From Gammaproteobacteria bacterium (GTDB lineage Bacteria; Pseudomonadota; Gammaproteobacteria; SZUA-152), in NCBI GenBank assembly GCA_011051755.1, contig DRKN01000089.1, positions 4,917 through 68,916 of the forward strand: a stretch of DNA of 64,000 bases, written 5' to 3'. The notes under the pieces were generated by a model. It was given only the letters and a program-made list of their open reading frames with translations, was not told the origin of the DNA and did not search any database. This document shows positions 1 to 64,000 of the stretch, piece by piece. How positions within the stretch are numbered: the first letter of the stretch is position 1; every line of letters begins with the position of its first letter. The translations under genes were made by a program, and so were the position numbers.

Positions 1-913
1 GCGCACCGGGAATACCTCCATCGGCGGCGCTACCGCTGGAGCGTTCTTCTGTCATCTGGTTACTGCGTAACACGGATGTATCCGGATTATAACGTTCCTG
101 AGTTTGCTCACTGGCGGTGAAATCCAGATCCGCCGTCACCTGGGCGCGCAGGGCATTGTTTCCCAGCAGCGGGCCGAGAATGCCCTCGATGCGCTCGATG
201 TAACTCTTTTCCAGGCGCCGGGTATATTCAAACTGGGAATTGCTCAGGGCCAGCCGTTTGTCCATATCACCCTGGGTGAGCAGATTGCCCTTCTGATCCA
301 CGACCGTTACCCGATCCGTCTCCAGATTCGGCACACTGGAAGAGACCATGTGCACAATGGCCGTGACCTGGCCTTTTTCCAGCATCCGGCCCGGATACAG
401 ATCCACCACCACCGAGGCGCGCGCCTTCTGCCGGTTACGGACAAATACCGACTGTCGCGGCAACGCCAGATGCACGCGCGCGGATTGCACACTGCGCAGG
501 CTTTGCACGGTGCGCGCCAGTTCGACCTCCAGCGCCCGCTGGTGACGCGCCTTTTCCATGAACTGGCTGATGCCGAAGGTGTTCTTTTTATCCAGCGCCT
601 CAAAACCGGCACTGACGCCCTTGGGCAGCCCCATGGCCGCCAGCTTGATGCGCGCCGAATGAATCTCGGCCGCCGGCACCAGCACCGCGCCGGAGGTTTC
701 ATCCAGCTTGGCATCGATACCACTCTGCCGCAGCGCATCCAGCACCGTGCCCACATCCTGCTCCGCCAGTGCGCCGTACAGCACCCCGTAGTTGGGCGTC
801 CATGACCACAACACCACCGTGACACCGATGGCCACACTGGCCGCCAGACCGATCATGAGACCGACCTGACGCAGTGCATCCAGCCCGTTCAAGCCTGAAA
901 ACGAGGCCGACAT
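1..913 (-). CDS. fliF: Flagellar M-ring protein FliF, N-terminal ~300 aa (partial; continues beyond the window start)
   Basis: Manual minus-strand translation from the ATG at 911-913 gives MSASFSGLNGLDALRQVGLMIGLAASVAIGVTVVLWSWTPNYGVLYG...GFEALDKKNTFGISQFMEKARHQRALEVELARTV..., which is collinear with the FliF N-terminus. It is missing from the ORF track because it has no stop inside the window. Confidence 0.85.
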   Translation of the reverse strand, partial: MSASFSGLNGLDALRQVGLMIGLAASVAIGVTVVLWSWTPNYGVLYGALAEQDVGTVLDALRQSGIDAKLDETSGAVLVPAAEIHSARIKLAAMGLPKGVSAGFEALDKKNTFGISQFMEKARHQRALEVELARTVQSLRSVQSARVHLALPRQSVFVRNRQKARASVVVDLYPGRMLEKGQVTAIVHMVSSSVPNLETDRVTVVDQKGNLLTQGDMDKRLALSNSQFEYTRRLEKSYIERIEGILGPLLGNNALRAQVTADLDFTASEQTQERYNPDTSVLRSNQMTEERSSGSAADGGIPGA

Positions 914-1002
914 TTCTTCTGTTTTTACCAATGCCATTTCAGCGCGCCGCCCTTCATCGAATCATTGCAGCAAAAAAAATCACTGCACAAAAACACAGCC
1001 CA

Positions 1003-1329
1003 TCAAACCTGCATCGCCATTATCTGCTTGTAGGCATCCAGCAATTTATTGCGCACCTGCACCGTGGCCTGGAAAGCGATGCCGGATTTCTGTTTGGCGA
1101 TCATGACCTCGGCCAGACTCACATTGGGATCACCCATAACAAAGGCGTTACCCACCTTGCCCGAGTTTTTCTGCAAGCCATTGACGCCGTCGATGCTCTG
1201 TTTCAGCAGGGCGCTAAAATCTCCGGCGGCGCCATTGGCCTGCGTCGGATCGGCAACAGTTTGCCCCTGTGCGGCGGCGGCCATGGCACGCATTTGCACC
1301 AACAACTGGCTGGTATCGATTTCATTCAT
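1003..1329 (-). CDS. fliE: Flagellar hook-basal body complex protein FliE
   Basis: 108 aa. The C-terminus ...LLDAYKQIMAMQV and the size are typical of FliE. It lies immediately upstream of fliF on the same strand, as in the Pseudomonas fleSR-fliEFG layout. Confidence 0.85.
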   Translation of the reverse strand: MNEIDTSQLLVQMRAMAAAAQGQTVADPTQANGAAGDFSALLKQSIDGVNGLQKNSGKVGNAFVMGDPNVSLAEVMIAKQKSGIAFQATVQVRNKLLDAYKQIMAMQV

Positions 1330-1445
1330 GATGGAATCCTCCTGTAATACCTTGCAATAACTGCAATTATTCGTTTCACCACAACGACACGGAGTACACG
1401 GAGGCCCGTCAATCCATAGGCCGCAAATCAGTTGCTCTTAGCCAC

Positions 1446-1469
1446 ATCGCGGGCATGGCCCGCTCCTAC
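1446..1469. repeat. REP element, family A (ATCGCGGGCATGGCCCGCTCCTAC), single copy
   Basis: Imperfect palindrome GCGGGC-ATG-GCCCGC. The same 21-24 nt motif recurs at 7622, 7738, 14376, 14522, 42066, 42163, 53022 and 53143. Confidence 0.8.
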
Positions 1470-1520
1470 CTGTGCGCTGTGTTTCCGTGCTGCATCATTA
1501 ACCCACCGCTAAACGACGGC

Positions 1521-2951
1521 TCATGACATCTCTGCACCGTAACGGCCCGGTACCGACATGCCCATTTCACGCATCCGTGCCAATTTGTAACGCAGGGTGC
1601 GCTGACTGATGCCCAGTTTTTCGGCAGCAGTCTTGCGATTGCCATGATCGGCCTTGAGCACCGACAGGATACGGCTGTATTCGTGACCCTTCATTTCATC
1701 GACCAGCGATTTGGGGCCGTCGTCGTCGCCATCCGCCAACACCGGCAGTTCATCGATCCGTTCGTATTGAATGTCTTCGGCGGCAATACATTCACCGTTG
1801 TACAGAATCAGCGCGCGCTGGATGACGTTGTCCAGTTCGCGTACATTACCGGGCCAATGATGATTCTGTAATTGTGTCTTCGCCGCCTCACTCAGCAACG
1901 GAACTTTGACCGAACTGTTGGCCGGGTCGTTGAGCAAAAGAGAGGCGGAAAGCGTGCCACTGACGGCGCGGAAATGCTTCTGCAACAGGCGCTCGGCCAG
2001 TGGCACAATATCGTCGGTGCGCTCACGCAATGCAGGAATGCGAATCGGAAAGACGTTGAGACGATAGAACAGGTCTTCACGAAAATGACCGGCCTGTACC
2101 TCTTTGCGCATATCGCGGTTGGAAGTGGCCAGCACACGCACATCCAGTTCGATGAGCTTGTTGCCGCCCAGACGCTCCACCTGCCGTTCCTGCAATACAC
2201 GCAGCAGTTTGGCCTGTAAGGCCGCATCCATTTCGGAGATTTCGTCCAGCAACAGGGTGCCACCCTGGGCCAGTTCGAACTTGCCGGGGCAGGCCTTGTA
2301 GGCGCCGGTGAAGGCGCCCTTCTCGTAACCGAACAGGGTGGCCTCGAGCATGTTGTCGGGGATCGCCGCGCAATTGATGGCGATAAAGGGCTGCCCGGCA
2401 CGCGCCGAATGGCGATGGATATGCTGCGCCAGCACCTCTTTACCGACGCCGCTCTCGCCGGTGAGCATCACCGTGGCGTCACTGACGGCGACGCGCTTTG
2501 ACAATTCCACCAATTGGCGGCTGCGCACATCCACCGCCACCATATCGTCACCGGCCAGGCCACCGGTGGCCAGTGCCGTGCCGATACGCGGATCGACGTG
2601 CAGCGCCACATTGGCCGCCAGCACCTCGGCCTCAAAGGGCTTGGTCAAATAGTCCACCGCGCCGTCACGCATGGCCTCGACGGCCATTTCAATGGAGCCG
2701 TAAGCCGTCATCAGCATCACCGGCAACGGTGGCCATTTCCGTTTGATCTGTTTCAACAGGGTATGGCCGTCCATGCGCGGCATCTGAATATCGGTAATCA
2801 CCATCTGCACCGTCTTGCGGTCGAGGATGTCCAGCGCCGCATAGCCATTATCGGCGGTTTCCGTGGCATAGCCCGCCAGGCTCAGGGTGTCGCAGAGGGC
2901 GCTGCGCAGCTCTGCATCATCTTCCACGACCAGAATTACTACTTGTTTCAT
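1521..2951 (-). CDS. fleR: Sigma-54-dependent response regulator (FleR/FlrC-like): REC + AAA+ sigma-54 interaction + HTH
   Basis: Start moved to the MKQVVILVVEDD ATG at 2949-2951, which has a GGAGG RBS. It contains GESGVGKE (Walker A), the GAFTGA sigma-54 contact motif and a C-terminal HTH. It follows fleS and precedes fliE. Confidence 0.85.
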   Translation of the reverse strand: MKQVVILVVEDDAELRSALCDTLSLAGYATETADNGYAALDILDRKTVQMVITDIQMPRMDGHTLLKQIKRKWPPLPVMLMTAYGSIEMAVEAMRDGAVDYLTKPFEAEVLAANVALHVDPRIGTALATGGLAGDDMVAVDVRSRQLVELSKRVAVSDATVMLTGESGVGKEVLAQHIHRHSARAGQPFIAINCAAIPDNMLEATLFGYEKGAFTGAYKACPGKFELAQGGTLLLDEISEMDAALQAKLLRVLQERQVERLGGNKLIELDVRVLATSNRDMRKEVQAGHFREDLFYRLNVFPIRIPALRERTDDIVPLAERLLQKHFRAVSGTLSASLLLNDPANSSVKVPLLSEAAKTQLQNHHWPGNVRELDNVIQRALILYNGECIAAEDIQYERIDELPVLADGDDDGPKSLVDEMKGHEYSRILSVLKADHGNRKTAAEKLGISQRTLRYKLARMREMGMSVPGRYGAEMS

Positions 2952-2988
2952 ATAACCTCCTGAACCGAAATCTGTCGCCGCGAATGGA

Positions 2989-4104
2989 TCATTTGTCGTC
3001 ATCCAGGCGTGGCAGTTGCAGGATAAATTCGCTGCCCTCACCCAGCCGGCTATGGACACGCACACCACCGCCGTTGGCCTGAGCCACGGCCTGCACCACG
3101 GACAGACCCAGGCCGGTGCCGTTGGCGCGGGTGGTGAAAAAGGGTTTGAAGAGATGTTTTTGCACCTCGGCTGTCATACCCGGGCCGCTATCGGTAATGG
3201 TGATTTCCAGCATGTCGCAGGCGCCCTGGCGCAGTCCCAGTCGCAGCACACCGCCCTGCCCCATGGCCTGCATGGCATTGTTGGTGATATTCAACAGGGC
3301 GCTGAGCAGGGTGCGGGGATTACCCTGCACGCGGGCACCTTCGCAGGCAGTGCGAAGCTGTAATTCAGTGCCGCGCTCCTCGCAGTGCGGCGCCACCGCG
3401 CTCGCCAGACTGGCGAGCAGAGCGTCCAATTCGATAAGCTCTTCCCCACCATAACCACTGCGTGAAAACAGCAACATGTCGTTAGTCAGCGCATCCAACT
3501 GACGCAATTGGGAGACAACCTTGCCGGCCAGTTCGGCGCGGGACGTCACATCGAGATGGGATTGCTTGAGCTGTGAGGCGTACAACAGACCCGCGGCCAA
3601 CGGCGTGCGTACCTGATGGGCGAGGCCGGCGGCCATCTCACCCAGCGCCGAGAGCCGTTGGTGCTGGCTCAGGCACTGCTGTAATTCACGGGTTTCGGTG
3701 ACATCGTTGAGCAACAGCAACTGGCCCGGCTCATCGCCCAAGGGGCAGGTGGAGATACTGACACGGCGGCCATCGGCCAGGGAGATTTCATGACCATCGT
3801 CGCTGCGGGGAGAAAAGGCGCGGCCAATGATGTCGGTCCAGCGCTCGCCCGTCAGCGGTTCGCCGAGCAGTTTGATCGCCGCAGGGTTGCATTCCTGCAC
3901 ACGCCCCGAGGCATCCAGCACCACGACGCCGGACGGCAGGGCACTGAAAATGGCTTGCAGGCGCCGAGCCTTGTCCGGCACGGGCGGTAACGCTTGATCG
4001 ACGGAATGCAGCGGGTAAGAAGGTTCCCGCCGTGGAGGAGCCAGATCGAAAACCTGAAAAGAGTGCTCCAGGGTTTGGATCTGTGGGGTTTGCTGTACGG
4101 CCAT
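2989..4104 (-). CDS. fleS: PAS-domain sensor histidine kinase (FleS/FlrB-like)
   Basis: The likely start is MAVQQTP at 4102-4104. It has the H-box LAHQVRTPL and a HATPase_c region (NAMQA...GTGLGLS). No TM segments are evident, so it is a cytoplasmic PAS kinase like FleS. Confidence 0.8.
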   Translation of the reverse strand: MAVQQTPQIQTLEHSFQVFDLAPPRREPSYPLHSVDQALPPVPDKARRLQAIFSALPSGVVVLDASGRVQECNPAAIKLLGEPLTGERWTDIIGRAFSPRSDDGHEISLADGRRVSISTCPLGDEPGQLLLLNDVTETRELQQCLSQHQRLSALGEMAAGLAHQVRTPLAAGLLYASQLKQSHLDVTSRAELAGKVVSQLRQLDALTNDMLLFSRSGYGGEELIELDALLASLASAVAPHCEERGTELQLRTACEGARVQGNPRTLLSALLNITNNAMQAMGQGGVLRLGLRQGACDMLEITITDSGPGMTAEVQKHLFKPFFTTRANGTGLGLSVVQAVAQANGGGVRVHSRLGEGSEFILQLPRLDDDK

Positions 4105-4176
4105 CGTCACGCCTCGCTCTGACTGTTGTTGTCCGCCGCGGGTTTTCCCGCAGGCGGTACCTTGACAGCCGTGATG

Positions 4177-4193
4177 GAGCAAAATACGTGCCT
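4177..4193 (-). promoter_or_regulatory. Sigma-54 (-24/-12) promoter upstream of fleS-fleR
   Basis: The minus strand reads aGGCACgtattTTGCt. GG and GC are separated by exactly 10 nt, a near-consensus match to TGGCAC-N5-TTGCW. It lies about 75 nt upstream of the fleS start. Confidence 0.6.
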
Positions 4194-4248
4194 AAATAAT
4201 TTTTTCCTTTTTATTCAGTTGCTTGGGGTATCCAAGAAAAAACAGGAG

Positions 4249-5673
4249 TCAAATTCCCGTCACGGACTCACTGCGTTGCAGGCCATACTTGCGCAATTTC
4301 TCGACGAGGGTGGTGCGGCGCATCTTCAGCCGCTTGGCGGCATGGGCCACCACACCGCCCGCCTCGTCCAGCGCCTGCTTGATCAGCGAGCACTCGACGG
4401 TGGAAATATGCTCTTTGAGGTCCAGCCCCTCACGCGGCAAGCGGGCAGGCTGTAAGGGCATCACGGGTGTCAACTGCGGATCCAGCGTGATCTGCGGCAG
4501 ATTTTCGCCACTGCCAGCGGGACGGAACTTAGCCGGTAAATCACCCACATCGACAATGCCATATGGATGCATGATGACCAGCCGTTCGAGCAGGTTGGAC
4601 AGCTCGCGCACATTACCCGGCCAGCGGTACTGGCACAGGGCAATCAGTGCGGCCGGTGTAAAGCGTACTGAGCCACGTTTTTCATTTTCCATGCGCGCGA
4701 TCAGTTCATTCACCAGCAGGGGCACATCGTCGATGCGCTCACGCAGGGGCGGCATGTCGATGGGAAAGACGTTCAGGCGGTAATACAGGTCTTCGCGGAA
4801 TTTACCCGCGCTGATCAGTTCATCAAGATTGCGATGCGTGGCGGCGACGATACGCACATCGGCGCTCAGCACTTTGTTACCGCCGATGCGTTCGAAAGTA
4901 CGTTCTTGTAGCACCCGCAACAGCTTGACCTGCATGGTCGTAGGCATATCGCCGATTTCATCGAGGAACAGGGTGCCACCCTCGGCCATTTCAAAGCGGC
5001 CGCGACGGGCGCTGATGGCGCCGGTAAAGGCGCCCTTCTCGTGACCAAAGAGTTCGCTTTCCAGCAGCTCGCCGGGAATGGCGCCACAGTTGATGGGGAC
5101 GAACGGTTTGTCACGACGGGAGGAATGGTAGTGCAGGTTGCGCGCCACCACTTCCTTACCGGTACCGGACTCACCCAGAATCAGCACCGTGGCGTCCGTG
5201 TCCGCCACCTGTTCGATGAGCTTGTGCACCTCAAGGATGCCACGGCTATTACCTACCAGACTGCGGAAAAGCTCCAGGTTCATACCACCACCGCGCTTTT
5301 GACTCAGTCGATAAACCTGGGCGCGGTGCAGAGCGTCGGAGACCTCGGCGTAACGCATGGGAAGATTGATCAGACTAAACGCGTTCTTGACCATGTCCTG
5401 GTCAAGATCATGCTCGCCATTTTCCGCAACCAGCACCAAAACAGGTATATTTCCAGGCGCCTGACGCAGTGTGTCAAAGGTTGTCTTACGCGCCTCTGCG
5501 GAGCTACACCCCCCCAGGATAATGGCCTCAACCCCATCGTCCAGCCTATCGCCGGCCGCCTGGTAGTCGATGATGGTGATCGGCTCCTGGGCAACGAATT
5601 CGAGTATCGCGGCAAGCTTGTCCCGCTGCTGCTTATCGTCTTCCACCAGCAAGATAGTCATGGAATCGGGCAT
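4249..5673 (-). CDS. fleQ: Sigma-54-dependent master flagellar activator (FleQ/FlrA-like)
   Basis: The best start is MPDSMTILLVEDD at 5671-5673, with a GGAG RBS. It has GESGTGKE, GAFTGA and a C-terminal HTH. It sits upstream of fleSR, as FleQ does in Pseudomonas. Confidence 0.8.
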   Translation of the reverse strand: MPDSMTILLVEDDKQQRDKLAAILEFVAQEPITIIDYQAAGDRLDDGVEAIILGGCSSAEARKTTFDTLRQAPGNIPVLVLVAENGEHDLDQDMVKNAFSLINLPMRYAEVSDALHRAQVYRLSQKRGGGMNLELFRSLVGNSRGILEVHKLIEQVADTDATVLILGESGTGKEVVARNLHYHSSRRDKPFVPINCGAIPGELLESELFGHEKGAFTGAISARRGRFEMAEGGTLFLDEIGDMPTTMQVKLLRVLQERTFERIGGNKVLSADVRIVAATHRNLDELISAGKFREDLYYRLNVFPIDMPPLRERIDDVPLLVNELIARMENEKRGSVRFTPAALIALCQYRWPGNVRELSNLLERLVIMHPYGIVDVGDLPAKFRPAGSGENLPQITLDPQLTPVMPLQPARLPREGLDLKEHISTVECSLIKQALDEAGGVVAHAAKRLKMRRTTLVEKLRKYGLQRSESVTGI

Positions 5674-6860
5674 TTTTTTCTCCGTGCACCAGTCGAGTAC
5701 TCTGTCCATATTCACCTTGACGAAGTACTTGGACTCCGTCAGTTTTCCCAGCCCGCTAAGTAAAACACCTGATTTCCGGTATGTCAAAATATTGTCACGA
5801 GAAATAAAGGGAAAATGCCTTTAAAAACGGAGAGCTATCGATTTTTCCTGAATACGGACACAAAGAAACAGGCTCAACTCACTATCCTTTCACCGTGGTT
5901 TGACGTCTTTCGGAGGAGCCGCTCCGGTGGGCGCGTAGTTTGTGCCCACGCGCTACAAACCGCGTTGTAGGAAATTTCTGAAGTCGATGCGATATTTTGG
6001 GCATGTGCTCGCTCCTTAATACCGAAAAACATACTGAATTTTAACCGGCACTTCGTAAGAAACAAGCTTCCAGGAGTCCTTTTCCGTGCGCAAATGCGCG
6101 CCCTGTCGTCCACAGGGCGCCCCGTTTGACCGCCCTTTGAGGTTTGATATAAACATGGCGTTTGATAGGTGTGCCCTTTGCTCGTCCACTTTACCGACCC
6201 TGTCATCTGCGGTGAGCCACCGCTATCAAAATCCGTGATCGCTTCTTGGGTCGCCAACTGGCCAATTTCATTACCGGCCTGTTGAATGGCTTCTTCGGCT
6301 TCAAACAGGGAGCCACTGATTATTGACCGTCACTTCCAGTGTCCGTTGTTTTTTGTCCGTGTGAGCAATTGTGCCATGATGAGTTTGCCTATTGTATACA
6401 AATCATGGTGTTGTAGAGTAAGCTTGGAAATCACATCATGCCAAGTTCTCACCCGGTAAGACCTTATGCTGTGTCGTTACAGCAGCTTTTCTGGAAAGAG
6501 AACAGGAATACCTCAAGATTAACCCCAACGTCAGGGCGAGACTGGAAAAATTGCCCGAACTACAACAGCCTTTTAACTTTTTCAGAACAATTGATCAGCT
6601 GGGTTTAGGCTCAAAATGATGAAGATACGAAGCCAAGACTGCCAGCACAAGAAACGATTCAGGAAGGCGACCTACGACTATCTTGGTGGTCTGGATCTTT
6701 AACCGACCGGTGTTAAACGGGAGGGATCGCCCGTTCGATAATGGGAAAGACCCAGAAAAAATAATGTATTTAAAACAGCATCACTACCGAATCAAGCGAT
6801 TTTTTTCTCCTATAAAGCCAATATTCTTGTTATTCATGGCGGCCGCTGCTGCAACAGAAA

Positions 6861-7601
6861 ATGCGTGACACCACCACAAACAACATCCACATCGAAATCT
6901 TTTCCGACGTACTCTGTGTCTGGGCCTACAGCGCACAGATCCGCTTCGACCAGCTGAAACGGGATTTCGGCGACCAACTGCAACTCCAGTACCGCTACAT
7001 TCCCATCTTTGCCGCCGTTGAAAAACGCATCGGCCAGGGCTGGAAAGACAAGGGTGGCTTTACCGGTTTCAACGAAAACCTGCACAAGACGGCCGCCGGC
7101 TGGGATCATGTCGAACTGCACCCGAAAATCTGGCTGCAAAACCGGCCGAAATCATCCACCGTGCCACACCTGTACCTGAAAGCCGTCCAGCTGCTGCAGG
7201 AACAGCACATCATCTCGACACAGGCACTAGTCCACCAAGGTTATATTGACGGAGCAAAACACGACGGCCACAGCCTGTTCGAGGCCTTTTCCTGGTACAT
7301 GCGCTGTGCCTTTTTCAAAGAGACGCAAAACATCGGTGAAATGTCCGTCCTCGACACCCTCGCCGAAGACATGGGCATCCCCGTGCCGTCCGTGCACGAA
7401 CGGCTCGACAACGGCGAGGCCCATGCCGCCCTGCAACTCGACAGCGACGCCCGCGACCACTATCGGGTACCGGGCAGCCCCACCCTGGTATTCAACGATG
7501 GTCGTCAGCGGCTATACGGCAATGTCGGCTACCGTATCATCGAGGCCAATATCCGTGAGCTGCTGAACGACGGCGACAGCGGGGAAGCCAGTTGGTGTTA
7601 G
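6861..7601 (+). CDS. DsbA-family thioredoxin-fold oxidoreductase (FrnE / 2-hydroxychromene-2-carboxylate isomerase-like)
   Basis: The N-terminus is IEIFSDVLCVWAY, with a single active-site Cys in a DsbA-like fold. 246 aa. Confidence 0.6.
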   Translation: MRDTTTNNIHIEIFSDVLCVWAYSAQIRFDQLKRDFGDQLQLQYRYIPIFAAVEKRIGQGWKDKGGFTGFNENLHKTAAGWDHVELHPKIWLQNRPKSSTVPHLYLKAVQLLQEQHIISTQALVHQGYIDGAKHDGHSLFEAFSWYMRCAFFKETQNIGEMSVLDTLAEDMGIPVPSVHERLDNGEAHAALQLDSDARDHYRVPGSPTLVFNDGRQRLYGNVGYRIIEANIRELLNDGDSGEASWC

Positions 7602-7621
7602 AGCCGGCGCCATGTTTCACC

Positions 7622-7761
7622 GGAGCGGGCCATGCCCGCGATGGTCTGCCTATGGTGTTGTAGGCGCGGCAGCCCGGTGATGAAAAACTATCGCACCTAA
7701 AGGCGCTCCTGATGTGTTGGTGATGTCTCAGGAAACCATCGCGGGCATGGCCCGCTCCTAC
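7622..7761. repeat. REPIN: inverted doublet of family-A REPs (GGAGCGGGCCATGCCCGCGAT ... ATCGCGGGCATGGCCCGCTCCTAC)
   Basis: Two copies in opposite orientation, about 95 bp apart, forming a long hairpin-capable unit. Confidence 0.8.
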
Positions 7762-7793
7762 GCAATCGATGACATCCAGGCGAAACAATACCC

Positions 7794-8525
7794 ATGGCAA
7801 TCCTCTGGCAAAAACAGGTCGGCGACACCCGTTACGAAGTGCGCACCGCCGGGCGTTCGCGACGCCTGTATTCCAATGGCGTATTCCACAGTCAGTACCA
7901 CCCGGGTCGCCCCCACGCCGGCGGCGTCTGGGATCTGCTCATGTTGCCAGCTTTTTTCCGCTCGCCCACGCGTATCAGACGCATCCTGGTGCTGGGTGTT
8001 GGTGGTGGCACGGTGATTCATCTGTTGCAACGTTTTCTGCGGCCGGAAGCAATCATCGGCGTGGAATTGAACCCTGTTCACCTACAGGTGGCGCGGCAGT
8101 TCTTCGATATCAGGAAAGACATGGCCACCCTGCACCAGGCCGATGCCGTGCAGTGGCTGAACGACTACGACGGCCCCGCCTTCGACATGATTATCGATGA
8201 CCTGTTCGGCAACGAAGACACCGGTCGCGCGGTGCCCGCCGACACGGCGTGGTGCAGCATCTTGCTGCGCAATCTCAACCGCAATGGCGTGCTGGTGATG
8301 AATTTCATCGGCGGCAAGGCCTTGCGCCACAGCGCCTGCGTCAGCGAACCGCTGATCGCCCGTCACTTCACGTCCCGCTTTCAGCTTAGTCTGCCGGCCT
8401 ACGAAAACGCCATCGGCGCCTTCCTCGGCCACCCGGCCAGCAGCCAGGGCCTGCGCAAGAATCTTGCCCGCGTGCCCGAACTCTCCAGCAAGCGCATCGA
8501 CTTTCGCATCCGGCAGATCACTTGA
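7794..8525 (+). CDS. Spermidine-synthase-like SAM-dependent methyltransferase / aminopropyltransferase family protein
   Basis: It has the VLGVGGGT glycine-rich SAM/dcSAM-binding motif and a DDLF acidic motif. 243 aa. Confidence 0.55.
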   Translation: MAILWQKQVGDTRYEVRTAGRSRRLYSNGVFHSQYHPGRPHAGGVWDLLMLPAFFRSPTRIRRILVLGVGGGTVIHLLQRFLRPEAIIGVELNPVHLQVARQFFDIRKDMATLHQADAVQWLNDYDGPAFDMIIDDLFGNEDTGRAVPADTAWCSILLRNLNRNGVLVMNFIGGKALRHSACVSEPLIARHFTSRFQLSLPAYENAIGAFLGHPASSQGLRKNLARVPELSSKRIDFRIRQIT

Positions 8526-8743
8526 TAAGCGCCGGAGGAAGGTGCTGTAGAAATTCCATTTCTTTCATCATTGAACGATTTCAGTACCATCGAGCACACA
8601 GCGCGCGCCACGAACAGGTGTAGTGTGCGCCGTGCGCACAAGATGGATATCCCATTCCTCTGTAAACGCTGCATCTCTGCGATGAGCTGAATAATGACTC
8701 TTTTCTTTGCGCTCCCCGCCCCCCTGCGCCCACTTCATTTGAC

Positions 8744-11248
8744 TCAACCCTGCCGCAATACCACCAGCGGTGGACTGCTCACCACCCGCCGCGTACCCAG
8801 CAAACCCGCCAATCCGACACCCAGCCCGCCACCCACCGGCCCCAGCAACCATAACCAAAAATTGACGGTGTATTCCAGCTCCAGCACCTGCGTCGCCAAC
8901 ACGTAGCCCAGCACGCTGGCGAGCGCCGCGGCCAACAACCCTGCCAATGCGCCGAGAGTGACGAACTCGCTGGCCAGACTCTGCCACAGGCGGCTGCGGC
9001 GCGCCCCGAGGGCACGCAGCACGGCATTCTCGCGCAGACGTTCGTCGAGACTGGATTGAATCGCGGCGTACAACACCGTGAGTCCAGCGGCGAGGGTGAA
9101 CAGAAATACATATTTCACCGCCAACACCACACGCTCGATGATACTGCGAATCTGATTCATCAGCGCCGACACATCGATCACCGTAAGATTGGGAAAACGT
9201 TTGATCAGTGCATCCATCTGTGCCACGTGCTGCGGGGCCAGAAAGAAACTGGTGATATAACTGGCCGGATAATCCTGCAGCAGACCCGGCGGCGACAACA
9301 CGAAAAAATTGGCGCGAAAACTGTCCCATTGCACACTGCGCAGGCTGGTCACCGTTGCTGTCACTCTTTGCCCGGCAATGTCGTAAGTCAGTCGATCACC
9401 AAGAGCGATACCGAGGGTACGGGCAATGCCCTCCTCCACGGAAAATTGCGCCACGTCAATGGCGTTCCCTGTTGCATCGAGCGCCCACCACTGGCCAGCG
9501 GTAATGGCATTATCGACTTGTCGTCGTGTCGTCCAGGAAAGATTGAACTCCCGCTCGACAAGACTCTGCGCATGCTCGTCCCGATAGTCACCGGGGCCGA
9601 CCGGCTTGTCATTAATACCCTTCAAGCGCGCGCGCACCATGGGGTAAAACGTCGCCTCAGGCAGTCCCGTATCACGGAAAAAGGCCTGTACATCGGCCAG
9701 CTGACCGGGTTGAATATTGATCACGAAGCGATTCGGCGCATCCACCGGCAACCGCCCCGCCCACGCGTCCAGCAGGTCATCGTGCACCACGCCCAACAAC
9801 AGCAACACCATCAAGCCCAGGCCGAAGGCCATCACCTGCGCCACGCTGGCCCCGGGCCGGCGGCTCAGGTTGGCCAGTCCGAAGCGCCATGCCACCTGCC
9901 CCCGGCGCGGCAACCGCCGCAACAAGCGCACCAGCAACGCCGCACCCAGCCACAGCACCAGTGCGGTAACGGTGATCCCGGCGATCATCGCCAGAGCCAG
10001 CGGCCCATCACCCGCCTGCCACCCGATCAACGTGGCGAGGATCAGCAGTCCCAGCAAATAAGAACCGGCACTGGCCGGGCGCAGTCCCCCCAGTTCACGA
10101 CGCAGCACACGCAGGGTCGGCACCGACTTGAGCTGTATCACCGGCGGCAGGGCAAAGCCCAGCAAGCCACCCAGGGCCACGGCCATCCCCATCAACACCG
10201 GCAGCAATGAAGCCGGCGGCAAACTCACCATAAATAGCGGCCCCAGCAGCGTCACCAACACCCCCTGCGCGGCAAAGCCCAGCAGCGAACCGAGCAACCC
10301 CGCCAGCAGGCCGAGGGTGGACATCTGCCACAAAAACAAACGGTTGATCTGTCCCTGCCGCGCACCCAGACAGCGCAGCACGGCACAGGTGTCGAGGTGA
10401 CGACGGGCAAAGCGCCGCGCCGCCATGGCGATGGCCACGCAGGCCAACACCACGCCCACCACGGCGGCCAGACCGAGAAACTGTTGCGCCCGCTGCAAGG
10501 CATTGCGAACCTCCGGACGCGCATCGCGCACGCCCTCCATGCGTTCGCCCGCGCCAAGGCGATTCATTATCGCTGAGCGAAAATGCGCCACGGCATCGCT
10601 CTCCCCTGCCAGCAGCAGCGTGTATTGCATGCGGCTGCCTTCCTGTTCCAGGCCACTGGCGGGCAGATCGGCGAGATTCATCAACAGGCGCGGGGCAATG
10701 CTGAACATGGCGCCGCTGCGATCCGGCTCATAACGGAGTACGGCAGCGATGCGCAGCGTAACATCGCCGACCTCGACGCGATCCCCCACCTCAAGCCCGA
10801 GCTGCTGCAACAGCAGCGGTTCCACCCACACCGCACCGCGCGGTGGCGGCCCCGTGCGGATCCGGGTGGCCGCGAACGGCGCCGATGCCGTGCGCAACTG
10901 GCCACGCAGGGGATAACCCGGCCCAGCGGCCTTGATCTCCGCCAGCCGCGCACCTTCACCCGCCATCACCATACTGCGGAAGGCACGGAATTCGGCGTGG
11001 CGCAGGCCCAATGTCTCGGCCCGTGTCCGCCATGCCGGCGGAAGCGGGTGATCGGCCAGCAGCCGCAGATCGGCGCCCAGCAGTTCACCGGCCTGACGGC
11101 CCAGGGCCTGACCGATGCGATCAGTGAAAAAAGCCACTGCGGTGACGCAGGTGACGGCGATCAGCAATGCCGCCAACAGCACCCGTAGCTCACCGCTGCG
11201 CCAGTCACGCCGCAGCAGGCGCAGCGCCAGCCGCATCATGCGGTGCAC
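8744..11248 (-). CDS. ybbP: ABC transporter permease with duplicated FtsX domains (YbbP family)
   Basis: 834 aa with many TM helices. It lies directly downstream of the YbbA-like ATPase, and tesA is divergent, so the synteny tesA<>ybbA-ybbP matches E. coli. Confidence 0.8.
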
Positions 11249-11937
11249 ACCAGGCGGCCATCATGCAGACTGAGCACGCGGTCACAACGGGCCGCCAGCT
11301 CACGGTCATGGGTCACCAGCACCAGGGTGGTGGCCTGCTCGCGATTGAGGTCAAACAACAGTTGGATGACCCGCTCGCCAGTGTGCGAATCGAGATTACC
11401 CGTCGGCTCGTCCGCCAGCAGCAGCGACGGCCCGACGGCAAAAGCACGGGCGATGGCGACGCGCTGCTGTTCACCGCCGGAGAGTTGCAGGGGCGTGTGT
11501 TGCAGACGCTCGCCCAGCCCCACCCACACCAACACATCTGCGGCCCGATGCCGGGCATCATTGCGTCCCGCCAACTCCAGTGGCAGCATGACATTCTCCA
11601 GCGCCGTGAGCATGGGCAACAGCTGGAAGGACTGAAACACGAAACCCAGTTTTTCGGCGCGCAGGCTGGCGCGATCATCTTCGCCGAGGGCGCTAAGATC
11701 CACACCGTCCAGCAGCACCCGTCCACGGCTGGGGTCGTCCAGTCCCGCCAACAGTCCCAGCAGGGTGGACTTGCCGGAACCCGATGGCCCGGTGATGGCC
11801 ACCGATTCAGCGGCGAGAATGTCCAGGTCGATGTCGCCCAAAATCGTCAGCCAGCCATCGCTTTCGCCCGCCAGCGACGGCACATCCTTGCCCAGCCCCT
11901 CCACTTTCAGCACAACCTCATTTAAGCTCTGCAACAT
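11236..11937 (-). CDS. ybbA: ABC transporter ATP-binding protein (YbbA/LolD-like)
   Basis: It has Walker [10 protein letters not shown], the LSGGEQQR signature and Walker B LLLADEPT. The start was chosen at MLQSLNEV (11935-11937) by alignment with E. coli YbbA. Upstream in-frame codons would run into tesA. Confidence 0.75.
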
Positions 11938-12550
11938 GCGACTCACTATCCTCATGGTTTTATTCTGCGCCGGGCTCTTCGCCGGCACCGCCACAGCGGC
12001 CCCGGTGATCCTGGTCATGGGAGACAGTTTAAGCGCCAGCCACGGTATCGACCAGCAGCAGGGCTGGGTAAGCCTGCTGGCAGCCCGCCTGCAACGGGAA
12101 GGATTCCCGCATCATGTCGTCAACACCAGCATCAGCGGCGAGACCACCGCCGGCGGACTCAGCCGTCTCGGGCCGGCACTGGCGCAACATCAAGCGGCCA
12201 TCGTCATCATCGAGCTGGGCGCCAACGACGGCCTGCGCGGCCTGCCATTGACGCAGGTGCGCGACAACCTGCAAAAAATGATTACCGCGGCAAAGAGCCG
12301 GGGCGCCAGCGTACTGCTGATCGGCATGCGCCTACCACCCAACTACGGACCGCGTTATACCCGCGGCTTTCAAAACATTTATTTGGAGTTGGCAAAAGAA
12401 AACAGTATCGCCGTGCTGCCGTTTCTGCTGGAGAGCGTCTCCGAGAAACGCGAATGGATGCAGGCCGACAATTTGCACCCAAATGCCGCCGCTCAACCTA
12501 GATTACTGGAAAACGTCTGGCCAGCCCTGCTGCCCCTGCTAAAGAAATAA
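11936..12550 (+). CDS. tesA: Acyl-CoA thioesterase I / lysophospholipase L1, SGNH (GDSL) hydrolase
   Basis: Signal peptide [21 protein letters not shown], then the GDSLSA block and GANDGLRG. The ORF-track entry starting at 11765 is over-extended. Confidence 0.85.
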
Positions 12551-12555
12551 CCCCG

Positions 12556-12624
12556 TAGGGTGGACACCGCCCACCAATACCGGTTTCTATCATTCGCAGA
12601 AATGGTGGGCAATGCCCACCCTAC
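12556..12624. repeat. REPIN, family B (GTAGGGTGGGCAnnGCCCACC inverted doublet)
   Basis: cgtagggtggacaccgcccacc ... ggtgggcaatgcccaccctac in inverted orientation. The family recurs at 17430, 28637, 39486/39536, 45666 and 59131/59176. Confidence 0.8.
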
Positions 12625-12689
12625 CTGATCGAATGACGAATTAAACCAGACCATCCTCAAATTTTTCCAGTGCACTCTTTGATTTTACG

Positions 12690-12722
12690 CCGTTACATTT
12701 AACTTGCCCCTGAGCTATTGGG
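12690..12722. repeat. Short intergenic repeat, family G (CCGTTACATTTAaCTTGC...TATTGGG); second copy at 53424-53479
   Basis: A ~30-55 nt near-identical block found in two unrelated intergenic regions, each just beyond a REPIN. Confidence 0.5.
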
Positions 12723-12780
12723 GTGCGCTGCTCGGCTTTAGCATCCTGCGTCACCCGACCTCCTATCTAACCGGAAAAAC

Positions 12781-14253
12781 TCACAACGACAATATCTTCA
12801 ACACCGGCTCACTCCGTTTCGGGTCGTCACGAAACCCGGAAACCACCAACACGGTGTGACCCGGTTTGGTCAGGCCGCAACAGGGATTGATGTCGGCACA
12901 GAGCTTGCGCCAGTCTTCGATGGCGGGGCGTTCACGATACACGGGCACGATACCCCAATGCAGTGACAGGCGGCGGCAAATTGCTACAAAATCACAGACA
13001 CCCACCATCGGTGCAATGGCGCGATGGGCGGCGAGCACCCGCGCCGTGGTGCCCGAGCCGGTGGGGATGATCATGGCCTGCAATTTCAAATCGCTGGACA
13101 GGGTCTGCGCAGCATGGGCAATAGCCTCGCGAGTGCTGTAGTCGCTTTTGCGGCGGTCGCCGAAGACGACGCTGCCAAAGCGTCCTTCCTCCCATTGGTG
13201 GCGCTCCGTTTCGCGCAGCACGCGATCCATGGTCTGCACGGATTCCAGCGGATATTGTCCGCTGGCGGTTTCAGCGGACAGCATCACCGCGTCGGTGCCG
13301 GTTTCGGCGGCGTTGGCCACGTCGCCCACTTCGGCGCGCGTGGGACGCGAGTGGCTGATCATGGATTCCAGCATCTGCGTGGCGACGATCACCGGCACAT
13401 GCGCACGGCGCGCCTTATTGATCAGTTCGCGCTGGATCAGCGGCACCTTTTCCGCCGGCAGCTCGATGCCCAGATCACCGCGCGCCACCATGATGCCGTA
13501 GGACTGGGCGAGTATCTCGTCGATATTCGCCACCGCCTCCGGCCGCTCGATCTTGCTGACCACGGGAATTTCTGTGCCATTGCGTTTCATGAAACGTTGC
13601 AGCCGCGCGACGTCCGCGGCACTGCGCACAAAACTCAGGGCCACGAAATCGGCTTGCAGTTCCATGGCCAACAGCGCGTCCACCTTGTCTTTTTCGGTAA
13701 ATGCCGGCGTCGATACCGTGGAATCAGGCAGGTTCATGCCCTTGTGATCTTTTAGCGGGCCGCCATGCACCACACGGCACAGCACCTCGGTGCCCTTCAC
13801 CGACAGCACCATCAGCTCCAGGTTGCCATCATCCAAGAGAATGCGTTCAGCCTTTTTCACGTCCTTGTGCAGCTTGCGGTATTGTGAGGGGATCAGGTTC
13901 TTTTCACCCAACACATTGCGGCTGGTAACGGTGACTCGTTCGCCGCTGGAAAGAGTGATCATGTCATCACGAAAACGGCCGGCACGGATCTTCGGCCCGC
14001 ACAGATCCATGAGTATCGCCACGTGACAGCCCAACTGTTCGGCAACACTGCGCACCCGCGCAAACAGTGCCCGATGACCGTCGTGATCTCCGTGGGACAT
14101 ATTCAAGCGCACCACGTTGACCCCCGCCTTGAGCAGACGGCGGATAGCACTCACCGAATGGCTCGCTGGCCCCAGGGTGGCAATGATCTTGGTGCGACGC
14201 CACTTCAGGGCGACCTTTTTCTGATTAATGAGGGACACCGGTTTCTCCTTCAT
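12781..14253 (-). CDS. pyk: Pyruvate kinase
   Basis: RTKIIATLGP near the N-terminus, MVARGDLGIE and the core signature. The start was set at MKEKPVSL (14251-14253) with an AAGGAG RBS. The longer track ORF is an upstream extension. Confidence 0.9.
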   Translation of the reverse strand: MKEKPVSLINQKKVALKWRRTKIIATLGPASHSVSAIRRLLKAGVNVVRLNMSHGDHDGHRALFARVRSVAEQLGCHVAILMDLCGPKIRAGRFRDDMITLSSGERVTVTSRNVLGEKNLIPSQYRKLHKDVKKAERILLDDGNLELMVLSVKGTEVLCRVVHGGPLKDHKGMNLPDSTVSTPAFTEKDKVDALLAMELQADFVALSFVRSAADVARLQRFMKRNGTEIPVVSKIERPEAVANIDEILAQSYGIMVARGDLGIELPAEKVPLIQRELINKARRAHVPVIVATQMLESMISHSRPTRAEVGDVANAAETGTDAVMLSAETASGQYPLESVQTMDRVLRETERHQWEEGRFGSVVFGDRRKSDYSTREAIAHAAQTLSSDLKLQAMIIPTGSGTTARVLAAHRAIAPMVGVCDFVAICRRLSLHWGIVPVYRERPAIEDWRKLCADINPCCGLTKPGHTVLVVSGFRDDPKRSEPVLKILSL

Positions 14254-14375
14254 GCGCTTTTGTCGGGCGGTCAGGCTTGGGAAATACGCTGCACAGAGAA
14301 TAGCGGAAAAACCAGGGAATGGTTGAAATGCCGATTGCCCTCGTGACATGGCCCGCGGAGTCATACAAAAAAGCC

Positions 14376-14545
14376 GGAGCGGGCCATGCCCGCGATAGTT
14401 TTGCCCTTACGCCACAGAGATTATTGTTTTGGAGATTGTGGGAACGACTTCAGCTGCGAATAAAACCAGCCTTCTTCGCAACTGAAGTCGCTCCCGTAGA
14501 TTGATGATTTTCCCACCGATGATCACGGGCATGGCCCGCTCCTAC
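14376..14545. repeat. REPIN, family A doublet, with an internal 16-bp inverted repeat (cgacttcagctgcgaa / ttcgcaactgaagtcg at 14441-14495)
   Basis: ggagcgggccatgcccgcgat ... atcacgggcatggcccgctcctac. A degenerate half-copy lies at 14348-14361. Confidence 0.8.
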
Positions 14546-14558
14546 ACTTTCGGCACGC

Positions 14559-15281
14559 CTACAAAAGATATTTCAGATACAGCCCGGCCAGAGCCAGATC
14601 TTCGGGATGGGTAATTTTGATGTTGTCAGCGTGGCTTTCCACCAGCAGGGGGGCATGCCCGGCCCGCTCCATGGCGGAGGCTTCGTCGGTGACGAGGGCA
14701 GTGGCCGCCAACGCCTGTCGTAAAGCATCGCGCAGTTCGCCAAGACGAAACATCTGCGGGGTCTGCGCGTGCCAGAGCTGGTTGCGATCCATAGTCTCCC
14801 GCACATTCCGTGCAGCATCTGCACGCTTGAGGGTGTCCTTTACCGGCACCGCCAGCAAACCACCCACCGGATGCGCTGCACAACGCCGAATCAATTCATC
14901 GATATCTTCGCTACGCAGACAGGGACGCGCGGCATCGTGCACCAGCACCCAGTCCTGCTCAACCACCTGTGCAGAGAGTGTTTGCAAGGCATTCAATACA
15001 GAGTGACAGCGCTCGTCACCACCTTCGGCGAGCCACAGAGGTTTGTCCGTTTCGATCTTGACTTTCGGCCACCAACCGTCATCACTGGAAATAGCGACTA
15101 CGGCACCGCTGATGCATGGATGGGCCAACAGGCGTTGCAGGGTATGCTCGATGACGGTTTTCTCCAGCAGGGGAAGATATTGCTTGGGCCGCTCGGCCTG
15201 CATGCGGGCACCAACACCGGCGGCCGGAACAACGGCCCAGTAGCGGAGGCTGGCGGCAAGATCAGGGGAATCAGTCACCAT
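14559..15281 (-). CDS. ispD: 2-C-methyl-D-erythritol 4-phosphate cytidylyltransferase
   Basis: The MVTDSPD start is at 15279-15281, followed by [11 protein letters not shown]. Size and synteny, downstream of ftsB-eno, fit IspD. The track M1 is a TTG upstream extension. Confidence 0.8.
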
Positions 15282-15795
15282 GACGATTTCTTCCAGAAAA
15301 CACCTTTTGTGCAACAGACTCTTCGGTCAGACAAATTTTGAAGATTGGCAGAAAGCGACCAGGAATACTCGCGGACTCCCTCTTGCCCGTAAGCCTGCCG
15401 CCCGCCGCCCGATAAAAATTCTCGGCATTTGGATCCCCCTGAATAATCAAGGTACGCCCGCCAGCGGTTTCTGCACGTTTTTTTGCATGTGTGATCAATG
15501 CCCGACCTATGCCCGAACCTATGTATCTTGGCTCGACAAATAGCGCTTCCAACTCAAACTCTGCTGCGGACAAGCGTTCGAGGGCGTAGTAACCAACGAT
15601 GACACCATGATGTTCTGCAACCACATAGCAAAATCGGCTATTTTCCAAATGACTTTGCGGGACAGACAGTTCTTCGCGACATGCGTCCATGAATTCACGT
15701 GAATAACCCCAATATGCCTTGGAGCGCATGGCAAGCCCGCTCAATTCAGAGGCCTCATCCCGCCGTGCGTTTCGTATCACGATATCCATGGACAT
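15271..15795 (-). CDS. GNAT-family N-acetyltransferase
   Basis: 174 aa with the acetyl-CoA motif GIGRALI. It is inserted between ftsB and ispD, and its stop overlaps the ispD start by 11 nt. Confidence 0.7.
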
Positions 15796-15825
15796 GGTTT
15801 AACCGGATTCATCACCTTGGGATAT

Positions 15826-17413
<1,588 letters not shown>

Positions 17414-17429
17414 TTAAAGTCGGTTGATC

Positions 17430-17498
17430 GTAGGGTGGGCACTGCCCACCGGGAATTTTATAACTTATTGTAGGTTGGGGTGGGGAACGAACCCCAAC

Positions 17499-17502
<4 letters not shown>
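17430..17502. repeat. REP family B single copy (17430-17450) plus a family-D palindrome GTAGGTTGGGGTGGGGAACGAACCCCAACCTAC (17470-17502)
   Basis: The family-D palindrome overlaps the kdsA stop codon. A related GTTGGGGTTCG motif occurs at about 29560-29590. Confidence 0.7.
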
Positions 17503-19969
<2,467 letters not shown>

Positions 19970-20419
19970 TCAGGTGGAACAGTGGATTCAGGAAGGGGCA
20001 AAAGGGTAGCAGAATGGCGTGAATTGCTCAATGGCGGCCAACCGGAAGCCTGTACCCGGACGCTACAGAGCCACACCCTGCCCGGTGGCGGAATGCAGCA
20101 ACAAAACCATATTTTACAAAGGGATAAAGACACCCGGGCTGGGCTGGTTAAGCGCCCAATAGTGCTTGAATACAGCTTCAAGAATCCCGTCAGTCAGGCT
20201 CACTTCATCACCTTGTGTGGCACATCGGTTCCGGCTTCCATCATTTCCCCGGTTTTCAGGACATTGCCCGGGCCACCCGGCAGCCCGGGCCGGAATGCAT
20301 CAATGATTTCTATCACGTCAGCGCGGCACACTGGAACCCTGCCGTACAACATACCGATGATCGTCACTGGCTCAGTGAGCCGTCAGAAAAAGCAACCCCG
20401 CCCCCTTTTCTGTCATCAC

Positions 20420-20848
20420 CTACTTGATTTCCAATAATTGCATCTTGTGTGCAAAATATTCAAACACCTTTCGCTCTCTACCAATATTGCATGCGCCACT
20501 TGTTTTTGTTACTGAACTTGGATAAACAATGCCATTGTTTGCAACAGCGACAGCCGTATATTTCGCAATACACCGCTCCTTATTTTCTGCTAGTGTCTCG
20601 ATTAGCAAAACATAAAAATTCCCAATCCGCTCTGCATGAGGAATATTGGTTTGAGAATGATGAATAAACCGGCAATTCTTCGATGATTCTTTCTCAAAGA
20701 AATGAATTTTTTCCATTTTACCTTTTGGCTGTGTCACTGATAGCGTACAATTTGCATTTAGCTCCAGCTTGGAGTCAAAGATTAATAGTGGGCCGGCATA
20801 TGAACAACCTGTGACCGTAAAAAAAATTACAAAAGAAAAACTTTTCAT
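20420..20848 (-). CDS. tai4: Putative Tai4-like immunity lipoprotein (cognate to the upstream Tae4)
   Basis: The start MKSFSFVIFFTVTGCSY gives a signal peptide and a lipobox Cys. About 142 aa. The 4-nt ATGA overlap with the tae4 stop is the usual effector/immunity coupling. The local GC is far below that of the flanking genes. Confidence 0.5.
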   Translation of the reverse strand: MKSFSFVIFFTVTGCSYAGPLLIFDSKLELNANCTLSVTQPKGKMEKIHFFEKESSKNCRFIHHSQTNIPHAERIGNFYVLLIETLAENKERCIAKYTAVAVANNGIVYPSSVTKTSGACNIGRERKVFEYFAHKMQLLEIK

Positions 20849-21279
20849 GGCAGTGTCCACATCCAAATCGTTTTTGCATCCCAATATGAGTCCCCGACAG
20901 CAACGTTGTTTTCCCATAAATCGATATGACCCTGACCGTTAAAACCAGGGACATTCATATAACAAACAACTCCTTTTTTTCCAATCGCGTTTGCGGGAGC
21001 CGATCCACTTGGCTGGGCATTCCAACCGAGAGTTCGCATTCCCCATACGCTCGGTAGAGCTAAAATAGAAGCTAAATCCTGGGCGCCACGAATATAACCA
21101 TGAGGACACTTGTTCTTCGGGGATCTTTTGAAGGCATCTAAAAGCTTTGGGTCAGCCCTGACAAGTGCTTCACTCATTCGTATTGCGCACGTATTGGGAA
21201 AATGCATTGAGCATGTGTGTATCTGTGTAGACTGTGTTTTATAATTTGTTTTCACTTTTGTAAACGCAGGCTTCATCAT
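20845..21279 (-). CDS. tae4: Tae4-family type VI secretion amidase effector (peptidoglycan DL-endopeptidase)
   Basis: 144 aa. NTCAIRMSEAL matches the Tae4 catalytic-Cys block (N-A-C-P-I-R-M-S in Salmonella/Enterobacter Tae4). The C-terminal GQGHIDLWEN...WMWTLP matches the Tae4 His block and C-terminus. A GAGGAG RBS is present. Confidence 0.7.
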   Translation of the reverse strand: MMKPAFTKVKTNYKTQSTQIHTCSMHFPNTCAIRMSEALVRADPKLLDAFKRSPKNKCPHGYIRGAQDLASILALPSVWGMRTLGWNAQPSGSAPANAIGKKGVVCYMNVPGFNGQGHIDLWENNVAVGDSYWDAKTIWMWTLP

Positions 21280-21592
21280 CCACTGATTCTCCTCGGTATG
21301 TTAATTTTTGGCCAACTTATTAGTATTGATAGTTGCGTAAATATTCGCAGTCGTTCCTCCTTGTTACCTGGGGAAAACACTTGTTTTCATGCGAGAACAT
21401 ACACAACTGTTAATATTAAGCATAAGAGCCCTATTTCCCTGCAATATTAGACCAAAAATCAGGCAATAACATTCGACAATCACCTAAAAACAAGCCAATT
21501 CGCCTTGATGTCTTTATAACGCCATAAAATTCAGGCATGTTTTCGTTATTCAAACACCTAAACAAGTAGCGGGACGCTATAAACAACTTTCG

Positions 21593-22717
21593 TCACGCCT
21601 CGCGCCGCAGCATGGCCAGGCATTCCACATGCCAGGTCTGTGGAAAGAAGTCGTAGGGTTGCAGCCGCTCCACCCGATAACCTGCCATGCATAGGCGTTG
21701 CAGATCACGCGACAGGGTGCCGGCACTACAGGACAGATAGGCCATACGCTGCGGACGGTAGTCTTCGCAGATCCAGTCGAGCACCGCCGGTTCCAGCCCG
21801 CTGCGCGGTGGATTCACGTACAGCAGACGTTCGCCGGGCGCCGCCACCCATTCACGCACCTGCGGCAGACGCTGTGCGCAAGGGCCGCGCAACACCGGCA
21901 CCCCCGGGGCGTTGTGCGCTGCACAGGCCACCGCCTCGGCGCCAATCTCCACCCCCAGCACGCGTGCGCCAGCCTGCTGCCAACACCGCAGGGTGCGGCC
22001 GCTGCCACAATAGAGATCAACGATCCGGGTATGCGCATCCGGTGCCAGGAACGCCTGCGCGGCATCGAGAGATTGGGCATAGAGTGCCGGGATCAGCTGC
22101 TGAAAGGCGCTGGGCCCATAGCGCATGCCCGCCTCGTCCGTGGAATACGGCACGCCCCACAACAAGTGCCAGCCGTTCTTGTGAAACAGGCGTTTGCCGG
22201 CAGAGGGGAACAGCTGTAACCAGAGCCCCTCGACGCCGGCCCGGTGCAGGGCCTGTACGGTGTCGGCATTGAACCAGGCATTGTCGGGTGGCCTCGCCGT
22301 CTTTAGCACCAGGGTGACCTGTGCCCCCGCCTGCACATAGAAGGCAAGGGGAAAATGCGCCGCGGCGGGCAATACTTGCAGCAGCGCGGCGAGGGTTTTT
22401 CGCACCCGCACGCTGTGCACCGGGCAAGCGCGGATATCGATAACCTCGTCGCGCCGCATCAGGCCGATGCGCCATTCATCACACGCATCCCCGCCGGCCA
22501 CCCACTGCGCCGTCAACGTCACCCGGTCACGATAGGCCCAGCGCCGTGTGCCGCTCACCACACGGATCGGCGCCAGACATTCGCGCCACGGCGCCAACGC
22601 GCCGGTCAGCCAGCCGAGCTTCTGTGTCTCACTGGCCCGTGCCGACAGGGCGCGATGGGCACAGCCGTTGCAGTCCACCCGGCAACCCGCAACCCGTGTT
22701 ACCGCAGGGCTCGGCAT
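21593..22717 (-). CDS. rlmC: 23S rRNA (uracil-5-)-methyltransferase RlmC/RumB-like
   Basis: 374 aa. It has an N-terminal Cys cluster (C..C..C plus a fourth Cys) for the Fe-S centre, then DLYCGSGRT, VNPPRSG, the nucleophile SCS and a C-terminal YxxxRxxxxDxFPxTxHxE block collinear with E. coli RlmC. Confidence 0.7.
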   Translation of the reverse strand: MPSPAVTRVAGCRVDCNGCAHRALSARASETQKLGWLTGALAPWRECLAPIRVVSGTRRWAYRDRVTLTAQWVAGGDACDEWRIGLMRRDEVIDIRACPVHSVRVRKTLAALLQVLPAAAHFPLAFYVQAGAQVTLVLKTARPPDNAWFNADTVQALHRAGVEGLWLQLFPSAGKRLFHKNGWHLLWGVPYSTDEAGMRYGPSAFQQLIPALYAQSLDAAQAFLAPDAHTRIVDLYCGSGRTLRCWQQAGARVLGVEIGAEAVACAAHNAPGVPVLRGPCAQRLPQVREWVAAPGERLLYVNPPRSGLEPAVLDWICEDYRPQRMAYLSCSAGTLSRDLQRLCMAGYRVERLQPYDFFPQTWHVECLAMLRREA

Positions 22718-22727
22718 GTCTTTTGAA

Positions 22728-23228
22728 CTACTCTATGCGCGCCTTGCGCATCATCTCTTCGCGGTCACGGCGCGGCTGGCGAGAGCCATCCTCAGCCTCC
22801 TCCCAGACTTCCTCGCGCATGAAGCGAACCACAATGGCCTTACCGGCCACCTGCCGGCGCAACTTGCGCAGCACCTCCAGCACCTTGTCCTGTTCTTCAC
22901 GTTCGATAACGCCGTAGATGGTGACCACCAGCCGCCGCGGCTGCGCCTCGCCCATCACCGCGGGGCGATCCTGAAACTTCCCCTGTACGGGAAAATCATA
23001 ACGCTCGATCAGCGTGTCGACGATCTGCTGCACGTCGCGCTGATCCTGATCCGAGGCACCCCAGTTGGAGGAAAAAGCCAGTAACAGCATCATGGAAATC
23101 GCAAAGGCCACCAGGGCATATTCACCCATGTGCGGCTTGATGCCGTGTTTGTAGCGCAGGTAGGCCCACACCAGAATACTGATGGGAAAGACCACATAAA
23201 CGAGAATAACCAGCAACGCCTGAACCAT
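22728..23228 (-). CDS. Hypothetical membrane protein (two N-terminal TM helices, charged C-terminal half)
   Basis: 166 aa. Its stop is 10 nt from the rlmC start. No recognisable family. Confidence 0.5.
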   Translation of the reverse strand: MVQALLVILVYVVFPISILVWAYLRYKHGIKPHMGEYALVAFAISMMLLLAFSSNWGASDQDQRDVQQIVDTLIERYDFPVQGKFQDRPAVMGEAQPRRLVVTIYGVIEREEQDKVLEVLRKLRRQVAGKAIVVRFMREEVWEEAEDGSRQPRRDREEMMRKARIE

Positions 23229-23628
23229 GATGCAGTACCTTGTTTAAGTCCGCGCTGAATCCGTGGATTCAGGCACGAAAAAACGTTCTATAAAAAATAC
23301 CGTAGCCGAAAAATCCCACCAACAGCAGATCACACGACAACGGCGCACTGCCACCCCATGCACCGATACAAAACCGCTGATTTCGACTCACGGCAAGACT
23401 TCCATTGTACAGGAAAAGGACGCAGGCCCGTTCATTCTGTCACGGTTGTCCCCGGGTCAGCGAAACAGCAAGATGCCAATGATGGACTGCGCGGCAAAAC
23501 CTTCGAACAGGCCGTCTGACACCTGCCGTCGAAGGTGAAAACCCGGCCACAGTGAAGAATCCCACCGCCTTGCCGCTAATGCTAGTACTCCGCCCCGACA
23601 ATATTGACGGATTTTCAAGGACTTCCGC

Positions 23629-25941
23629 ATGAAGCTGACAGACTCGACACCCGGGCACCGGGACGCCCACTGCCATTTTTCACGACTGGCCCTGCTGCTG
23701 GCAGTCTGTCTGCTGCTGGCCGGAACCCCGTCCCGGGCCGCGGACAGCATGGCCGAACCCGTCGACGACGTGCGCGTGCTGATCGATATCTCCGGCAGTA
23801 TGAAGCGCACGGATCCGCATAACCTGCGCCGCCCAGCCCTGCGCCTGTTCACCTCCCTGCTACCCAAGGGCGCCCATGCCGGCGTATGGACCTTCGGCCA
23901 GTGGACCAATATGCTGGTCAAACACGGCCAAGTAGACACCCCATGGAAAAATAATGCCCGCAAGAGCGCTGGCGGAATCAACTCACGAGGCCTGTATACC
24001 AACATCGAAGACGTCCTGCGCCGCGCCACCTGGGACTGGAAACGCCCGGACGCGGGCCACCGCCGCAGCCTGATCCTGCTCACCGATGGTCTGGTCGACA
24101 TCTCAAAGAACCCCGCTGAAGACACCGCCTCGCGCGAGCGCATTCTCAACGACGTGTTACCCCGTCTGCAACAGGCCGGCATTACCGTGCACACCATCGC
24201 CTTGTCCAGCGAATCCGATGCCCCCCTGTTGCAACAGCTGGCCGCCGCCACTGGCGGCTGGTTCGAGACCATCGAATCCGCTGACGGCCTGGAGCGCCTG
24301 TTCCTGCGCATGTTCGAAAAGGTCAGCAAGGCCGACACCCTGCCGCTGGAGGACAACAGGGTCAACATCGACAACAGCATTCACGAGGCCACTTTTTTGG
24401 TCTTCCGCAAACCCGATGCCGGTACCACCACGATCACCGCCCCCGATGGCGGCAGCTTCGACCGGCAACAACTGCCCGCCGGCGTGGAATGGTTCGAGGA
24501 CGAACGCTACGAGCTGATCACGGTGCAGAATCCGCCACCCGGTGAGTGGCGCATCAATGCCGACGTCGACCCGGACAACCGCGTCATGGTGGTCACCGAC
24601 CTGCGCATGAAAAACACCGAGCTTCCCAACGATCTCTCGGTTGGACGACCGCTGTTGTTCACTATGCAACTGGAGCAGAGGGGAAAAATCATCGATCGTC
24701 CGGACTTCCTGCAATTCGTCAAGGTCACCCTGACACAGGTTTCTGCTAACGGTGATGAATGGCAGTGGCGCCTGCGCGACGACGGCAAGCACGCCGACCT
24801 CACCGCCAACGATGGCATTTTTTCTACCCGTCTGGGTGAGTCACTCATCGAGGGCGAGCACGCGTTCATTCTCGATGTGGACGGCATCACCTTCAAACGT
24901 AACAAGCATCAGCAGGTCAAGGTCTACGGCCAACCGGTAGACGCCCACATCGAAGCGCTGGGGCACGACCGCTTCGCCCTCATTATCGTGCCCTATGTCA
25001 GCCTCATCGACCCGCACAGTATGCACATCGACATCGAACACGTACTGCCCAACGGACGCCTGGAAAAGGCTGAGGCAACGCAGGTGAGCACCGTCGAATG
25101 GCGCCTGGAATTGGATGCCAGCGGCAGCACTGGCGAACACGAACTGACTGCCCACATCCGTGGACAACGCAGTGACGGCAGTCCGGTCAATGTACAGCTC
25201 GGCCCGATCCACTTTGCGACTGGCGGCGACGCCACGCCACATGAACGCACACCCATGCGGGCACCGCAACCTGAGCAGCATGAAGCACCGGCCCACGAGC
25301 CACCCGTTGCCGAACATCAACCACCTCCCGTTCACCACGAAGCCGAACCTGCAGCCGAAAAACCGAAACTTGAGCAGCCGGTCGAAGACAGCGGCCACGC
25401 TGCCGAAGAAGACGAGCATCCGCCACAGATCGGCTGGGGCATGATCATCGGCAGCATCGTGGGTCTGACGGTATTGATCGGTGGTTTGGTGTTCGGCGGC
25501 ATCAAGCTGTGGCCGAAAATCCAGGCCATGCGTAAACGCAAAGAGGAAGGCTCCGCCAAAGAAGAAAAGAAGGAAGAGCCACCAGTGGCGGCGGCAACCG
25601 CAGCAGCGCCGGCGCCAGAAGCGGAAGAAGCGGAAGAAGCGGAACCCGACACTGGCGTACCCGACGTGGATCAGGCCATCGACGAATTACTGGGTGACAG
25701 CACGCCACAGGAAACACCCCGGGAAACAGAAACAGCCGAACTCGATCCCGAGTTGGATCTCAGCGCCGATGATGGCGAGGAACCCGCCGAGGTCAAAGAA
25801 GTCACGGAAATGGATGCCGTTGAAGAACCCCAAAAAACCGCCACACAGGAAACGGTCAGCAAAGAAGCCGAGGAAATCGCCGAAATCCCCGAAGATCTTA
25901 TCTCACTGGATGACGACAACAAGGACAACAAAAAGGCTTGA
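23629..25941 (+). CDS. Secreted/membrane-anchored von Willebrand factor A (VWA) domain protein with a C-terminal TM helix and an acidic, Pro/Glu-rich cytoplasmic tail
   Basis: 770 aa. It has a signal peptide, then the MIDAS motif LIDISGSM and the LTDG VWA blocks, then about 300 aa of beta-rich sequence. A single TM helix (GWGMIIGSIVGLTVLIGGLVFGGI) is followed by KRKEEG and a long E/P/A-rich tail. Confidence 0.75.
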   Translation: MKLTDSTPGHRDAHCHFSRLALLLAVCLLLAGTPSRAADSMAEPVDDVRVLIDISGSMKRTDPHNLRRPALRLFTSLLPKGAHAGVWTFGQWTNMLVKHGQVDTPWKNNARKSAGGINSRGLYTNIEDVLRRATWDWKRPDAGHRRSLILLTDGLVDISKNPAEDTASRERILNDVLPRLQQAGITVHTIALSSESDAPLLQQLAAATGGWFETIESADGLERLFLRMFEKVSKADTLPLEDNRVNIDNSIHEATFLVFRKPDAGTTTITAPDGGSFDRQQLPAGVEWFEDERYELITVQNPPPGEWRINADVDPDNRVMVVTDLRMKNTELPNDLSVGRPLLFTMQLEQRGKIIDRPDFLQFVKVTLTQVSANGDEWQWRLRDDGKHADLTANDGIFSTRLGESLIEGEHAFILDVDGITFKRNKHQQVKVYGQPVDAHIEALGHDRFALIIVPYVSLIDPHSMHIDIEHVLPNGRLEKAEATQVSTVEWRLELDASGSTGEHELTAHIRGQRSDGSPVNVQLGPIHFATGGDATPHERTPMRAPQPEQHEAPAHEPPVAEHQPPPVHHEAEPAAEKPKLEQPVEDSGHAAEEDEHPPQIGWGMIIGSIVGLTVLIGGLVFGGIKLWPKIQAMRKRKEEGSAKEEKKEEPPVAAATAAAPAPEAEEAEEAEPDTGVPDVDQAIDELLGDSTPQETPRETETAELDPELDLSADDGEEPAEVKEVTEMDAVEEPQKTATQETVSKEAEEIAEIPEDLISLDDDNKDNKKA

Positions 25942-26050
25942 TCAGGCCTTTATTTGTAGGATCGGCTAATACCCAAAGGGCACGATGAGCCGTTCCCACA
26001 AATGACACACAGATGAAATTCAAGCAATCACACCGCACTAAACCAACACC

Positions 26051-27688
26051 ATGAAAGCACCCAAGCTATGGAGTCTGCAAAGCAAATCCATTCTGGTCGT
26101 GGATGACTTCCCCGGCATGCGCTCCATGATGCGTGGCATGCTGTCGGCCTATGGCGCCGATGACATCACCGACACCAGCAATGGCGAAGAGGCCATCAAG
26201 CGCATGCATGACAAAAGCTTTGACATCGTGCTCTGTGATTATAATCTTGGCGAAGGCAAGGATGGTCAGCAGGTGCTGGAAGAGGCCAAGGAAGACAACC
26301 TGCTACCCTACTCGTCCATCTTCATCATGACGACGGCGGAAAACAGCATGGAAATGGTCATGGGCGCGGCCGAATATCAGCCGGACGACTACCTCTCCAA
26401 ACCCTTCACCAAGCAGGTGTTGCAGACACGCCTCAAGCGCCTGCTGGCGCGCAAATCCAGTCTGCGAAAAATTGCCAGCGCCATGCAAAAAAAGGATTAC
26501 AGCCACGCCCTCAGTCTGTGCAAAAAACAGCTCGCACTACAGCCCGGCAACCGCTTCGAACTGCTCAGGCTCAAGGGTGAGCTGTCTATCAAGGCACAGC
26601 ACTTCGATGCCGCCGCCGCCGCCTTCGCCGAGGTCATGGCCGAACGCGAACTGCCCTGGGCCAAGCTCGGTTACGGCGAGGCCTTGTATCATCGCGAACG
26701 CTACGAAGAGGCCAAGAGCACCTTTAAGGAACTCATCAAGAGCAACCCCAACTACGTCTTCGCCCATGACTGGCTGGCCCGGGTCTACAAAAAGCTGAAT
26801 GAACCGGAAATGGCTCAGGAGATCCTCACCGAAGCCACGGAAAAATCGCCCAAAGCGGTACTGCGTCAGCGCGCGCTGGCCGAGATATCGTATCAGAACG
26901 AAGATCTGGATAGCGCCGAAGAAGCTTACCGGCGCGTGATGCGGCTGGGGAAAAACTCCTGCTATAAAAGCCCCACCGATTATGCCTCGCTCAGCCGTGT
27001 TTATCTGCAGAAAGGCAACAATGCCGAGGCCGTGAAGACCCTGGCATCGATGAAAAAGGAATTCCAGCGCGGCAAATCCGGCGACCGTCTGCATGCCGTC
27101 ATTCTGGAAATCATGCTCTACAAGGACATGGCGCGAGAAGACGAGGCACGTAAGGGCATCAGCGAGGCCATGAAACTGTTCCGCAACAACCCCGGCGGGC
27201 TCAACACTCAGCTGGCGATGGATCTTGCCAGTGCCTGCTACGGTTTAGGACTGAAAGAAGAAGGCGACGAAATCGTGCGCCATATCGTGCGCAATAACCA
27301 CGAAGATCAGGCCATCCTCGATGGCGTGCAAAGCATGATGGAAGACTGCGGGATTGGCGACTCGGCCGCAGATCTCATCGCCGCCACCCGCGATGAAGTC
27401 ATCGCCCTCAACAACCGCGGCGTGGAAATGGCCACTAACGGCGCCCTGCAAGACTCCATCAAGCTGTTCGCCCAGGCCGCAGACGGCATGCCGGAAAATC
27501 TGGTCATCAACCTCAATGCCGCACAGTCACTGATCATGTTCATGCAGCGCTACGGCGCGGTGCCGGAATTTCTTGAACAAACCCAGGCTTACCTGGTGCG
27601 CGCCCAGTCGCTCAACAAACCCAGCCAGAAACAGGACAAACTGCAAACCGCCTACCGCAAGTTGGTCACTTCACTGGCCAAGGCATGA
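26051..27688 (+). CDS. Response regulator: CheY-like receiver fused to TPR repeats, with no DNA-binding or enzymatic output
   Basis: The receiver has ILVVDDF, the phospho-acceptor D in IVLCDYNL, and the T and K motifs. It is followed by about 400 aa of TPR-like helical repeats. Confidence 0.8.
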   Translation: MKAPKLWSLQSKSILVVDDFPGMRSMMRGMLSAYGADDITDTSNGEEAIKRMHDKSFDIVLCDYNLGEGKDGQQVLEEAKEDNLLPYSSIFIMTTAENSMEMVMGAAEYQPDDYLSKPFTKQVLQTRLKRLLARKSSLRKIASAMQKKDYSHALSLCKKQLALQPGNRFELLRLKGELSIKAQHFDAAAAAFAEVMAERELPWAKLGYGEALYHRERYEEAKSTFKELIKSNPNYVFAHDWLARVYKKLNEPEMAQEILTEATEKSPKAVLRQRALAEISYQNEDLDSAEEAYRRVMRLGKNSCYKSPTDYASLSRVYLQKGNNAEAVKTLASMKKEFQRGKSGDRLHAVILEIMLYKDMAREDEARKGISEAMKLFRNNPGGLNTQLAMDLASACYGLGLKEEGDEIVRHIVRNNHEDQAILDGVQSMMEDCGIGDSAADLIAATRDEVIALNNRGVEMATNGALQDSIKLFAQAADGMPENLVINLNAAQSLIMFMQRYGAVPEFLEQTQAYLVRAQSLNKPSQKQDKLQTAYRKLVTSLAKA

Positions 27689-27701
27689 GACGGATAAAGT
27701 C

Positions 27702-28394
27702 ATGAGCAACAATGCGCAAAAACTGGATTTCGCCACCGTGATCGCCAGCGCCGTTCACGACATGAAAAACTCCCTTACCCTGCTACTGGACACGCTGGAT
27801 GACACCGCCAGCGAGCAAAGCATTGCAGCAACCCCCTTGCAGGAAAAGCTACTGCAAGCTCAACATGAAGGGAAAAGGCTCAACCGAAATCTCATCCAGC
27901 TACTAGCACTCTATCGCCTGGAGCGTCGCCAGCTATTCATCAATATCACCGAGAACGGTGTTGCCGAACTACTCGAAGATGTCGCCATGGAAAACCAGCA
28001 ACTGCTGGATGCCAGAAATATAAAACTGGAAATAGATTGTGAAAGAGGACTCATCGGATTTTTTGATCGTGAGCTTATTAGCGGAATCGTTAATACCATC
28101 ATCAACAATTCCTACCGCTACACCAAAAACACCATACGCCTCAGTGGAAAAAATCAAGGCCGCTATCTGTGCATTCATATAGAGGATAATGGCCCTGGCT
28201 ACCCGGAAAAAATGCTACACGGTGAAAGTAACACGGACTCACCCATCGACTTCCAAACCGGCAGCACTGGTCTTGGCCTCTATTTCGCTGCGCAGATCGC
28301 TCGAATGCACAGTAATAGTGAATGTCATGGCTATACCGAAACCAGCAACGATGGCATCAACAAGGGTGGCAAATTCAGTCTGTTCTTACCCTGA
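27702..28394 (+). CDS. Soluble, sensor-less histidine kinase (HisKA-like H-box + HATPase_c)
   Basis: The start MSNNAQKLDFATVIASAVHDMKNSL is 13 nt after the receiver-TPR stop. It has the N-box IINNSYRYT and the G-boxes DNGPGY and GSTGLGL. About 230 aa with no TM or sensor domain. Confidence 0.75.
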   Translation: MSNNAQKLDFATVIASAVHDMKNSLTLLLDTLDDTASEQSIAATPLQEKLLQAQHEGKRLNRNLIQLLALYRLERRQLFINITENGVAELLEDVAMENQQLLDARNIKLEIDCERGLIGFFDRELISGIVNTIINNSYRYTKNTIRLSGKNQGRYLCIHIEDNGPGYPEKMLHGESNTDSPIDFQTGSTGLGLYFAAQIARMHSNSECHGYTETSNDGINKGGKFSLFLP

Positions 28395-28536
28395 CACCGA
28401 CGGCAAACGGGGCGGCCGGCCCGCTTTTGCAATCCAGCCCTGTCATCAATCCCTGAGATTACACATATAGGACGGTAGGTTTCACGCATCGGTCGAGAGC
28501 AGTGACGCCGATAAATAGGGAGATGTCTATCCATAT

Positions 28537-28666
28537 TTGTGCGCACAGCGCACACTACACTTGCCCGTAGCATGCACTGTGCGCACGACATCCCTGAAAT
28601 AGAACCACTCAGCAACAAAAAACATGAAATACAAGCCTGTAGGGTGGGCACGTCTTTGGTGCCCAC
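28537..28666. repeat. REP cluster: family-C doublet (TGTGCGCACAGCGCACACTAC ... CGTAGCATGCACTGTGCGCACGAC, 28537-28590) plus a family-B copy (28637-28666)
   Basis: Family C (GTAGCGTGCGCCGTGCGCAC) also occurs at 8620-8639, 37339-37363 and 60181-60228. Confidence 0.75.
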
Positions 28667-28727
28667 GCGGTTGACTGTAATGATATAGTTACTTCATTTG
28701 TCTAAAACCCCTAACCGGAGAAAACGA

Positions 28728-29441
28728 ATGGAATTGCCAAATTTAAGGCGCGAAATCAGATACGGAATGCCTGCCGCAGATCAAGTCATATTCAATAGAC
28801 ATTACGTGCTGGGTTATTCGTACTATTTTCGCCAAGCAAAATGGGCTTTGGAAATTGTAGATCCTGACAATATTCGCTTGGATCGCGCAGATAACTTTCG
28901 ACCGGATTACCGAATACCCGAGAATTTTCGGGCTGACCTCGTTGATTATTCCGGCTCTGATTATGACCGCGGCCATCTCGTGGCAAGCGCCAACCAAAGA
29001 GAAACAAAATTACAAAACAGTGAAACATTTCTTTTATCCAATACGTCGCCACAAAGACCCCAATTCAACAGAGATATATGGGGTAAATTGGAAGCTGAAA
29101 TCAGAAATCTGAATGCCAAACCAAAAATACTGGAAACGTATGTCATTTGCGGCCCTATTTTCTATTTTGACAAGCCAGTCGAATGCATAGGAAGCAACGA
29201 TTCCAACAAGGTAAAAATTCCGGTGCCTCATGCCTATTTTAAGTCTGTCTTGACCGAGAATAACAGAGGAACCCTCCACATGTGGTCATTCATACTGGCG
29301 AACGAGGAATCCAACCAGGCACTGGATACATTTGCAGTACCAACGACATTGGTTGAAAAATTAGCCGGCATCAATTTATGGGAAAGTTTGGTAGGAAGAA
29401 AAATTGACCGGGAAAAATCAAGAGTCCGCAAAATGTGGTGA
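28728..29441 (+). CDS. DNA/RNA non-specific endonuclease (Endonuclease_NS / EndoG-NucA family), no signal peptide
   Basis: The beta-beta-alpha-metal catalytic motif DRGHLVASANQ is present. The start MELPNLRR has a GGAG RBS. 237 aa in markedly AT-rich local DNA. Confidence 0.75.
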   Translation: MELPNLRREIRYGMPAADQVIFNRHYVLGYSYYFRQAKWALEIVDPDNIRLDRADNFRPDYRIPENFRADLVDYSGSDYDRGHLVASANQRETKLQNSETFLLSNTSPQRPQFNRDIWGKLEAEIRNLNAKPKILETYVICGPIFYFDKPVECIGSNDSNKVKIPVPHAYFKSVLTENNRGTLHMWSFILANEESNQALDTFAVPTTLVEKLAGINLWESLVGRKIDREKSRVRKMW

Positions 29442-29699
29442 ACCCTCAAAAAAACCAGCCGCAAAATTTTGATGCCTTGCCACAGGCGGGCGCACAGTGG
29501 CCAAACACGGCATATATTGTTGCCGGGTTAATATTGTCGATTGGTGGTGACGCAGGAATCCCAACATTGTTGGTTTCGTTGGGGTTCGCAAGCTCACCAC
29601 CAACCTGCAAAACAGTCATTATCTTGTTAACTTAATGGCATTGATGGGCTTTCCATCCCATTGCCCTATTTCCAGCTTAGTGCTCATCACCGTCTCGGG

Positions 29700-30896
29700 C
29701 TAACGTCGTGATTCAATAACTTCACGTATCTCATCGTCGGTTAACACGATGGGGTTGGTGCGCATACTGCCACTGCGACAACCGGCAACGATGCTGTCCA
29801 CGTCCGATGCCCGGACACCATAGTGACCCAGGCGCGGAAGCGCCATTCGTTGGATCCATTCATGGAGTCTCGTGATCAACGCCGCCCATGCCTGCGGGTC
29901 GGTTAATTCTGCACCCGGATTCAACAAACGACCAAGCTGCGCATATTTTTCCAGCGCCGGACTGTCCGGCTGGCGTTGGCGCAGGCTGCGGATATTGCGC
30001 TCAGTGGCGGCTGCAACCAAGGTGCCACAGACAACGCCGTGGGGAATAGGAAAATAGGCACCGAGTGGCGACGCCAAACCATGTACGGACCCCAAGCCCA
30101 CCTGTGCCAGGGTAATGCCGGAGATGAGCGCGCCATAAGCTATGCCGGCACGTCCTTGCCTGGCCGCCGCACCATCCCCCCCTTCCCAGGCCGCCAAAAA
30201 ATGCTGGGTCATCGCTTGCAGACCACTCCATGCCAAGGCGTCCGTTAGCGGGTTTGCACGACACGACAGATACGATTCCAACAACTGGGTGAAAGCATCC
30301 ATGCCATTGGCGGCGATCAGCGCGGGTGGACAGGAGGCCAGCAATAACGGATCGACAACGGCAACCTCGGCCACCAGATCGGGATGACGAAACGATTTTT
30401 TAAAGCCATCACGCCCTTGCTCACTAAGCACCGCATTCATGGTGGCTTCACTGCCAGTACCGGCAGTAGTGGGTACCGCAATGAAAGGCACGGCAGGCCC
30501 CGCATAACTGAGACCCTGACCAACACCTTCCAGATAATCCATGACCGAATTCCCTTTTGGCAAGAGTCCGGCAATGGCCTTGGCCGCATCCAACACACTG
30601 CCACCACCAATTCCCAGAACGATATCAATACCTTTTTGGTAAAACTCCGCCACAATCCGATCCACCTGCTGTGGCGATGGCTCCCCGTCGACGATGACAT
30701 CGCTCCACTGCAATCCTGCCGCCGTCAGTGCATCCCGAAGCGGCGGCCAGTAGGGCGTGGCGCGAAAAGAGGAGGCTCCGGTCACCAATAACATCTGCCG
30801 ACCATAGGTGGCCACCAGGGCTGGTAGTTGCGTGTGGCTGTTTTCAGCAAAAATAATCCGTGGCAGACGGACGGTGGAAAATGCGGGTATCTCCAT
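29700..30896 (-). CDS. Iron-containing (group III) alcohol dehydrogenase
   Basis: The start MEIPAFSTV is at 30894-30896. It has GIGGGSVLDAAKA and the Fe-ADH His cluster. The track ORF has a long N-terminal over-extension. Confidence 0.8.
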   Translation of the reverse strand: MEIPAFSTVRLPRIIFAENSHTQLPALVATYGRQMLLVTGASSFRATPYWPPLRDALTAAGLQWSDVIVDGEPSPQQVDRIVAEFYQKGIDIVLGIGGGSVLDAAKAIAGLLPKGNSVMDYLEGVGQGLSYAGPAVPFIAVPTTAGTGSEATMNAVLSEQGRDGFKKSFRHPDLVAEVAVVDPLLLASCPPALIAANGMDAFTQLLESYLSCRANPLTDALAWSGLQAMTQHFLAAWEGGDGAAARQGRAGIAYGALISGITLAQVGLGSVHGLASPLGAYFPIPHGVVCGTLVAAATERNIRSLRQRQPDSPALEKYAQLGRLLNPGAELTDPQAWAALITRLHEWIQRMALPRLGHYGVRASDVDSIVAGCRSGSMRTNPIVLTDDEIREVIESRR

Positions 30897-30900
30897 CGAC

Positions 30901-31197
30901 TCAGTACTCTGGATACAGGCCGATGTAGCGTACCCCCTGGCGCGGCGATGCCATCCAATCGGCAACAGCCTCCCGCCATGCCAGGTAGTGCGCGGTCTTT
31001 TTATGCGCGGCGGCAGCATCGGCATCACGATAGGCTTCGTAAAGGATGAACTGGCCGGGGGAATCCACCATTTGTAATACATCAAAGCGTAAATTTCCGG
31101 ACTCCTGCACAGAGGCTTCATGATTCAAGCGTGTTGCCGCAATAAAATCATCAATGTGCTCGGCTTTGACGTTGACCTTGACCAGCGTTGTATGCAT
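30901..31197 (-). CDS. ABM-family (antibiotic biosynthesis monooxygenase / YgiN-like) small monooxygenase
   Basis: 98 aa in the ferredoxin-like ABM fold pattern. It is 4 nt upstream of the ADH gene. Confidence 0.6.
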   Translation of the reverse strand: MHTTLVKVNVKAEHIDDFIAATRLNHEASVQESGNLRFDVLQMVDSPGQFILYEAYRDADAAAAHKKTAHYLAWREAVADWMASPRQGVRYIGLYPEY

Positions 31198-31257
31198 GGC
31201 ACGTTCTCCTATTCTTTACTGCGCTATCGGTCGATACCATTTCAATGTGCATGCCCC

Positions 31258-32919
31258 TTAACTGTCAAGCAATGGACAGTCCACGGGTAACAGTACCGTG
31301 AATGTCGATCCGACGTTCACGGTCGACGTGGCCATCAGGCGGCCACCCATTAATTCACAATAACTGCGGCTGATCGTCAAACCGAGACCGGTGCCCCCAT
31401 AACGCCGGGTGGTACTGGTATCCGCCTGGGAAAAAGGCTGAAAAATATGCTCCAGACGGTCAGCGGGAATGCCAATCCCGGTATCTCGAACCTCGAATGC
31501 GAATTGATCCCCATCCTCGTCTGTATGACGTAAAACAACATGAATATCAATCACGCCGGCAGTCGTAAACTTAGTGGCATTCGAGACGAGATTCAGGAGT
31601 ACTTGATGTAAACGCTCTCTATCGGCCCATACGCTATCCTGGGATACCTTACGTGTCACGCGCAACGTATTACCACGCTGCTCAACCGCAGGCGCAATTG
31701 TCACGCGGACTTCTTCCAGCAAGCTATCCAAATCGACCCAGGTCATATTCATGTCAATGCGTTCAGCCTCGATTTTGGACAAATCAAGGACATCGTCGAT
31801 GAGTGATAGCAATTGCGTGGCGGCCAGCAATATTCGCTTGAGATCGCTGACCATCTCCATGTTTTCATACGCTTGCGCATCCTCGGAGAGTAATTCTGCA
31901 TAGCCAATAATGGCATTCAACGGGGTGCGTAGCTCATGACTCATGTTGGCGAGAAAACTGGATTTAGCGCGATTCTCTGACAATGCCGTATCACGTGCAA
32001 TCACCAGTTCGGCATTCATGTCTTGCAAGGCCTGTTCGGCAAACACCCAGCGGGTGACATCGGCAATCACCAATAGCCGATCATCGCCTGCGGTCTCCAT
32101 TAAGGTGACCTCATGGGTGAAACGGTTGCCCAGCGGACTGACATCACCGATGCGCACCGTATTGCCAAGCTCCAATCGGCTGCAATAATGTGACCACCAG
32201 GCATCTGGCGTCCCCCAGTCCGCGAGAATCTCATGCAGCGTGCAGCCGAGGGGAACCAGGTCTGCCGATAGCACATAACCAACACCGGCCCCCACACTAC
32301 CCAAGGCACGTTCAAGAAGGTCGCGGTGAGCCGCAATCGCGGTCGCCGCCTGGTTTTGCTGCTCGCTTTCAAGCCGTAGCTGAAAACCCTGAATAGAGAG
32401 CAGGGCGGCCGATACCATCGGCACAATACGCTGTGCAGTGCGGGTATGGCGGGCGGTAAAAAAACCTTTCTCGGCATGGCCACAAATCAGTACGGCAACA
32501 CTCTCTCCGGCAAAAATAGGAATGTGCAACGCCGAACGAATGCGGCCGAGCAAGGCGGGCGATTGCGCCGCCCAGGCAGGTTGTTTCGAGGTATCAAAGA
32601 CCGCCACAGATTTGCCACGCAGCACTCGTTGTAGCGCGGGGTCGATACATAACTGAACCCCAGAAAGAAGGTGGTCTTCTGCGGCCATTGATACCAATAC
32701 ACTATCGTCAACCAAAAACAGGGCGGCAACATCAAAGTGCAGCAATGGGCCCAGTACATCGACAAGTACCGCATAAACAGCTTCAGGGTCTCGTGCAGTT
32801 GCCAGGAGGGCAACCCCCGCAAGCAGTAAATCACCTTCCTTGCGTCTGGCGCGCTCGTGCTCAAGCTGCACCTGAAGCTCGACCAAACTCTCCCGCAGCT
32901 CTTCATTCACTTGCTTCAT
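31258..32919 (-). CDS. Cytoplasmic sensor histidine kinase with GAF-type sensory region
   Basis: The H-box is SHELRTPLNAIIGYAELL, with the N-box LVSNATKF and the G-boxes DTGIGI and GGTGLGL. There are no TM helices. It starts 4 nt after the FIST gene stop. Confidence 0.8.
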   Translation of the reverse strand: MKQVNEELRESLVELQVQLEHERARRKEGDLLLAGVALLATARDPEAVYAVLVDVLGPLLHFDVAALFLVDDSVLVSMAAEDHLLSGVQLCIDPALQRVLRGKSVAVFDTSKQPAWAAQSPALLGRIRSALHIPIFAGESVAVLICGHAEKGFFTARHTRTAQRIVPMVSAALLSIQGFQLRLESEQQNQAATAIAAHRDLLERALGSVGAGVGYVLSADLVPLGCTLHEILADWGTPDAWWSHYCSRLELGNTVRIGDVSPLGNRFTHEVTLMETAGDDRLLVIADVTRWVFAEQALQDMNAELVIARDTALSENRAKSSFLANMSHELRTPLNAIIGYAELLSEDAQAYENMEMVSDLKRILLAATQLLSLIDDVLDLSKIEAERIDMNMTWVDLDSLLEEVRVTIAPAVEQRGNTLRVTRKVSQDSVWADRERLHQVLLNLVSNATKFTTAGVIDIHVVLRHTDEDGDQFAFEVRDTGIGIPADRLEHIFQPFSQADTSTTRRYGGTGLGLTISRSYCELMGGRLMATSTVNVGSTFTVLLPVDCPLLDS

Positions 32920-32922
32920 GTG

Positions 32923-34131
32923 CTACACGGGAGTATTGCCTAGCAACAGTACTGAAATCATCAGATTTCCGTGGCGATTTTCACCACCGATAAAGCAACC
33001 CTGTTCGCCAAAGGTGAACGAGCCCAGAAAGGGACGCCCTTCCAGGGCATCATTAAGATGCCCGACCACGTTATCCATCTGATCCTGGACGGTTAACATA
33101 CAGCCGGCACAGTAAATCACCAAACCACCGGCGATATCACCGGGTGCCACATCACCGGTTCGCATCGCCGCCCGAGCCACTCGCCCCGCCCGCTCGATCA
33201 AGCTGTCCCGCGTCCCTTTCATCAACCAAAATTCGTCGCCCACCGCAACATCTGCAAATAAGCTCAGGCCACGTTCCGGGGTAATCTGATCCGGGTGGGA
33301 TAGTTGGTGATAAGCGGTACCACCGACACTGCCCACCACCCGACCCAGCGGGTATAACGTTGTCAGTGGCAACACATTTTGCTCACCGCTCGCAAACGCA
33401 TCCTGGAGTACGCCACCGGTCCAGTCATTGTAAACCTCTGCCGCCGGACGCCCATCGATCTCATACAGAATACGGCCATCAGCACGTGTCACACGCCCTT
33501 TTATTTCTGTCGGCTCATAACCACTGTGAAACGCAAAACAGAGTTCGGTCGACGGAAACAGCACCGAGACGACAATCGCATCGCGGTACACACCGACCTG
33601 AGTCAGTTGAGCCCATTGACCACTCACATCGTTGTCGGCAGAGCTACCGCCGACAATCGGCACACCCGCCCCGAGCGAGGTCTCAATCTCACTAATCACT
33701 CTTTCCTCACAACCAGGGGGGGCACTGATCCATATCAGGTCGGGTACTTCGCCGGGCCGTCCGGCATCATTGAGCGCAGCATCCAGCGCTTGGCAAGTAG
33801 CGGCTTCCGGTGATGCCGCCGCATCCAGCGTTGCCTCGCCAACACCATAATGTCCATCCGGATCGACAATACCGAAGGCGGCAATACCCCGTCCCTCGGC
33901 ATTGACCACACCCCGCTCGGTCATTGCGCCAAGACAAGAAGTACTTCCATGAAAACGCTTGGCTCCGTGGTTAATCAGCGTTTGCTGTAATTGAGAAATA
34001 TCGTAACTGACGGATGGCGCAACAATGATCCAATCAGGGGAACCACCCAGTCGGGCTGAGAGCTGTTCCCAAAGTTGATCTGCGGCTTCTTTGGAAGAGT
34101 CAAGAATTGAGTCTGCGGTTGCAACATGCAT
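32923..34131 (-). CDS. FIST (N+C) sensory-domain protein
   Basis: The start MHVATADS is at 34129-34131 with an AGGAGAA RBS. About 400 aa with the FIST_N/FIST_C pattern. It lies directly upstream of, and likely cotranscribed with, the GAF kinase. Confidence 0.65.
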   Translation of the reverse strand: MHVATADSILDSSKEAADQLWEQLSARLGGSPDWIIVAPSVSYDISQLQQTLINHGAKRFHGSTSCLGAMTERGVVNAEGRGIAAFGIVDPDGHYGVGEATLDAAASPEAATCQALDAALNDAGRPGEVPDLIWISAPPGCEERVISEIETSLGAGVPIVGGSSADNDVSGQWAQLTQVGVYRDAIVVSVLFPSTELCFAFHSGYEPTEIKGRVTRADGRILYEIDGRPAAEVYNDWTGGVLQDAFASGEQNVLPLTTLYPLGRVVGSVGGTAYHQLSHPDQITPERGLSLFADVAVGDEFWLMKGTRDSLIERAGRVARAAMRTGDVAPGDIAGGLVIYCAGCMLTVQDQMDNVVGHLNDALEGRPFLGSFTFGEQGCFIGGENRHGNLMISVLLLGNTPV

Positions 34132-34721
34132 GCTGTTCTCCTTTGTTACAGCAATACGACCTGAAACATACCTCTTTCCGGTCACTGGGAGGTTGTTAAC
34201 AATCATTTTGACAACCCCTGAGGGTCATCCGGCACCAGCAGTCAGCCTAAAACAATCCATTGTAGAGCGCAAATAACCGGATCACCCACTAACCGCCTTC
34301 CATATTGTCGGACTGTTGCAGGAAATTTTAACACCGCCATGGAACAAACAAAGCGTGTAATAACACCTGAATTTTCATCGTTTTGGGGCGATGCCGCCGG
34401 GTCAGCCGGCCTGACCACCATTGCGACAAGGCCACCCCTTCATTGATGTCCACAAAACCGGGGAAAAAAACGGATCGGCACGATAGCGGAAAGTTCTGTC
34501 GATCAGACCGGATGGGCAAGCGCACGCCGATCCGGGTACCGGATCAGAGACAGGGTTCAAGGAGATCAGGCTGGCCAGCGGTCGTACAAGAAGCCAAACC
34601 TGGAATCCTTATGCCATTACCCACCATCTCCATTTTTGTATGGCGGCAACAATACTTATATCGATAAATTTTATGCTTTCTGATATTGAAAAACGCATCA
34701 CTCAAGCAACCTCGGATGTAT

Positions 34722-35468
34722 CTATTCGCCGTTTGACAACCACAGCAGACTGGCCATGCGCCCGGTAATGCCGTCACGGCGATAGGAATAAAACATGCCG
34801 GCCTCGCTGTAGGTGCAACGGCCACCGCCATATACAGCGGTAACCCCGGCCCGCGCCAGTCGCCGGCGCGCCAAGTGATCGATATTCGCCAGCCAGCGGT
34901 CATCCCCCAGAGCAACGAAGGCACTGGCGCTGTCGGCATCGTCATCGACGAAGGCCGCACGCACATCCGTGCCCACTTCAAAGGCCTGCGGGCCGATGGC
35001 GGGGCCGAGCCAAGCCATGATCTCGTCCGGGGCCACGAGCATCTGCGCCACCGTCGCCTCCAGCACCCCCGCCGACAGCCCCCGCCAACCGGCATGGGCG
35101 GCGGCAACACGCGTGCCGGCACGATCACAAAACAGCACCGGCAGGCAGTCGGCGGTCAGCACGGCGCACACCCGACCAGGCCCGGTGCTGACACTGGCAT
35201 CGGCCTCTGGCGGCCCGGCCGTTGGCAAACCATCAAGGGTAATGACACGACGGCCGTGCACCTGTTTCAGCCATAGAGGCTCCGCTGGCAGGGCCAGTTC
35301 TTCCAGCAACAACTCGCGGTTGGCCAGCACCGCCGCCGGATGATCACCAACATGATCGGCCAGATTGAAGCTGTCGAAGGATGCAAGACTGACACCACCG
35401 ATCCGCGAGGTAGTGGCCGCCTGTACATTTTTCGGCGCCGGCCAGTCCACGGAAATCAGTCCGGGCAT
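34722..35468 (-). CDS. pgeF: YfiH/PgeF purine-nucleoside phosphorylase / laccase-domain (DUF152) protein
   Basis: The start is MPGLISVDW. It has the conserved His and Cys residues (HAGWRG, CTY). It lies downstream of rluD, as in E. coli rluD-yfiH. Confidence 0.8.
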   Translation of the reverse strand: MPGLISVDWPAPKNVQAATTSRIGGVSLASFDSFNLADHVGDHPAAVLANRELLLEELALPAEPLWLKQVHGRRVITLDGLPTAGPPEADASVSTGPGRVCAVLTADCLPVLFCDRAGTRVAAAHAGWRGLSAGVLEATVAQMLVAPDEIMAWLGPAIGPQAFEVGTDVRAAFVDDDADSASAFVALGDDRWLANIDHLARRRLARAGVTAVYGGGRCTYSEAGMFYSYRRDGITGRMASLLWLSNGE

Positions 35469-35472
35469 GGCG

Positions 35473-36429
35473 TTAAACCGCCTTGCTGTCTTCGCGGCAG
35501 GCATCCACCAGCGCCGCCATATCAAGCGGTAAGGGCGCCCGCCAGCTCATGGACTCACCGCTGAGGGGGTGCTCGAAGCCCAGCCGTCCGGCATGCAGGG
35601 CCTGACGCTTGAAACCACACAGGGCTTCTATCAACGCCGGTGTGGCGCCGGCGGGAATGCGCAGACGGCCGCCGTAGACCGGATCGCCCACCAGTGGATA
35701 TTTTAGATAGGCCATGTGTACACGGATCTGGTGAGTACGGCCGGTCTCCAGTTTCACGCGCAGCAGGCTGTGGGCGCGAAAACGCTCCTCGACCCGGTAA
35801 TGGGTGATGGCCTCACGGCCACCCGGCACCACGGCCTGGCGCAGACGCTGGCCGGGATGCCGGCCGATGGGCGCCTGCACGCTGCCACCAGCGGTCATCA
35901 GGCCCATGGAGAGGGCCAGGTATTCGCGCTCGACGTCACGCGCCTGCAGCTGTTCCACCAACGATTTCTGTGCCGTCAGGGTGCGCGCCACCACCAGCAG
36001 ACCGCTGGTGTCCTTGTCGAGACGATGCACCACACCGGCGCGCGGCACCTGTTCCAGCGCCGGGTCATAGTGCAGCAAGGCATTGCTGAGGGTACCGTCC
36101 ATGTTACCGGCGCCGGGATGCACCACCAGTCCGGCGGGCTTATCGATGACCAGCACGGCCTCGTCTTCAAAGACGATATCCAAGGGAATATCCTGCGCAC
36201 GCCAAGTGGTCTCCACCTCCTGCTCCGCCGCCAACACCACTTCCTCACCGCCGTGTACGGCGTCGCGGGGGCGCAGGCGTTTACCATCCACCAGCACATG
36301 GCCGCCCTTGACCCAGCGTGTCAAACGGGCACGCGAGTAATCGGGGAATAGTGCCGCCAAAGCCTGATCCAGGCGCAGGCCGGCCAGTGTCTCGGGGACG
36401 ATTTCGGTCAACCTGTGGGACTCGGTCAT
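35473..36429 (-). CDS. rluD: 23S rRNA pseudouridine(1911/1915/1917) synthase RluD
   Basis: An N-terminal S4 domain is followed by the [14 protein letters not shown] catalytic motif. 318 aa. Confidence 0.9.
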
Positions 36430-36500
36430 GGATTGTCGCTCACTGTTCTCTACCCCGCCGGGCCGCTATAATAACCTGCTTTGCAGCAATTGCCCCCTTT

Positions 36501-37307
36501 CTGACCCTTTCCGAGGCCACAACCCTGAATACCAACACACCGCTCCACCGGCTATCCGCCCTGCTGCTGACCGCGCTATTGCTCGGCGGCTGCGCCTCCA
36601 CGCTGGACGACAGCAGCAAGTGGTCTGCCGAACTGCTCTACAGCGAGGCCAAGGCCGCACTTAAATCCGGCGATTACGAGTCGGCCATCAAGCACTTCGA
36701 AACCCTGGAAGCCAAGTATCCCTTTGGTAAATACGCCGAGCAGGCACAGCTGGACACCGCCTACGCCTATTACAAGTTCGAAGAGCCGGATTCCGCCATC
36801 GCCGCTGCTGACCGTTTCATCAAGCTACATCCACGTCACCCCAGCGTGGATTACGCCTACTATCTGCGCGGTCTGGCCAGCGCCAGCAAGAAAGACAACC
36901 CGCTGGACTTTGCCATCACCATCGAACCCAGCCTGCTCGACCCCAGTTCGGCACGGCAGTCGTTCAACTACTTCAACCAACTGGTGCAGCGTTTCCCCAA
37001 CAGCCGCTATGTGCAAGACGCCATCCGCCACATGAAGATACTGCGCGAACACCTCGCCGAGCACGAGATCCATGTGGCACGTTATTATCTCAAGCGACAT
37101 GCCTATGTGGCGGCCGCCAAACGCGCCACCTTCGTGCTGGAAACCTATCCCCGCTCGCCCACGATTCCCAGCGCACTGGATATTCTCATCACCGCCTACG
37201 AGGCGCTGGATCTGCAAGACCTGGCCACAGATGCGCGGCGGGTAAAAGAACTCAACTTCCCCTCGGCGCTGGACACTCCCCGATCCGCTGTCGATTTCAG
37301 TCTGTAA
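36501..37307 (+). CDS. bamD: Outer membrane protein assembly factor BamD (YfiO), lipoprotein; start codon uncertain
   Basis: It has the lipobox LLLGGCAS followed by TPR-like BamD sequence, and is divergent from rluD as in E. coli. There is no in-frame ATG downstream of the rluD start. The only track start is a GTG at 36318, which overlaps rluD by 110 nt. A TATAAT -10 box lies at 36466-36471, and CTG at 36501 or 36525 are the nearest candidate starts. Confidence 0.7.
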   Translation: MTLSEATTLNTNTPLHRLSALLLTALLLGGCASTLDDSSKWSAELLYSEAKAALKSGDYESAIKHFETLEAKYPFGKYAEQAQLDTAYAYYKFEEPDSAIAAADRFIKLHPRHPSVDYAYYLRGLASASKKDNPLDFAITIEPSLLDPSSARQSFNYFNQLVQRFPNSRYVQDAIRHMKILREHLAEHEIHVARYYLKRHAYVAAAKRATFVLETYPRSPTIPSALDILITAYEALDLQDLATDARRVKELNFPSALDTPRSAVDFSL

Positions 37308-37406
37308 CAGGCAACTGAAACCGTTCAGAAACAAAACCCCGTAGCGTGCGCCGTGCGCACGACACCTTCTGGATTCAGATATTCGGGAAAAAGCAACCAC
37401 GGGCAG

Positions 37407-37811
<405 letters not shown>

Positions 37812-39443
37812 TTAACGCCGATCATAACCCGAGGTGATGGGATAACGCCGGTCGCGTCCAAAGGCGCGGCGGGTGATGCGCACCCCCGGCGCTGCCTGGC
37901 GGCGTTTATATTCGTTGCGGTTCACCAACCGGATCACCCGGTTCACGATGGCCGTATCATACCCCGCCGCAACGATTTCTTCCGCACAACGATCCTGTTC
38001 CACATACATTTCCAGGATCGCATCCAGCACATCGTAAGGCGGCAGGCTGTCGCTGTCTTTCTGATCCGGGGCCAGCTCCGCCGACGGCGAACGTTCAATG
38101 ACGCGCCGGGGGATCACCGGTGACAGACGGTTGCGGTATTCGCTGAGACGGTAGACCAGGGTCTTGGGCACATCCTTGAGCACGTCGAAACCACCGGCCA
38201 TATCGCCGTAGAGGGTGGAATAACCTACTGATATCTCACTCTTGTTGCCCGTACTCAATACCACTTTGTGCTTCTTGTTGGAGATCGCCATCAATAGCAC
38301 GGCACGACAACGGGCCTGGATGTTCTCCTCCGTGGTATCCGGCTCACAACCGGCAAATTCGTCCTTGAGAGTCCCGAGAAAGGTCTTGAAGGCCGGCTCG
38401 ATGGACAGTACATGATACTCCACGCCCAGCATCTCGGCCTCGGCCCGGGCATCGCTCAGGCTGATATCCAGGGTGTAGCGCGAGGGCATCATCACCGCCT
38501 CCACCCGCTCCGCACCGATGGCGTCCACCGCCACCGCCAGGGTGAGGGCCGAATCAATGCCACCCGAAAGACCGATGATGGCACCGGGGAAGGCGTTTTT
38601 TTCGATATAGTCGCGCACGCCGAGAACCAGCGCCTTATAGACGCTCTCTTCCTCGCAGACCGGCGTGCAGACGGTACCCGGCACGGCATCCACACAGCCA
38701 TCACCGGCGATGGTGAAATCGGCCGGGTAGAGGTCGTCCACAAAGGCCGGTGCACGCTGCGCCAGACTGCCATCGGCATTCATCACCAGCGAGGCGCCGT
38801 CGAACACCAATTCGTCCTGCCCGCCCACCAGGTTGACATAGAGCACCGGCAAACCGGTCTCGGTAATACGTGCACGCAGCGCCTCGATACGCTCGTCACG
38901 CTTGCCGAGGTGAAACGGCGAGGCATTGAGATTGACCAGCAGGCGCGCCCCCGCCACCTTGGCCGCGGATGCCGCCCGGGGATACCAGATATCCTCACAG
39001 ATAGTGATGCCCACCGGCACCCCGGCGATCTCTACCACGCAGGGCTCGTTACCGGCGGCAAAATAGCGTTTTTCGTCGAACACACTGTAATTGGGCAGCT
39101 CGAACTTGTCGTAGGTGGCAACGACCGCGCCATCACGCAGCAGGCTGGCGGCATTGTAGAGACCGGCCTCCGCCTGCCGCGGATAGCCGAGGATCACATC
39201 GATGCCGTGCACCTGCTCAGTCACACGAGCCAACGCGGCATCGACACGGCGGTTGAAACCAAGGCGCAACAGCAGGTCTTCCGGTGGATAACCACTCAAG
39301 GTCAGCTCGGGAAAGACGATGGCCTGCGCATTCAATGCATCGCGCGCCGTTGCCGCGGCGGCAATGATTTTTTCGGCATTGCCGTCGATATCGCCCACCA
39401 GCAGGTCGATCTGGGCCATGACGATGCGTAGGGAACGGGACAT
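37812..39443 (-). CDS. nadE: Glutamine-dependent NAD+ synthetase (nitrilase domain + NAD synthetase domain)
   Basis: The start MSRSLRIVMAQID is at 39441-39443. An N-terminal CN-hydrolase domain is followed by a C-terminal SGGIDS PP-loop ATPase. About 543 aa. Confidence 0.85.
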   Translation of the reverse strand: MSRSLRIVMAQIDLLVGDIDGNAEKIIAAAATARDALNAQAIVFPELTLSGYPPEDLLLRLGFNRRVDAALARVTEQVHGIDVILGYPRQAEAGLYNAASLLRDGAVVATYDKFELPNYSVFDEKRYFAAGNEPCVVEIAGVPVGITICEDIWYPRAASAAKVAGARLLVNLNASPFHLGKRDERIEALRARITETGLPVLYVNLVGGQDELVFDGASLVMNADGSLAQRAPAFVDDLYPADFTIAGDGCVDAVPGTVCTPVCEEESVYKALVLGVRDYIEKNAFPGAIIGLSGGIDSALTLAVAVDAIGAERVEAVMMPSRYTLDISLSDARAEAEMLGVEYHVLSIEPAFKTFLGTLKDEFAGCEPDTTEENIQARCRAVLLMAISNKKHKVVLSTGNKSEISVGYSTLYGDMAGGFDVLKDVPKTLVYRLSEYRNRLSPVIPRRVIERSPSAELAPDQKDSDSLPPYDVLDAILEMYVEQDRCAEEIVAAGYDTAIVNRVIRLVNRNEYKRRQAAPGVRITRRAFGRDRRYPITSGYDRR

Positions 39444-39485
39444 GTTTTTGCCTGAAGAAAATACCGGTTTGATTCGCCACGATCC

Positions 39486-39556
39486 CGTAGGGTGGGCACT
39501 GCCCACCAAAATGACTTGCCTTATGCGGACAGAATGGTGGGCAATGCCCACCCTAC
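39486..39556. repeat. REPIN, family B doublet
   Basis: cgtagggtgggcactgcccacc ... ggtgggcaatgcccaccctac. Confidence 0.8.
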
Positions 39557-39578
39557 CTGACTGTGGTCAACAGAAAAA

Positions 39579-40451
39579 TCAGCCGCCCAGCGCCTCCAGC
39601 ATGCGCGCACCCAGCTCGGCGGGGGAACGCGCTACGGTAACGCCGGCCGCCGCCAGCGCGGCGAACTTATCGGCAGCGGTGCCCTTGCCACCGGCAATAA
39701 TAGCGCCGGCGTGCCCCATGCGTTTGCCGGCTGGCGCCGTGACGCCGGCGATATAACCCACCACGGGCTTGCTGACCCGGGACTGGATGTATTCCGCCGC
39801 CTCTTCCTCGGCGGCGCCGCCGATCTCGCCCACCAAAACAATGCCCTCGGTCTGCGCATCCTGCTCGAACAGCGCCAGACAATCGATGAAGTTCATACCC
39901 TGGATGGGGTCACCACCGATGCCGACGCAGGTGCTCTGCCCCAGACCGTTGATCGTGGTCTGGTAGACCGCCTCATAGGTGAGGGTGCCGGAGCGGGAGA
40001 CGATGCCGATCCTGCCCGGCTGGTGGATGGCGCCGGGCATGATGCCAATTTTGCACGCACCGGGGGTGATGATGCCCGGGCAGTTAGGGCCGATGAGGCG
40101 CGATTCGCTGTGCGCCAGCACCGCCTTCACCTTCACCATGTCCTGCACCGGAATGCCTTCGGTGATACAAACGATGACTTTTATGCCCGCCTCCTCGGCC
40201 TCGAAAATGGCGTCGGCAGCAAAGGCGGCGGGGACGAAGATCAGGCTGGCATCGGCGCCGGTTCCATCCACCGCGTCACGCACGGTATTGAACACGGGAC
40301 GCTCGAGGTGACTCTGCCCGCCCTTGCCGGGGGTGACGCCGCCGACCAACCGGGTGCCGTAGGCGATGGCCTGTTCGGCGTGGAAAGTGCCCTGCCGGCC
40401 GGTAAAACCCTGCACGATGACGCGTGTCTGCTGGTCGATGAGTATGGACAT
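39579..40451 (-). CDS. sucD: Succinyl-CoA synthetase alpha subunit
   Basis: [24 protein letters not shown]..., 290 aa. The phosphohistidine loop is present. Confidence 0.9.
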
Positions 40452-41617
40452 CAGTTCTGCCCTCCTGCGGCGACCACCTTGACGGCGGCATCGGCCAGAT
40501 CGTCGGCCGGAATCACCGCCAGCCCGCTGTGGGCGAGGATCGCGCGGCCCTGCTCGGCATTGGTGCCTTCAAGGCGCACCACCACGGGGATATCGAGGCC
40601 GACATCCTTGATCGCCGCAACGATGCCGTCGGCAATCAGGTCACAGCGCACGATGCCGCCAAAAATATTGACCAGGATCGCCTCGACCTTGTGGTCGGCG
40701 ACGATCAGTTTGAGGGCCTCGGCAACACGCTCGGCGGTCGTACCGCCACCCACATCGAGAAAATTGGCCGGCTCGCCACCGTGCAGCTTGATGATGTCCA
40801 TGGTGGCCATGGCCAGACCGGCGCCATTGACCATGCAGCCGATGTTGCCGTCGAGGGTGACGTAATTGAGATCGAACTGCTGGGCCTTGTGTTCGGTGGG
40901 ATCTTCCTGGCTGGGGTCGCGCAGCTCTTCCAACGCCTTCTGCCGAAACAGGGCGTTGTCGTCGATGTTGACCTTGGCGTCCAGGGCCAGCAGGCGATCA
41001 TCACGGGTGAGCACCAACGGATTGATCTCCACCAGGCTGAGATCCTTTTCCGTGAACAGGCGGTAGAGACCGAGCATGGTGCGGGTCAGTTCACGCACCA
41101 GCGCGCCTTCGAGGCCGAGGCTGAAGGCGAGTTGACGGCACTGGTAGCCCTGCAAACCGGCGACGGGATCGACGGCCACGGTGAGAATTTTTTCCGGGGT
41201 TTCGGCGGCCACCGCCTCGATATCCATGCCACCTTCGCTGGAGGCCATGAACACCACACGGTTGCGGGCGCGGTCGATGAGCGCACCGAGGTAGAGTTCG
41301 CGGACGATGTCACAGGGCGCCTCGATGAGCAGCTTGTCCACCGGCAGGCCCTTGGGGCCGGTCTGGTGGGTGACCAGATTCATGCCCAGCATGGTCTTGA
41401 CGGCGGATTCCAGCTCAGCCTCGCCAGTGACCAGCTTGACGCCACCCCCCTTGCCGCGGCCACCAGCGTGTACCTGCGCCTTGACCACCCAGCGCTCGCC
41501 GCCCAGCGCGCGGGCCGCGGCGCGGGCCTCGCCGAGGGTGGCGGCCATCTGACCGGCCGGCACCAGCAACCCATATTCCGCAAACAGGTGCTTGGCCTGA
41601 AATTCGTGAAGATTCAT
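40451..41617 (-). CDS. sucC: Succinyl-CoA synthetase beta subunit
   Basis: The start [16 protein letters not shown] is at 41615-41617, with an ATP-grasp domain. The track ORF is over-extended upstream. Confidence 0.85.
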
Positions 41618-41761
41618 GACGGTTCCCCAGACGATCCCGCGTTGTCCATCGCCGGTATCGTTGCCAATAACGCGCGCAAGTCTGACATACAAAGACGGCC
41701 AATGACAAAACCCCATTCAAGCAGCCACAAAACACACCGTTCCTTAATTATGTGTCGGGTG

Positions 41762-42010
41762 ATGAGATGGGCTCCTCTCCCCTTTTATAAACGGCGAACG
41801 GCGTCGCAATGCGCCATGCTGGAGTCCTGCCTGATCGGCATGAAATCCTGTGCAAGCGCCCATTACTGGGCCCGGCGGCTTAAGGCACTGGGTCATGAGG
41901 TCAAACTGATTCCGGCGCAATATGTGAAAGTCTGCGTGCGAGGCAACAAAAATGACGACAACGATGCGCCGGCCATCAGTGAAGCGTTCACTCATACCAC
42001 AGAGGCGGTT
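41762..42010 (+). pseudogene. Remnant of an IS110-family (DEDD) transposase, N-terminal region only
   Basis: ...CLIGMKSCASAHYWARRLKALGHEVKLIPAQYVKVCVRGNKNDDNDAPAISEA matches the conserved IS110 N-terminal block (CLIGMEACGxAHYWAR...GHxV.L....VK...K.NKND.NDAEAI.EA). The reading frame dies about 115 codons in, inside a REP. There is no C-terminal catalytic domain. Confidence 0.55.
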
Positions 42011-42065
42011 TGTCTTAAGCACAAAGAATCTTCCCACGACCGAAGCAGAAAAACCTATTGGACAA

Positions 42066-42186
42066 GGAGCGGGCCATGCCCGCGAAAAGCAACAAAAAAC
42101 AACCTGTGAGGGCGGCTTCCACAATGTCCGGATATTCTATCTCTGCGGTGAAGGACAGGACTATCGCGGGCATGGCCCGCTCCTAC
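42066..42186. repeat. REPIN, family A doublet
   Basis: ggagcgggccatgcccgcga ... atcgcgggcatggcccgctcctac. It directly abuts the IS110 remnant. Confidence 0.8.
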
Positions 42187-42282
42187 ACACACGGCCCTGC
42201 ATGTCAGCGCCGCCGCGCACAAACGGGTGCATATCTGTTTAGGTGTCCTGAAACACCAACCTCGTTTCAGGCACAGCCCCAC

Positions 42283-43737
42283 TCAGAATAGGTGGGAATA
42301 CATCACCTGCCAATTGACCTGACTGTGGCTGACGGTCACCCCCTGACCACTGGTCGCCGGGACCTCGGGCGAATAGGTAAACGAGGCGTTCACGCTGGAA
42401 GATTTGTTGATGTCATAACCACCACCGAAGGTGTAGTTGTTCTCTATCGTCGCCGGGAACAGGGGATTGAGGTACTTGTCCGGCACCGGATTGGTCGAGC
42501 CGTTGTAACCCACCCTCAACACCAGCTCCCCGGTGGTCTGAAAACTGGCCCCCAGAGCGATGACCGTCTGATCCTCCCAATCCTGGAACATAACGGCATC
42601 CAGTGTTTGACCGGCAAAACCTGCCGCCAGGGGATTGGCCTGGTTCGCATCGGCCACGAAACGCATTTCGAAATTCTTCATGACGCTCGCCCAACCGATA
42701 CGCTTGACGTCGGCGGCGATCATGATCCTGTCAGTGGCCTGGAAGGCGGCGCCGATACCGTAGGTCTCCGGCCATTGGAAGTTCTTGACGCTGATTTTGC
42801 CCGACACCGGAATAGCCACGGCCGTGTAACCGGTGGAAGCACCGCCTCCCGCCAGACCAAGATCCATGTTGACGTTCATGCTGACCTCGGCGTTACCGGT
42901 GGTCATGTCACCCAGGCGGGTCTTGGCGTGGTAGGTGGCGCCCACGGTCCAGCGGCTGCCAATCCTGTAGGTAAAACCCAACTTACCGGCGAAACCATTG
43001 CCGTAGGCCTCACCCAGGAAGGCGCTGTTGTTAGAGAAATCAAAACGCGCCCAATTTACCGGCCCGGTGGGATCCAGTGCCGTGCCGACCATCCCCATCA
43101 TGCTGTCGACCATCGAGCCACTGGCCGTACCGTATTCCTGGGCGCCACCGTAGGCGGGCGCAAGCATGTCACCAAACTGCGCCCCCGACAGGGCCATCTT
43201 CAGATCCATGCTGGCCCAAATGTAGTCGAGACTGCCAGCAATATTGAAGCGGTCATTGACGCGATAACTCAGTGGAATCAGGAAACGCCCCAGCCCCACT
43301 TCGGAGCGAACCGTCTCATTGGAACCCGCCGCCAAAAAAGAGTTGGTATCATACTCGGTACCCATACCGCCTTGGGCGAAGACACCCACGCCATAGGCCA
43401 ATGCACCGCGCTTCTTCACCCAACCCACCGCCGGCATGTAAAAGGCGCTAGCGGATGAGTTCGCGTCGGGCATGCCATCCATGGCGCTTGAAATGTCGGG
43501 GCCCAGAGAACCCACCGCGACATCCAGCCGGCTGCCTTCTTCCATCATGCCCAGGGTGGCCGGATTATTCATGACTGCGGCAGTGCCGTTGTCGTAGGCA
43601 AAGGCCGCACCGCCCATGCCGCCAGCAATGGGGCCGTAGGCCTCCAGGTTCATCCCGTTCGTGGCCCAGGCCGCAAGTGGCGCCAATAAAGCGCTGATCA
43701 CCGCCATTAAAAGAATACGCTTTTTAGTGGAACCCAT
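42283..43737 (-). CDS. FadL/OmpP1/TodX-family outer-membrane hydrophobic-compound transporter (paralogue 1)
   Basis: The start MGSTKKRILLMAVISALLAPLAAWA gives a signal peptide, with a GGAGG RBS. The mature protein begins with the NGMNLEAYGPIAGGMGGAAFA block and ends with an aromatic C-terminal beta-strand ...VMYSHLF. Confidence 0.75.
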   Translation of the reverse strand: MGSTKKRILLMAVISALLAPLAAWATNGMNLEAYGPIAGGMGGAAFAYDNGTAAVMNNPATLGMMEEGSRLDVAVGSLGPDISSAMDGMPDANSSASAFYMPAVGWVKKRGALAYGVGVFAQGGMGTEYDTNSFLAAGSNETVRSEVGLGRFLIPLSYRVNDRFNIAGSLDYIWASMDLKMALSGAQFGDMLAPAYGGAQEYGTASGSMVDSMMGMVGTALDPTGPVNWARFDFSNNSAFLGEAYGNGFAGKLGFTYRIGSRWTVGATYHAKTRLGDMTTGNAEVSMNVNMDLGLAGGGASTGYTAVAIPVSGKISVKNFQWPETYGIGAAFQATDRIMIAADVKRIGWASVMKNFEMRFVADANQANPLAAGFAGQTLDAVMFQDWEDQTVIALGASFQTTGELVLRVGYNGSTNPVPDKYLNPLFPATIENNYTFGGGYDINKSSSVNASFTYSPEVPATSGQGVTVSHSQVNWQVMYSHLF

Positions 43738-44151
43738 ACCGCCTCCCCGCCCCGCATATCGCGACAAAATACTGCTTTTCTCTTCCGCGGTTAGCACAGT
43801 CTGGCCAGGAAATTCATTATCTGTCAATATTAGAATCAACAGATTTATTAAATCCCACGATAAAAAAAATAAATATGAAATCCAATGATTTACTTATATC
43901 TATACACGCTAAGTATAGAGTTCGGCTGATTTGCGTGTTAAAGATACAGTGACAAAAAACGGCCGGATTCAAGACTGGCCCACGGCAAAACCACTCATTT
44001 TACTGGCTTAATTCGATTATTTTTGTTATAGACGCCCTCTACTTACCTTAATTTTTCCGCAAAAGCGGGGCTGAACGGTTTCCCCCACGACGACCGCTTA
44101 TGTACGATGACACCCTTGGGTGAGCAATCATTAATTATGGAGAAGCACAGC

Positions 44152-45507
44152 ATGAAAACACCTATCCGCTTAACCCTGGCAGCGACGGCACTGACTACCT
44201 TCGGACTGGCGGCATCGGCCAGCCATGCTGGCGGTTTCGCACTGATTGAGCAGGGTGTCAAAGGACTGGGCAACGCCTACGCAGGCGCTGCAGCGAGCGC
44301 CGAGGATGCCAGCACGATTTTCTTCAATCCGGCTGGCATGACCCTGCTCGATGGCCACCAGGTTGTTGCCGGACTGCACATCATTCAGCCTTCCACCAAG
44401 TTTACCGACAACGGTTCCAAATCCCTTATTACCTCTGCCAATACCAGCGGGGGTAATGGCGGAGATGCCGCTGATCTGGCCGTGATACCCAATCTCTTTT
44501 TGGTCGCCGACATTAACGACGAGGTGAAACTCGGCCTCGGCATCAGCGTGCCCTTCGGCTTGGGCACCAACTATGACAAAGACTGGAAAGGCCGCTACCA
44601 GGCGGTCGAGACGGCCGTGGAAGTCATCAACATCAACCCGTCCCTGGCCTTCGAGGTCAATCCGCAATGGTCCGTCGGGCTGGGCGCGAACATCCAGTAT
44701 TTCAAAGCCAAGTTGACCAATGCGGTGGATTTCAGCACGGTATGTCTGGGCTCGGCCCTCGCACCCAACTGCGGTGCGTTAAACCTCAGCACTCCCCAGA
44801 CGCCAGCTACCGATGGCTTCGCCGACATCACGGGCACCAGTTGGGGCTTTGGTTATAACCTCGGCGTGCTGTTCTCCCCCACCGAGGCCACCCGCGTCGG
44901 TCTGGCTTACCGCTCTCAAGTCAAGCACTCCCTGGACGGCAAGGCGGACTTCACTCTGCCGGCAGCAGCCGGGGCGATCTCGCCAATTGCGGCACGATTT
45001 GCCGACACCGACATTACAGGAGACATCGACCTGCCGAGCACGCTGTCCCTGAGCCTGTCCCACCAGTTCAATGATACCTGGACATTACTGGCAGACATCA
45101 CCCGCACCGGCTGGAGCAGCTACGACAAACTGGTCATAGAGTTCGATAACCCCGCCAAAGACCCATCGGAAGAAGTCAACGACTGGGAAGACGTCAATCG
45201 CTACTCCATCGGCGTCAATTTTACCCCCAGCCAGACCTGGATCTACCGCGCCGGTATCGCCTATGACGAATCCCCCGTTCCCAGTGCCGAACTGCGCTCT
45301 GCACGCAGCCCGGGCAGTGACCGTACCTGGCTGGCGCTGGGCCTGGGCTACCAGATGGCAAAGAACCTCACCCTTGATTTTGGCTACGCCCACCTGTTTG
45401 CCAAAGACGCCGAGATCAATCGCGAGGGAGCGACAAAAGACCTTTTAAAAGGCTCATACGAAAGCAACGTGGATATCCTCAGCGGCCAGGTCGTCTGGGT
45501 ATTCTGA
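44152..45507 (+). CDS. FadL/OmpP1/TodX-family outer-membrane transporter (paralogue 2)
   Basis: Signal peptide MKTPIRLTLAATALTTFGLAASASHA, then GGFALIEQGVKGLGNAYAGAAA, with a C-terminus ...VVWVF. It is divergent from paralogue 1 across a 414-bp AT-rich region. Confidence 0.75.
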   Translation: MKTPIRLTLAATALTTFGLAASASHAGGFALIEQGVKGLGNAYAGAAASAEDASTIFFNPAGMTLLDGHQVVAGLHIIQPSTKFTDNGSKSLITSANTSGGNGGDAADLAVIPNLFLVADINDEVKLGLGISVPFGLGTNYDKDWKGRYQAVETAVEVININPSLAFEVNPQWSVGLGANIQYFKAKLTNAVDFSTVCLGSALAPNCGALNLSTPQTPATDGFADITGTSWGFGYNLGVLFSPTEATRVGLAYRSQVKHSLDGKADFTLPAAAGAISPIAARFADTDITGDIDLPSTLSLSLSHQFNDTWTLLADITRTGWSSYDKLVIEFDNPAKDPSEEVNDWEDVNRYSIGVNFTPSQTWIYRAGIAYDESPVPSAELRSARSPGSDRTWLALGLGYQMAKNLTLDFGYAHLFAKDAEINREGATKDLLKGSYESNVDILSGQVVWVF

Positions 45508-45739
45508 CCTCGCTCTAGTCTCGTTTTACGTTGAACTTGTGACACCGCTCTGCGGTGTCACACAGCCCGTGGCGCTCAGCGCCACCTTGGTGGATTAGCC
45601 TGGCTTTCTTACGCCACACCGCAGAGCGGTGTAGCGAGTCACATACAAGATGATACTAAGCCAACCGCGTGGGCACAAAAAACGTGCCCACCCTACATGG
45701 CTGGGTATTTTAGCCGCGCACCCGGCATGATCCCGCGCA

Positions 45740-45775
45740 AAAAAAGGCAGCCCCGAAAGCTGCCCTTTTTTATTA
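45740..45775. terminator. Bidirectional rho-independent terminator
   Basis: aaaaaaaGGCAGCcccgaaaGCTGCCcttttttt is a GC stem flanked by an A-run and a T-run. It lies between the convergent fadL paralogue 2 and the dsrE-like gene. Confidence 0.7.
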
Positions 45776-45818
45776 ACCCTGAAATAACGCTTGTCGAGCG
45801 CCCGGTTAAACGCAACCT

Positions 45819-46286
45819 TCAAACAAACAGCGTAATATCCGACTCACCCGCAAACTCGAAAAAGGTCGCGGCACCCCCGTATTCGATACCGTCGATAAAA
45901 TCACTGCTATCGAAATCAAACAGATCCACCGTCATCTGACAGGCAACCAGCCTGACCTCGGCCTCGATGCACAGCTCACGCAGCTCTTCGAGGCTGGCCA
46001 CGCCCTTCGACTTCATCTTCTGCTTCATCATCAGGGTCATCATGGATTGCATGCCCGGCAGCGCCTGCAATAATACCGGCATGGGCATCGGCATGGGCAT
46101 GCCGGGATTACCCAGCGAGGTGACCTTGAGATCCAGTTTCTTGCGCAGCAGTTGCAGACCGTAGAAGGTGCAGAAAATTTCCACCTCATAGCCCAGCGCA
46201 GCTGCCGTAGAACCCAGAATCAAGGGCGGATAGGCCCAGTCCAGGCTGCCCTTGGTGGCAATAATCGCCAATTTTTTTCCAGACAT
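45819..46286 (-). CDS. DsrE/DsrF/TusD-family sulfur-relay protein (DsrE3-like)
   Basis: 155 aa. MSGKKLAIIATKGSLDWAYPPLILGSTAAALGYEVEIFCTFYG is the characteristic DsrE-fold N-terminus with a conserved Cys. It is 35 nt downstream of tusA. Confidence 0.65.
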   Translation of the reverse strand: MSGKKLAIIATKGSLDWAYPPLILGSTAAALGYEVEIFCTFYGLQLLRKKLDLKVTSLGNPGMPMPMPMPVLLQALPGMQSMMTLMMKQKMKSKGVASLEELRELCIEAEVRLVACQMTVDLFDFDSSDFIDGIEYGGAATFFEFAGESDITLFV

Positions 46287-46320
46287 AACGCCCTCTTCCG
46301 GTCAGACCAAGGCCATCCCG

Positions 46321-46551
46321 CTAGTGCTTTTTCATCAGAAAATGAAACTTGCCACCTTCCTCGCGGGACTCCACCAACTCATTGCCGGTCTGCTTGGCAA
46401 AGGCCTCAAAATCCTTCACCGCACCCGGATCGGTGGCGATGATATGCAGAACCTGACCTTCGCTCAGGGCCGCCAGCGCCTTTTTGGCACGCAGGATCGG
46501 CAACGGGCAATTGAGGCCGGATGCATCCAGTTCTTGATCAAAATCTGCCAT
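46321..46551 (-). CDS. tusA: TusA-family sulfurtransferase
   Basis: 76 aa. The CPLP (Cys-Pro-x-Pro) active-site motif lies in LDASGLNCPLPILRAKKAL. Confidence 0.8.
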   Translation of the reverse strand: MADFDQELDASGLNCPLPILRAKKALAALSEGQVLHIIATDPGAVKDFEAFAKQTGNELVESREEGGKFHFLMKKH

Positions 46552-46961
46552 GTCAAACTCCTTCGATGGTTATTGCAAAAAAGTGCCTATCGCCGCCAGA
46601 AGCGGCCTGTCCGGCCTTTCCCTCGCGATAATCGCCCCAAAAACCCGGCAGGCCCCCAGTGAAACCTTTATTAGAATTCAATGGTCAACTTATATTCCAA
46701 AGCCGGAAAAAATGCAACCCGAATTCTCCAGCCCTGCGAATGAACAAAATCACCGGCTGACGATCTCAAACAGGTATCGGATCATTGATACAAAATCTGC
46801 AACATATTTTGAACCGCAGGCCAGCGACAGTTTTGATTAGCCGACATTCACATCTATTTTTCCGAATAAGAAGCTCAATTCAATAAGGAATGCTCGCCAT
46901 TAAACAAAATTCACACTACACTCGACCTTCCCAAATGCGGGGATTCCGCTCACGTCCGCCG

Positions 46962-48419
46962 ATGCAACTGCGCTCCATTTTTCTGTTTTTTCTTGCCTTT
47001 ATCGCAGGATCTGTTTCCCCTTTCCATCATGCCGGGGGCAGCGAGGTCATGCCCCTGAACCTGCCCGATATCGGCGATGCCGGCGGCAATCTGATCACCC
47101 CGGAACAGGAGCGGCTGATCGGCCTGGAATTCATGCGTAGCGTACGCCGCTCGCTGAATATCCTCGGCGACCCCGCCGTCACCACCTACCTGCAAAACCT
47201 GGGGGAACGCCTGATATCACAAGTCGACGGCTATGAGCAGAGGGTCACTTTCTTTCTCGTCAACGACCCGTCGATCAATGCCTTTGCCGGCCCGGGTGGT
47301 TATATTGGCGTGCACACTGGACTGATTCTCTCCGCCCGCACCGAGGGTGAACTGGTGTCGGTACTGGCTCATGAGTTGGCTCATGCCGTACAGCGTCACC
47401 TGGTACGTTCATTCGAGGCCGGCCAACGAATGGAAATCACCACCATCGCCGCGATGATCGCCGCCATTCTGATCGGCAGCCAGAACCCACAGGTCGGGGA
47501 AGCCGTGCTGAACAGCACCATGGCCGGTTCCATCCAGCGGCAGCTCAGCTATTCACGCCTGCATGAACAGGAAGCGGATCGGGTCGGCATCACCATGATG
47601 ACCCGGGCGGGCTTCAATCCCCGCCAGATGGTCAGTTTCTTTGAAACCCTGCAATCCGCCAACCGCTACGCCGGCCTGCGCGCGCTGGAACTCCTGCAAA
47701 CCCACCCGCTCACCCTTTCCCGTATCGCCGACGCGCGCAACCGCGCAGAGCAGATAAACACCGGCAGCAAAGGAGACGACCTGACCTTTCAACTCATCAA
47801 GGCACGCGTGAAAATACTCAGTGGTGACAACATTTATCGACAACGGCAAAAGACGGCGGACGAAATACCGCTGGCCGCCACCCAGTACAGGCAGGCATTG
47901 AGCTGGCTGTCAGAAAAGCACTACGACAAGGCAAGAAATACCATACGGCAGTTGTTGGAAAAGGATCGCCAGCGCGTGCTGTACCACCTGACCGCCGCCG
48001 AAATCGAGCTGGCAGCGGATAAACCACAGGCCGCACACAGGGTGCTCGCCCCCGCCCTTGACCTGTTCCCCAACAACCTGCCATTGACAGAAATGCTGGC
48101 GGAAACCCTGCTCAAGGAGGGCAAGGCCACCGAGGCCAGCGCGCTGTTGGAACAGCAGCTTCGCCACCGGCCTGAGCGCAGGCTGTATGCTCTTCACTTC
48201 CAGGCCACCAAAACGGCTCGCCGCTACGCCGATGCCTACCAGTCACTGGCCGAGTTAAATTACATCGACGGCAATACGGTGCAAGCCATCACCTACCTAC
48301 AACAGGCTATTGAGCAAGACAGCAAAAACCAGTATGAACAATTGGCCATGCAGGCCAGACTGGCGGCCTGGAAGAAGGAAGTCCGGACAACCCGGACTGA
48401 CGGCAGTAAGAAGCATTGA
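46962..48419 (+). CDS. bepA: M48-family periplasmic metalloprotease with C-terminal TPR region (BepA/YfgC-like)
   Basis: The start MQLRSIFLFFLAFIAG gives a signal peptide. The HEXXH motif is in HELAHAVQRH, and TPR-like repeats follow. Confidence 0.75.
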   Translation: MQLRSIFLFFLAFIAGSVSPFHHAGGSEVMPLNLPDIGDAGGNLITPEQERLIGLEFMRSVRRSLNILGDPAVTTYLQNLGERLISQVDGYEQRVTFFLVNDPSINAFAGPGGYIGVHTGLILSARTEGELVSVLAHELAHAVQRHLVRSFEAGQRMEITTIAAMIAAILIGSQNPQVGEAVLNSTMAGSIQRQLSYSRLHEQEADRVGITMMTRAGFNPRQMVSFFETLQSANRYAGLRALELLQTHPLTLSRIADARNRAEQINTGSKGDDLTFQLIKARVKILSGDNIYRQRQKTADEIPLAATQYRQALSWLSEKHYDKARNTIRQLLEKDRQRVLYHLTAAEIELAADKPQAAHRVLAPALDLFPNNLPLTEMLAETLLKEGKATEASALLEQQLRHRPERRLYALHFQATKTARRYADAYQSLAELNYIDGNTVQAITYLQQAIEQDSKNQYEQLAMQARLAAWKKEVRTTRTDGSKKH

Positions 48420-48660
48420 TACAGACACTGCGGAGAGCAACCATTTATTTTCCCCCGCACCATCCCTGTATTTTTCAGCCGACCTGTTGTGCTACCCGTC
48501 AATTCTGGTATAAGAGTCCTTGGCGTTCAGGATCTCCTCAACGGATCGATATACGATATGAGCGTTTCCTACAAAGAATAAAATCGGCTCATGGCCATCA
48601 TATAAAAATTAAATACCCGGCGAAAAATAATTTATATTTCTAATTAAGGAGGAAGCAGCA

Positions 48661-49035
48661 ATGCGGAAATCCGCGAGTAGTACACTGGCAGCGGCCGGTA
48701 CCCTGGCCTTGATGCTCGGCAGTCTCGCCATTGCCCCCCAGGCCGCCCTTGCCACAGAGGCCTCGGTGGTGGAGGAAGGAAAAGCCATTGCCTTCGACCG
48801 CAAAAAAGGCAACTGTCTGGCCTGTCATAAAATGAAGGATGGCACACTGGAAGGCAATATCGGCCCAGCCCTGGTGAATATGGCCGACCGTTACCCTGAC
48901 AAAAAGAGGCTGCGTGAACAGATCTGGGATGCCACCAGGATCAACCCTTACACCATTATGCCCCCCTACGGCAAACACAAGATTTTGACCGAAGAAGAAC
49001 TCGATAAGGTTGTGGAATTTATCTACACACGTTAA
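48661..49035 (+). CDS. soxX: Sulfur-oxidation cytochrome c SoxX
   Basis: 124 aa, signal peptide, a single haem site CLACH, and an AAGGAGG RBS. It is the first gene of the soxXYZA block. Confidence 0.8.
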   Translation: MRKSASSTLAAAGTLALMLGSLAIAPQAALATEASVVEEGKAIAFDRKKGNCLACHKMKDGTLEGNIGPALVNMADRYPDKKRLREQIWDATRINPYTIMPPYGKHKILTEEELDKVVEFIYTR

Positions 49036-49084
49036 TCGACGGGTCACTTAATAAAAGTAAAAGCTAGAAGGAGATCACCCTATT

Positions 49085-49549
49085 ATGAAACGTAGAAGCT
49101 TCCTCAAGGGCACCATTGCCAGCAGCATACTGGGGGTTGCCGCCGGCGCAGGTTTACTGACCCCGCAGAGCGTACTGGCCGCATGGCCTAAAGCCGCCTT
49201 CGAGGCAAAGACTATTGACGACGGCATACAGGCGGCTCTGGGCGCCTCCGACGTCACCGAAAGTGGCGATATCAATATCAAGGCACCGGATATCGCGGAA
49301 AATGGCGCCGTTGTCCCTGTCACCATTTCCACCGGCATGTCCGGCGTGGAGTCCATCGCCATCTTTATTGAGAAAAACCCCGTGCCCCTGGCCAGCAGTT
49401 ATGACCTGGGCCCCAACACTGAAGGCTTCATTTCCTGTCGGGTCAAAATGGGCAAGACCTCTGACCTCATTGCCGTCGTCAAGTCCGAAGGCAAGCTGTA
49501 CAGCGCCAAAAAGATGATCAAAGTCACCATCGGCGGTTGCGGCGGTTAA
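49085..49549 (+). CDS. soxY: Thiosulfate-carrier protein SoxY
   Basis: Tat signal RRSFLKG. The C-terminus ends with the invariant sulfur-carrying GGCGG motif. Confidence 0.9.
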   Translation: MKRRSFLKGTIASSILGVAAGAGLLTPQSVLAAWPKAAFEAKTIDDGIQAALGASDVTESGDINIKAPDIAENGAVVPVTISTGMSGVESIAIFIEKNPVPLASSYDLGPNTEGFISCRVKMGKTSDLIAVVKSEGKLYSAKKMIKVTIGGCGG

Positions 49550-49595
49550 ACCACACCCACAACACCCGACAAGTTAACCGTTTGAGGAAAAGAGA

Positions 49596-49913
49596 ATGGC
49601 CAAGAAAAAAATCCGTATCCGCGCCAAAATGAAAGGCGAGGTGACTGAAGTCAAGGCGCTGATGAGCCACCCGATGGAAACCGGCCTGCGCAAAAACAAA
49701 AAAACGGGCGAAAAAATTCCCGCACACTTCATCCAGGATATCACCTGTGAGCACAAAGGCGCCCGGGTACTGGTCGCCCACTGGGGGGTTGCCATTTCCA
49801 AGAATCCCTACCTGGCATTCAAATTCACCGGCGCCGCCAAAGGCGACACAATCAAAGTTAGCTGGAACGATAATAAAGGTGAAAGCGCATCCGCTGAAGC
49901 CAAGATCGGATAA
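49596..49913 (+). CDS. soxZ: SoxZ
   Basis: 105 aa immediately after soxY. MAKKKIRIRAKMKGEVTEVKALMSHPMETG is a typical SoxZ N-terminus. Confidence 0.85.
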   Translation: MAKKKIRIRAKMKGEVTEVKALMSHPMETGLRKNKKTGEKIPAHFIQDITCEHKGARVLVAHWGVAISKNPYLAFKFTGAAKGDTIKVSWNDNKGESASAEAKIG

Positions 49914-49986
49914 TGCATACTGCCAACAATAACCGGCTAACGAACCACTGCCTGCAGGCAGTATCGATATGGATGGAGGAACACTC

Positions 49987-50823
49987 ATGAAAAAACTGCT
50001 TTTGATTACTGCGGTTATTGGCGCCCTGGGCGCAGTCCCGCTGATCAGCCAAGCAAGCCCGGAGGATGACCTCAAGGCATTTCAGGGATATTTTACGGAA
50101 CGTTTTCCCAATGTACCGCTGGAAGAATTTGCCAATGGTGTCTATGCCATCGACAAGGCTTCGCGTGAGCAGTGGGAAGCGATCGAGGAATTCCCTCCCT
50201 ACGAAATCGCCATTGAGGAAGGTGAGGAAATGTTCAACACCCCCTTCAAGAATGGCAAGACCTACGCCAGCTGTTTCCGCAATGGCGGCATCGGCATCAA
50301 GAGTGACTACCCCTACTACGATATCGAAAAAGGTCGCGTGGAAACCCTGGCATCGGCGATCAATGAATGTCGTACCAAGAATGGCGAAGCCCCCCTCAAA
50401 TACATGAAAGGAGAACTCGCCTCACTGGTCGCCTACATGGCCTATACCACCCGGGGTCAGATCGTCGACATCAAGATTCCGTTTGACCAGCGCGCCCGTG
50501 ACGCCTACGAAGATGGCAAGCGTTTTTTTTACGCCCGTCGCGGTCAGCTGAACATGTCCTGCGCCCATTGCCACGTCGACAATGCCGGCAACAAGATCCG
50601 TGCCGACCTACTGTCTCCGGCGCTAGGCCATCTCACACATTTTCCGGTCTACCGCTCGAAATGGGGCAGCCTGGGCACCGCCCACCGCCGCTTTTCAGGC
50701 TGCAACAAACAGGTTCGCGCATTACCTTTCAAGGCACAAAGTCCTGAATACCGCAATCTTGAGTACTTCATGACCTACATGAGTAACGGGCTTCCCTGGA
50801 ATGGCCCCGGCGCCCGCAAGTAA
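49987..50823 (+). CDS. soxA: Cytochrome c SoxA
   Basis: The start MKKLLLITAVIGALGAVPLISQA gives a signal peptide, with the haem site CAHCH. It has a single haem, as in Allochromatium-type SoxA. Confidence 0.8.
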   Translation: MKKLLLITAVIGALGAVPLISQASPEDDLKAFQGYFTERFPNVPLEEFANGVYAIDKASREQWEAIEEFPPYEIAIEEGEEMFNTPFKNGKTYASCFRNGGIGIKSDYPYYDIEKGRVETLASAINECRTKNGEAPLKYMKGELASLVAYMAYTTRGQIVDIKIPFDQRARDAYEDGKRFFYARRGQLNMSCAHCHVDNAGNKIRADLLSPALGHLTHFPVYRSKWGSLGTAHRRFSGCNKQVRALPFKAQSPEYRNLEYFMTYMSNGLPWNGPGARK

Positions 50824-50851
50824 GGTGTTTGCAGCGTAGTTTGCAATGAAA

Positions 50852-50886
50852 AAGGCCCGGCGAGATTTCTTCCCGGGCCTTTTTTC
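50852..50886 (+). terminator. Rho-independent terminator after soxA
   Basis: aaaaaGGCCCGGcgagatttcttCCCGGGCCtttttt. Confidence 0.7.
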
Positions 50887-51192
50887 ATTGACAACGCTTC
50901 CGAAGTGGACACGGCCCATTGCAAGATATCGAGAATCCCCAGGGTCACCAACGAATACATACCCCTTAAGAGGAGTGTGAGTGCTCGTATTCACATGTAA
51001 GACTTTCTGTTCGCATGGCCGCGAAGTATCGCAGTCACCCGGCCTATCACCACGCCGTAAACATGAGTGCACATACCGGCAGGCGGCTGAACACAACATA
51101 TTAGGTGGCCGGGTTAATAACCAGCCACAGGCATCCATTGACGACACAATGAAGGCCTACCAAAACCATCCGTAGTAGGAGGAACGCATCAT

Positions 51193-52914
51193 ATGAACAT
51201 CTCCCGTCGTGAATTTCTGCAAATGCTGGCCGTGGCCAGCGCCGCTGGCGTCGCACTACCCGGCCAGGCGGCCAGCAAGGGGAGCATTGTCCCTAACCAG
51301 ATGTATGAACTTCCCGCTTTTGGCAATGTTTCATTTCTGCATTTTACGGATTGCCACGCCCAATTGATGCCCATCTGGTTCCGCGAACCCAATATCAACA
51401 TCGGCGTCGGCAACATGAAAGGGAACCCTCCACATCTGGTAGGCGGGCATTTCCTCAAGCACTATGGCATCGCCTCGAATACACCGGAGGCCAATGCCTT
51501 CACCTATTTAAATTTTGTCGAGGCCTCCAAACAGTACGGCAAGGTCGGCGGTTTTGCGCACCTGGCGACATTGGTAAAACATATCCGCGCGCAACGTCCG
51601 GAATCCCTGCTACTGGATGGCGGCGATACCTGGCAGGGTTCCGCCACCGCCCTGTGGAGCAATGGACAGGACATGGTCGATGCCACCAAGCTGCTCGGTG
51701 TCGATGTCATGACCGGCCACTGGGAATTCACCTATGGTGCAGAACGTGTCAATGAAATCATCGAAAATGATCTCGCAGGGCACATGGATTTTGTAGCCCA
51801 GAATGTCATCGACAACCAGTGGGAGGAAGACGTCTTCAAGCCCTACGTCATCAAGGAGATGAACGGTATCCCGACAGCCATCATTGGCCAGGCCTTCCCC
51901 TACACACCCATCGCCAATCCGCGCTGGATGATTCCTGAATGGAGCTTCGGCATCCGCGACGACAAGATGCAGGATACCGTCGACGCCGCGCGGGAAGCCG
52001 GCGCACAGGTTGTTGTCGTTCTTTCTCACAATGGTATGGACGTCGACCTGAAAATGGCCAGCCGTGTGCGCGGTATCGACGCCATCCTGGGCGGTCATAC
52101 CCATGACGCCGTGCCCGAACCAGTCAAGGTCAACAATGCCGGTGGCGCCACGCTGGTGATCAACTCCGGCTCCAACGGCAAGTTCCTCAGCGTGTTGGAT
52201 TTTGATGTAAAGAACGGCAAGGTGCGAGACTTCCGCTACCGCCTGCTGCCCATCTTCTCCAACGTCATCGAGCCCGATGTCGAGATGAGTAAGTTCATCA
52301 GTGCCGTGCGCAAGCCGTATATCAAGAGGCTCGACGAGCAACTGGGCGTGGCGGACGAAGTACTCTATCGCCGCGGCAACTTCAACGGCACCTTCGACCA
52401 GCTGATTCTCGATGCCATGCTCGACGTGCAGGAGGCCGACATTGCCTTTTCTCCCGGCTTCCGCTGGGGCGTGAGCGTGATGCCGGGCGAACCGATCACC
52501 TTTGAGCATGTGATGACACAAACCGCCATCACCTACCCCACCGCCACACTGAACGAAGTCAGCGGCGAACAGATCAAGGTGATCCTCGAGGACGTGGCGG
52601 ACAACCTGTTCAACGAAGACCCCTACTATCAACAGGGCGGCGACATGGTGCGCGTGGGTGGGCTGAAATACAGCATCGACCCCATGGCAAAGATCGGTAA
52701 GCGCATCACCGATATGGAGCTGAATGGCAAACCGCTGGACGCCAGGAAAAACTATCGTCTGGCCGGCTGGGCCAGCATGGAGAAACGCGAAGGCACCCCT
52801 ATCTGGGACGTGGTGGCCGAGTACATCCGCGCCCAGGATACGGTGCGCATCAAGGAACTCAACATTCCCAAGATCAAGGGACTGGGCGGGAATCCGGGGT
52901 TGGCCGAGGTCTGA
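51193..52914 (+). CDS. soxB: Thiosulfohydrolase SoxB (5'-nucleotidase/metallophosphoesterase family)
   Basis: 573 aa. Tat signal SRREFLQMLAVASAAGVALPG, with metallophosphatase motifs (HFTDCH, GGDTWQG, GHWEF, GGHTHD). It has its own RBS and a 370-nt leader. Confidence 0.85.
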   Translation: MNISRREFLQMLAVASAAGVALPGQAASKGSIVPNQMYELPAFGNVSFLHFTDCHAQLMPIWFREPNINIGVGNMKGNPPHLVGGHFLKHYGIASNTPEANAFTYLNFVEASKQYGKVGGFAHLATLVKHIRAQRPESLLLDGGDTWQGSATALWSNGQDMVDATKLLGVDVMTGHWEFTYGAERVNEIIENDLAGHMDFVAQNVIDNQWEEDVFKPYVIKEMNGIPTAIIGQAFPYTPIANPRWMIPEWSFGIRDDKMQDTVDAAREAGAQVVVVLSHNGMDVDLKMASRVRGIDAILGGHTHDAVPEPVKVNNAGGATLVINSGSNGKFLSVLDFDVKNGKVRDFRYRLLPIFSNVIEPDVEMSKFISAVRKPYIKRLDEQLGVADEVLYRRGNFNGTFDQLILDAMLDVQEADIAFSPGFRWGVSVMPGEPITFEHVMTQTAITYPTATLNEVSGEQIKVILEDVADNLFNEDPYYQQGGDMVRVGGLKYSIDPMAKIGKRITDMELNGKPLDARKNYRLAGWASMEKREGTPIWDVVAEYIRAQDTVRIKELNIPKIKGLGGNPGLAEV

Positions 52915-53021
52915 TCCCGGTCTGTCGCAGTGGTGTGCTGATTTCATTGTGCGGATCACTGTCACTGCGAGCAGGTAAGTAGAGCTGGCACTGACATGCT
53001 GGGCTGTGTGTGTAGGAGCGG

Positions 53022-53166
53022 GCCATGCCCGCGATTATCGGCCATAAAAATTGGAGCGGCTTCAGCCGCGACAGCCGTGCTCGACAATAGTCACGGCTGA
53101 AGCCGCTCCTTGTATGCCACGAATCCTTATTGCGCAGCGATGATCGCGGGCATGGCCCGCTCCTAC
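53022..53166. repeat. REPIN, family A doublet, with an internal 17-bp inverted repeat (GGAGCGGCTTCAGCCG / CGGCTGAAGCCGCTCC, 53063-53109)
   Basis: gtaggagcgggccatgcccgcgat ... atcgcgggcatggcccgctcctac. Confidence 0.8.
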
Positions 53167-53612
53167 ACTCAATAGACTTTTCTGCCTCAGTTGTGGAAAA
53201 TTCTTCGTGAGTAGTGGCATTGATGGGCCGTAGGGCATGACAACGAGCCGACCGCCTTGCGCTGTCGCTTCGGTTTTTGTTTTTTCACCGCAGTAGGGCA
53301 CAAAGTACACGAAGCCATTGATCACTGCCCAAAACCATACATAAACCAAGGCAGTATCGTTTTGTAGGATCGGCACCGCCCACCATAATGCAGCCCCTGT
53401 GGTGAGCACAGACTAATTCTACTCCGTTACATTTACCTTGCTGAGTCAACATTCCCGCCCCAAGGGGCGAGGTATTGGGAGGAATTCACCCACTACGCAT
53501 TGTTCAATGCTTGTTCGCAGCAGCAAAAGTAGGCGCTTTTCTTAAAGAACCTACTTTTGGTAGGCGAGCTGTGGGGAATTGACCCCTCAGAGATTAAAGT
53601 AACAGCGTAGAA

Positions 53613-54674
53613 CTAATAAATCCGCCGCATCAACCAAAACCCGGCGCCCAGCGCGAGGGCCAGGGGTAGCACCGACGTCAGCGCTGGATAGATGCCCGCC
53701 ACCAAGCCAAGGTAACCCAACATCTGGTTCAGTAAATGGAATCCGATACCCACCAGGGTACCCACCAGAATACGGTGGCCGATGCTGACCGAGCGCAACG
53801 GGCCGAACACGAAGGGGATGGCCAAAAACACCATCACCCCGGTCACCAGCGGCGCCACGACCTTGCCCCACAGGGCCTGCTCATAGACCGCCGCATCGAG
53901 GCCATTTTCGCGCAGATAGCTGACATAGTCGTACAGCCCCATAATCGACAGGGTGTTGGGCTTGACCGTCACCACGCTGAGCAGATCCGGACTCAGGCGC
54001 GTGTTCCAGGGCTCGGTCTCGATACGCTGCGCCGTGACGCCCTCGAAACTGACTTCGCTGCCGGTGATATTTTCCAGCATCCAGCGGCCATCCTGATAGA
54101 CCGCCGATTCGGCATACAGCATGCGCGTCAACTGTTGCTCGCCATCGAAGGTATAAATGGTCACGCCGCCCAGGCGTTTGCCCGGCAGAAAGTTGCGTAC
54201 ATTGACGAAACTGTCGCCGTCGCGGGCCCAGAAGCCGCTGCGTCCGCCAAGATCCAGCTTGTCGGACTTGGCCACCGAGCGCAGCGTTTGCGCCCGCTCC
54301 TCCGCCACCGGCGCAATGCCCTCACCGATCACCAGTGAGACGATGACAATCAGCAGTCCCACCTTCATTACCGACCGGACAATACACCCCAACGACACTC
54401 CGGCAGCGCGCATCACCGTCAGCTCGCTGTTACTGGCCAGCACGCCGAGGCCGATGGTGCAACCGATCAGCGCCGCCACCGGAAACAGTTGATAGGCCAG
54501 TTTGGGCACCGTAAGCAGCACATACTGAACCGCCTGCCAGGTGCCGTAATTACCCTTGCCGATGTCACCCACTTCATCCATGAAAGCGAAGAAGGTGAAC
54601 AGGGTCAGCAGCACCGTGAGCGTAATGAAGGTGCTCCAGAGCACGCTGCGGCCGATGTAGCGGTCGAGAATCTG
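53613..54674 (-). CDS. lptG: LPS export ABC permease LptG
   Basis: The start is MQILDRYIGRSVL. It has six TM helices and a periplasmic beta-jellyroll. It lies downstream of lptF and divergent from pepA, as in E. coli. Confidence 0.85.
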   Translation of the reverse strand, partial: QILDRYIGRSVLWSTFITLTVLLTLFTFFAFMDEVGDIGKGNYGTWQAVQYVLLTVPKLAYQLFPVAALIGCTIGLGVLASNSELTVMRAAGVSLGCIVRSVMKVGLLIVIVSLVIGEGIAPVAEERAQTLRSVAKSDKLDLGGRSGFWARDGDSFVNVRNFLPGKRLGGVTIYTFDGEQQLTRMLYAESAVYQDGRWMLENITGSEVSFEGVTAQRIETEPWNTRLSPDLLSVVTVKPNTLSIMGLYDYVSYLRENGLDAAVYEQALWGKVVAPLVTGVMVFLAIPFVFGPLRSVSIGHRILVGTLVGIGFHLLNQMLGYLGLVAGIYPALTSVLPLALALGAGFWLMRRIY

Positions 54675-54678
54675 CATA

Positions 54679-55836
54679 TTAATCAGACACTCTTTGCAGC
54701 CGCACCCGCCCGCGCAGGCGATCGAGCAACCAGCGCGCACCGATCTGGCGCACCATCAGCCAACCCAGCAGCGCCAGCAAAACCGCATGCACCCACCACA
54801 GCCCCAATTCCGCTGGCACCACCCCACGCTCGACCCAGTTTTTCGCCACGCCCAGGGTGTTGTAATAAATGATGAACAGCAGGATGGCCACGAACAGCTT
54901 GCCGAAACGGCCCTGACGCGGTGAGGTGCGGCTCAGCAACGCCCCCAGCAGCGCCAGCAGGAGGGTGGCGACAGGCATGGCCAGACGCCACTGCAACTCG
55001 GCGATTTCGTTCAAGTGCGACGAACCCCTCAGTCGCTCTGTGGGCAATGCCCACAGACGGCGTTCCATCTTTTTCACCTCGCCCTCATCCAGCCGCACCC
55101 CATGCTTGTCGAAACGATAGATGCGGAAATCCACCTCACCGGGCATCCCCTCGTAACGATAACCATCGACCAGCGCCAGATACAGCACCCCCGTATCGGG
55201 GTCACGGTAGCGGTAGCCGCTGCGTGCGGAAAACAGCGTCAACCTGTCCTGACGGCGATCAGACACGAACACATCCCGCAGCTCGCTGCGATCTTCCGAC
55301 AACGCCTCCACATAAAACACCCGGTTGGCGCCACCCACCTCGCTGAACCGCCCCGCCGTTACCGCCGCAAAGGCATTGGTTGCTGCGGTCTGCTCCTGCA
55401 ACCGGGTGGATGCCTCGTGCGCCCAGGGCGTGGTCCACAACGAAAACACACTGACCAGCGCCGCCAGCAACAGGCCGATCACCAGCACCGTGCGCAACAC
55501 ACGTCCCATGCCCACGCCACCAGCGGCCAGCGCGGTCATTTCGTTGTCCTTGTACAAACGCCCGAAGGCCAGCAATACTGCGACATACAGCGCAAAGGGA
55601 AACATCATGCTCAGCGCGGTCACGGTGCGCAGCAGCAGCATATCGAGCACAATGGCCGCGGAAATCCTGCCCGCCAGGGCATCGGACAGATAGAGGGCAA
55701 AAAAACGGCCGAGGAAAATCAGCAGCAGCACCAGCAACACGGCCAGCATGGTCTGCACGACCTCTTTTGCCAGGTAGCGATCAATAATCAAAAAATTCGG
55801 CCTGGAATGATTGACGGAAGACAAATCCCGGGACAC
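54679..55836 (-). CDS. lptF: LPS export ABC permease LptF (start uncertain: GTG at 55836 or TTG at 55781 giving MIIDRYLAKE)
   Basis: Its LIIDRYLAKEVVQTMLAVLLVLLLIFL aligns with the E. coli LptF N-terminus MIIIRYLVRE. There is no ATG in frame near the N-terminus. Confidence 0.8.
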   Translation of the reverse strand: MSRDLSSVNHSRPNFLIIDRYLAKEVVQTMLAVLLVLLLIFLGRFFALYLSDALAGRISAAIVLDMLLLRTVTALSMMFPFALYVAVLLAFGRLYKDNEMTALAAGGVGMGRVLRTVLVIGLLLAALVSVFSLWTTPWAHEASTRLQEQTAATNAFAAVTAGRFSEVGGANRVFYVEALSEDRSELRDVFVSDRRQDRLTLFSARSGYRYRDPDTGVLYLALVDGYRYEGMPGEVDFRIYRFDKHGVRLDEGEVKKMERRLWALPTERLRGSSHLNEIAELQWRLAMPVATLLLALLGALLSRTSPRQGRFGKLFVAILLFIIYYNTLGVAKNWVERGVVPAELGLWWVHAVLLALLGWLMVRQIGARWLLDRLRGRVRLQRVSD

Positions 55837-55940
55837 ACACTTTTGTGGCCAACACGGAAGTTCGAGTAGACTCTAACCGTATAATAAAAATCCACGTAAC
55901 AAAACCGCCCGAAATCGACAGATTCTAAACAGGAATATCT

Positions 55941-57473
55941 ATGGAATTCAGCATCAAGAGTGGCTCCCCCGAAAAACAACGCTCCGCCTGCGTGGTGGTC
56001 GGTGTCTTCGAACCGCGCCGCCTCAGCCCCGCCGCCGAGGCCCTGGACAAAGCCAGCGACAGCTTCCTCTCCACCGTACTGCGCCGTGGCGACATGGAAG
56101 GCAAGATCGGCAAGACCCTGCTGATTCACAACCCCCAGGGCGCCATGGCCGACCGCGTGCTGTTGGTTGGCTGTGGCCGCGAACGCGACATCAGCGACCA
56201 GCAATACCGTGAAATCATCGGCAGCGCCGTAACCCGACTCGACGAGACCGGCACCATGGAGGCCACCTGCTACCTCACCGAGGTCAACGTCAAGGGCCGC
56301 GACTTGCACTGGAAGGTTCGCCACACCGTGGAAAGCAGCCGTGAAATTCTCTATCACGCCGATACCCTAAAAACCAAAAAGAACGACATCCGCCGCCCAC
56401 TGCGCAAGCTGATCCTCACCGTGCCACGCCGCAGCGACCTGAGCAATGGAGAACTGGCGATGCGCGAAGGCGAAGCCATCGCCGAGGGCGTGTCACTGGC
56501 CAAGGATCTGGGCAACCTGCCCGGCAACATCTGCACCCCGACCTATCTGGCCACGCAGGCCGTCAACCAAGGCAAGAAATACAACAAACTCAACGTGGAG
56601 ATCCTGCAGCAGGCACAGCTGGAAAAACTCAGCATGGGCTCCTTCCTCTCGGTGGCCAAGGGCTCGCGCGAGACGCCACATCTTATCATCGCTGAATACA
56701 AGGGCGGCACCAGCAAACAGAAACCGGTGGTACTAGTGGGCAAGGGCATCACCTTTGATGCCGGCGGCATCTCCATCAAACCCTCGGCGGCCATGGACGA
56801 AATGAAATACGACATGTGCGGCGCCGCCACCGTATTAGGCGCCCTCACCGCCTGCTGCGAACTCGAACTGCCCATCAACCTGGTAGTGGTCATTCCCACC
56901 TGTGAAAACCTGCCCGATGGCGCCGCCAACAAACCCGGTGACATCGTTACCAGCATGTCCGGACAGACCATCGAAGTGCTCAATACCGATGCCGAAGGCC
57001 GTCTCATCCTCTGCGACGCCCTGACCTACGTCGAACGCTTCTCACCCGATGCCGTGATCGACGTCGCCACCCTCACCGGCGCCTGTGTGATCGCCCTCGG
57101 CCGCCATGCCAGCGGCGTAATGGGCAATCATCATCCACTGGTGCACGACCTGCTGAACGCCGGCAAGAGCAGTGGTGACCGCGCCTGGGAGCTGCCGCTG
57201 TGGGATGAATACCAGGATCAGCTAAAGAGTAACTTTGCCGATATCCCCAACATCGGCGGCCGTGAAGGCGGCACCATCACCGCCGCCTGCTTCCTCTCGC
57301 GTTTCACCAAAAAGTACCACTGGGCGCACATGGACATCGCCGGCACCGCCTGGGTTTCCGGTGAAAAGAAAGGCGCCACCGGCCGTCCCGTACCGTTGCT
57401 CACCCAATACCTCATCGACCGCTGCGACAACAAGAGCAAGGCCAAAAGCAAGAGCGTAAAAGGCAAGAAATAA
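55941..57473 (+). CDS. pepA: Leucyl aminopeptidase (M17)
   Basis: 510 aa, with the NTDAEGRL signature and the [14 protein letters not shown] block. Confidence 0.9.
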
Positions 57474-57479
57474 TCCCCC

Positions 57480-57902
57480 ATGACCAAGGTCGATTTTTAT
57501 ATCCTCTCCACCGGCTCACGCGAACACATCGCCTGCAAGTTGGCGGAAAAGGCCTGGAGCCAGGGCCATCGCATCTACATCCACACCGCCAGCGCCGATC
57601 AGGCCCGACATATGGACGGGCTGCTGTGGATCTTCCGCGAGGGCAGCTTCCTGCCCCACGAGCCGTATCAGGCGGGCCGGGAGTACGACTCACCGATCCT
57701 CATCGGCAACGACGAGGCACCGGACACCGACAGCGACGTGCTCATCAACCTGGCCAACGACGTGCCACTGTTTTTCAGCCGTTTCCTGCGCGTGGCCGAG
57801 GTCATCGGCGCCGACAACGATGCCAGGCGCAGCGGCCGCGAGCGCTTCCGCTTCTACCGTGATCGCGGCTACCCACTCGACAGTCATGAATTGAAGGGGT
57901 AA
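57480..57902 (+). CDS. holC: DNA polymerase III chi subunit
   Basis: 140 aa, MTKVDFYIL... It lies immediately after pepA, as in E. coli pepA-holC. Confidence 0.8.
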   Translation: MTKVDFYILSTGSREHIACKLAEKAWSQGHRIYIHTASADQARHMDGLLWIFREGSFLPHEPYQAGREYDSPILIGNDEAPDTDSDVLINLANDVPLFFSRFLRVAEVIGADNDARRSGRERFRFYRDRGYPLDSHELKG

Positions 57903-58684
57903 TGCACGCTCAACCCGAGCCTCTTTGCATGCAGGCAAAGCTACCGCGTCCTGCTCTCGCCCCTCGCCTAAGAGCGCCTACTTTTGGTGCCTGCGTCCAT
58001 GCAGGCAATAAAGCCAGTGAGATTATGCATGACTTCATGCAATATCCAGTCTAACCATGAACGACAAACACCACAGATGCGGCCAGCCTTGTATGCGCTG
58101 GAAGCGACTAAAAGCCACACTATTTTCAATGACCAAGTCAATCAATGGGTTAAAAAAATCATCTTACGTCCAACAGGCTCCTAAACAAACATGGATTCAG
58201 CAATGTTTGACTTGAGCCATAATGAGCGATGGCTTACAGTTAGCACCATCGAACCAGGACTGTGAGGGTGCATCATGCTTGTTAAACTATTGATTTACAA
58301 TTTGTTTCAATACGGTGGCCCTGCGTAGAAATTCCCGAGTGAAAATACCTGGCGGATTCTTGACTTTTTTCCTCTTTGCATTCCTCGCCCCAAAACCTGC
58401 TTTGACGGGAAAAATCAAGGGGGAAATGGCCGAAGTAATGAACTTTTTGGTTTTTTGACAGACTATTTCCATTGCATGTTCAATGGTATTGATAATGAAT
58501 GTAGTATGTCGTCATAGGAAATATTGACGACATATTTTCTAAAAAGTTTTTATCCGGGCAGCAGCACCCGCTTAAGAACGAAACAAAACAACCAAGGCCA
58601 ATCGACGATTGCCGACGGTTATACCAGCCCCGCCGCCACATCGCGGGAAACACCACCCATTTGAGACCAACGAAGAGAATACCT

Positions 58685-59047
58685 ATGAAACCTATCATGC
58701 TCGCCATCACCCTGTGCCTGTCCGCCCTGATCACCACCGGCGCCATGGCCGCCGCCACCAAGACCGTTGAAGCCGTCAATAAAGAGTTCACCAGCCTGAA
58801 AGGTCAGCAAGTCACCGTCAGCGGCAAAGTTGTAAAAGTGAACAACGGTATCATGCGCCGCAACTTCATCCACATTCAGGATGGCACCGGCGGCCAAAAC
58901 AGCAACAACCTGATCGTCACCAGCAAGCAGACCGCCAAGGTTGGCGACCAGGTCACCATCACCGGCACCGTAGCGCTGGATACCGACTTCGGTATGGGCT
59001 ACATGTATCCCCTGCTGGTCGAACAGGCCACGATTCAGCCCCGCTGA
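58685..59047 (+). CDS. Small secreted protein, possibly a BOF/YgiW-like OB-fold protein
   Basis: Signal peptide MKPIMLAITLCLSALITTGAMA. The mature region is about 100 aa with the (V/I)TVSGKVVKV beta-strand pattern reminiscent of YgiW. The family call is weak. Confidence 0.45.
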   Translation: MKPIMLAITLCLSALITTGAMAAATKTVEAVNKEFTSLKGQQVTVSGKVVKVNNGIMRRNFIHIQDGTGGQNSNNLIVTSKQTAKVGDQVTITGTVALDTDFGMGYMYPLLVEQATIQPR

Positions 59048-59130
59048 GCAAACACCTGAAACACAAAAGGCCGGCTGGGCTTCCCCGGCTGGCCTTTTAA
59101 ATGCCTCTAAACGACTTTCAGCTTCCTGAC

Positions 59131-59196
59131 GTAGAGTGGGCACCGCCCACCAGTTACGTTCTATCCAAGCAGCGATAGTGGGCAGCGCCGCCCTAC
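59131..59196. repeat. REPIN, family B doublet
   Basis: gtagagtgggcaccgcccacc ... tagtgggcagcgccgccctac. Confidence 0.75.
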
Positions 59197-59287
59197 ATAT
59201 TTAATTTTGTGACCACATACGCCCTGTTTAAAGACATATTTCCTATGTGGTGCCATTGACTATGCATGGGCTGTTAGGCTTCAAACC

Positions 59288-59941
59288 TCACCCCGCCGCC
59301 CTACCGGGCTGACAGTATTTGCGCTTGTAGCCCACCAAGCCAAGAAGGCCGATACCCATCATCAGGATGGAGGAAGGCTCGGCGACGGGAACCGTGCTAT
59401 TTAATTCAATTCGCAGGGTATCCCAATAGATATCTGCACCCATAACGCCATTCATCCCGCCGCTGTATTGTTGATCCAGCCCAGCGAGCAATACGTTAAC
59501 CTCAAAATTTGTGGTAGGCCCCGTATTGCCGAAATCATAGCTAACGGATCCACCGGAATACGGATTGACGGACCACGTCAATGCCCCGGCAGTGCCACTA
59601 AAAGGCGGCAGTGCAGGAATCAAGTAAACACCCGAGGTAAAGCTGGTGTCCGGCAGATCAAAATCCGAGATCGTATCGCCATTGAAATCCATCCAGAACC
59701 CGTCCAGGCTGAAGCTTATCGTGTATTCCCCCGGCACAAAAAGGCTCAGGTTTTCATCAATATTCCCGGAAGTACCCGTAAAGCTGAATGTGGCAGGATT
59801 GTTTATCCCTAAACCTACAGCATAATTAACTTCACCAATACCTGTTACGTTTGTTGCCTCATAATAAATTGACGTCGCCATTGCAGACCCGCCAAAACAC
59901 AAAAATGCAGCACAAGCAGTGGTCGTTATGAGCTTTTTCAT
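59288..59941 (-). CDS. PEP-CTERM sorting-domain secreted protein
   Basis: Signal peptide MKKLITTTACAAFLCFGGSAMA. The C-terminal tag is VPVAEPSSILMMGIGLLGLVGYKRK, a PEP-like motif plus TM helix plus basic cluster, which is the exosortase recognition signal. Confidence 0.75.
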   Translation of the reverse strand: MKKLITTTACAAFLCFGGSAMATSIYYEATNVTGIGEVNYAVGLGINNPATFSFTGTSGNIDENLSLFVPGEYTISFSLDGFWMDFNGDTISDFDLPDTSFTSGVYLIPALPPFSGTAGALTWSVNPYSGGSVSYDFGNTGPTTNFEVNVLLAGLDQQYSGGMNGVMGADIYWDTLRIELNSTVPVAEPSSILMMGIGLLGLVGYKRKYCQPGRAAG

Positions 59942-60180
59942 TCGTCTACCTCTTTAGCAGCCTGTTAAATCGCCGTATTTATTACTTACCGGCACACGCA
60001 ATAACCTTAAGCAAACAGGGTGCCACCCACAACAACCACTTGAAATGAAAGGGAACCATACAGTGCAAACCAGTTGGAACCCCGATCACTGTAAAAAATA
60101 CCGACAGCCCCATAAAATCGCCGTTTCGATTCAGTTCGCTACAGAGTGATAGAATTTACAAAGGAAGTGTTTATCCCTAT

Positions 60181-60228
60181 TGCGCGCACAGCACACACCT
60201 GCCCGTAGCGTGTGCCATGCGCACGATG
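60181..60228. repeat. REP family C doublet
   Basis: tgcgcgcacagcacacac ... cgtagcgtgtgccatgcgcacgat. Confidence 0.7.
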
Positions 60229-60516
60229 CCCCCAGGATCAGGAAATCATTGAAACTACGAAATTTCGAACCGGACTCTGACGACTCCCCACAAAAAACCT
60301 GGTGGGGTGGGCAGGTTTTTCATGCCCGGGTGGAATATGCGTCAACGACTAAATTTCGGACCGAGTCCGGAGACCCAAAACACTTCGCGGGGCAAACCCT
60401 AACGAGAGAGGCTGCCTGAATTTATGTCCCAAACACCTTCAATCATGCTGCACACTTTGCAAACAGAGTATTCAAAATACGGTAAAAATCTGTTAATGGC
60501 ACAACAATAACCATGG

Positions 60517-60882
60517 CTACTGACTCAGATTCACCGCAATTCCGACAAAATCCTCAACGTTCTTTTTCTCAACATCCTCAATGATATAAATCTTTATATG
60601 CCGCCTTTTTTTACCCTTGCCTTCCAGCACCTTATCGGGATCTGGGAATTCAGCGCCAAAACTGAATTCAATGGAAATGTGTTTCGCATAAACGAAAATA
60701 CCGCCTATCAAGGTATTGGAAAGGATAAACACCAAGCCACCATATTTTATATCTTCAACTAAACCCGAATTGGTATTGTGAAATATCGTTCTTATCGATA
60801 TAAGAATTTCAAACATTTCCGGTGATTGATATTGAATGTCGTTTAAAAAACTATCAACTTTATCATTATTCGAAAAATTCAT
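60517..60882 (-). CDS. DUF1801 (YdhG-like) domain protein
   Basis: 121 aa. It follows the DUF1801 pattern (...KYGGLVF...IGGIFVYAKHISIEFSFGAEFPDPDKVLEGKGKKRRHIKI...). The region has very low GC. Confidence 0.55.
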   Translation of the reverse strand: MNFSNNDKVDSFLNDIQYQSPEMFEILISIRTIFHNTNSGLVEDIKYGGLVFILSNTLIGGIFVYAKHISIEFSFGAEFPDPDKVLEGKGKKRRHIKIYIIEDVEKKNVEDFVGIAVNLSQ

Positions 60883-61094
60883 CTCAGTTACTCACTTAGC
60901 AATCTTTCTTAAAAAAACGTCTCTCATTACCTGTAGTACATCGCTCAGGCTCAGTGATAGTAATGCCCAGTATTCAAACATCGTAGAGCAGCATACCTCA
61001 CACCAGACCACCATATTTACTAGCGATCACAGGGTCATATCTTAGCGCATAATGTCATACGATCATTAATAAACATAGATCTCCAACATTATAA

Positions 61095-61349
61095 TTATGG
61101 CATCAGCAACCGAAAATTGGCCACCGCTACTGAAATGCCATTTACCACAACTTCCACTGCCTGCATTCCTGGATAGAACACGCGAGCAGTGATTTTTCTA
61201 CGTTCTTTACTTGCGCCTTTCATCCACTGCTCTGCTATTCCAATCACAGCATCAGAATGATCTTTAGCAATATCATTTAGGTTATTTGCAACCGAACGTC
61301 GGACATATTCTTTATCATCATCTTTGAGCCGTTCCAGTAGATCGATCAC
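61095..61349 (-). pseudogene. C-terminal fragment of an AlkD-like (HEAT-repeat) DNA alkylation repair glycosylase
   Basis: ...KEYVRRSVANNLNDIAKDHSDAVIGIAEQWMKGASKERRKI matches the conserved C-terminal block of DNA alkylation repair proteins (PF08713). Only about 80 codons are in frame. Upstream sequence is in other frames and is interrupted. Confidence 0.55.
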
Positions 61350-61580
61350 TGGAGAAGTGATTTTTGATATACATCGGCAATCTCATCGCCCAAGGCAATC
61401 CTGACCGACGTCCTTCCGAAACCAATCGCCGTACGTGTTGATTGTTATCAGTAGTCCAGGTTTTCAACACCGATAATGTTTTTTAAAGACTGGGGGAGAT
61501 GCTCTACTTCATTGCATCGCGGTTGACATCCTCAAAAAAGCTGTGCTACCGGGCTACAGATTCTGCTGAGAAGCCAAATA

Positions 61581-62084
61581 TTATTTATTATTGATGCTCA
61601 GCATTGAGTAAAGAACATTTGACAGGCGCTTTATTTTTTCAATTAATTCTTCATGCCCTTTTTGATGGATTTTTGTTTCTGGACTGGACATTACTTCTTC
61701 CACAAATCTTTTTTGTGTGTTTTGGTAATCTTCGTGATCAGGAAATAGTTCACGGATTTTTTCAAGTTCTTCGGCATCCAGCCATATACCGCCACACTGA
61801 GGACATTCATCAATCTCGATCTGGAATTTACTGCTATAGAAACGGCGCATCATTATTACATCTGTATCACGCGGGCAATTCAGCCTTTTGTTCACATCGA
61901 CTAAAGGGTTGTGATATTCTCTTAGGTGTTCAATTAAAACTTCCCCCATAGCAATGGATGATTGATTAAGTTTATCTAGCTCAAAATTATCGAACCATAT
62001 CCCCCCACATCCTTCTGAAATATCCAGATCTATTCCGGCTACTTTTATTGGTTTAAGCAATTTCCTAGTCCTCGGACACTTCAT
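61581..62084 (-). CDS. Protein with two tandem zf-TFIIB-type zinc ribbons (CPxC...C.GCGGIWFD; CPRD...CPQCGGIWLD)
   Basis: 167 aa. Two copies of the CxxC-x(n)-CxxCGGIW(F/L)D motif are characteristic of PF13453 zinc ribbons. AT-rich context. Confidence 0.55.
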   Translation of the reverse strand: MKCPRTRKLLKPIKVAGIDLDISEGCGGIWFDNFELDKLNQSSIAMGEVLIEHLREYHNPLVDVNKRLNCPRDTDVIMMRRFYSSKFQIEIDECPQCGGIWLDAEELEKIRELFPDHEDYQNTQKRFVEEVMSSPETKIHQKGHEELIEKIKRLSNVLYSMLSINNK

Positions 62085-62231
62085 CTTATAAGTCCTTTCA
62101 TTGAAAAAAGAGAAATTACACCTTTTCTGGTGCGGGTATATGGATATTTTATCATGAATCCCGTCATTCTAAAGGAACTACACCCTCCTCAGAAACCCCT
62201 GTAGAATGTGGTAAGTTCCACGAACCACATC

Positions 62232-62756
62232 CTATGAAGACTCTTGCTTTCTACTCCGGTCGGCAATCATCTGCTCAATGCGCAGCGGCAACATGATGAC
62301 GAGGTCATAGAGACTCACCAGCACCCTGCCCAACTGGTAACTAAGGTTTCCTAGCAGCCGCAGCAGGAAGGCGATACCACGCAGCAGCCCGGCCATCGCA
62401 AGCCCCATAACAGTACGTGACGAGTGGATGAAGGATTCCAAAGGAATGGCGACGAAGGCCAGCGTGAAGGGCAAAATGAAGCCCATCACCATCTGTCCGA
62501 TAGAGGGAATCCAGCGGAATTGCGCCTCGACCACGCCAGACCCGGCCAGTGACGGGGCAATCACCTCACGATCCATCGCCAACAGGTCACGCATATAGGC
62601 CAGTGACGCCTCGATGGAGGCCAGAATGAACAGGATGCTGAAGGTGATCACGATCATGCGTTTGCGCATCGCATCATCCATGCTGCCAATGACGGGAAAC
62701 AGGCGCGTGATACGCAGCGACTCCAGCAGGAACAGACCCATGGCAACTTCCACCAT
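62232..62756 (-). CDS. Hypothetical integral membrane protein (about 4 TM helices)
   Basis: 174 aa with a GGAGG RBS 13 nt upstream of the ATG. No recognisable family. Confidence 0.5.
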   Translation of the reverse strand: MVEVAMGLFLLESLRITRLFPVIGSMDDAMRKRMIVITFSILFILASIEASLAYMRDLLAMDREVIAPSLAGSGVVEAQFRWIPSIGQMVMGFILPFTLAFVAIPLESFIHSSRTVMGLAMAGLLRGIAFLLRLLGNLSYQLGRVLVSLYDLVIMLPLRIEQMIADRSRKQESS

Positions 62757-63164
62757 GATGATATAGCTGCCTCCTCATTCAATGTGGAAACCTCTGATTG
62801 CCTTTTGTCATTCCGGCGCGGGCCGGCATAACGAATCGATCAGAGATTCTTTCAGTCTTGCCCGCGAACCTCGCGTGGCCTTGTAGACCGTTGTACCAAG
62901 GGGCTGTAAAAAATCTGTGAAAACACCCATTCACCGATGGACATTTTCCACAGCGCTGGACGCATCACACATTTTTGTGCTGATTTGGTTACTATTGAGG
63001 GCAGAAAAAGGAAAGAAAAAACGGCCGAAGGGTGCACTGATGGCAAAGATTTTCTGGGTCGAGGATCAAGCTCACTGGATAAACCGCTTCAAGGCGGCAC
63101 TGGAGTCCAGCGATTTCGATGGACGAGCCAATTCATCGATCTCTCCACCACCGACAACATCGCC

Positions 63165-64000
63165 ATGTATATCGCCAACAAACTGTATGAATCCGAGGAA
63201 CAGTATTACCAGCAGCTACTGGCCGGTGACGATGAAGCTTCCCCCTACTCACCAACTTTTTCTGCCCGCAATGCAATACGTAAGGCCGTGCATGGATTTA
63301 TCGATGCAGACGACCTGATGATGCCGAATGAAAGCGGTGCAGAGTCCGTCTGGCGCCACAATGACAAGCATTTCCGCATCGAACTGCATGCCACCAGTGA
63401 GCTGCTGGGCGATGAAAACTACCTGGTGTTACTGGCAGAAAATCTAATCAATAATGCACTTTTTTACAGCGGCAAAAAACGCCAGAAAAACCCCCATGCC
63501 CGGGTCGCCATTCGCCTCGTCGACGACGACGACGAGCACATCCGCTTGTCCATCTACAACCGCGGCCCGGAAATCCCCGATGAGATGCAAGATAAAATCT
63601 TCCAGTTGGGTTATTCCACCAAGCGGGCACGCGAAACCTCCGGCAGTCTTCGTGAGCACACCGGCAAGGGCCTGGGCCTGTATTTCGTCAACGAAATCGC
63701 CAAGGGTTATGAAAGTTCGATCCGCGTCGAAAATATCCGCAATCGTGAAGACGCCTACGTCATCCGTATTGAACTTGACAGTGGTGAAAAACTCACCGAG
63801 ATCATTCACACGACGCTGGATGAAAACCGCCTGCCACGCTGCCGCCCCTCGAAAAATAACCCCGAGAACGAAAAGACCCTGGCCAGCATGGAATACCGTT
63901 TTACAGAGACCATCACCAGCATCGAGATCACCTCGCAGGCCACACAGAAAACCTGGCCCGTCGAATCTCCCAGCAATGACGCCCCCATCACCTTCCTCGA
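63165..64000 (+). CDS. HATPase_c-containing (histidine-kinase-like ATPase) protein, partial at the window end; possible frameshifted N-terminus from 63040
   Basis: The open frame continues to the end of the window, and the first ATG is MYIANKLYE at 63165. It has the N-box LAENLINNALFY and the G-boxes YNRGPEIPDE and GKGLGLYFVNE. A 28-codon stretch MAKIFWVEDQAHWINRFKAALESSDFDG in the +1 frame begins at 63040. Confidence 0.55.
   Translation, partial: MYIANKLYESEEQYYQQLLAGDDEASPYSPTFSARNAIRKAVHGFIDADDLMMPNESGAESVWRHNDKHFRIELHATSELLGDENYLVLLAENLINNALFYSGKKRQKNPHARVAIRLVDDDDEHIRLSIYNRGPEIPDEMQDKIFQLGYSTKRARETSGSLREHTGKGLGLYFVNEIAKGYESSIRVENIRNREDAYVIRIELDSGEKLTEIIHTTLDENRLPRCRPSKNNPENEKTLASMEYRFTETITSIEITSQATQKTWPVESPSNDAPITFL

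Follow-up and report, generated by a model that had tools for sequence, protein, structure and literature searches.

GTAG-tagged REP and REPIN elements, with doublets nested within doublets, in the chromosome of an uncultured sulfur-oxidizing gammaproteobacterium

Repeat types and their position in the window

The window, by which we mean the whole 64-kb stretch of DNA that was analyzed, is part of the chromosome of an uncultured Sox/DsrE sulfur-oxidizing gammaproteobacterium from a vent. In many Proteobacteria REP and REPIN elements reside 3' of genes, as small parasitic or passenger DNAs that can form hairpins. The original prediction had read the repeats of this window as such elements, and the GTAG tag, the GC-rich stem-loop, the inverted doublets and the extragenic 3' positions all agree with that reading. 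The repeats are real, ordinary REP/REPIN elements, the less ordinary detail being a composite of family A that places a hairpin within a hairpin. They comprise, in all likelihood, six sequence types of GTAG-tagged REPs (A, E, B, B2, C and D), most of which are paired as REPINs. The features are:

1446..1469, minus strand: single GTAG-tagged family A REP, 52 nt downstream of the stop of a FleR-like gene
5926..5956, minus strand: B2-like REP, degenerate, upstream of fleQ within a divergent gap of 1.2 kb
7622..7761: head-to-head doublet of family A with arms at 7622-7642 (plus, without GTAG) and 7738-7761 (minus), inner E pair eroded; begins 21 nt past the stop of a DsbA-like gene; fold z -7.4
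8620..8640, plus strand: single family C REP in a convergent gap
12555..12624: family B head-to-head doublet, arms 28 nt apart, in the convergent gap between the lipase and pyruvate kinase genes; z -4.8
14376..14545: composite A[E-E']A', A arms 14376-14396 (plus) and 14522-14545 (minus), inner E arms intact at 14440-14463 and 14472-14495; fold z -8.0; the public assembly annotates a spurious 41-aa ORF across it
17430..17450, plus strand: single family B REP in the kdsA-eno gap
17470..17502: family D palindrome, perfect, with a stem of 11-12 bp and a GTAG tag on each strand, overlapping the kdsA stop codon; z -4.7
28538..28586: family C tail-to-tail doublet (CTAC-N8-GTAG); z -3.7
28639..28666, plus strand: single B2 REP, GTAGGGTGGGCAC-N7-GTGCCCAC, 8-bp stem and 7-nt loop
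29577..29615, minus strand: degenerate relative of family D with a GCAG tag; a Logan contig ends within it
37341..37361, plus strand: single family C REP in the convergent gap between the BamD and P-II genes
39487..39556: family B head-to-head doublet, arms 28 nt apart, ending 23 nt past the stop of sucD; z -6.7
41813..42001, plus strand: remnant of an IS110-family transposase, covering residues 43-105 of a ~340-aa protein
42066..42186: head-to-head doublet of family A with arms at 42066-42086 (plus, without GTAG) and 42163-42186 (minus), inner E pair eroded; fold z -6.5
45669..45696, minus strand: single B2 REP in a convergent gap; it contains the end of a Logan contig of the second sample
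53012..53166: composite A[E-E']A', A arms 53012-53035 (plus) and 53143-53166 (minus), inner E arms intact at 53053-53072 and 53090-53109; between the convergent SoxB and LptG genes; fold z -11.6
53364..53384, plus strand: single degenerate family B REP with 2 mismatches
59131..59196: family B doublet with a degenerate right arm (59176-59196) and no single-hairpin fold; z -2.1
60181..60224: family C tail-to-tail doublet, left arm degenerate and without CTAC; z -1.0

The proposed over-representation of these repeats is borne out by their counts in the 64-kb window. The family A 21-mer (GGAGCGGGCCATGCCCGCGAT) has 9 matches at 0-1 mismatch as against 0.02 expected, at 1446, 7622/7738, 14376/14522, 42066/42163 and 53015/53143; family B has 11 matches against 0.02 expected and family C has 5 against 0.00. 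A family-independent scan for GC-rich hairpins preceded by GTAG gave 19 instances in the window compared with about 1.7 in Markov simulations. In an independent second sample the contigs break at four REP positions, which fits a multi-copy sequence. All six types are short GC-rich stem-loops with stems of 6-12 bp and loops of 3-9 nt. The GTAG tag is carried by 6 of the 9 A arms, with one arm lacking it in three of the four A doublets, by those B, B2, C and D arms that are not degenerate, and by 324 of 364 family A arms in other genomes; family E carries GTGG. These features, together with head-to-head and tail-to-tail dimers and a bias to gene 3' ends, have been described for GTAG REP families (PMC3733652). 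Of the four families originally distinguished, "B" lumps a type with a 7-bp stem and 3-nt loop with the distinct B2 type (8-bp stem, 7-nt loop; 28639-28666 and 45669-45696), and D amounts to a single good copy plus a degenerate one, which lies on the minus strand at about 29577-29615 rather than at 29560-29590. Likewise, the fourth A doublet starts at 53012 and not at 53022.

Each of the 32 catalogued arms lies outside genes; intergenic DNA makes up 12.4 kb of the window. The elements had been said to occupy nearly every intergenic gap, which is an overstatement: a REP is present in 16 of the 41 gaps of at least 30 bp, or in 15 of the 31 gaps of at least 100 bp. Occupancy is strongly biased toward gene 3' ends, with elements in all 7 convergent, 8 of 27 tandem and 1 of 7 divergent gaps (Fisher p = 0.005 for convergent versus divergent), and the elements lie 14-52 nt downstream of stop codons. 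Judged by this position, transcripts probably carry the REPs as hairpins in their 3' UTRs, where these may stabilize or end the transcript. The elements contain no T-tract; a terminator scan gave no signal and is uninformative.

Doublets and the nested A[E-E']A' composite

Four A, two E, three B and two C doublets account for 22 of the 32 arms. That doublets are commoner than random placement would produce is confirmed for family A, since the four head-to-head doublets formed by its nine arms were reached in none of 20,000 random intergenic placements. Each A doublet, with its spacer, folds as one long hairpin (z -6.5 to -11.6), as is expected under the REPIN concept (PMC3116915); among the B and C doublets folding is weaker in the copies that have a degenerate arm. 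The arms of the three B doublets are 28, 28 and 24 nt apart, and those of the two tail-to-tail C doublets about 8 and 6 nt, numbers too small to build a spacing distribution from. The conserved doublet spacing that had been proposed fails for family A, in which the inter-arm distances are 76, 95, 107 and 125-127 nt. Further, while the outer A arms are 98% identical, the intervening spacers of the four window doublets are only 12-29% identical and essentially unalignable. In spacing and spacer sequence these doublets differ from a recently amplified REPIN population.

Inverted repeats nested in the spacers of two A doublets had been noticed previously, and we find them at 14440-14495 and 53053-53109. 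They are not unrelated to the outer arms, as had been supposed, but constitute a REP-like doublet of their own, family E (TGTGGGAGCGGCTTCAGCCGCGAA), which has a sequence frame in common with A. A and E form a single class, whose frame is GT(A/G)G-GA-GC-[variable stem]-loop-[complement]-GC-GA. The inner E doublet is present in all four window A doublets, intact in two and eroded in two, and in its helix 5 arm-to-arm pairs are changed on both sides, compared with 1.5 in shuffles. The same A[E-E']A' unit is found in five loci of metagenome-assembled genomes (L005, L006, L014, L021 and L100), and the composite spacers are homologous between non-orthologous loci (65-79% identity, z 4.5-7.5). Sharing of spacers between such loci implies copying, and suggests that what was copied was the entire composite.

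In their basic module, GTAG-GA-GCGGGC-CAT-GCCCGC-GAT, the elements correspond to the GTAG-1 REPs of Pseudomonas and the REPINs of P. fluorescens SBW25 (PMC3733652, PMC3116915): both have GTAG, an unpaired dinucleotide, a GC stem of 5-6 bp closed by a short loop, and a 3-nt tail that is conserved. As in SBW25, the head-to-head doublets fold as one hairpin and are extragenic, and the REP is also the one that is found beside a Y1 RAYT gene. The differences are that the host is an uncultured vent sulfur-oxidizer whose cognate RAYT is not seen in 75.9 kb of contig, that the distance between A arms is long and variable (76-127 nt) as opposed to the SBW25 modal spacings of 71 and 110 bp, and that the A spacer holds a second REP doublet in a composite that appears to be inherited as a unit. 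A doublet inside the spacer of another occurs in five sporadic cases in SBW25, whereas here it is found in 4 of 4 window A doublets and, with homologous spacers, in at least 5 loci of related genomes. The BIMEs of E. coli and Stenotrophomonas include hybrids that hold REPs of two RAYTs (PMC2817692), and resemble the composite in their link to RAYTs, in their position downstream of genes, and in bringing more than one type of REP together in a higher-order structure. However, BIMEs have regular spacing and alternating orientation and are often tandemly amplified, whereas the arm order here is nested (A+ E+ E- A-) in a single unit with no tandem amplification in the window, which is not the BIME plan.

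Association with RAYT genes and a possible mode of spread

As had been stated for the window, it contains no RAYT-like ORF, and neither does the 75.9 kb of its parent contig. RAYTs are known to be flanked by their own cognate REPs (PMC2817692), and the repeat sequences of the window recur in more than 119 stretches of other genomes, the exact family A 21-mer being present in many Pseudomonas genomes among the matches listed. At one locus of another genome (L051) a Y1_Tnp (PF01797) gene scoring above the Pfam cut-off has family A REPs on both sides, and at a second locus (L092) such a gene has them on its 3' side. Among 80 metagenomic loci encoding one RAYT clade, 54 have A REPs adjoining the gene and 2 have E-like REPs; most of the others have REP variants with the same GTAGGAGC...GCGA frame and compensatory changes in the stem. 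The source databases call this protein family RayT or REP-associated tyrosine transposase. Hence, the expected pairing of REP families with RAYTs is seen for the A/E class, in other genomes (56 of 80 loci); near the B or C copies in the loci examined there is no RAYT, and a plasmid search returned one B match without a nearby RAYT and no C match. From this linkage in other genomes, the A/E class is very probably the cognate substrate of one clade of Y1/HUH RAYTs.

By analogy with IS200/IS605 and published work on RAYTs, a single-copy RAYT encoded elsewhere in the genome would bind the REP hairpin on single-stranded DNA, read the GTAG tag, and then cut and rejoin the DNA. Doublets would thereby be copied into new extragenic sites, and the copies would persist where they are harmless, i.e. 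downstream of stop codons. It is conceivable, though we put this forward tentatively, that in a lineage of vent and sediment sulfur-oxidizing Gammaproteobacteria the replicating entity is the entire A[E-E']A' unit of about 120-170 bp, a second-order REPIN in which the RAYT would act on the outer A arms with E as a passenger. If so, this would explain how 98% identity is kept between the outer arms in spite of a decaying interior, and would mean that one REPIN can take up another and propagate it along with itself.

Alternative origins of the elements

The contrast between nearly identical A arms and unalignable spacers, which has the look of constraint on the arms and not of recent duplication, would fit elements that are relics or domesticated structural sites without present mobility, whose arms are maintained by selection and not through copying by a RAYT; the hairpins might then act as 3'-UTR stabilizers, as Rho-dependent or pause terminators, or as binding sites for proteins such as IHF or gyrase. 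Such a role would accord with the occupation of every convergent gap just past the stop codons, with the lack of a RAYT in 75.9 kb of the contig, and with the kdsA-eno gap, which holds different REP families in the window and in a Methylococcaceae metagenome-assembled genome. Against this, an origin linked to a transposase is indicated by the identical GTAG-tagged 21-mers and by the dozens of loci in which the same sequence is tightly associated with RAYTs, the composite spacers are common to non-orthologous loci, and neither T-tracts nor a signal in the terminator scan is found. We therefore consider purely domesticated sites rather unlikely; use by the host after RAYT-driven spread is the standard view, and to that extent this alternative is compatible with the main explanation.

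An origin as MITEs of a DDE/DEDD insertion sequence, such as leftovers of an IS110-like element moved by its transposase, is brought to mind by the size of the A units (120-170 bp), their terminal inverted repeats and the IS110 remnant 64 bp from the doublet at 42066..42186. The remnant is real: its 63 of ~340 residues are 63% identical to an annotated IS110 transposase, with truncation at both ends, and it scores 16.3 bits with Pfam DEDD_Tnp_IS110, below the 29-bit cut-off. The rest of the protein gives no further alignment in any frame, and neither element ends nor a bridge/seek-RNA region nor a REP split by the remnant was identified. However, it shares no sequence with the REPs, a trace of an insertion sequence is present in 1 of the 16 occupied gaps, and the terminal repeats of the A units are GTAG hairpins identical to those beside Y1 RAYT genes rather than IS110 ends. 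Moreover, no target-site duplication is seen at the four A units (flanks CACC/GCAA, AGCC/ACTT, ACAA/ACAC and TGTGT/ACTC), so that a MITE origin is very improbable. The general preference of IS110 elements for REPs is documented (PMC1525189, PMC8450116, PMC11208160), and the remnant resembles the REP-targeting ISPpu9, ISPpu10 and IS621 in being a DEDD-type fragment in a REP-bearing intergenic region. It differs from them in the small part of the protein retained and the lack of ends and of a split REP; being short, truncated and 64 bp away, it says nothing on target choice here and does not lend the support for REP targeting that had been drawn from it.

As a general explanation, palindromes that arose by chance in GC-rich intergenic DNA, or ordinary intrinsic terminators there, have next to no likelihood. 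Several weak members are individually unconvincing (50666, which lies inside soxA, 53364, 59176, 60181 and 29577), and family D has one good copy; chance could apply to such degenerate members alone, as for A, B, C and E it is refuted; the counts of A, B and C are 5-11 observed versus 0-0.02 expected, and the sequences recur in other genomes. A genuine T-tailed terminator hairpin does occur in the window, at 50839-50895, and looks quite unlike the REPs.

REP families and their placement

Public gene calls for the window comprise 55 genes and leave 41 gaps of 30 bp or more between genes, summing to 12.4 kb. The over-representation of the repeats in the original prediction was borne out at the scale of the window: the family A 21-mer occurs in 9 copies at 0-1 mismatch versus 0.02 expected, family B in 11 matches versus 0.02 and family C in 5 versus 0.00. 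Scanning, irrespective of family, for GC-rich hairpins preceded by GTAG recovered 19 sites versus 1.7 in second-order Markov simulations, and an all-against-all comparison of the intergenic DNA returned the same REP sites and little besides. The resulting catalogue holds 32 arms (single REPs) across 16 gaps, with none within genes. Nine of these arms belong to family A and yield four head-to-head doublets, or REPINs, a number reached in 0 of 20,000 random placements.

REP elements of the window referred to individually
1446-1469 (-), single family A copy
5926-5956, degenerate B2 copy
7622-7761, family A doublet
14376-14545, family A doublet
14440-14495, inner inverted repeat, family E
17470-17502, family D, perfect palindrome
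28639-28666, B2
about 29577-29615 (-), degenerate relative of family D
42066-42186, family A doublet
45669-45696, B2
53012-53166, family A doublet
53053-53109, inner inverted repeat, family E

REPs had been thought to fill nearly every intergenic gap, which proved an overstatement, as only 16/41 gaps of at least 30 bp and 15/31 of at least 100 bp are occupied. Occupancy depends on gap type (convergent 7/7, tandem 8/27, divergent 1/7; Fisher p = 0.005 for convergent versus divergent), and REPs in tandem gaps lie mostly 14-52 nt beyond the stop codon of the upstream gene. This directly observed 3'-end-biased, extragenic occupancy conforms to the textbook distribution of REPs (PMC3733652).

Family B is a real repeat that lumps two types, B proper with a 7-bp stem and 3-nt loop, and B2 with an 8-bp stem and 7-nt loop. 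The B doublets are head-to-head with GTAG on the outside and arms separated by 24-28 nt; those of family C are tail-to-tail (CTAC-N8-GTAG), an arrangement also found at a Pseudomonas locus. The family D palindrome stands, its supposed second copy being only a degenerate relative, and the claim of conserved doublet spacing fails for family A, whose arms lie 76-127 nt apart. A further candidate for family B at 50666-50686 was left out, having 3 mismatches and lying within soxA. On inspection we rejected readings of the repeats as attC sites or as a CRISPR, since GTTRRRY cores and a direct-repeat array are both absent and the neighbours are housekeeping genes. An Rfam scan of the window at gathering thresholds gave no family, and a terminator/promoter scan gave an uninformative 25 terminator-like sites versus 19.2 expected.

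GTAG, the unpaired tag at one end of the hairpin, is missing from the left arm in three of the four A doublets (7622, 14376 and 42066), where the adjoining 21 nt are perfect; the tag-bearing arms of these doublets and the single A copy number five, all on the minus strand. As the tag is kept on 89% of A arms in other genomes, this loss, set against the 11% seen there, is not significant (binomial estimate, p ~0.07), and with numbers too small to interpret we do not take it as evidence of an asymmetric transposition unit. Directly 3' of a FadL gene and adjoining a B2 REP lies a 143-nt imperfect inverted repeat without the tag (45516-45658), which folds as one long hairpin with three local hairpins (RNA z -7.0). 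A 50-nt part of it is 88% identical to L100:5911-5960, a locus of MAG Dive96_bin2.149, and it is thus probably another repeat family. The kdsA-eno gap (17393-17498) carries B and D REPs in the window and a family A doublet in a Methylococcaceae MAG of identical gene order (L074:3344-3416), so that one gap holds different REP families in distant relatives.

Nested composites of families A and E

The inverted repeats inside two of the A doublets had been described as unrelated to the outer arms. They read TGTGGGAGCGGCTTCAGCCGCGAA and share the frame of family A, namely tag, GA, GC-rich stem, loop, stem and GA(A/T); we name them family E. Alignment of the four A doublets revealed an eroded inner E pair in 7622-7761 and 42066-42186 as well, and hence all four are A[E-E']A' composites, with outer A arms around an inner E doublet. 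Each of the four units folds into a single long hairpin (z -6.5 to -11.6). In the inner helix, arm-to-arm pairing has 5 pairs in which both sides changed versus 1.5 in shuffles and the local hairpins show one, counts from a small sample whose cells are not independent events.

The same composite is present in the related MAGs Dive96_bin2.149 (L005, L014, L100), an Ectothiorhodospiraceae MAG (L006) and a Chromatiales MAG (L021), and an E doublet occurs outside a composite at L100:7142. Spacers are homologous between copies with different flanking genes: in the 14376 copy the left spacer has 72% identity to that of one L100 copy, L100a (z 7.5), and 65-66% to those of two L014 copies, and the L005 and L006 spacers are 79% identical. 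This argues for copying of the composite in its entirety, within at least two sub-lineages. Published descriptions cover GTAG REPs, head-to-head and tail-to-tail dimers, structured spacers, hybrid BIMEs and REPIN-into-REPIN insertions (PMC3733652, PMC2817692, PMC3116915), on which the recurrent, apparently co-propagated composite is a modest variation. Copying as a unit, if true, would extend the REPIN model slightly and opens no new question.

RAYT association and proposed propagation

A GTDB exact-match scan with the family A 21-mer recovered more than 119 stretches in other genomes, the hosts among the matches listed including Pseudomonas, Methylococcaceae, Gallionella, Woeseiaceae, Desulfobacterota and others. 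The nearest among these matches is MAG Dive96_bin2.149, with 81-92% identity over short pieces. The exact 21-mer (loci L003-L121) is common to Gammaproteobacteria, Betaproteobacteria-type lineages (Gallionella, Nitrosomonadales) and Desulfobacterota. It stands almost always in inverted doublets of lineage-specific spacing (Pseudomonas 0-25 nt, Methylococcaceae 30-37, a Desulfospira chromosome 5). One Pseudomonas MAG carries six family A REPs in tandem and one orientation with a period of ~104 bp (L083:5800-6381), an ordered REP cluster like those described in SBW25.

RAYT-like ORFs, encoding REP-associated tyrosine (Y1) transposases, occur in three of the A 21-mer loci and adjoin REPs in only two: A doublets lie on both sides of the gene in L051 and family A REPs on its 3' side in L092, both proteins scoring above the Pfam Y1_Tnp cut-off. 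In L063 the sole A copy is 3.4 kb away and the ORF scores under the cut-off. A metagenome scan with the L051 and L092 proteins yielded 80 loci (49-64% identity); 54 have family A REPs within ~150 bp of the RAYT gene and 2 have E-like REPs. In most of the remainder the REPs keep the invariant frame GTAGGAGC...GCGA, with the four inner stem positions changed in compensatory fashion. JGI and NCBI call this protein family RayT or REP-associated tyrosine transposase; it numbers more than 5,000 members at E up to 1e-20. The REPs flanking these genes identify A and E, in other genomes, as the cognate REP class of one RAYT clade (GTAG-1 in PMC3733652), a clean example of a single frame (GTAGGAGC-stem-GCGA) tracking a single RAYT clade across very distant bacteria. 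The REP, with its exact 21-mer, is far better conserved than its RAYT.

The expected REP-RAYT pairing therefore holds for the A/E class in other genomes. As predicted, no Y1-transposase-like ORF is present in the window, nor in 75.9 kb of the contig. A plasmid search with a C doublet gave no match and one with a B doublet a single 25-nt match, covering a family B arm and its tail at 100% identity, on the cyanobacterial Euhalothece natronophila plasmid pEu1 (L213:3632-3656), with no RAYT annotation within 4 kb.

We propose that a RAYT in this genome would copy the doublets via single-stranded DNA intermediates, and that the REP elements may be transcribed as 3'-UTR hairpins. The main alternative takes the REPs as static, host-selected sites. 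It is favoured by the near-identity of the arms set against spacers that cannot be aligned, identity among the window composites being 98% in the outer arms, 37-48% in the inner arms and 12-29% in the spacers; the homologous spacers of composites in different gene contexts speak for copying. The two are not exclusive, and RAYT-mediated copying is compatible with host selection of the sites.

Host, assembly and neighbouring elements

Part of a 97-kb contig from a hydrothermal-vent metagenome (ERZ940665 k127_773484; window x = contig x + 4898) matches the window at 99.99% identity, and Logan contigs from a second sample, SRR7787487, match it at 100%. The gene content of the window (soxXYZAB and dsrE/tusA; flagellar fliE-I and fleQSR; eno, pyk, pyrG, kdsA, sucCD and nadE of central metabolism; lptFG and two FadL-like porins) indicates a sulfur-oxidising gammaproteobacterium, with G+C of ~57%. 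An uncultured hydrothermal-vent sulfur-oxidiser thereby joins the known hosts of REPIN-type elements. Four of eight Logan contig ends fall on REPs (29590 in the D-like element, 42086 at an A arm, 45673 in B2 and 53171 at an A unit), indirect evidence that the REPs are multi-copy in the organism. Public metagenome annotation places hypothetical genes of 41 aa (14407-14532) and 52 aa (42015-42173), both on the minus strand, on REPINs, where the repeats have almost certainly produced spurious ORFs. In practice these REPs break short-read assemblies and generate spurious small ORF calls.

41813-42001 (+), IS110-family transposase remnant, residues 43-105 of ~340 aa

The remnant said to abut the REPIN at 42066-42186 is real, with 63% identity to an annotated Sphingobium protein (tblastn E ~1e-18 to 1e-20), although Pfam by itself scores it under the cut-off. 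It lacks both ends of the protein and stops 64 bp ahead of the left A arm, with no more IS110 sequence on the far side of the REPIN. REP-targeting IS110 elements are well documented (PMC1525189, PMC8450116, PMC11208160), and this remnant cannot show such targeting.

An ARAGORN call of a 93-nt tRNA-Ile(GAT) at 8053-8145 (-), within a spermine-synthase-like methyltransferase gene (7794-8525), is probably a false positive. The 84-nt direct repeat of 2010-2093 and 4726-4809 (76% identity) is due to paralogy of two sigma-54 activators (FleR-like and FleQ) and is not a mobile repeat. Two stretches of low G+C, 58000-62000 and 20000-22000 (0.41-0.49 versus ~0.57), contain small hypothetical genes and long gene-free, REP-free gaps (57903-58684, 60883-61580 and 19955-21592), and may be acquired DNA.

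Follow-up and report, generated by a model that had tools for sequence, protein, structure and literature searches.

In the present study, we analysed a 64-kb stretch of gammaproteobacterial DNA (the window) and found in it a low-GC islet with two overlapping genes on the minus strand, one for a Tae4-family amidase (the effector) and one for an exported lipoprotein (the partner). [quoted passage not shown] The core of this reading, an orphan type VI amidase effector with a periplasmic immunity lipoprotein, had been proposed in an earlier note on the same DNA, and it was upheld by the tests for the Tae4 family and by the finding of homologues in T6SS clusters. The features are collected in Table 1.

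Table 1. Positions and assignments of the islet genes, the non-coding parts and the flanking genes in the window
Feature	Position	Strand	Basis
Tae4-family amidase, putative gamma-D-Glu-mDAP DL-endopeptidase, 144 aa (effector)	20845..21279	-	Pfam, fold model, triad
Putative cognate immunity lipoprotein, 142-aa precursor, lipobox VTGC (Cys15) (partner)	20420..20848	-	Overlap, lipobox, conserved family
Low-GC (37.7%) non-coding leader, methyltransferase stop to Tae4, 313 nt	21280..21592	-	Alignments
260-bp stretch, 55% GC, part of the window-specific segment	20160..20419		blastn against related loci
Left flank, RNA uracil-C5 methyltransferase, RlmD/RlmC/TrmA family, GC3 0.76	21593..22717	-	Pfam PF05958
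Right flank, CTP synthase pyrG, host backbone	18329..19954	-	NCBIfam equivalog

Effector of the Tae4 family

The effector reads MMKPAFTKVKTNYKTQSTQIHTCSMHFPNTCAIRMSEAL...GQGHIDLWENN...TIWMWTLP, and its open reading frame holds the motifs FPNTCAIRMSEAL and GQGHIDLW...IWMWTLP. A ribosome-binding site, GAGGAG, lies at 21294-21289, 9 nt 5' of the ATG, and no signal peptide was found in the protein. In the Pfam search, the family model PF14113, whose gathering score is 27 bits, gave 48.2 bits for the effector (E 1.5e-12) and was covered from position 2 to position 125 of its 125 positions. Among the PDB sequences, phmmer placed Tae4 of A. tumefaciens on top (6ijf_C, 1.7e-10) and found Ssp1 of S. 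marcescens at 2.6e-7 (4bi3), and the Tae4 proteins of Salmonella and Enterobacter were weaker, with E values of 5e-4 to 0.04. A profile of 94 homologues reached both Ssp1 and AtTae4 at 3.4e-15. Furthermore, the AlphaFold2 model obtained with the alignment of 94 homologues as input has a mean pLDDT of 93.3, and its best 11 Foldseek matches in the PDB were all Tae4 or Ssp1 entries (TM 0.66-0.73, probability 1.0, E 6e-8 to 6e-6), with the 12th match dropping to E 0.15. Both the family membership suggested in the earlier note and the structure prediction against Tae4 that it named as a check have in this way come out in favour of Tae4.

In the HMMER alignment, C31 of the effector pairs with Cys50 of Ssp1 and H118 with His133, and D120 corresponds to D135. 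In the entry for the C50A mutant of Ssp1, the mismatch of the alignment falls exactly at C31 of the effector. H118, I119 and D120 are invariant among the 94 homologues and C31 is nearly so (at least 90% conserved). Judged by HMM, predicted fold and catalytic residues, the effector is a genuine Tae4-family amidase, and by homology it would cut the gamma-D-Glu-mDAP bond of stem peptides. Two geometries of the triad are found within the Tae4 family (PMC6277958). In Ssp1 (C50/H133/D135) and AtTae4 (C47/H131/D133), the Asp stands two residues past the His (PMC6277958), and the His motif of the effector, G-H118-I-D120-L-W, also has its Asp at His+2. Because of this placement and of the invariant H118, I119 and D120, the effector was assigned to the Ssp1/AtTae4 branch and not to the Salmonella type. 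The Cys block and the His-containing C-terminus described in the earlier note are both present, but its comparison with the GHVTLW motif of Salmonella and Enterobacter had to be given up, as the real type, GHIDLW, is that of Ssp1 and AtTae4.

The pairs Ssp1-Rap1a (Tae4.1-Tai4) of Serratia marcescens and AtTae4-AtTai4 of Agrobacterium tumefaciens share with the window pair the Pfam family, the fold (TM ~0.7) and the Cys-His-x-Asp layout of the triad (PMC6277958). They likewise have an effector of cargo size without a signal peptide and a periplasmic immunity protein encoded directly 3' of it. However, the window effector is only 22-25% identical to theirs and ~20 residues shorter at the N-terminus, and its gene does not adjoin hcp or vgrG. 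The Tae4-Tai4 pairs of Salmonella Typhimurium and Enterobacter cloacae belong to the same family and have the same fold and the same presumed bond specificity, but they are more distant in sequence, the catalytic Asp is placed differently (PMC6277958) and the immunity family is another one. A search of the literature on activity, binding or secretion in this branch of Tae4, or on Tae4 together with integrons or Vibrio, found nothing about this branch; one paper, on the PoNe DNase (PMC13377157), was set aside as not relevant. In addition, no relative of the effector was present in 2.9 million viral contigs, and on this ground an origin from a phage lysin was rejected.

Partner lipoprotein

The open reading frame of the partner, 20420..20917 on the minus strand, includes MKSFSFVIFFTVTGC. 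The start is likely the ATG at 20848 rather than 20917, where an ATGA overlap with the stop of the effector gene is formed; from this ATG the protein has 142 residues and opens with MKSFSFVIFFTVTGCSYAG. As read from the sequence, its N-terminus combines a short, positively charged end with a hydrophobic core and the lipobox V12-T13-G14-C15. The overlapping downstream lipoprotein gene of the earlier note was thus recovered, with a refined start.

At other loci, the open reading frames 3' of Tae4 homologues are homologous to the partner (blastp 1e-8 to 1e-99), and every one of the partner homologues has a signal peptide, either of Sec type or with a lipobox. This family stands 3' of the Tae4 gene in Vibrio, Thalassotalea, Agarivorans, Thiotrichaceae and many metagenomes, and it has four invariant cysteines, C34, C59, C93 and C120. 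A k-mer search with the partner gave two relatives only, a profile search gave 32 proteins, all annotated as 'hypothetical', and a HMMER search of 1.84 billion cluster representatives gave 61. In the databases, the branch of the effector already bears the name Tae4, whereas its partner is everywhere a 'hypothetical protein'. On the evidence of sequence and gene order, the partner is the probable immunity protein of the effector, and it is described here as putative.

The partner alone had no Pfam match at E <= 1 and no NCBIfam match. When 28 members of the family were searched, the best Pfam match was DUF3898 (E 0.0019) and none was to a Tai4 model. The family profile retrieved only lectins from the PDB sequences, at E 0.2 or worse. 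The AlphaFold2 model of the partner (pLDDT 80.9) shows nine beta strands and a single helix, at the C-terminus, and Foldseek found nothing for it in the PDB at E <= 0.001. Solved Tai4 structures, by comparison, are all-alpha homodimers of five helices (PMC6277958). The identification of the partner as Tai4, which the earlier note had made, was consequently ruled out, as neither a Tai4 model nor a PDB match was found and the predicted fold is rich in beta strands. Compared with the helical homodimers of Rap1a and AtTai4, the partner family is unrelated, is predicted to be beta-rich, has four cysteines and is often lipidated. We therefore regard it, from its sequences and predicted fold, as a separate and unannotated family of putative immunity proteins, which probably does the same job as Tai4.

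The closest known systems also include X-Tfi (XAC2610), PliI-Ah and the pair Tse1-Tsi1 (Tae1-Tai1) of Pseudomonas aeruginosa. A common beta topology is found in PliI-Ah, in Tsi1, which is an immunity protein of the T6SS, and in X-Tfi, which is one of a T4SS, and all three block peptidoglycan hydrolases via a loop that enters the active site (PMC10933484). The predicted beta-rich partner may plausibly be placed in this structural class. It would then be a second beta-rich scaffold of the PliI/Tsi1 kind that is used against a peptidoglycan amidase. A conserved, exported and disulfide-bearing family with a predicted fold unlike that of Tai4 offers a testable candidate for a new immunity family.

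Composition and boundaries of the islet

The GC content over 20420-21592 is 40.1%, against a mean of 56.6% for the window. At third codon positions the effector has a GC of 0.39 and the partner of 0.34, and eno, kdsA, pyrG and the methyltransferase gene lie at 0.75-0.80. The sharp drop in GC that had been described for the islet is thus real, and because both values are far below those of the flanks, the segment is considered foreign. The islet itself stood as a low-GC unit, but its extent, given before as 20420-21592, proved slightly larger: compared with related genomes, the window-specific segment covers ~20160-21589, or ~1.43 kb.

On the right side, pyrG, kdsA and eno follow in order with NCBIfam equivalog scores of 863, 437 and 702 bits. 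The left-flank methyltransferase scored far under every NCBIfam equivalog cut-off, so that the name 'rlmC' is only approximate; of the two flanking genes named in the earlier note, pyrG was confirmed and rlmC is to be read loosely. The genes for KDO8P synthase (kdsA) and enolase (eno), which come after pyrG, are part of the host backbone. The window also contains SoxY, SoxA and DsrE-like genes, and the host is a sulfur-oxidising gammaproteobacterium. The genomes nearest to the window are MAGs labelled Chromatiales and Ectothiorhodospiraceae.

The leader is composite. A spacer of 156 nt (21415-21570) is common to related contigs, and 84 nt at 21327-21410 occur in the window only, when compared with the related loci that were fetched. 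The scan for promoters and terminators stayed at the background of shuffled sequence, with no convincing promoter in the leader, the RNA fold of the leader had a z-score of -0.51, indicating no stable structure, and Rfam gave no match over 19800-21800. At the other end, the stretch at 20160-20419 was absent by blastn from the empty-site relatives and from the other copies of the module. Its first 254 nt (20160-20413) are unique to the window among the fetched loci, and the search for their origin gave no plasmid match and no match in any fetched locus. A plus-strand open reading frame at 19982-20437 has no Pfam match; it is annotated as a gene in a Logan contig, but it is probably spurious because it spans conserved intergenic DNA. 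Around the islet, a search for attC sites, for terminal repeats and for duplications of the target site gave only short repeats, probably due to chance, among them an exact direct repeat of 13 nt at 20457 and 21547.

Empty sites, related copies and mobility

The alignment of three relatives (L011, L015 and L016) to the window breaks off at 21589 and resumes at 20160, and in their empty site these relatives have ~290 bp with a 22-codon open reading frame and a hairpin. In closer relatives (L006, L013, L027 and, probably, L010), the same module is present with an identity of 94%. This similarity spans 21570 to 20413, that is to 7 nt beyond the partner stop, and past that point the contigs diverge. 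No integrase, transposase, attC or target duplication was found in the islet. In L013, a second copy of the 3' end of the methyltransferase gene and of the 156-nt spacer is present, and after it comes low-GC cargo that is unrelated and encodes, among others, a ParE toxin and a DUF6624 protein. Because of these duplicated flanks, the site appears to be a recombination hot spot at which cargo is swapped via homologous flanks, and we infer that homologous recombination through the flanks is the means of this exchange.

The homologous pair of Vibrio is an integron cassette, with attC sites of ~120 nt (VCR-type) at positions 9739-9859 and 10852-10970 of locus L002. Its neighbours are toxin-antitoxin, acetyltransferase, Tlde1-like and TseH-like cassettes. 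Around the Thalassotalea pair, the array is also cassette-like. The same 1-kb module is therefore met in T6SS clusters, in a Vibrio cassette and as the bare islet of a 60%-GC sulfur oxidiser, and these varied settings illustrate the circulation of interbacterial weapons and their shields among marine bacteria.

Linkage to the T6SS

In the 64-kb window, no T6SS gene was found, either by Pfam on ~47 large open reading frames or by tblastn with 12 proteins from the T6SS cluster of contig L046, the frames under 150 aa being covered by tblastn only; the statement to this effect in the earlier note is supported. Scanning metagenome contigs added 72 loci with homologues. Nearly every homologue of ~144 aa is followed by a member of the partner family, as judged with our own profiles, and this co-occurrence of the two families supports, indirectly, the proposed neutralisation of the effector by its partner.

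Contig L046, which is metagenomic, carries a full T6SS cluster and a Tae4 that is 63% identical to the window effector. Its gene order is Hcp, TssE, TssF, TssG, ClpV, a 94-aa open reading frame, Tae4, partner, VgrG, PAAR and a DUF4123 adaptor. Furthermore, directly 5' of the Tae4 gene in L034 and in L053 stands a homologue of ClpV that shares 47-48% identity with the ClpV of L046. These three loci are the exception. Seven homologue contexts annotated with Pfam (Vibrio, Thalassotalea, Agarivorans, Thiotrichaceae and three metagenomic genomes) had no T6SS gene within ~10 kb, and several metagenomic contexts were likewise free of T6SS genes over this distance. The linkage in L046, L034 and L053 ties the effector-partner pair to the T6SS by association, not by proof.

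The Tae4 domain was also met in other architectures, namely a 241-aa protein without a partner, encoded between rpsA and a sigma-70 gene, and SLOG-Tae4 fusions. Because of these forms, the domain is not restricted to T6SS toxins.

Discussion

According to the reading that we prefer, the effector would be a papain-like (NlpC/P60-type) cysteine amidase of the Ssp1/AtTae4 branch, and it should be harmless in the cytoplasm of its producer because it has no export signal. Both Ssp1 and Ssp2 are amidases that travel as cargo of the T6SS, and the interior of Hcp is the place where small effectors of this cargo kind bind (PMC4924876). As a small cargo of this size, the window effector would be loaded in the Hcp tube of a T6SS that is presumed to be encoded elsewhere in the genome, and it would be fired into the periplasm of neighbouring cells. 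The partner would be translationally coupled to it and exported to the periplasm, where it would probably be stabilised by two disulfides and would bind and block the toxin arriving from sister cells, by a beta-rich fold of the PliI-type inhibitor kind and not by the helical fold of Tai4. The module travels as a unit and occurs in T6SS clusters, as the Vibrio integron cassette and in solitary islets, and in the window it has replaced the ~290 bp of ancestral intergenic DNA 3' of the methyltransferase gene. Overall, we regard the module as a well-supported refinement that does not overturn the current understanding.

It has also been considered that the host has no T6SS and keeps the islet as an immunity shield against Tae4-type toxins, with the effector as an unused passenger that would decay in time. 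We find this rather unlikely. It would agree with the lack of T6SS genes in the 64-kb window and with the solitary state of most copies of the module, and orphan arrays of immunity genes are known (PMC5361080; bioRxiv 10.1101/471110). In six loci (L013, L055, L070, L072, L073 and L090), moreover, a split Tae4 gene lies beside an intact partner, and L052 has two tandem partner genes. Because of the split copies, some hosts may be able to do without the effector, although errors of assembly could also account for the splits; the lesion in L013 is one extra T in a run of T and may, for this reason, be an error of sequencing or assembly. In L027 the situation is reversed, the partner being split and the effector intact. 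In the window both genes are intact and the effector has all its catalytic residues. Measured against the copies that share 94% identity, the effector has a dN/dS of 0.14-0.17 and the partner one of 0.17-0.19; these values indicate purifying selection on both genes, as strong on the effector as on its partner, and they speak against the passenger reading.

A function outside the T6SS is very unlikely, whether as an endogenous amidase of cell-wall or muropeptide recycling or as a toxin that leaves the cell by lysis or in some other way, with the lipoprotein as a regulator or a guard against cis-intoxication. Tae4-domain proteins without a partner do exist, as described above for the 241-aa form and the SLOG fusions, and immunity against cis-toxicity has been documented for a peptidoglycan hydrolase of a T4SS (PMC10933484). 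Nevertheless, the 144-aa form with a partner is the one found in T6SS clusters, an unexported enzyme with an exported partner follows the classic logic of periplasmic T6SS effectors, and the lack of viral relatives speaks against a lysin. An origin of the islet by insertion of an integron gene cassette at a secondary site is extremely improbable, even though the Vibrio pair is bounded by attC repeats and the Thalassotalea pair lies in a cassette-like array. The similarity between copies stops 7 nt past the partner stop and therefore leaves no room for an attC, neither an integrase nor a target duplication nor an inverted repeat resembling attC was found in the window, and the duplicated flanks of L013 with their different cargo fit homologous recombination at a hot spot.

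A broader proposal would combine parts of these alternatives. The pair may be a free-moving unit of toxin and shield that spreads by integron capture and hot-spot recombination into bacteria without a T6SS, where it is kept for the shield or for T6SS-independent release of the toxin, with the partner as a new family allied to PliI and Tsi1. We consider this unlikely; if it is true, a Tae4 has been re-paired with an inhibitor scaffold that is seen against other peptidoglycan hydrolases. For the orphan T6SS cargo module that we prefer, a parallel is provided by TseH-TsiH of Vibrio cholerae, which is likewise a stand-alone pair located off the T6SS clusters and is patchily distributed by horizontal transfer (PMC5361080), although its toxin and immunity families differ from those in the window.

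Site and flanks of the islet

The relatives without the islet (L011, L015 and L016) share roughly 290 bp of conserved sequence at the place where the window has the islet. This stretch, which was lost from the window, contains a hairpin and, on the opposite strand, a 22-codon hydrophobic ORF (MELSIGLWVGLFALAALGMFTG). An exact 13-nt direct repeat, TATTCAAACACCT, was found twice at the module in the window; its copies lie near, not at, both ends of the conserved module, one of them within the partner coding region, and the repeat is probably a chance occurrence.

On the methyltransferase side, three related contigs (L010, L013 and L006) have a MITE-like element, roughly 150 bp long and with the terminal inverted repeats GAGCTTGCGAAACCCG... 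and ...CGGGTTTCGCAAGYTC, inserted directly past the methyltransferase stop. This insertion is not present in the window at the equivalent site, position 21570. We also observed in L013 that the 3' end of the methyltransferase gene and the 156-nt spacer are duplicated and followed by a different low-GC cargo, which consists of a 221-aa ORF, a ParE toxin (PF05016), a DUF6624 protein and an HTH fragment. The duplicated flank with other cargo suggests a hot spot at which cargo is swapped, or else a chimeric MAG assembly.

Coordinates of features in the window and in the loci compared
Feature	Locus	Position
Conserved ~290-bp stretch	L011	3565-3852
Conserved ~290-bp stretch	L015	6260-6550
Conserved ~290-bp stretch	L016	6207-6474
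MITE-like insertion	L010	1702-1852
MITE-like insertion	L013	6598-6752
MITE-like insertion	L006	1-38
13-nt direct repeat	window	20457-20469; 21547-21559
Duplicated flank and cargo	L013	8227-11777
Split partner gene	L027	798-1296
Tandem partner genes	L052	8390-9304
241-aa Tae4 form	L025	5072-5797
241-aa Tae4 form	L026	770-1495
SLOG-Tae4 fusion	L058	7392-8429
SLOG-Tae4 fusion	L062	7401-8429
SLOG-Tae4 fusion	L060, L061, L063, L064	
Distant Tae4 form	L084	55-8501
Distant Tae4 form	L075	2-3204
Low-GC stretches	window	5650-6900; 27900-29700; 59400-61700
PF01223 endonuclease	window	28698-29441
PEP-CTERM protein	window	59288-59941
DUF1801 protein	window	60517-60882
tRNA-Ile(GAT) call	window	8053-8145 (-)

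Homologues of the pair

Altered copies of the pair were seen in the close relative L027, in which the partner gene is split and the effector intact, and in the homologue locus L052, where one effector is followed by two partner genes in tandem. [quoted passage not shown]

The Tae4 proteins of 241 aa (L025 and L026; proteins P0008, P0028 and P0040) are 63-71% identical to the window effector and carry at the N-terminus an additional, conserved segment of about 95 aa that matches no known family. Their genes are located between rpsA and a sigma-70 gene, without a partner gene, and this form could represent a non-toxin use of the Tae4 domain. In fusions of about 345 aa, a SLOG cluster-4 (LDcluster4) domain precedes a C-terminal Tae4 domain, and no partner-family gene was found downstream of the fusion genes. 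In L084 and L075, Tae4 forms that are more distant (37-43% identical) are encoded downstream of the genes for VgrG, PAAR and DUF4123, which is the classical auxiliary-cluster arrangement.

Other features of the window

A 93-nt tRNA-Ile(GAT) called by ARAGORN is probably a false positive, because it lies within a 243-aa plus-strand ORF with a weak spermidine-synthase match. The window has further low-GC stretches, one of which (59400-61700) includes the PEP-CTERM and DUF1801 proteins; another (27900-29700) holds a DNA/RNA non-specific endonuclease, flanked by a histidine-kinase gene on one side and an iron alcohol dehydrogenase gene on the other.

Follow-up and report, generated by a model that had tools for sequence, protein, structure and literature searches.

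The long acidic cytoplasmic tail of the VWA protein encoded in the window (the whole 64,000-nt stretch of DNA analysed here) is, judging from its relatives, foreign to this protein: in these relatives it belongs to a small transmembrane (TM) protein encoded between the VWA gene and the gene of a receiver-TPR (REC-TPR) response regulator. On the same comparison, the lineage of the window carries a gene fusion, in which this small partner has been cut down to its motif-bearing tail and joined to the receptor. The comparison supports a genetic link of the tail with the REC-TPR protein and its kinase. Genomes commonly encode response regulators that have a TPR scaffold as their sole output, and kinases that lack a sensor, and both are largely unexplained. 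The locus offers a testable partner for one such pair, namely a tail of some 100 residues that contains three short motifs.

Three genes and their products

The locus consists of three genes on the + strand, encoding the VWA protein, the REC-TPR protein and a sensor-less histidine kinase (Table 1). The first-pass annotation, made from the DNA letters and their reading frames, had described three genes with this domain content and topology, and the open reading frames, Pfam and the AlphaFold model confirmed it. An identical copy of the VWA protein is annotated on two public contigs. For the kinase, the longest open reading frame runs from 27573 to 28394 and the true start is the ATG at 27702; with this start, the distance from the REC-TPR stop (27688) is exactly 13 nt, as had been reported. 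Between the VWA and REC-TPR genes lie 109 nt rather than 13. Inspection of this spacer, whose final ~70 nt are kept across the subclade with the fused tail, revealed neither a clear terminator nor a clear sigma-70 promoter. Within about 8 kb, one flank of the locus carries genes for an RlmD-like methyltransferase, CTP synthase, KdsA and enolase, the other flank genes for Endonuclease_NS, Fe-ADH, a GAF kinase and FIST.

Table 1. Positions in the window of the genes, domains and motifs of the locus
Feature	Position	Strand	Basis or remark
VWA receptor gene	23629..25941	+	ORF, 770 aa; >1100 homologues; AlphaFold model
Signal peptide, aa 1-37	23629..23739	+	Hydrophobic core LALLLAVCLLLAG; cleavage site SRA/AD read by eye
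VWA domain, complete MIDAS	23761..24324	+	Pfam PF00092; Foldseek
Three beta-sandwich (Ig/FN3-like) periplasmic domains	24334..25221	+	Homology to TIGR03503 and choice-of-anchor X
Disordered Pro/Glu/His-rich periplasmic linker, aa 534-600	25228..25428	+	pLDDT <50
Single TM helix, aa 603-627	25435..25509	+	Hydropathy maximum aa 604-623; AlphaFold helix 603-646
Acidic disordered tail, aa 633-770	25525..25938	+	Homologous to tail of relatives' separate small TM protein
9-bp tandem repeat gaagcggaa x3	25618..25644	+	Encodes EAEEAEEAE; low-complexity spacer
Tail motif 1, VDQAIDELL, aa 680-688	25666..25692	+	Family consensus VDxAIDELL
Tail motif 2, DPELDLS, aa 706-712	25744..25764	+	Consensus DPxxDLS
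Tail motif 3, EIAEIPEDLI, aa 749-758	25873..25902	+	Consensus EIAEIPxDL
109-nt spacer between VWA and REC-TPR genes	25942..26050	+	Inverted repeat GGAtCGGCT...AGCCGtTCC
REC-TPR response regulator gene	26051..27688	+	ORF, 545 aa; AlphaFold pLDDT 88.6
CheY-like receiver, aa 13-135	26087..26455	+	Pfam Response_reg, 68.9 bits, aa 14-128
About 13 TPR-like helical repeats, aa 139-544, superhelix	26465..27682	+	AlphaFold; Pfam
Soluble histidine kinase gene	27702..28394	+	230 aa; DHp (His19 at nt 27756-27758), then CA domain

Sequence and comparison together show the VWA protein to be a bitopic inner-membrane receptor, whose VWA and Ig-like domains are periplasmic and whose single TM helix leads to a cytoplasmic tail; Pfam, AlphaFold and hydropathy agree on the periplasmic VWA/MIDAS and beta-rich domains, the single TM helix and the acidic tail that had first been read from the sequence. 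In the AlphaFold model, a hydrophobic N-terminal helix covers residues 15-31 and the VWA fold spans aa 45-232, PF00092 matching aa 47-212 with 34.1 bits (gathering cut-off 23.8). The MIDAS residues (D53-x-S55-x-S57, T124 and D153) are invariant across 14 relatives (alignment A1) and degenerate in the distant VWA proteins of L107 and L110. Foldseek matches of the domain include 4fx5, ANTXR2, integrin, CLCA1 and BatB. The strands of the beta-sandwich domains (aa 236-531) are modelled with a pLDDT of about 90, and this part also matches choice_anch_X (32.6 bits). The linker that follows differs between relatives in both sequence and length, while W603 of the TM helix is invariant in the alignment of relatives. 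Just past this helix, a positive cluster of Lys and Arg (KLWPKIQAMRKRK) places the C-terminus in the cytoplasm.

By its similarities, the VWA protein is of a catalogued but uncharacterised kind, related to TIGR03503. This NCBIfam model aligns end to end with aa 237-612 (E 4.9e-45) and leaves the VWA domain uncovered. At 154.1 bits, the protein stays below the curated cut-off (305.6); it is a homologue of TIGR03503 and not a member by the NCBI criterion; the ten relatives tested score 114-181 bits, all below 305.6, and JGI labels many of the relatives 'TIGR03503 family'. TIGR03503 itself is a 'hypothetical equivalog' without known function, and we found no mention of it in the literature. The family is broad: the search gave over 1100 homologues, and species-representative genomes of sulfur-oxidising, symbiotic and marine Gammaproteobacteria contain at least 590 matching stretches. 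The locus provides a functional handle on this widespread and unstudied family of periplasmic VWA receptors. BatA/BatB of the Bacteroides aerotolerance operon also combine a membrane-anchored VWA protein and a TPR protein in one operon, and BatB (3ibs) is among the fold matches. We rejected this assignment, as no gene for a MoxR AAA+ ATPase or a DUF58 protein occurs in the ~8 kb to each side; unlike in BatA/BatB, the VWA protein has a signal peptide, a large periplasmic part and a C-terminal TM helix, and the TPR protein is a response regulator. TadG was rejected as well, pilus genes being absent among the neighbours of the window locus and of 80 related loci.

The second gene had been read as a CheY-like receiver fused only to TPR repeats, and the matches to Response_reg and to TPR families agree with this. 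The receiver possesses the acidic-pocket and switch residues D18, D19, D63, T95, Y114 and K117, and its closest solved structures are CheY (E ~1e-20). Its score against the CheY equivalog NF007901 is 59 bits, far below the cut-off of 189; with this score, a length of 545 aa, a TPR extension and no che or fli genes nearby, the protein does not qualify as a chemotaxis CheY. Many Pfam TPR families match aa 140-350, and the best Foldseek matches of the TPR region are to the TPR superhelix of OGT. The last repeats bear a universally conserved cluster of Asn residues (N454, N455, N483, N487 and N489).

The kinase matches HATPase_c of Pfam with 37.7 bits and does not match Pfam HisKA, while NCBIfam kinase models align to it over aa 13-231. 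The H-box (SAVH19DMKNSL), N (NNSYRY), G1 (DNGPG) and G2 (GSTGLG) boxes are all present, and a DxxN phosphatase-type motif lies past the phospho-accepting His. Together with the conserved D18, D19, D63, T95 and K117 of the receiver, these boxes are the residues expected of a classical two-component system. Neither a TM segment nor a sensor domain was detected in the kinase, in line with its first description as soluble and devoid of a sensory domain.

Two gene pairs, joined and apart

The first-pass annotation saw in these genes a self-contained three-gene unit. Comparison with other genomes shows instead two independent and widespread pairs, which mostly occur apart. The first pair is the TIGR03503-related VWA receptor with a small partner, in which a TM helix and a helical domain precede an acidic tail, and whose gene lies directly 3' of the VWA gene in 53 of about 76 relatives. 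The second is the REC-TPR protein with the small kinase, mostly without a VWA gene nearby; the kinase gene is directly 3' of the REC-TPR gene in 62 of 63 loci, and this adjacency makes the two putative phosphotransfer partners. The two pairs are joined in 7 of the 60 VWA-centred loci and in 14 of the 41 REC-TPR-centred loci, and the REC-TPR/kinase pair is absent beside the VWA gene in the other 53 informative VWA loci.

Where the pairs are joined, the order is VWA, tail protein, REC-TPR and kinase, in one clade and in one distant pair of loci. VWA identity falls to about 40% within the clade and to 24-28% in the distant pair (L107 and L110), with the order kept. The annotation had suggested checking whether the three genes are co-localised elsewhere; down to these identities, their homologues do co-occur, close together and with the order unchanged. 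A separate partner gene is found in L008, L009, L017, L028, L083, L093-L104 and L167, where neighbouring genes overlap or lie 10-30 nt apart, and the fused form in L001-L005, L087, L088, L090 and L092. In a neighbour-joining tree, the VWA-linked REC-TPR proteins group as one clade, within which a single loss is nested. This is L109, where the REC-TPR and kinase genes and the flanking genes are kept and the VWA gene and the tail protein are lost. L006 carries a fused motif-bearing tail and has no REC-TPR gene within 5 kb downstream; among the loci examined, it is the only motif-bearing tail without a neighbouring REC-TPR/kinase pair.

The modules might then be independent and merely adjacent, the VWA protein and its tail being structural or adhesive, the REC-TPR/kinase pair unrelated to them, and the adjacency due to shared ancestry within one clade. 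We consider this rather unlikely, even though each pair is common without the other and L006 and L109 show that the pairs can part. The order recurs in two distant REC-TPR lineages, and the 10-30 nt gaps between the tail gene and the REC-TPR gene suggest one operon. Moreover, the distribution of the tail motifs argues against such independence. Among the VWA-centred loci, each scored REC-TPR-linked locus has all three motifs, and not one of the 53 unlinked partner proteins does. Every linked locus with a tail-bearing protein has the three-motif tail, and L006 is the sole exception to the association. Among the REC-TPR-centred loci, at least two motifs occur in one frame in the VWA-linked loci except L093, L098 and L115, whose tails contain more divergent yet recognisable versions, and in none of the loci without a VWA gene.

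The N-terminal TM helix and helical domain of the partner are homologous between linked and unlinked forms (hhalign 99.6%, E 1.3e-24); the tail is therefore the part of the partner that tracks the two-component pair. VWA relatives outside the subclade of the window end 15-30 aa past the TM helix. The fusion drops the TM helix and the helical domain of the partner and keeps only the three motifs, with the REC-TPR and kinase genes still alongside; that exactly the motifs survive also speaks against independent modules. The natural fused and split forms are ready-made constructs for in vitro work.

Composition and motifs of the tail

The tail comprises 138 aa, with 22% Glu, 15% Ala, 11% Asp and a net charge of -32. 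The threefold repeat gaagcggaa noted at first sight is indeed present on the + strand, three nucleotides upstream of where it had been placed (25618-25644 rather than about 25621-25647). It is not conserved, being missing or altered in the tails of relatives. Motif 1 is the sole helix predicted by AlphaFold in the tail (680-687). P36, D39 and L40 of motif 2, and E81, P83 and L86 of motif 3, are invariant in alignment A3. Between the motifs, length and content drift freely, e.g. by a (VD)n expansion in L102, and such free drift between conserved motifs is typical of short linear motifs. The tail thus behaves as a functional element, as far as conservation indicates, with three conserved motifs set within freely varying disordered sequence.

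The core of motif 1 is AIDELL in the tail of the window and AIDALL, VIDELL or VMDELL in relatives. The pattern [AEV][IM]D[AED]LL occurs 27 times in the 510,071 residues of the neighbourhood proteins, and 22 of these 27 occurrences are in these tails. A profile search with the tail in 5.8 billion proteins detected one further protein, set in the same four-gene arrangement. Compared with EIDALL of FliM, the core matches at 4-5 of 6 residues, the likeness spanning these six residues only.

A proposed docking model and its alternatives

The pattern of adjacency suggests, and does not prove, a new signalling unit from the envelope to the cytoplasm. At a little under an even chance, we favour the locus as such a composite unit, with the tail docking the REC-TPR protein. 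The tail would then be a docking platform. Its motif 1, as an EIDALL-like amphipathic helix, could bind the receiver at its alpha4-beta5-alpha5 face, in the way FliM-N binds CheY-P, and DPxxDLS and/or EIAEIPxDL, in extended form, could occupy the TPR groove. The small kinase would set the phosphorylation of the receiver and thereby its recruitment to the receptor or its release, while a ligand at the periplasmic MIDAS could alter the availability of the tail. The output would be protein recruitment mediated by the TPR repeats, not transcription.

The FliM-N segment LSQXEIDALL is a disordered CheY-P-binding site (PMC6700473, PMC9126983). The two systems have in common a CheY-like receiver with T, Y and K switch residues and a membrane-located partner; the disordered [A/E]ID[A/E]LL segment, predicted to be a short helix here, is a possible further likeness. 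Unlike in the flagellar system, che and fli genes are absent among the neighbours, the receiver continues into 13 TPR repeats, and the motif, whose docking is putative here, belongs to the C-terminal tail of a periplasmic receptor rather than to the N-terminus of a rotor protein. By analogy, the resemblance points to the CheY-like receiver first, rather than to the TPR region proposed at first as the site for the tail. If the EIDALL-like motif does bind the receiver, CheY-type peptide docking would reach beyond motility.

In our ungapped alignment, T87, I95, Y106, K109 and K119 of CheY correspond to T95, V103, Y114, K117 and R127 of the receiver. These five residues are invariant in alignment A2, and T95, Y114 and K117 are still at least 90% conserved over a set of 78 sequences. 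The alpha4-beta5 segment (aa 97-118) has a pLDDT below 50 in the AlphaFold model, so that the face expected to dock in the manner of CheY may depart from the canonical form. Conservation in the REC-TPR protein is highest at the beta3-alpha3 loop, alpha4-beta5 and the last TPRs. These surfaces are also conserved in members without a VWA gene, and only a few, scattered residues are peculiar to the VWA-linked clade. Since the conserved surfaces are family-wide, no clade-specific binding surface can be pointed to, as would also be expected if the modules were independent. We count against docking, too, that both pairs are mostly apart, that L006 and L109 are separated and that the likeness to EIDALL is confined to six residues.

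Accessory membrane proteins that steer two-component kinases are well established ('three-component' systems). The locus resembles these in having a kinase without its own input domain beside membrane proteins able to provide input. It departs from them in that the kinase/regulator pair mostly occurs without a membrane protein, the output is a TPR scaffold and the proposed coupling relies on short linear motifs. In a version close to that of the first-pass annotation, it is the kinase that receives the signal: the tail, or the helical domain of the partner, would bind the sensor-less kinase, a periplasmic ligand would toggle it between kinase and phosphatase, and the REC-TPR protein would act elsewhere. 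The linkage and motif data fit this proposal as well as they fit docking, and a kinase lacking input yet found beside the REC-TPR gene in all but one of 63 loci is compatible with it. We nevertheless regard it as improbable, because the minimal kinase is paired with REC-TPR proteins in many lineages without VWA protein or tail, which argues that such input is not generally needed, because motif 1 resembles a receiver-binding and not a kinase-binding peptide, and because the large hybrid kinases that flank the operon in several linked loci could supply the input.

If the tail docks the REC-TPR protein, the system may be extended to a bacterial counterpart of integrin-style outside-in signalling, an extension that we judge unlikely as a whole. 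A MIDAS receptor would recruit, by the motifs of its tail, a CheY-TPR adaptor switched by phosphorylation; a flagellar-type CheY docking peptide would be re-used outside motility, coupling envelope sensing to the assembly of cytoplasmic complexes; and the partner family would be a modular tail-presenting adaptor linking the receptor family to lineage-specific cytoplasmic clients. Integrin, ANTXR2/CMG2 and CLCA likewise combine a MIDAS-bearing VWA domain outside the cytoplasm with Ig/FN3-like domains, a single TM helix and a tail with docking motifs (putative here), as seen from Foldseek and weak profile matches. Identity is just 9-24%, and the likeness is architectural and does not imply common descent of the whole protein; unlike these proteins, the receptor is a bacterial inner-membrane protein coupled to a His-Asp system. 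No literature on a joined VWA/REC-TPR/kinase system was found.

Finally, the tail could be a general acidic localisation hub like HubP/FimV, with the REC-TPR protein as one of several clients, or its motifs could be meant for some unrelated partner, for instance a chaperone or a protease adaptor. This is very unlikely in our view, as the three-motif set follows the REC-TPR/kinase adjacency and the fused subclade has no other conserved candidate client gene. Compatible with a hub are the long acidic tails of unlinked partners, which bear other conserved C-terminal motifs, e.g. SWEDAFEE, as well as EIDDLL in L020, L021 and L046; such tails suggest that docking tails are presented family-wide.

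Architecture of the three proteins

The three co-directional genes described by the first-pass annotation were recovered by ORF calling in the window. The 13-nt spacing reported there is exactly that from the REC-TPR stop codon to the kinase ATG, while the gap between the VWA and REC-TPR genes is 109 nt. The kinase start retained here matches the public gene calls, and the codon before it is not a start codon. An antisense ORF of 307 aa (23457-24380) was rejected as the VWA gene's shadow. The window has its match in a 97-kb contig from a hydrothermal-vent metagenome. Between the genes, a consensus scan for terminators and promoters gave no excess of sites over shuffled sequence, and the search for structured RNAs or riboswitches in the spacers returned zero Rfam families at gathering score across the whole window. 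The sequence upstream of REC-TPR, CCAACACCATG, has no obvious Shine-Dalgarno. An inverted repeat (GGAtCGGCT ... AGCCGtTCC) precedes the conserved part of this spacer, and three related loci (L004, L087 and L090) carry another GC-rich hairpin at this position.

Features of the window, of the VWA and REC-TPR proteins and of two related loci
Feature	Position	Strand	Remarks
VWA protein gene	23629-25941	+	770 aa
Spacer VWA/REC-TPR	25942-26050		Conserved in the fused subclade: the ~70 nt adjoining the REC-TPR start codon
REC-TPR gene	26051-27688	+	545 aa
Receiver alpha4-beta5	26339-26404		aa 97-118; most conserved segment of the family given as aa 95-118
Asn cluster, last TPR repeats	27410-27517		aa 454-489
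Histidine kinase gene	start ATG 27702	+	230 aa; longest ORF form from 27573
Signal peptide, VWA protein	N-terminal hydrophobic helix		AlphaFold; cleavage SRA/AD, by eye
VWA fold	aa 45-232		AlphaFold
Three beta-sandwich domains	aa 236-531		AlphaFold, pLDDT about 90
Pro/Glu linker, disordered	aa 534-600		AlphaFold
Single TM helix	aa 603-627		AlphaFold; followed by KLWPKIQAMRKRK
Disordered tail	C-terminal, 138 aa		Net charge -32; disorder from AlphaFold
166-aa protein, no family match	22728-23228	-	Divergent, upstream of the VWA gene
Endonuclease_NS (DNA/RNA non-specific endonuclease)	28698-29441	+	E 1.6e-42; after the kinase
GAF-HisKA-HATPase kinase	31258-32919	-
FIST-domain protein	32923-34206	-
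tRNA-Ile (GAT)	8053-8145	-	93 nt; the window's only tRNA
Distant VWA relatives without MIDAS	L107:3800-5698; L110:3912-5666		Same four-gene order

The domains read from the sequence alone were all recovered. In the first protein, Pfam places a VWA domain at aa 47-212, and the MIDAS residues D53, S55, S57, T124 and D153 are invariant in the alignment of relatives. The layout in the table comes from an AlphaFold model made from 14 relatives. Fold searches with it return VWA proteins of a generic kind, among them ANTXR2 (a VWA-Ig-TM receptor), integrins, CLCA1 and BatB, and the receptor layout is similar to that of integrins and ANTXR. The NCBIfam family TIGR03503 is homologous to the beta-sandwich and TM part (E 4.9e-45), and the window protein and ten relatives all score far under its curated cut-off. 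By sequence comparison, the VWA protein belongs to an uncharacterised sister group of the TIGR03503 family, outside TIGR03503 proper by this cut-off. No mention of TIGR03503 was found in the searchable literature. Membership of a Bat/MoxR operon or of a Tad locus was rejected, as no such neighbours are present, and an anti-phage defence system was rejected since PADLOC gave no meaningful match for any protein. The 9-bp repeat noted earlier in the tail is low-complexity coding sequence, unconserved in relatives, and was set aside.

The second protein has a Pfam receiver at aa 14-128 followed by TPR families. CheY proteins are the best solved relatives of the receiver (E about 1e-20), in which every catalytic and switch residue is present; identity as chemotaxis CheY was rejected, the corresponding model giving 59 bits against a cut-off of 189. 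The remainder forms about 13 helical repeats (AlphaFold, pLDDT 88.6), the closest structural match of which is the TPR superhelix of OGT. In OGT, an asparagine ladder within this superhelix holds extended peptides. The universally conserved cluster N454, N455, N483, N487 and N489 in the last repeats of REC-TPR recalls this ladder. The most conserved stretch of the REC-TPR family is alpha4-beta5 of the receiver (TAEN..M.MGA..P.DDY..KP). This segment is also the sole part with a pLDDT below 50, modelled without its canonical helix, and it could act as a switch or need a partner for folding. In the third protein, Pfam detects the kinase ATPase domain, and NCBIfam kinase models cover nearly the whole sequence, including the H-box SAVH19DMKNSL; it consists of DHp and CA only, in line with the sensor-less kinase proposed earlier.

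Two conserved gene pairs and their joining

We collected 80 loci around VWA relatives from species-representative genomes and 80 metagenome loci around REC-TPR relatives. In the VWA-centred set, a partner gene lies directly downstream of the VWA gene, often overlapping it, in 53 of about 76 loci. Its product (200-570 aa) combines a TM helix at its N-terminus, a helical domain in the cytoplasm (marked by the conserved signature E-x-x-F-Y-x-x-L) and a long acidic tail; no known family matches it. REC-TPR and kinase follow the VWA gene in 7/60 informative loci of this set. In the REC-TPR-centred set, a small kinase is directly downstream of REC-TPR in 62/63 loci, and a VWA gene is upstream in 14 of the 41 informative loci, these 14 being the ones most closely related to the REC-TPR of the window. 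These counts therefore define two conserved pairs, VWA/partner and REC-TPR/kinase, that are mostly apart. The self-contained three-gene unit of the first-pass annotation holds in so far as the genes are joined in the same order elsewhere, but not as a general rule. The main rival explanation is that two independent modules are simply adjacent.

Joined loci run VWA, small TM/tail protein, REC-TPR, kinase, and the genes either overlap or lie 10-30 nt apart. In the REC-TPR tree, these loci group together in one clade, inside which a single loss is nested (L109). A second, distant pair of joined loci (L107 and L110) has VWA proteins with an identity of only 24-28% that have lost the MIDAS; if these VWA proteins still work with REC-TPR and kinase, metal-dependent ligand binding would not be essential for coupling. 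Every carrier of the joined form that we found is uncultured. The genetic association of VWA and tail with REC-TPR and kinase is solid. In function, the unit appears to resemble a two-component system that has an accessory receptor in the membrane. The term REC-TPR was not found in the searchable literature; none of the papers found there on VWA, TPR, receiver and histidine kinase together appears to report a system of this type, and no account of this gene arrangement was found.

Tail motifs, gene fusion and a docking proposal

The small protein of joined loci (about 230 aa) shares its N-terminal domain with unjoined partners (hhalign probability 99.6%, E 1.3e-24). Its tail bears three motifs: VDxAIDELL (motif 1), DPxxDLS (motif 2) and EIAEIPxDL (motif 3). 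These three motifs recur, in unchanged order, within the 140 extra residues of the window VWA protein (aa 680-688, 706-712 and 749-758; tail peptides VPDVDQAIDELLGD, AELDPELDLSADD and EEIAEIPEDLISLD), and neither tblastn nor HMM searches found a separate partner gene in the 64-kb window. The window subclade (VWA identity of at least 66%) is therefore a gene fusion, which retained the motif-bearing tail and dropped the TM helix and helical domain of the partner.

All three motifs occur in every joined locus scored in the VWA-centred set, and 0/53 unjoined partner proteins have any of them; in the REC-TPR-centred set, no locus without a VWA gene has two or more together. Three VWA-linked tails (L093, L098 and L115) escaped the strict patterns; their motifs are recognisable but more divergent, e.g. 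FDDAINDLL and DADTVIDELL. The sequence between motifs varies freely, as is usual for short linear motifs in disordered regions. In one tail protein (L102:6184-6969, + strand), a perfect (Val-Asp)n expansion, about 17 copies long, lies between motifs 1 and 2. A tail-profile search of 5.8 billion proteins retained one further protein, again in the four-gene context, and none on other receptors, the short biased profile being too weak at that database size.

The disordered N-terminus of FliM carries LSQXEIDALL, the binding site of CheY-P (PMC6700473, PMC9126983). The motif 1 core is AIDELL in the window and AIDALL in two relatives (L008 and L094), and motif 1 coincides with the only secondary structure that AlphaFold predicts in the tail, a short helix (aa 680-687). 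The pattern [AEV][IM]D[AED]LL has 27 matches in 510,071 residues of neighbourhood proteins, 22 of them in these tails. Our alignment of the receiver with CheY, made without gaps, places V103, Y114 and R127 opposite CheY I95, Y106 and K119; all three are invariant in alignment A2 of REC-TPR proteins. From the FliM likeness, the predicted helix, the rarity of the pattern and the CheY-like receiver, we hypothesise that the tail docks REC-TPR; by its sequence, the unit seems to borrow a CheY-type docking peptide. Motif 1 would bind the receiver, one or both extended motifs (2 and 3) would lie in the TPR groove, and the dedicated kinase would control docking by setting the phosphorylation state of the receiver. 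A phosphatase-type DxxN motif follows His19 in the kinase.

Several observations stand against docking. One locus (L006) has the fused tail and no REC-TPR within 5 kb downstream, while L109 kept REC-TPR and kinase and lost the VWA and tail proteins. Conserved REC-TPR surfaces are family-wide, with no dedicated tail-binding surface visible: the clade-specific residues sought for such a surface amount to 17 scattered positions without a cluster. The alpha4-beta5 face is, moreover, poorly modelled. As a second alternative, first raised in the first-pass annotation, the tail may act by controlling the kinase; as a third, it may serve as a general hub for localisation. In several joined loci, the operon has large hybrid kinases on its flanks, which could be the true receiver input in those lineages; the window module has none beside it.

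Some unlinked partners (L020, L021, L046, L068, L079, L047 and L051) have conserved C-terminal motifs of their own: SWEDAFEESGD in Kangiellaceae, LEDEWAKLLEEE in Sedimenticola-type symbionts and EIDDLL in L020, L021 and L046. These lineage-specific motifs suggest that the partner family may present different docking tails in different lineages.

Surroundings of the module in the window

The divergent 166-aa protein is kept in place throughout the fused subclade (L003-L005, L007, L032 and L087; 83-100% identity), and more distant loci lack it. On the other side, conservation of Endonuclease_NS in this place is limited to the closest relatives (L003 and L004), and its gene lies in a patch of low G+C (0.476 vs. 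about 0.58). Further downstream, a second signalling cluster (29700-34206, minus strand) comprises the FIST protein, the GAF kinase, a small ABM-domain protein and an iron-type alcohol dehydrogenase. Its layout recalls NosP/NahK and ErcS/ErcA-type loci; the dehydrogenase is sub-threshold for the regulatory protein ErcA (155 vs. 550 bits). Synteny of the GAF kinase with the flanking hybrid kinases of relatives was rejected, as only the core common to kinases in general is similar (39% over 258 aa). The tRNA-Ile call is unusually long for bacteria, and no Rfam family reaches gathering score there. Finally, region 58001-62000 has a G+C of 0.41-0.49 vs. a background of 0.55-0.62 and may be foreign DNA.

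Follow-up and report, generated by a model that had tools for sequence, protein, structure and literature searches.

Bacterial homologues of the mitochondrial endonuclease EndoG are secreted, and cells are protected from nucleases of this kind by export, compartmentation or inhibitors (PMC2790893). Anabaena NucA is a secreted protein with a signal peptide, NuiA being its back-up cytoplasmic inhibitor, and the extracellular nuclease of Serratia marcescens is also secreted and needs disulfide bonds formed on export for its activity (PMC2790893). Non-specific nucleases of the Endonuclease_NS/Endonuclea_NS_2 group are, in addition, used in conflict as polymorphic toxins (YxiD, Rhs, FhaB and type VII), which carry a trafficking region at the N-terminus and are encoded next to their immunity gene; these toxin nucleases and the nuclease described here belong to group 5 of the His-Me finger nucleases (PMC5714182). 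Cell-death effectors shared by prokaryotes and eukaryotes include NucA/EndoG-like domains (PMC8195603). We found nothing specific in the literature on a characterised leaderless bacterial EndoG.

Here we analyzed a nuclease gene of this known family, located at positions 28728–29441 (+ strand) of a 64-kb stretch of gammaproteobacterial DNA (hereafter, the window). Its deployment is mildly unusual: the locus represents a coherent clade of proteins of about 237 aa that show no visible safeguard in the form of export, compartmentation or an inhibitor, and yet are strongly conserved across many phyla. Should the enzyme prove active in the cytoplasm, one would have to ask how a non-specific nuclease is tolerated and what triggers it; if it is a low-activity turnover enzyme, the finding is an ordinary one.

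Domain, fold and predicted location of the nuclease

The open reading frame runs on the + strand from a TTG at 28698 or an ATG at 28728 to 29441. The ATG, which is preceded by the Shine-Dalgarno sequence GGAG (28717–28720) at a distance of 7 nt, is the likely translation start, and the resulting 237-aa protein scored 146.3 bits (cut-off, 23; E = 1.4e-42) with Pfam Endonuclease_NS (PF01223), residues 12–220 being aligned with profile positions 10–219 of 223. The score for Endonuclea_NS_2 (16.8 bits) was under the 27-bit cut-off. The DRGH motif corresponds to D80-R81-G82-H83; among 39 clade members, R58, R81, G82, H83, N105 (the Mg-ligand Asn), N114, E122 and R126 were invariant, and D80 was present in 35. 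These motifs align with those of CPS-6 and Drosophila EndoG. An AlphaFold2 model had a mean pLDDT of 90.4 (a model from a shallow alignment, with a pLDDT of 55, was set aside), and a Foldseek search with it gave TM scores of 0.82 to 3ism, 0.81 to 3s5b and 0.83 to 1zm8. The fold match spans all 237 aa, with no additional C-terminal domain. Sequence and predicted fold together thus show a complete, single-domain nuclease of the EndoG/NucA type (DRGH, beta-beta-alpha-metal) with all catalytic residues intact. By analogy with EndoG, it would cut DNA and RNA with Mg2+, His83 acting as the general base and Asn105 as a metal ligand.

The best matches in both sequence and fold were eukaryotic EndoG proteins (C. 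elegans CPS-6, Drosophila, mouse/human), with a full-length phmmer match at E = 1.7e-29 and Foldseek TM scores of 0.81–0.83 (rmsd 2.4–2.7 Å, 32–34% identity). The window nuclease has the length of mature EndoG, shares its DRGH, Mg-ligand Asn and Glu motifs, and resembles it as a presumably intracellular nuclease related to cell-death machinery. Unlike EndoG, however, it lacks a mitochondrial presequence and is not kept in a separate compartment, and no EndoGI-like inhibitor was seen. A special ancestry of, or sister relationship to, eukaryotic EndoG was considered and rejected, as signal-peptide-bearing bacterial groups score higher (37–40% identity to eukaryotic EndoG, compared with 33–35% for the 237-aa clade) and the window protein ranks only 141st to 182nd of 365 against the CPS-6 and Drosophila EndoG fragments. 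Anabaena NucA shares the Pfam family, the fold and the DRGH motif, although its match is weaker (E = 3.4e-19, with only residues 21–152 aligned). The NucA/NuiA pair is a precedent for self-protection against a nuclease of this type, whereas the window nuclease has neither a signal peptide nor a conserved neighbouring gene. The Serratia nuclease is of the same family and fold but is merely 23% identical, and its activation by disulfide bonds on export does not apply here because the clade conserves a single cysteine (C141). Compared with the polymorphic toxins, the window nuclease has neither a trafficking region nor an adjacent immunity gene.

The N-terminus of the nuclease is not hydrophobic (the Kyte-Doolittle mean of 15-residue segments peaks at 0.31), and the earliest start is preceded, at a distance of 9 nt, by an in-frame stop codon; a signal peptide is therefore impossible. 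The N-terminus is hydrophilic throughout the clade, so the leaderless trait is family-wide, and the enzyme would be expected to remain in the cytoplasm. The first-pass annotation had described a leaderless Endonuclease_NS protein with a DRGH motif and had named a signal peptide or missing catalytic residues as grounds for abandoning that description; both were looked for, neither was found, and the description stands.

Conservation, distribution and origin of the 237-aa clade

Members of the clade are 63–95% identical, with dN/dS values of 0.03–0.05 (dS being saturated between phyla in this comparison). The protein is exactly 237 aa long at 41 of 80 loci and 236–242 aa long at the others, begins with the common pattern M-x-L/I-P-x-L-R-x-E-x-R-Y-G-M-P, and is at least 95% identical in 105 of 237 alignment columns. 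Among five members of the lineage of the window, dN/dS was 0.04–0.15 at dS values of 0.2–0.95. Substitution patterns therefore show that the clade is under very strong purifying selection.

A pattern-limited scan of 185,579 species representatives found the gene in at least about 200, scattered over more than 15 phyla, and many of the carriers are marine or sediment organisms. The window nuclease is 91–93% identical to those of its own lineage; the next best matches (81–83%) come from Deltaproteobacteria, Omnitrophota, Syntrophales and Bacteroidetes, and other Gammaproteobacteria are merely 65–79% identical. Judged by these sequence identities, the distribution is patchy and incongruent with taxonomy. 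Inside lineages, however, the gene is stable and syntenic, as in Psychromonas, Nitrosomonas, Nitrospinaceae, Lutibacter and Thioalkalispiraceae. Every match in a search of phages and plasmids was below 36% identity, and relatives occurred on 2 of 2.9 million viral contigs.

The GC content of the nuclease gene is 0.427, compared with 0.566 for the window, and its GC3 is 0.433, compared with 0.55–0.73 in the flanking genes, which bears out the earlier description of a low-GC islet. This low GC content persists, unameliorated, across the lineage of the window, whereas in most lineages of the clade the gene is near the host level (median gene-minus-flank difference, –0.003). The gene is a singleton that lies outside the module upstream of it, and it was probably acquired horizontally, by an old transfer from a donor of lower GC content into a Chromatiales-like gammaproteobacterial lineage. 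No tRNA or integrase gene was found at the islet. A mobile cassette with conserved ends was also considered and rejected, as family-wide conservation is limited to the Shine-Dalgarno sequence; only the closest relatives share, in addition, some 25 nt of similarity on the 3΄ side. We also sought an empty site, and the two distant copies of the upstream module that lack the nuclease (L085 and L086) lack the Fe-ADH gene of the other flank as well, so that such a site could not be defined.

Genomic neighbourhood and the overlapping ORF

The nuclease gene directly follows a VWA/REC-TPR/HATPase module, the domain matches of which agree with the VWA/REC-TPR/HK assignment in the first-pass annotation. 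In the clade it is always solitary, has its own ribosome-binding site and is flanked by unrelated housekeeping or metabolic genes. Neighbouring ORFs were clustered twice, first those of 60 aa or longer, selected greedily, and then every ORF within 1.5 kb that reached 40 aa, and neither clustering found anything in common beyond same-lineage synteny; within the latter set, no ORF family was shared by more than 3 of the 80 loci. Neither the nuclease nor the ORF that overlaps its stop codon matched PADLOC-DB v2.0.0. The 141 immediate neighbours showed no enrichment in defence or mobile genes (Pfam and PADLOC), and since their PADLOC cross-hits were all to generic helicase, methyltransferase and ATPase domains, a defence-island context is absent. 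A type II toxin-antitoxin pair was rejected as well, there being no small conserved antitoxin adjacent to or overlapping the gene and no suppression of synonymous variation.

Because no partner gene travels with the nuclease, self-damage would have to be limited by the properties of the enzyme itself or by its expression. Possible restraints include a low specific activity or salt sensitivity like that of EndoG, a substrate preference, and silencing of the AT-rich gene. The best reading of the sequence comparisons is that no immunity gene next to the nuclease keeps its toxicity to the cell in check.

The first-pass annotation had proposed such a partner, namely, a 66-codon GTG-initiated ORF (29435–29635, + strand) that overlaps the nuclease stop codon. 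The ORF and the overlap exist, and the ORF has a single hydrophobic segment (Kyte-Doolittle mean of 1.73 over 19 residues), but a role as a gene, inhibitor or immunity partner did not hold up. The corresponding DNA is absent from two relatives (L004 and L084) and different in two others (L003 and L005), although all four are syntenic and their nucleases are 91–93% identical. A tblastn search of the 80 loci gave no match beyond the source contig, which is itself represented among them by L001 and L002. Family searches gave none, the ORF was not called on the source contig, and its GC1/2/3 values are flat (0.48/0.46/0.49). As judged from these comparisons, the ORF is spurious and should not be annotated as a gene. 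Adjoining it, 29634–29687 (– strand) carries what is left of a 167-aa ORF, namely its first 18 codons; L003 has the ORF intact (tblastn, 83% identity over 18 aa), which marks this part of the intergenic region as a hotspot of indels.

Possible roles of the nuclease

The candidate roles are that of a latent cell-death or antiviral effector and that of an enzyme of nucleic-acid turnover. The nearest relatives outside the clade include fusions of the nuclease to a TIR domain (P0122, P0126, P0271, P0272 and P0276) or to a caspase-like Peptidase_C14 domain (P0124). P0124 adjoins Cas10/RAMP genes of a type III CRISPR system and P0126 adjoins an AAA_13 ATPase; one member of the clade itself adjoins a SIR2-STAND-TPR protein. 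In P0122, P0126, P0271 and P0124, the nuclease domain has the same N-terminal boundary and is cytoplasmic, whereas the window protein consists of this domain only and is encoded among housekeeping genes. The fusions are rare (about five clusters), and the three that were scored (P0122, P0124 and P0126) are only 46–48% identical to the window protein, which makes them a weak basis for transferring a function to the clade.

We tentatively favor a reading in which the window protein is a solitary cytoplasmic nuclease, acquired by old horizontal transfer, that would most likely act, in view of the TIR or caspase-like fusion partners of these closest outside-clade relatives, as a latent intracellular effector degrading nucleic acids in cell death or against invaders; taken as a whole, this combination is put at slightly less than an even chance. 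Abortive infection, one of the roles suggested in the first-pass annotation, is accordingly possible by analogy, with indirect support from the same fusions. However, very slow evolution and stable vertical inheritance within genera are more readily expected of a physiological enzyme than of a gene in an arms race, and a non-specific nuclease without a sensor has no obvious means of discriminating between self and invader.

A physiological cytoplasmic nuclease is the alternative that survives best, although we consider it unlikely on balance. Such an enzyme could have an accessory housekeeping function in RNA/DNA turnover, nucleotide salvage or the processing of damaged or hybrid nucleic acids, and would be tolerated because, in the cytoplasm, protected duplex DNA would be a poor substrate for it, as for EndoG. 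The low dN/dS in the clade, the amelioration of GC content to the host level in most lineages, the stable synteny inside several genera and families, the housekeeping flanks free of defence or mobile enrichment, and the strong, conserved Shine-Dalgarno sequence are all in agreement with it. It is harder to reconcile with the rarity of the gene among species representatives and with the fusion of its nearest relatives to TIR or caspase domains; moreover, no functional link to a repair or salvage operon was seen.

It is improbable that the enzyme works in the periplasm or outside the cell, reaching it by export independent of a signal peptide or by release through lysis or vesicles, and feeding on or clearing eDNA as NucA and the Serratia nuclease would. 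A role as an eDNA nuclease, also put forward in the first-pass annotation, is possible by analogy with this family precedent: characterised bacterial homologues are secreted (PMC2790893), most of the more distant relatives bear signal peptides or membrane anchors, and eDNA is a resource in the marine and sediment habitats of many carriers. Nevertheless, the entire clade lacks a hydrophobic N-terminus, a longer N-terminus is not possible at the window locus, there is no extra C-terminal domain and just one conserved cysteine, and the carrier phyla differ widely in their envelopes and secretion systems.

A more specific form of the effector reading, to which we assign a still smaller probability, is that the 237-aa clade is the bacterial counterpart of apoptotic EndoG, that is, a latent nuclease with neither sensor nor inhibitor that a physico-chemical change sets free once the cell is infected or damaged. 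The trigger could be a redox shift, decompaction of the nucleoid or a loss of ion homeostasis; the unleashed enzyme would destroy the nucleic acids of cell and invader, and a need to remain just under the threshold of toxicity would explain the extreme conservation.

That the gene is a foreign, AT-rich passenger, shut down by xenogeneic silencing and useless to its host, is very unlikely; its low, unameliorated GC3 (0.43) in a host with GC3 values of 0.55–0.73 would fit, but the reading frame is intact and the five lineage members show the constraint described above. The weakest candidate, a toxin with a linked immunity or antitoxin gene, perhaps as a type VI secretion or contact-dependent cargo, draws on the hydrophobic ORF at the stop codon and on an islet with a Tae4-family T6SS effector in the same window (20.4–21.3 kb), but is largely refuted and has scarcely any probability left, given that the ORF is missing or replaced in close relatives and lacks tblastn matches in other loci, a family and coding bias, that no ORF family is shared nearby, that synonymous sites vary freely, and that no PAAR, Rhs, LXG or other trafficking domain is present. 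The related proposal of a secreted-effector cargo in the first-pass annotation fails for want of a trafficking domain and an immunity gene, and because the clade occurs in many unrelated phyla.

Expression signals and repeated elements

The nuclease would be transcribed alone, from a promoter just 3΄ of the repetitive elements upstream. A candidate extended –10 promoter, TGaTATAGT (28681–28689, + strand; about 38 nt before the start codon), was read by eye and is kept in L003 and L005, although a promoter consensus scan did not report it. A GC-rich palindrome followed by TTTT (28405–28429, + strand) lies just past the histidine-kinase-like gene (stop codon, 28392–28394), is also kept in L003 and L005, and is likely an intrinsic terminator, a function deduced from its sequence; if so, the nuclease gene forms a separate transcription unit. 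The sole upstream element conserved family-wide is the Shine-Dalgarno sequence AAAGGAG, and no LexA box or other operator upstream of the gene was convincing by eye. Synonymous-site entropy is flat, and no hidden overlapping gene or RNA was found inside the coding sequence; as synonymous sites are free to vary along the whole gene, an embedded antisense or overlapping element is not indicated. No Rfam family was found within 28300–29800.

Two REP-type palindromes lie upstream of the gene. The first (28539–28586; family GTAGCGTGCGCCGTGCGCAC) has 20-nt arms that are 85% complementary and recurs at 8620, 37341 and 60205 (0.01 copies expected by chance), and the second (28634–28669; family GTAGGGTGGGCAC..GTGCCCAC) recurs at 5917, 45669, 12552 and other positions, the chance expectation being 0.00–0.01 matches per REP pattern in the window. 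The REP copies noted upstream in the first-pass annotation are thus real, with both families recurring across the 64 kb. Its view that they bound the islet is contradicted by L004 and L084, in which the nuclease occupies the same place between short intergenic regions without REPs; the REPs therefore do not delimit a mobile unit, and the comparison shows them to be incidental, later colonisers of intergenic space.

On the 3΄ side, a long imperfect nested hairpin (29534–29610, with a core palindrome at 29556–29587) lies between the convergent nuclease and Fe-ADH genes. The palindrome that had been likened to a further REP family is real and stable (z = –3.45), but its membership in such a family is not supported, since no second copy was found within the window at up to three mismatches. 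The hairpin has no Rfam family and is not conserved in relatives, and it may form the end of a transcript or stabilise one.

Sequence and fold of the nuclease

The ORF at positions 28698-29441 (+ strand) encodes the nuclease, and the start is probably the ATG at 28728, because GGAG lies 7 nt before this codon, which is also where relatives start. The 237-aa product scored 146 bits against Pfam Endonuclease_NS (E 1.4e-42; cut-off, 23 bits), with the entire domain covered. When solved structures were searched by sequence, eukaryotic EndoG was the top match (CPS-6, 1.7e-29; Drosophila EndoG, 2.7e-27), and Anabaena NucA, EXOG and the Serratia nuclease ranked below it. A special kinship of eukaryotic EndoG to the clade (the closely related leaderless nucleases of ~237 aa) was considered and rejected. 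An AlphaFold2 model computed from an alignment of 94 sequences (mean pLDDT 90.4) superposed on EndoG, NucA and the Serratia nuclease along its full length (TM 0.81-0.83), so that the protein has no additional N- or C-terminal domain. DRGH (residues 80-83), the metal ligand Asn105, Glu122, Arg58 and Arg126 are all in place, and the active-site residues were invariant across 39 clade members, save Asp80 (35/39). The N-terminus is hydrophilic (top Kyte-Doolittle mean over 15 residues, 0.31), and a signal peptide is impossible because an in-frame stop lies 9 nt upstream of the earliest possible start. The first-pass annotation of a leaderless Endonuclease_NS protein carrying DRGH is thus upheld.

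Composition and surroundings of the gene

The nuclease gene is compositionally foreign, with a GC content of 0.427 versus 0.566 for the window and a GC3 of 0.433 versus 0.55-0.73 for flanking genes, in agreement with the low-GC islet described earlier. No tRNA gene or integrase was found at the islet flanks, and the contig was derived from a hydrothermal-vent metagenome. Upstream lie genes for a VWA protein, a REC-TPR protein and a 230-aa HATPase_c protein, so that the gene does directly follow a VWA/REC-TPR/HK module; downstream, Fe-ADH and ABM monooxygenase genes are convergent. Since a GC-rich palindrome and then a T-run, kept in relatives, occur directly 3' of the kinase-like gene, the nuclease is likely a separate transcription unit. 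The motif TGaTATAGT, noticed by eye in the stretch from the second REP to the Shine-Dalgarno sequence and conserved in two syntenic relatives (L003 and L005), is a plausible extended -10 element. At L085:5836-6537 (- strand), a more distant copy of the upstream module is followed not by a nuclease but by a predicted outer-membrane beta-barrel-like ORF and by one that, by eye, looks like an IS200/RAYT-type Y1 transposase. Such transposases are enzymes of the kind that mobilise REPs.

Four close relatives (L003, L004, L005 and L084; nucleases 91-93% identical) share the kinase-nuclease-Fe-ADH synteny. The 333-nt spacer upstream of the nuclease contains two palindromes, each with several further copies in the 64 kb window, and these are genuine REPs. 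They are missing from L004 and L084, indicating that they arrived later than the nuclease; REPs therefore do not bound the islet, contrary to what had been proposed, and they are incidental to the gene. The 3' palindrome, also taken for a REP, is single-copy in the window: the long nested hairpin at 29534-29610, which coincides with the hydrophobic stretch of the small ORF, is stable (z -3.45) and not conserved, and neither a second copy in the window nor an Rfam match was found.

The overlapping 66-codon GTG ORF does exist at 29435-29635, and its suggested role as a partner or immunity gene was rejected. Searches of Pfam, NCBIfam and PADLOC gave no family for it; it was left uncalled on the source contig, has flat GC over the three codon positions, and had no tblastn match in the 80 nuclease loci other than the window's own contig (L001 and L002). 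The close relatives are decisive against it as a gene, because its DNA is absent from them: the nuclease lies only ~45 nt from Fe-ADH in L004 and L084, and the spacer of L003 and L005 is a different sequence. The small ORF is incidental to the nuclease. Of a 167-aa ORF, only codons 1-18 are left at positions 29634-29687 (- strand), and this remnant shows that the spacer is a site of repeated insertion/deletion. The ORF is intact in L003 (L003:4796-5299, - strand), between the nuclease and Fe-ADH genes, and has no Pfam family.

Distribution and conservation of the clade

More than 2000 database proteins matched the nuclease, and almost all of the best 120 had a length of 237 aa and an identity of 74-95%; those with a source name come from very different phyla. 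A one-genome-per-species scan yielded at least 209 loci, and the 80 that were fetched encode nucleases 63-93% identical to the window protein. Their hosts are Gamma-, Beta-, Delta-, Alpha- and Zetaproteobacteria, Omnitrophota, Bacteroidota, Zixibacteria, KSB1, Cloacimonadota, Campylobacterota, Acidobacteriota, Chloroflexota, Nitrospinota, Gemmatimonadota, Latescibacterota, Calditrichota, one Anaplasmataceae genome and one archaeal bin. The sequences nearest to the window protein outside its lineage are delta-proteobacterial or come from Omnitrophota, Syntrophales and Bacteroidetes (81-83%), whereas other gammaproteobacteria reach just 65-79%; this disagreement between similarity and taxonomy points to horizontal transfer. 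The transfers are evidently old, given that synonymous sites are saturated between phyla. The gene is syntenic within genera, and its GC equals that of its flanks in most hosts (median difference, -0.003), the window's lineage being among the exceptions (all members 0.09-0.14 below). With a dN/dS of 0.03-0.05 and 105 of 237 alignment columns at least 95% identical, the clade is ultra-conserved as well as horizontally scattered. A search of 1.84 billion library representatives gave just 40 clusters at E 1e-30, and the best representative among the matches listed was only 53% identical. The N-terminal motif also occurs in a dozen other leaderless clusters, and most of the more distant relatives carry a signal peptide or membrane anchor.

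Neighbouring genes

Clustering of all ORFs of the 80 loci revealed no conserved neighbour beyond same-lineage synteny, save an ABC-F-like ATPase (8/80), and a second clustering, of every ORF of 40 aa or more found within 1.5 kb, gave no family in more than three loci (E 1e-3). The genes next to the nuclease have ordinary metabolic and housekeeping functions, and their PADLOC matches amount to generic cross-matches with helicases, methyltransferases or ATPases. Along the nuclease gene, synonymous variation is uniform and thus indicates no embedded element, and no family-wide flank conservation was found outside the Shine-Dalgarno sequence.

Among closest relatives only, ~25 nt past the stop are similar in seven loci from different phyla (L003, L005, L006, L007, L008, L012 and L015; consensus roughly AATyTyCAAGGAwATAA), with no conserved reading frame. 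Methylococcaceae/Methylomicrobium loci (L032:1115-1534, L046:4728-5114 and L076) share a lineage-specific 128-139-aa ORF without a Pfam family, directly 3' of the nuclease on the same strand, which begins 14 nt past the nuclease stop in L046.

Phage and plasmid collections are essentially free of the clade. One of 2.9 million viral contigs carries a member, and one more has a 51%-identical relative that adjoins a terminase gene. The latter (L090:1063-5687) is leaderless, directly follows the terminase large subunit (gpA) and lies near a Mu-like portal gene. Some HNH nucleases assist phage terminases, and the arrangement recalls these. The former, an 83%-identical clade member on an IMG/VR contig (L089), is flanked by a 1033-aa SIR2-nSTAND5-TPR protein (1692-4793) and a 1277-aa WD40 protein (6877-10710), a conflict-system-like neighbourhood unlike those of the 80 loci.

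Possible roles of the nuclease

The gene shown here is an intact, leaderless and solitary EndoG-type nuclease gene of foreign composition; the first observation was largely correct, save for the partner ORF and the REP boundaries. The best explanation taken whole, which we put forward tentatively, is a latent cell-death or anti-invader effector, as suggested by the domain fusions of relatives and the single L089 context. Outside the clade, the relatives nearest to the window protein (46-48% identical to it) include TIR-nuclease fusions (P0122 and P0126; further examples are P0271, P0272 and P0276) and a caspase-like-nuclease fusion, P0124. P0124 (L092:70-6226) adjoins type III CRISPR genes (Cas10/Cmr2 and RAMP) as well as a transposase gene, and P0126 (L091:3459-7407) adjoins a divergent AAA_13/SMC_N ATPase gene. 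NucA/EndoG-like nucleases, caspases and TIR are effector domains common to prokaryotic conflict systems and eukaryotic apoptosis (PMC8195603). Counting against an effector, however, are the housekeeping setting of the loci, the slow evolution of the protein and the lack of any sensor. It is possible, if rather doubtful, that the protein is a physiological turnover or repair nuclease.

In the standard view, bacterial EndoG homologues are secreted, and self-protection comes from export, from the formation of disulfides or from an inhibitor, for example NuiA (PMC2790893). In contrast, the window nuclease has no signal peptide, one conserved cysteine only and no linked gene, and none of these safeguards visibly applies. 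The enzyme probably acts in the cytoplasm, its toxicity presumably held down by intrinsic properties or expression and not by a neighbouring immunity protein. Export or release independent of a signal is improbable, a silenced passenger gene is very hard to credit for this intact ORF, and a toxin-immunity pair or T6SS cargo can practically be set aside. The nuclease joins a well-known family, its deployment being mildly unusual (leaderless, stand-alone and extremely conserved), and does not, on present evidence, represent a new type of system.

P0313 (L094:446-1927; 493 aa), on a 2.4-kb contig, joins Endonuclease_NS to a receiver domain and an AraC-type HTH; the fusion may be genuine or an artefact of gene calling.

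Other features of the window

A second AT-rich islet (20423-21279, - strand; GC3 0.35-0.40) encodes a Tae4-family T6SS amidase effector (20848-21279, - strand; Pfam 1.5e-12), followed by a 165-aa ORF without a family match (20423-20917, - strand) that could be its immunity protein. The deepest GC trough of the window (60500-62100; 0.40-0.42) contains small ORFs with DUF1801 and Zn-ribbon domains, and an additional trough lies at 6-7 kb. ARAGORN called an unusually long tRNA-Ile (GAT) of 93 nt at 8053-8145 (- strand), within a long ORF (7794-8525); either the call may be false or the ORF spurious.
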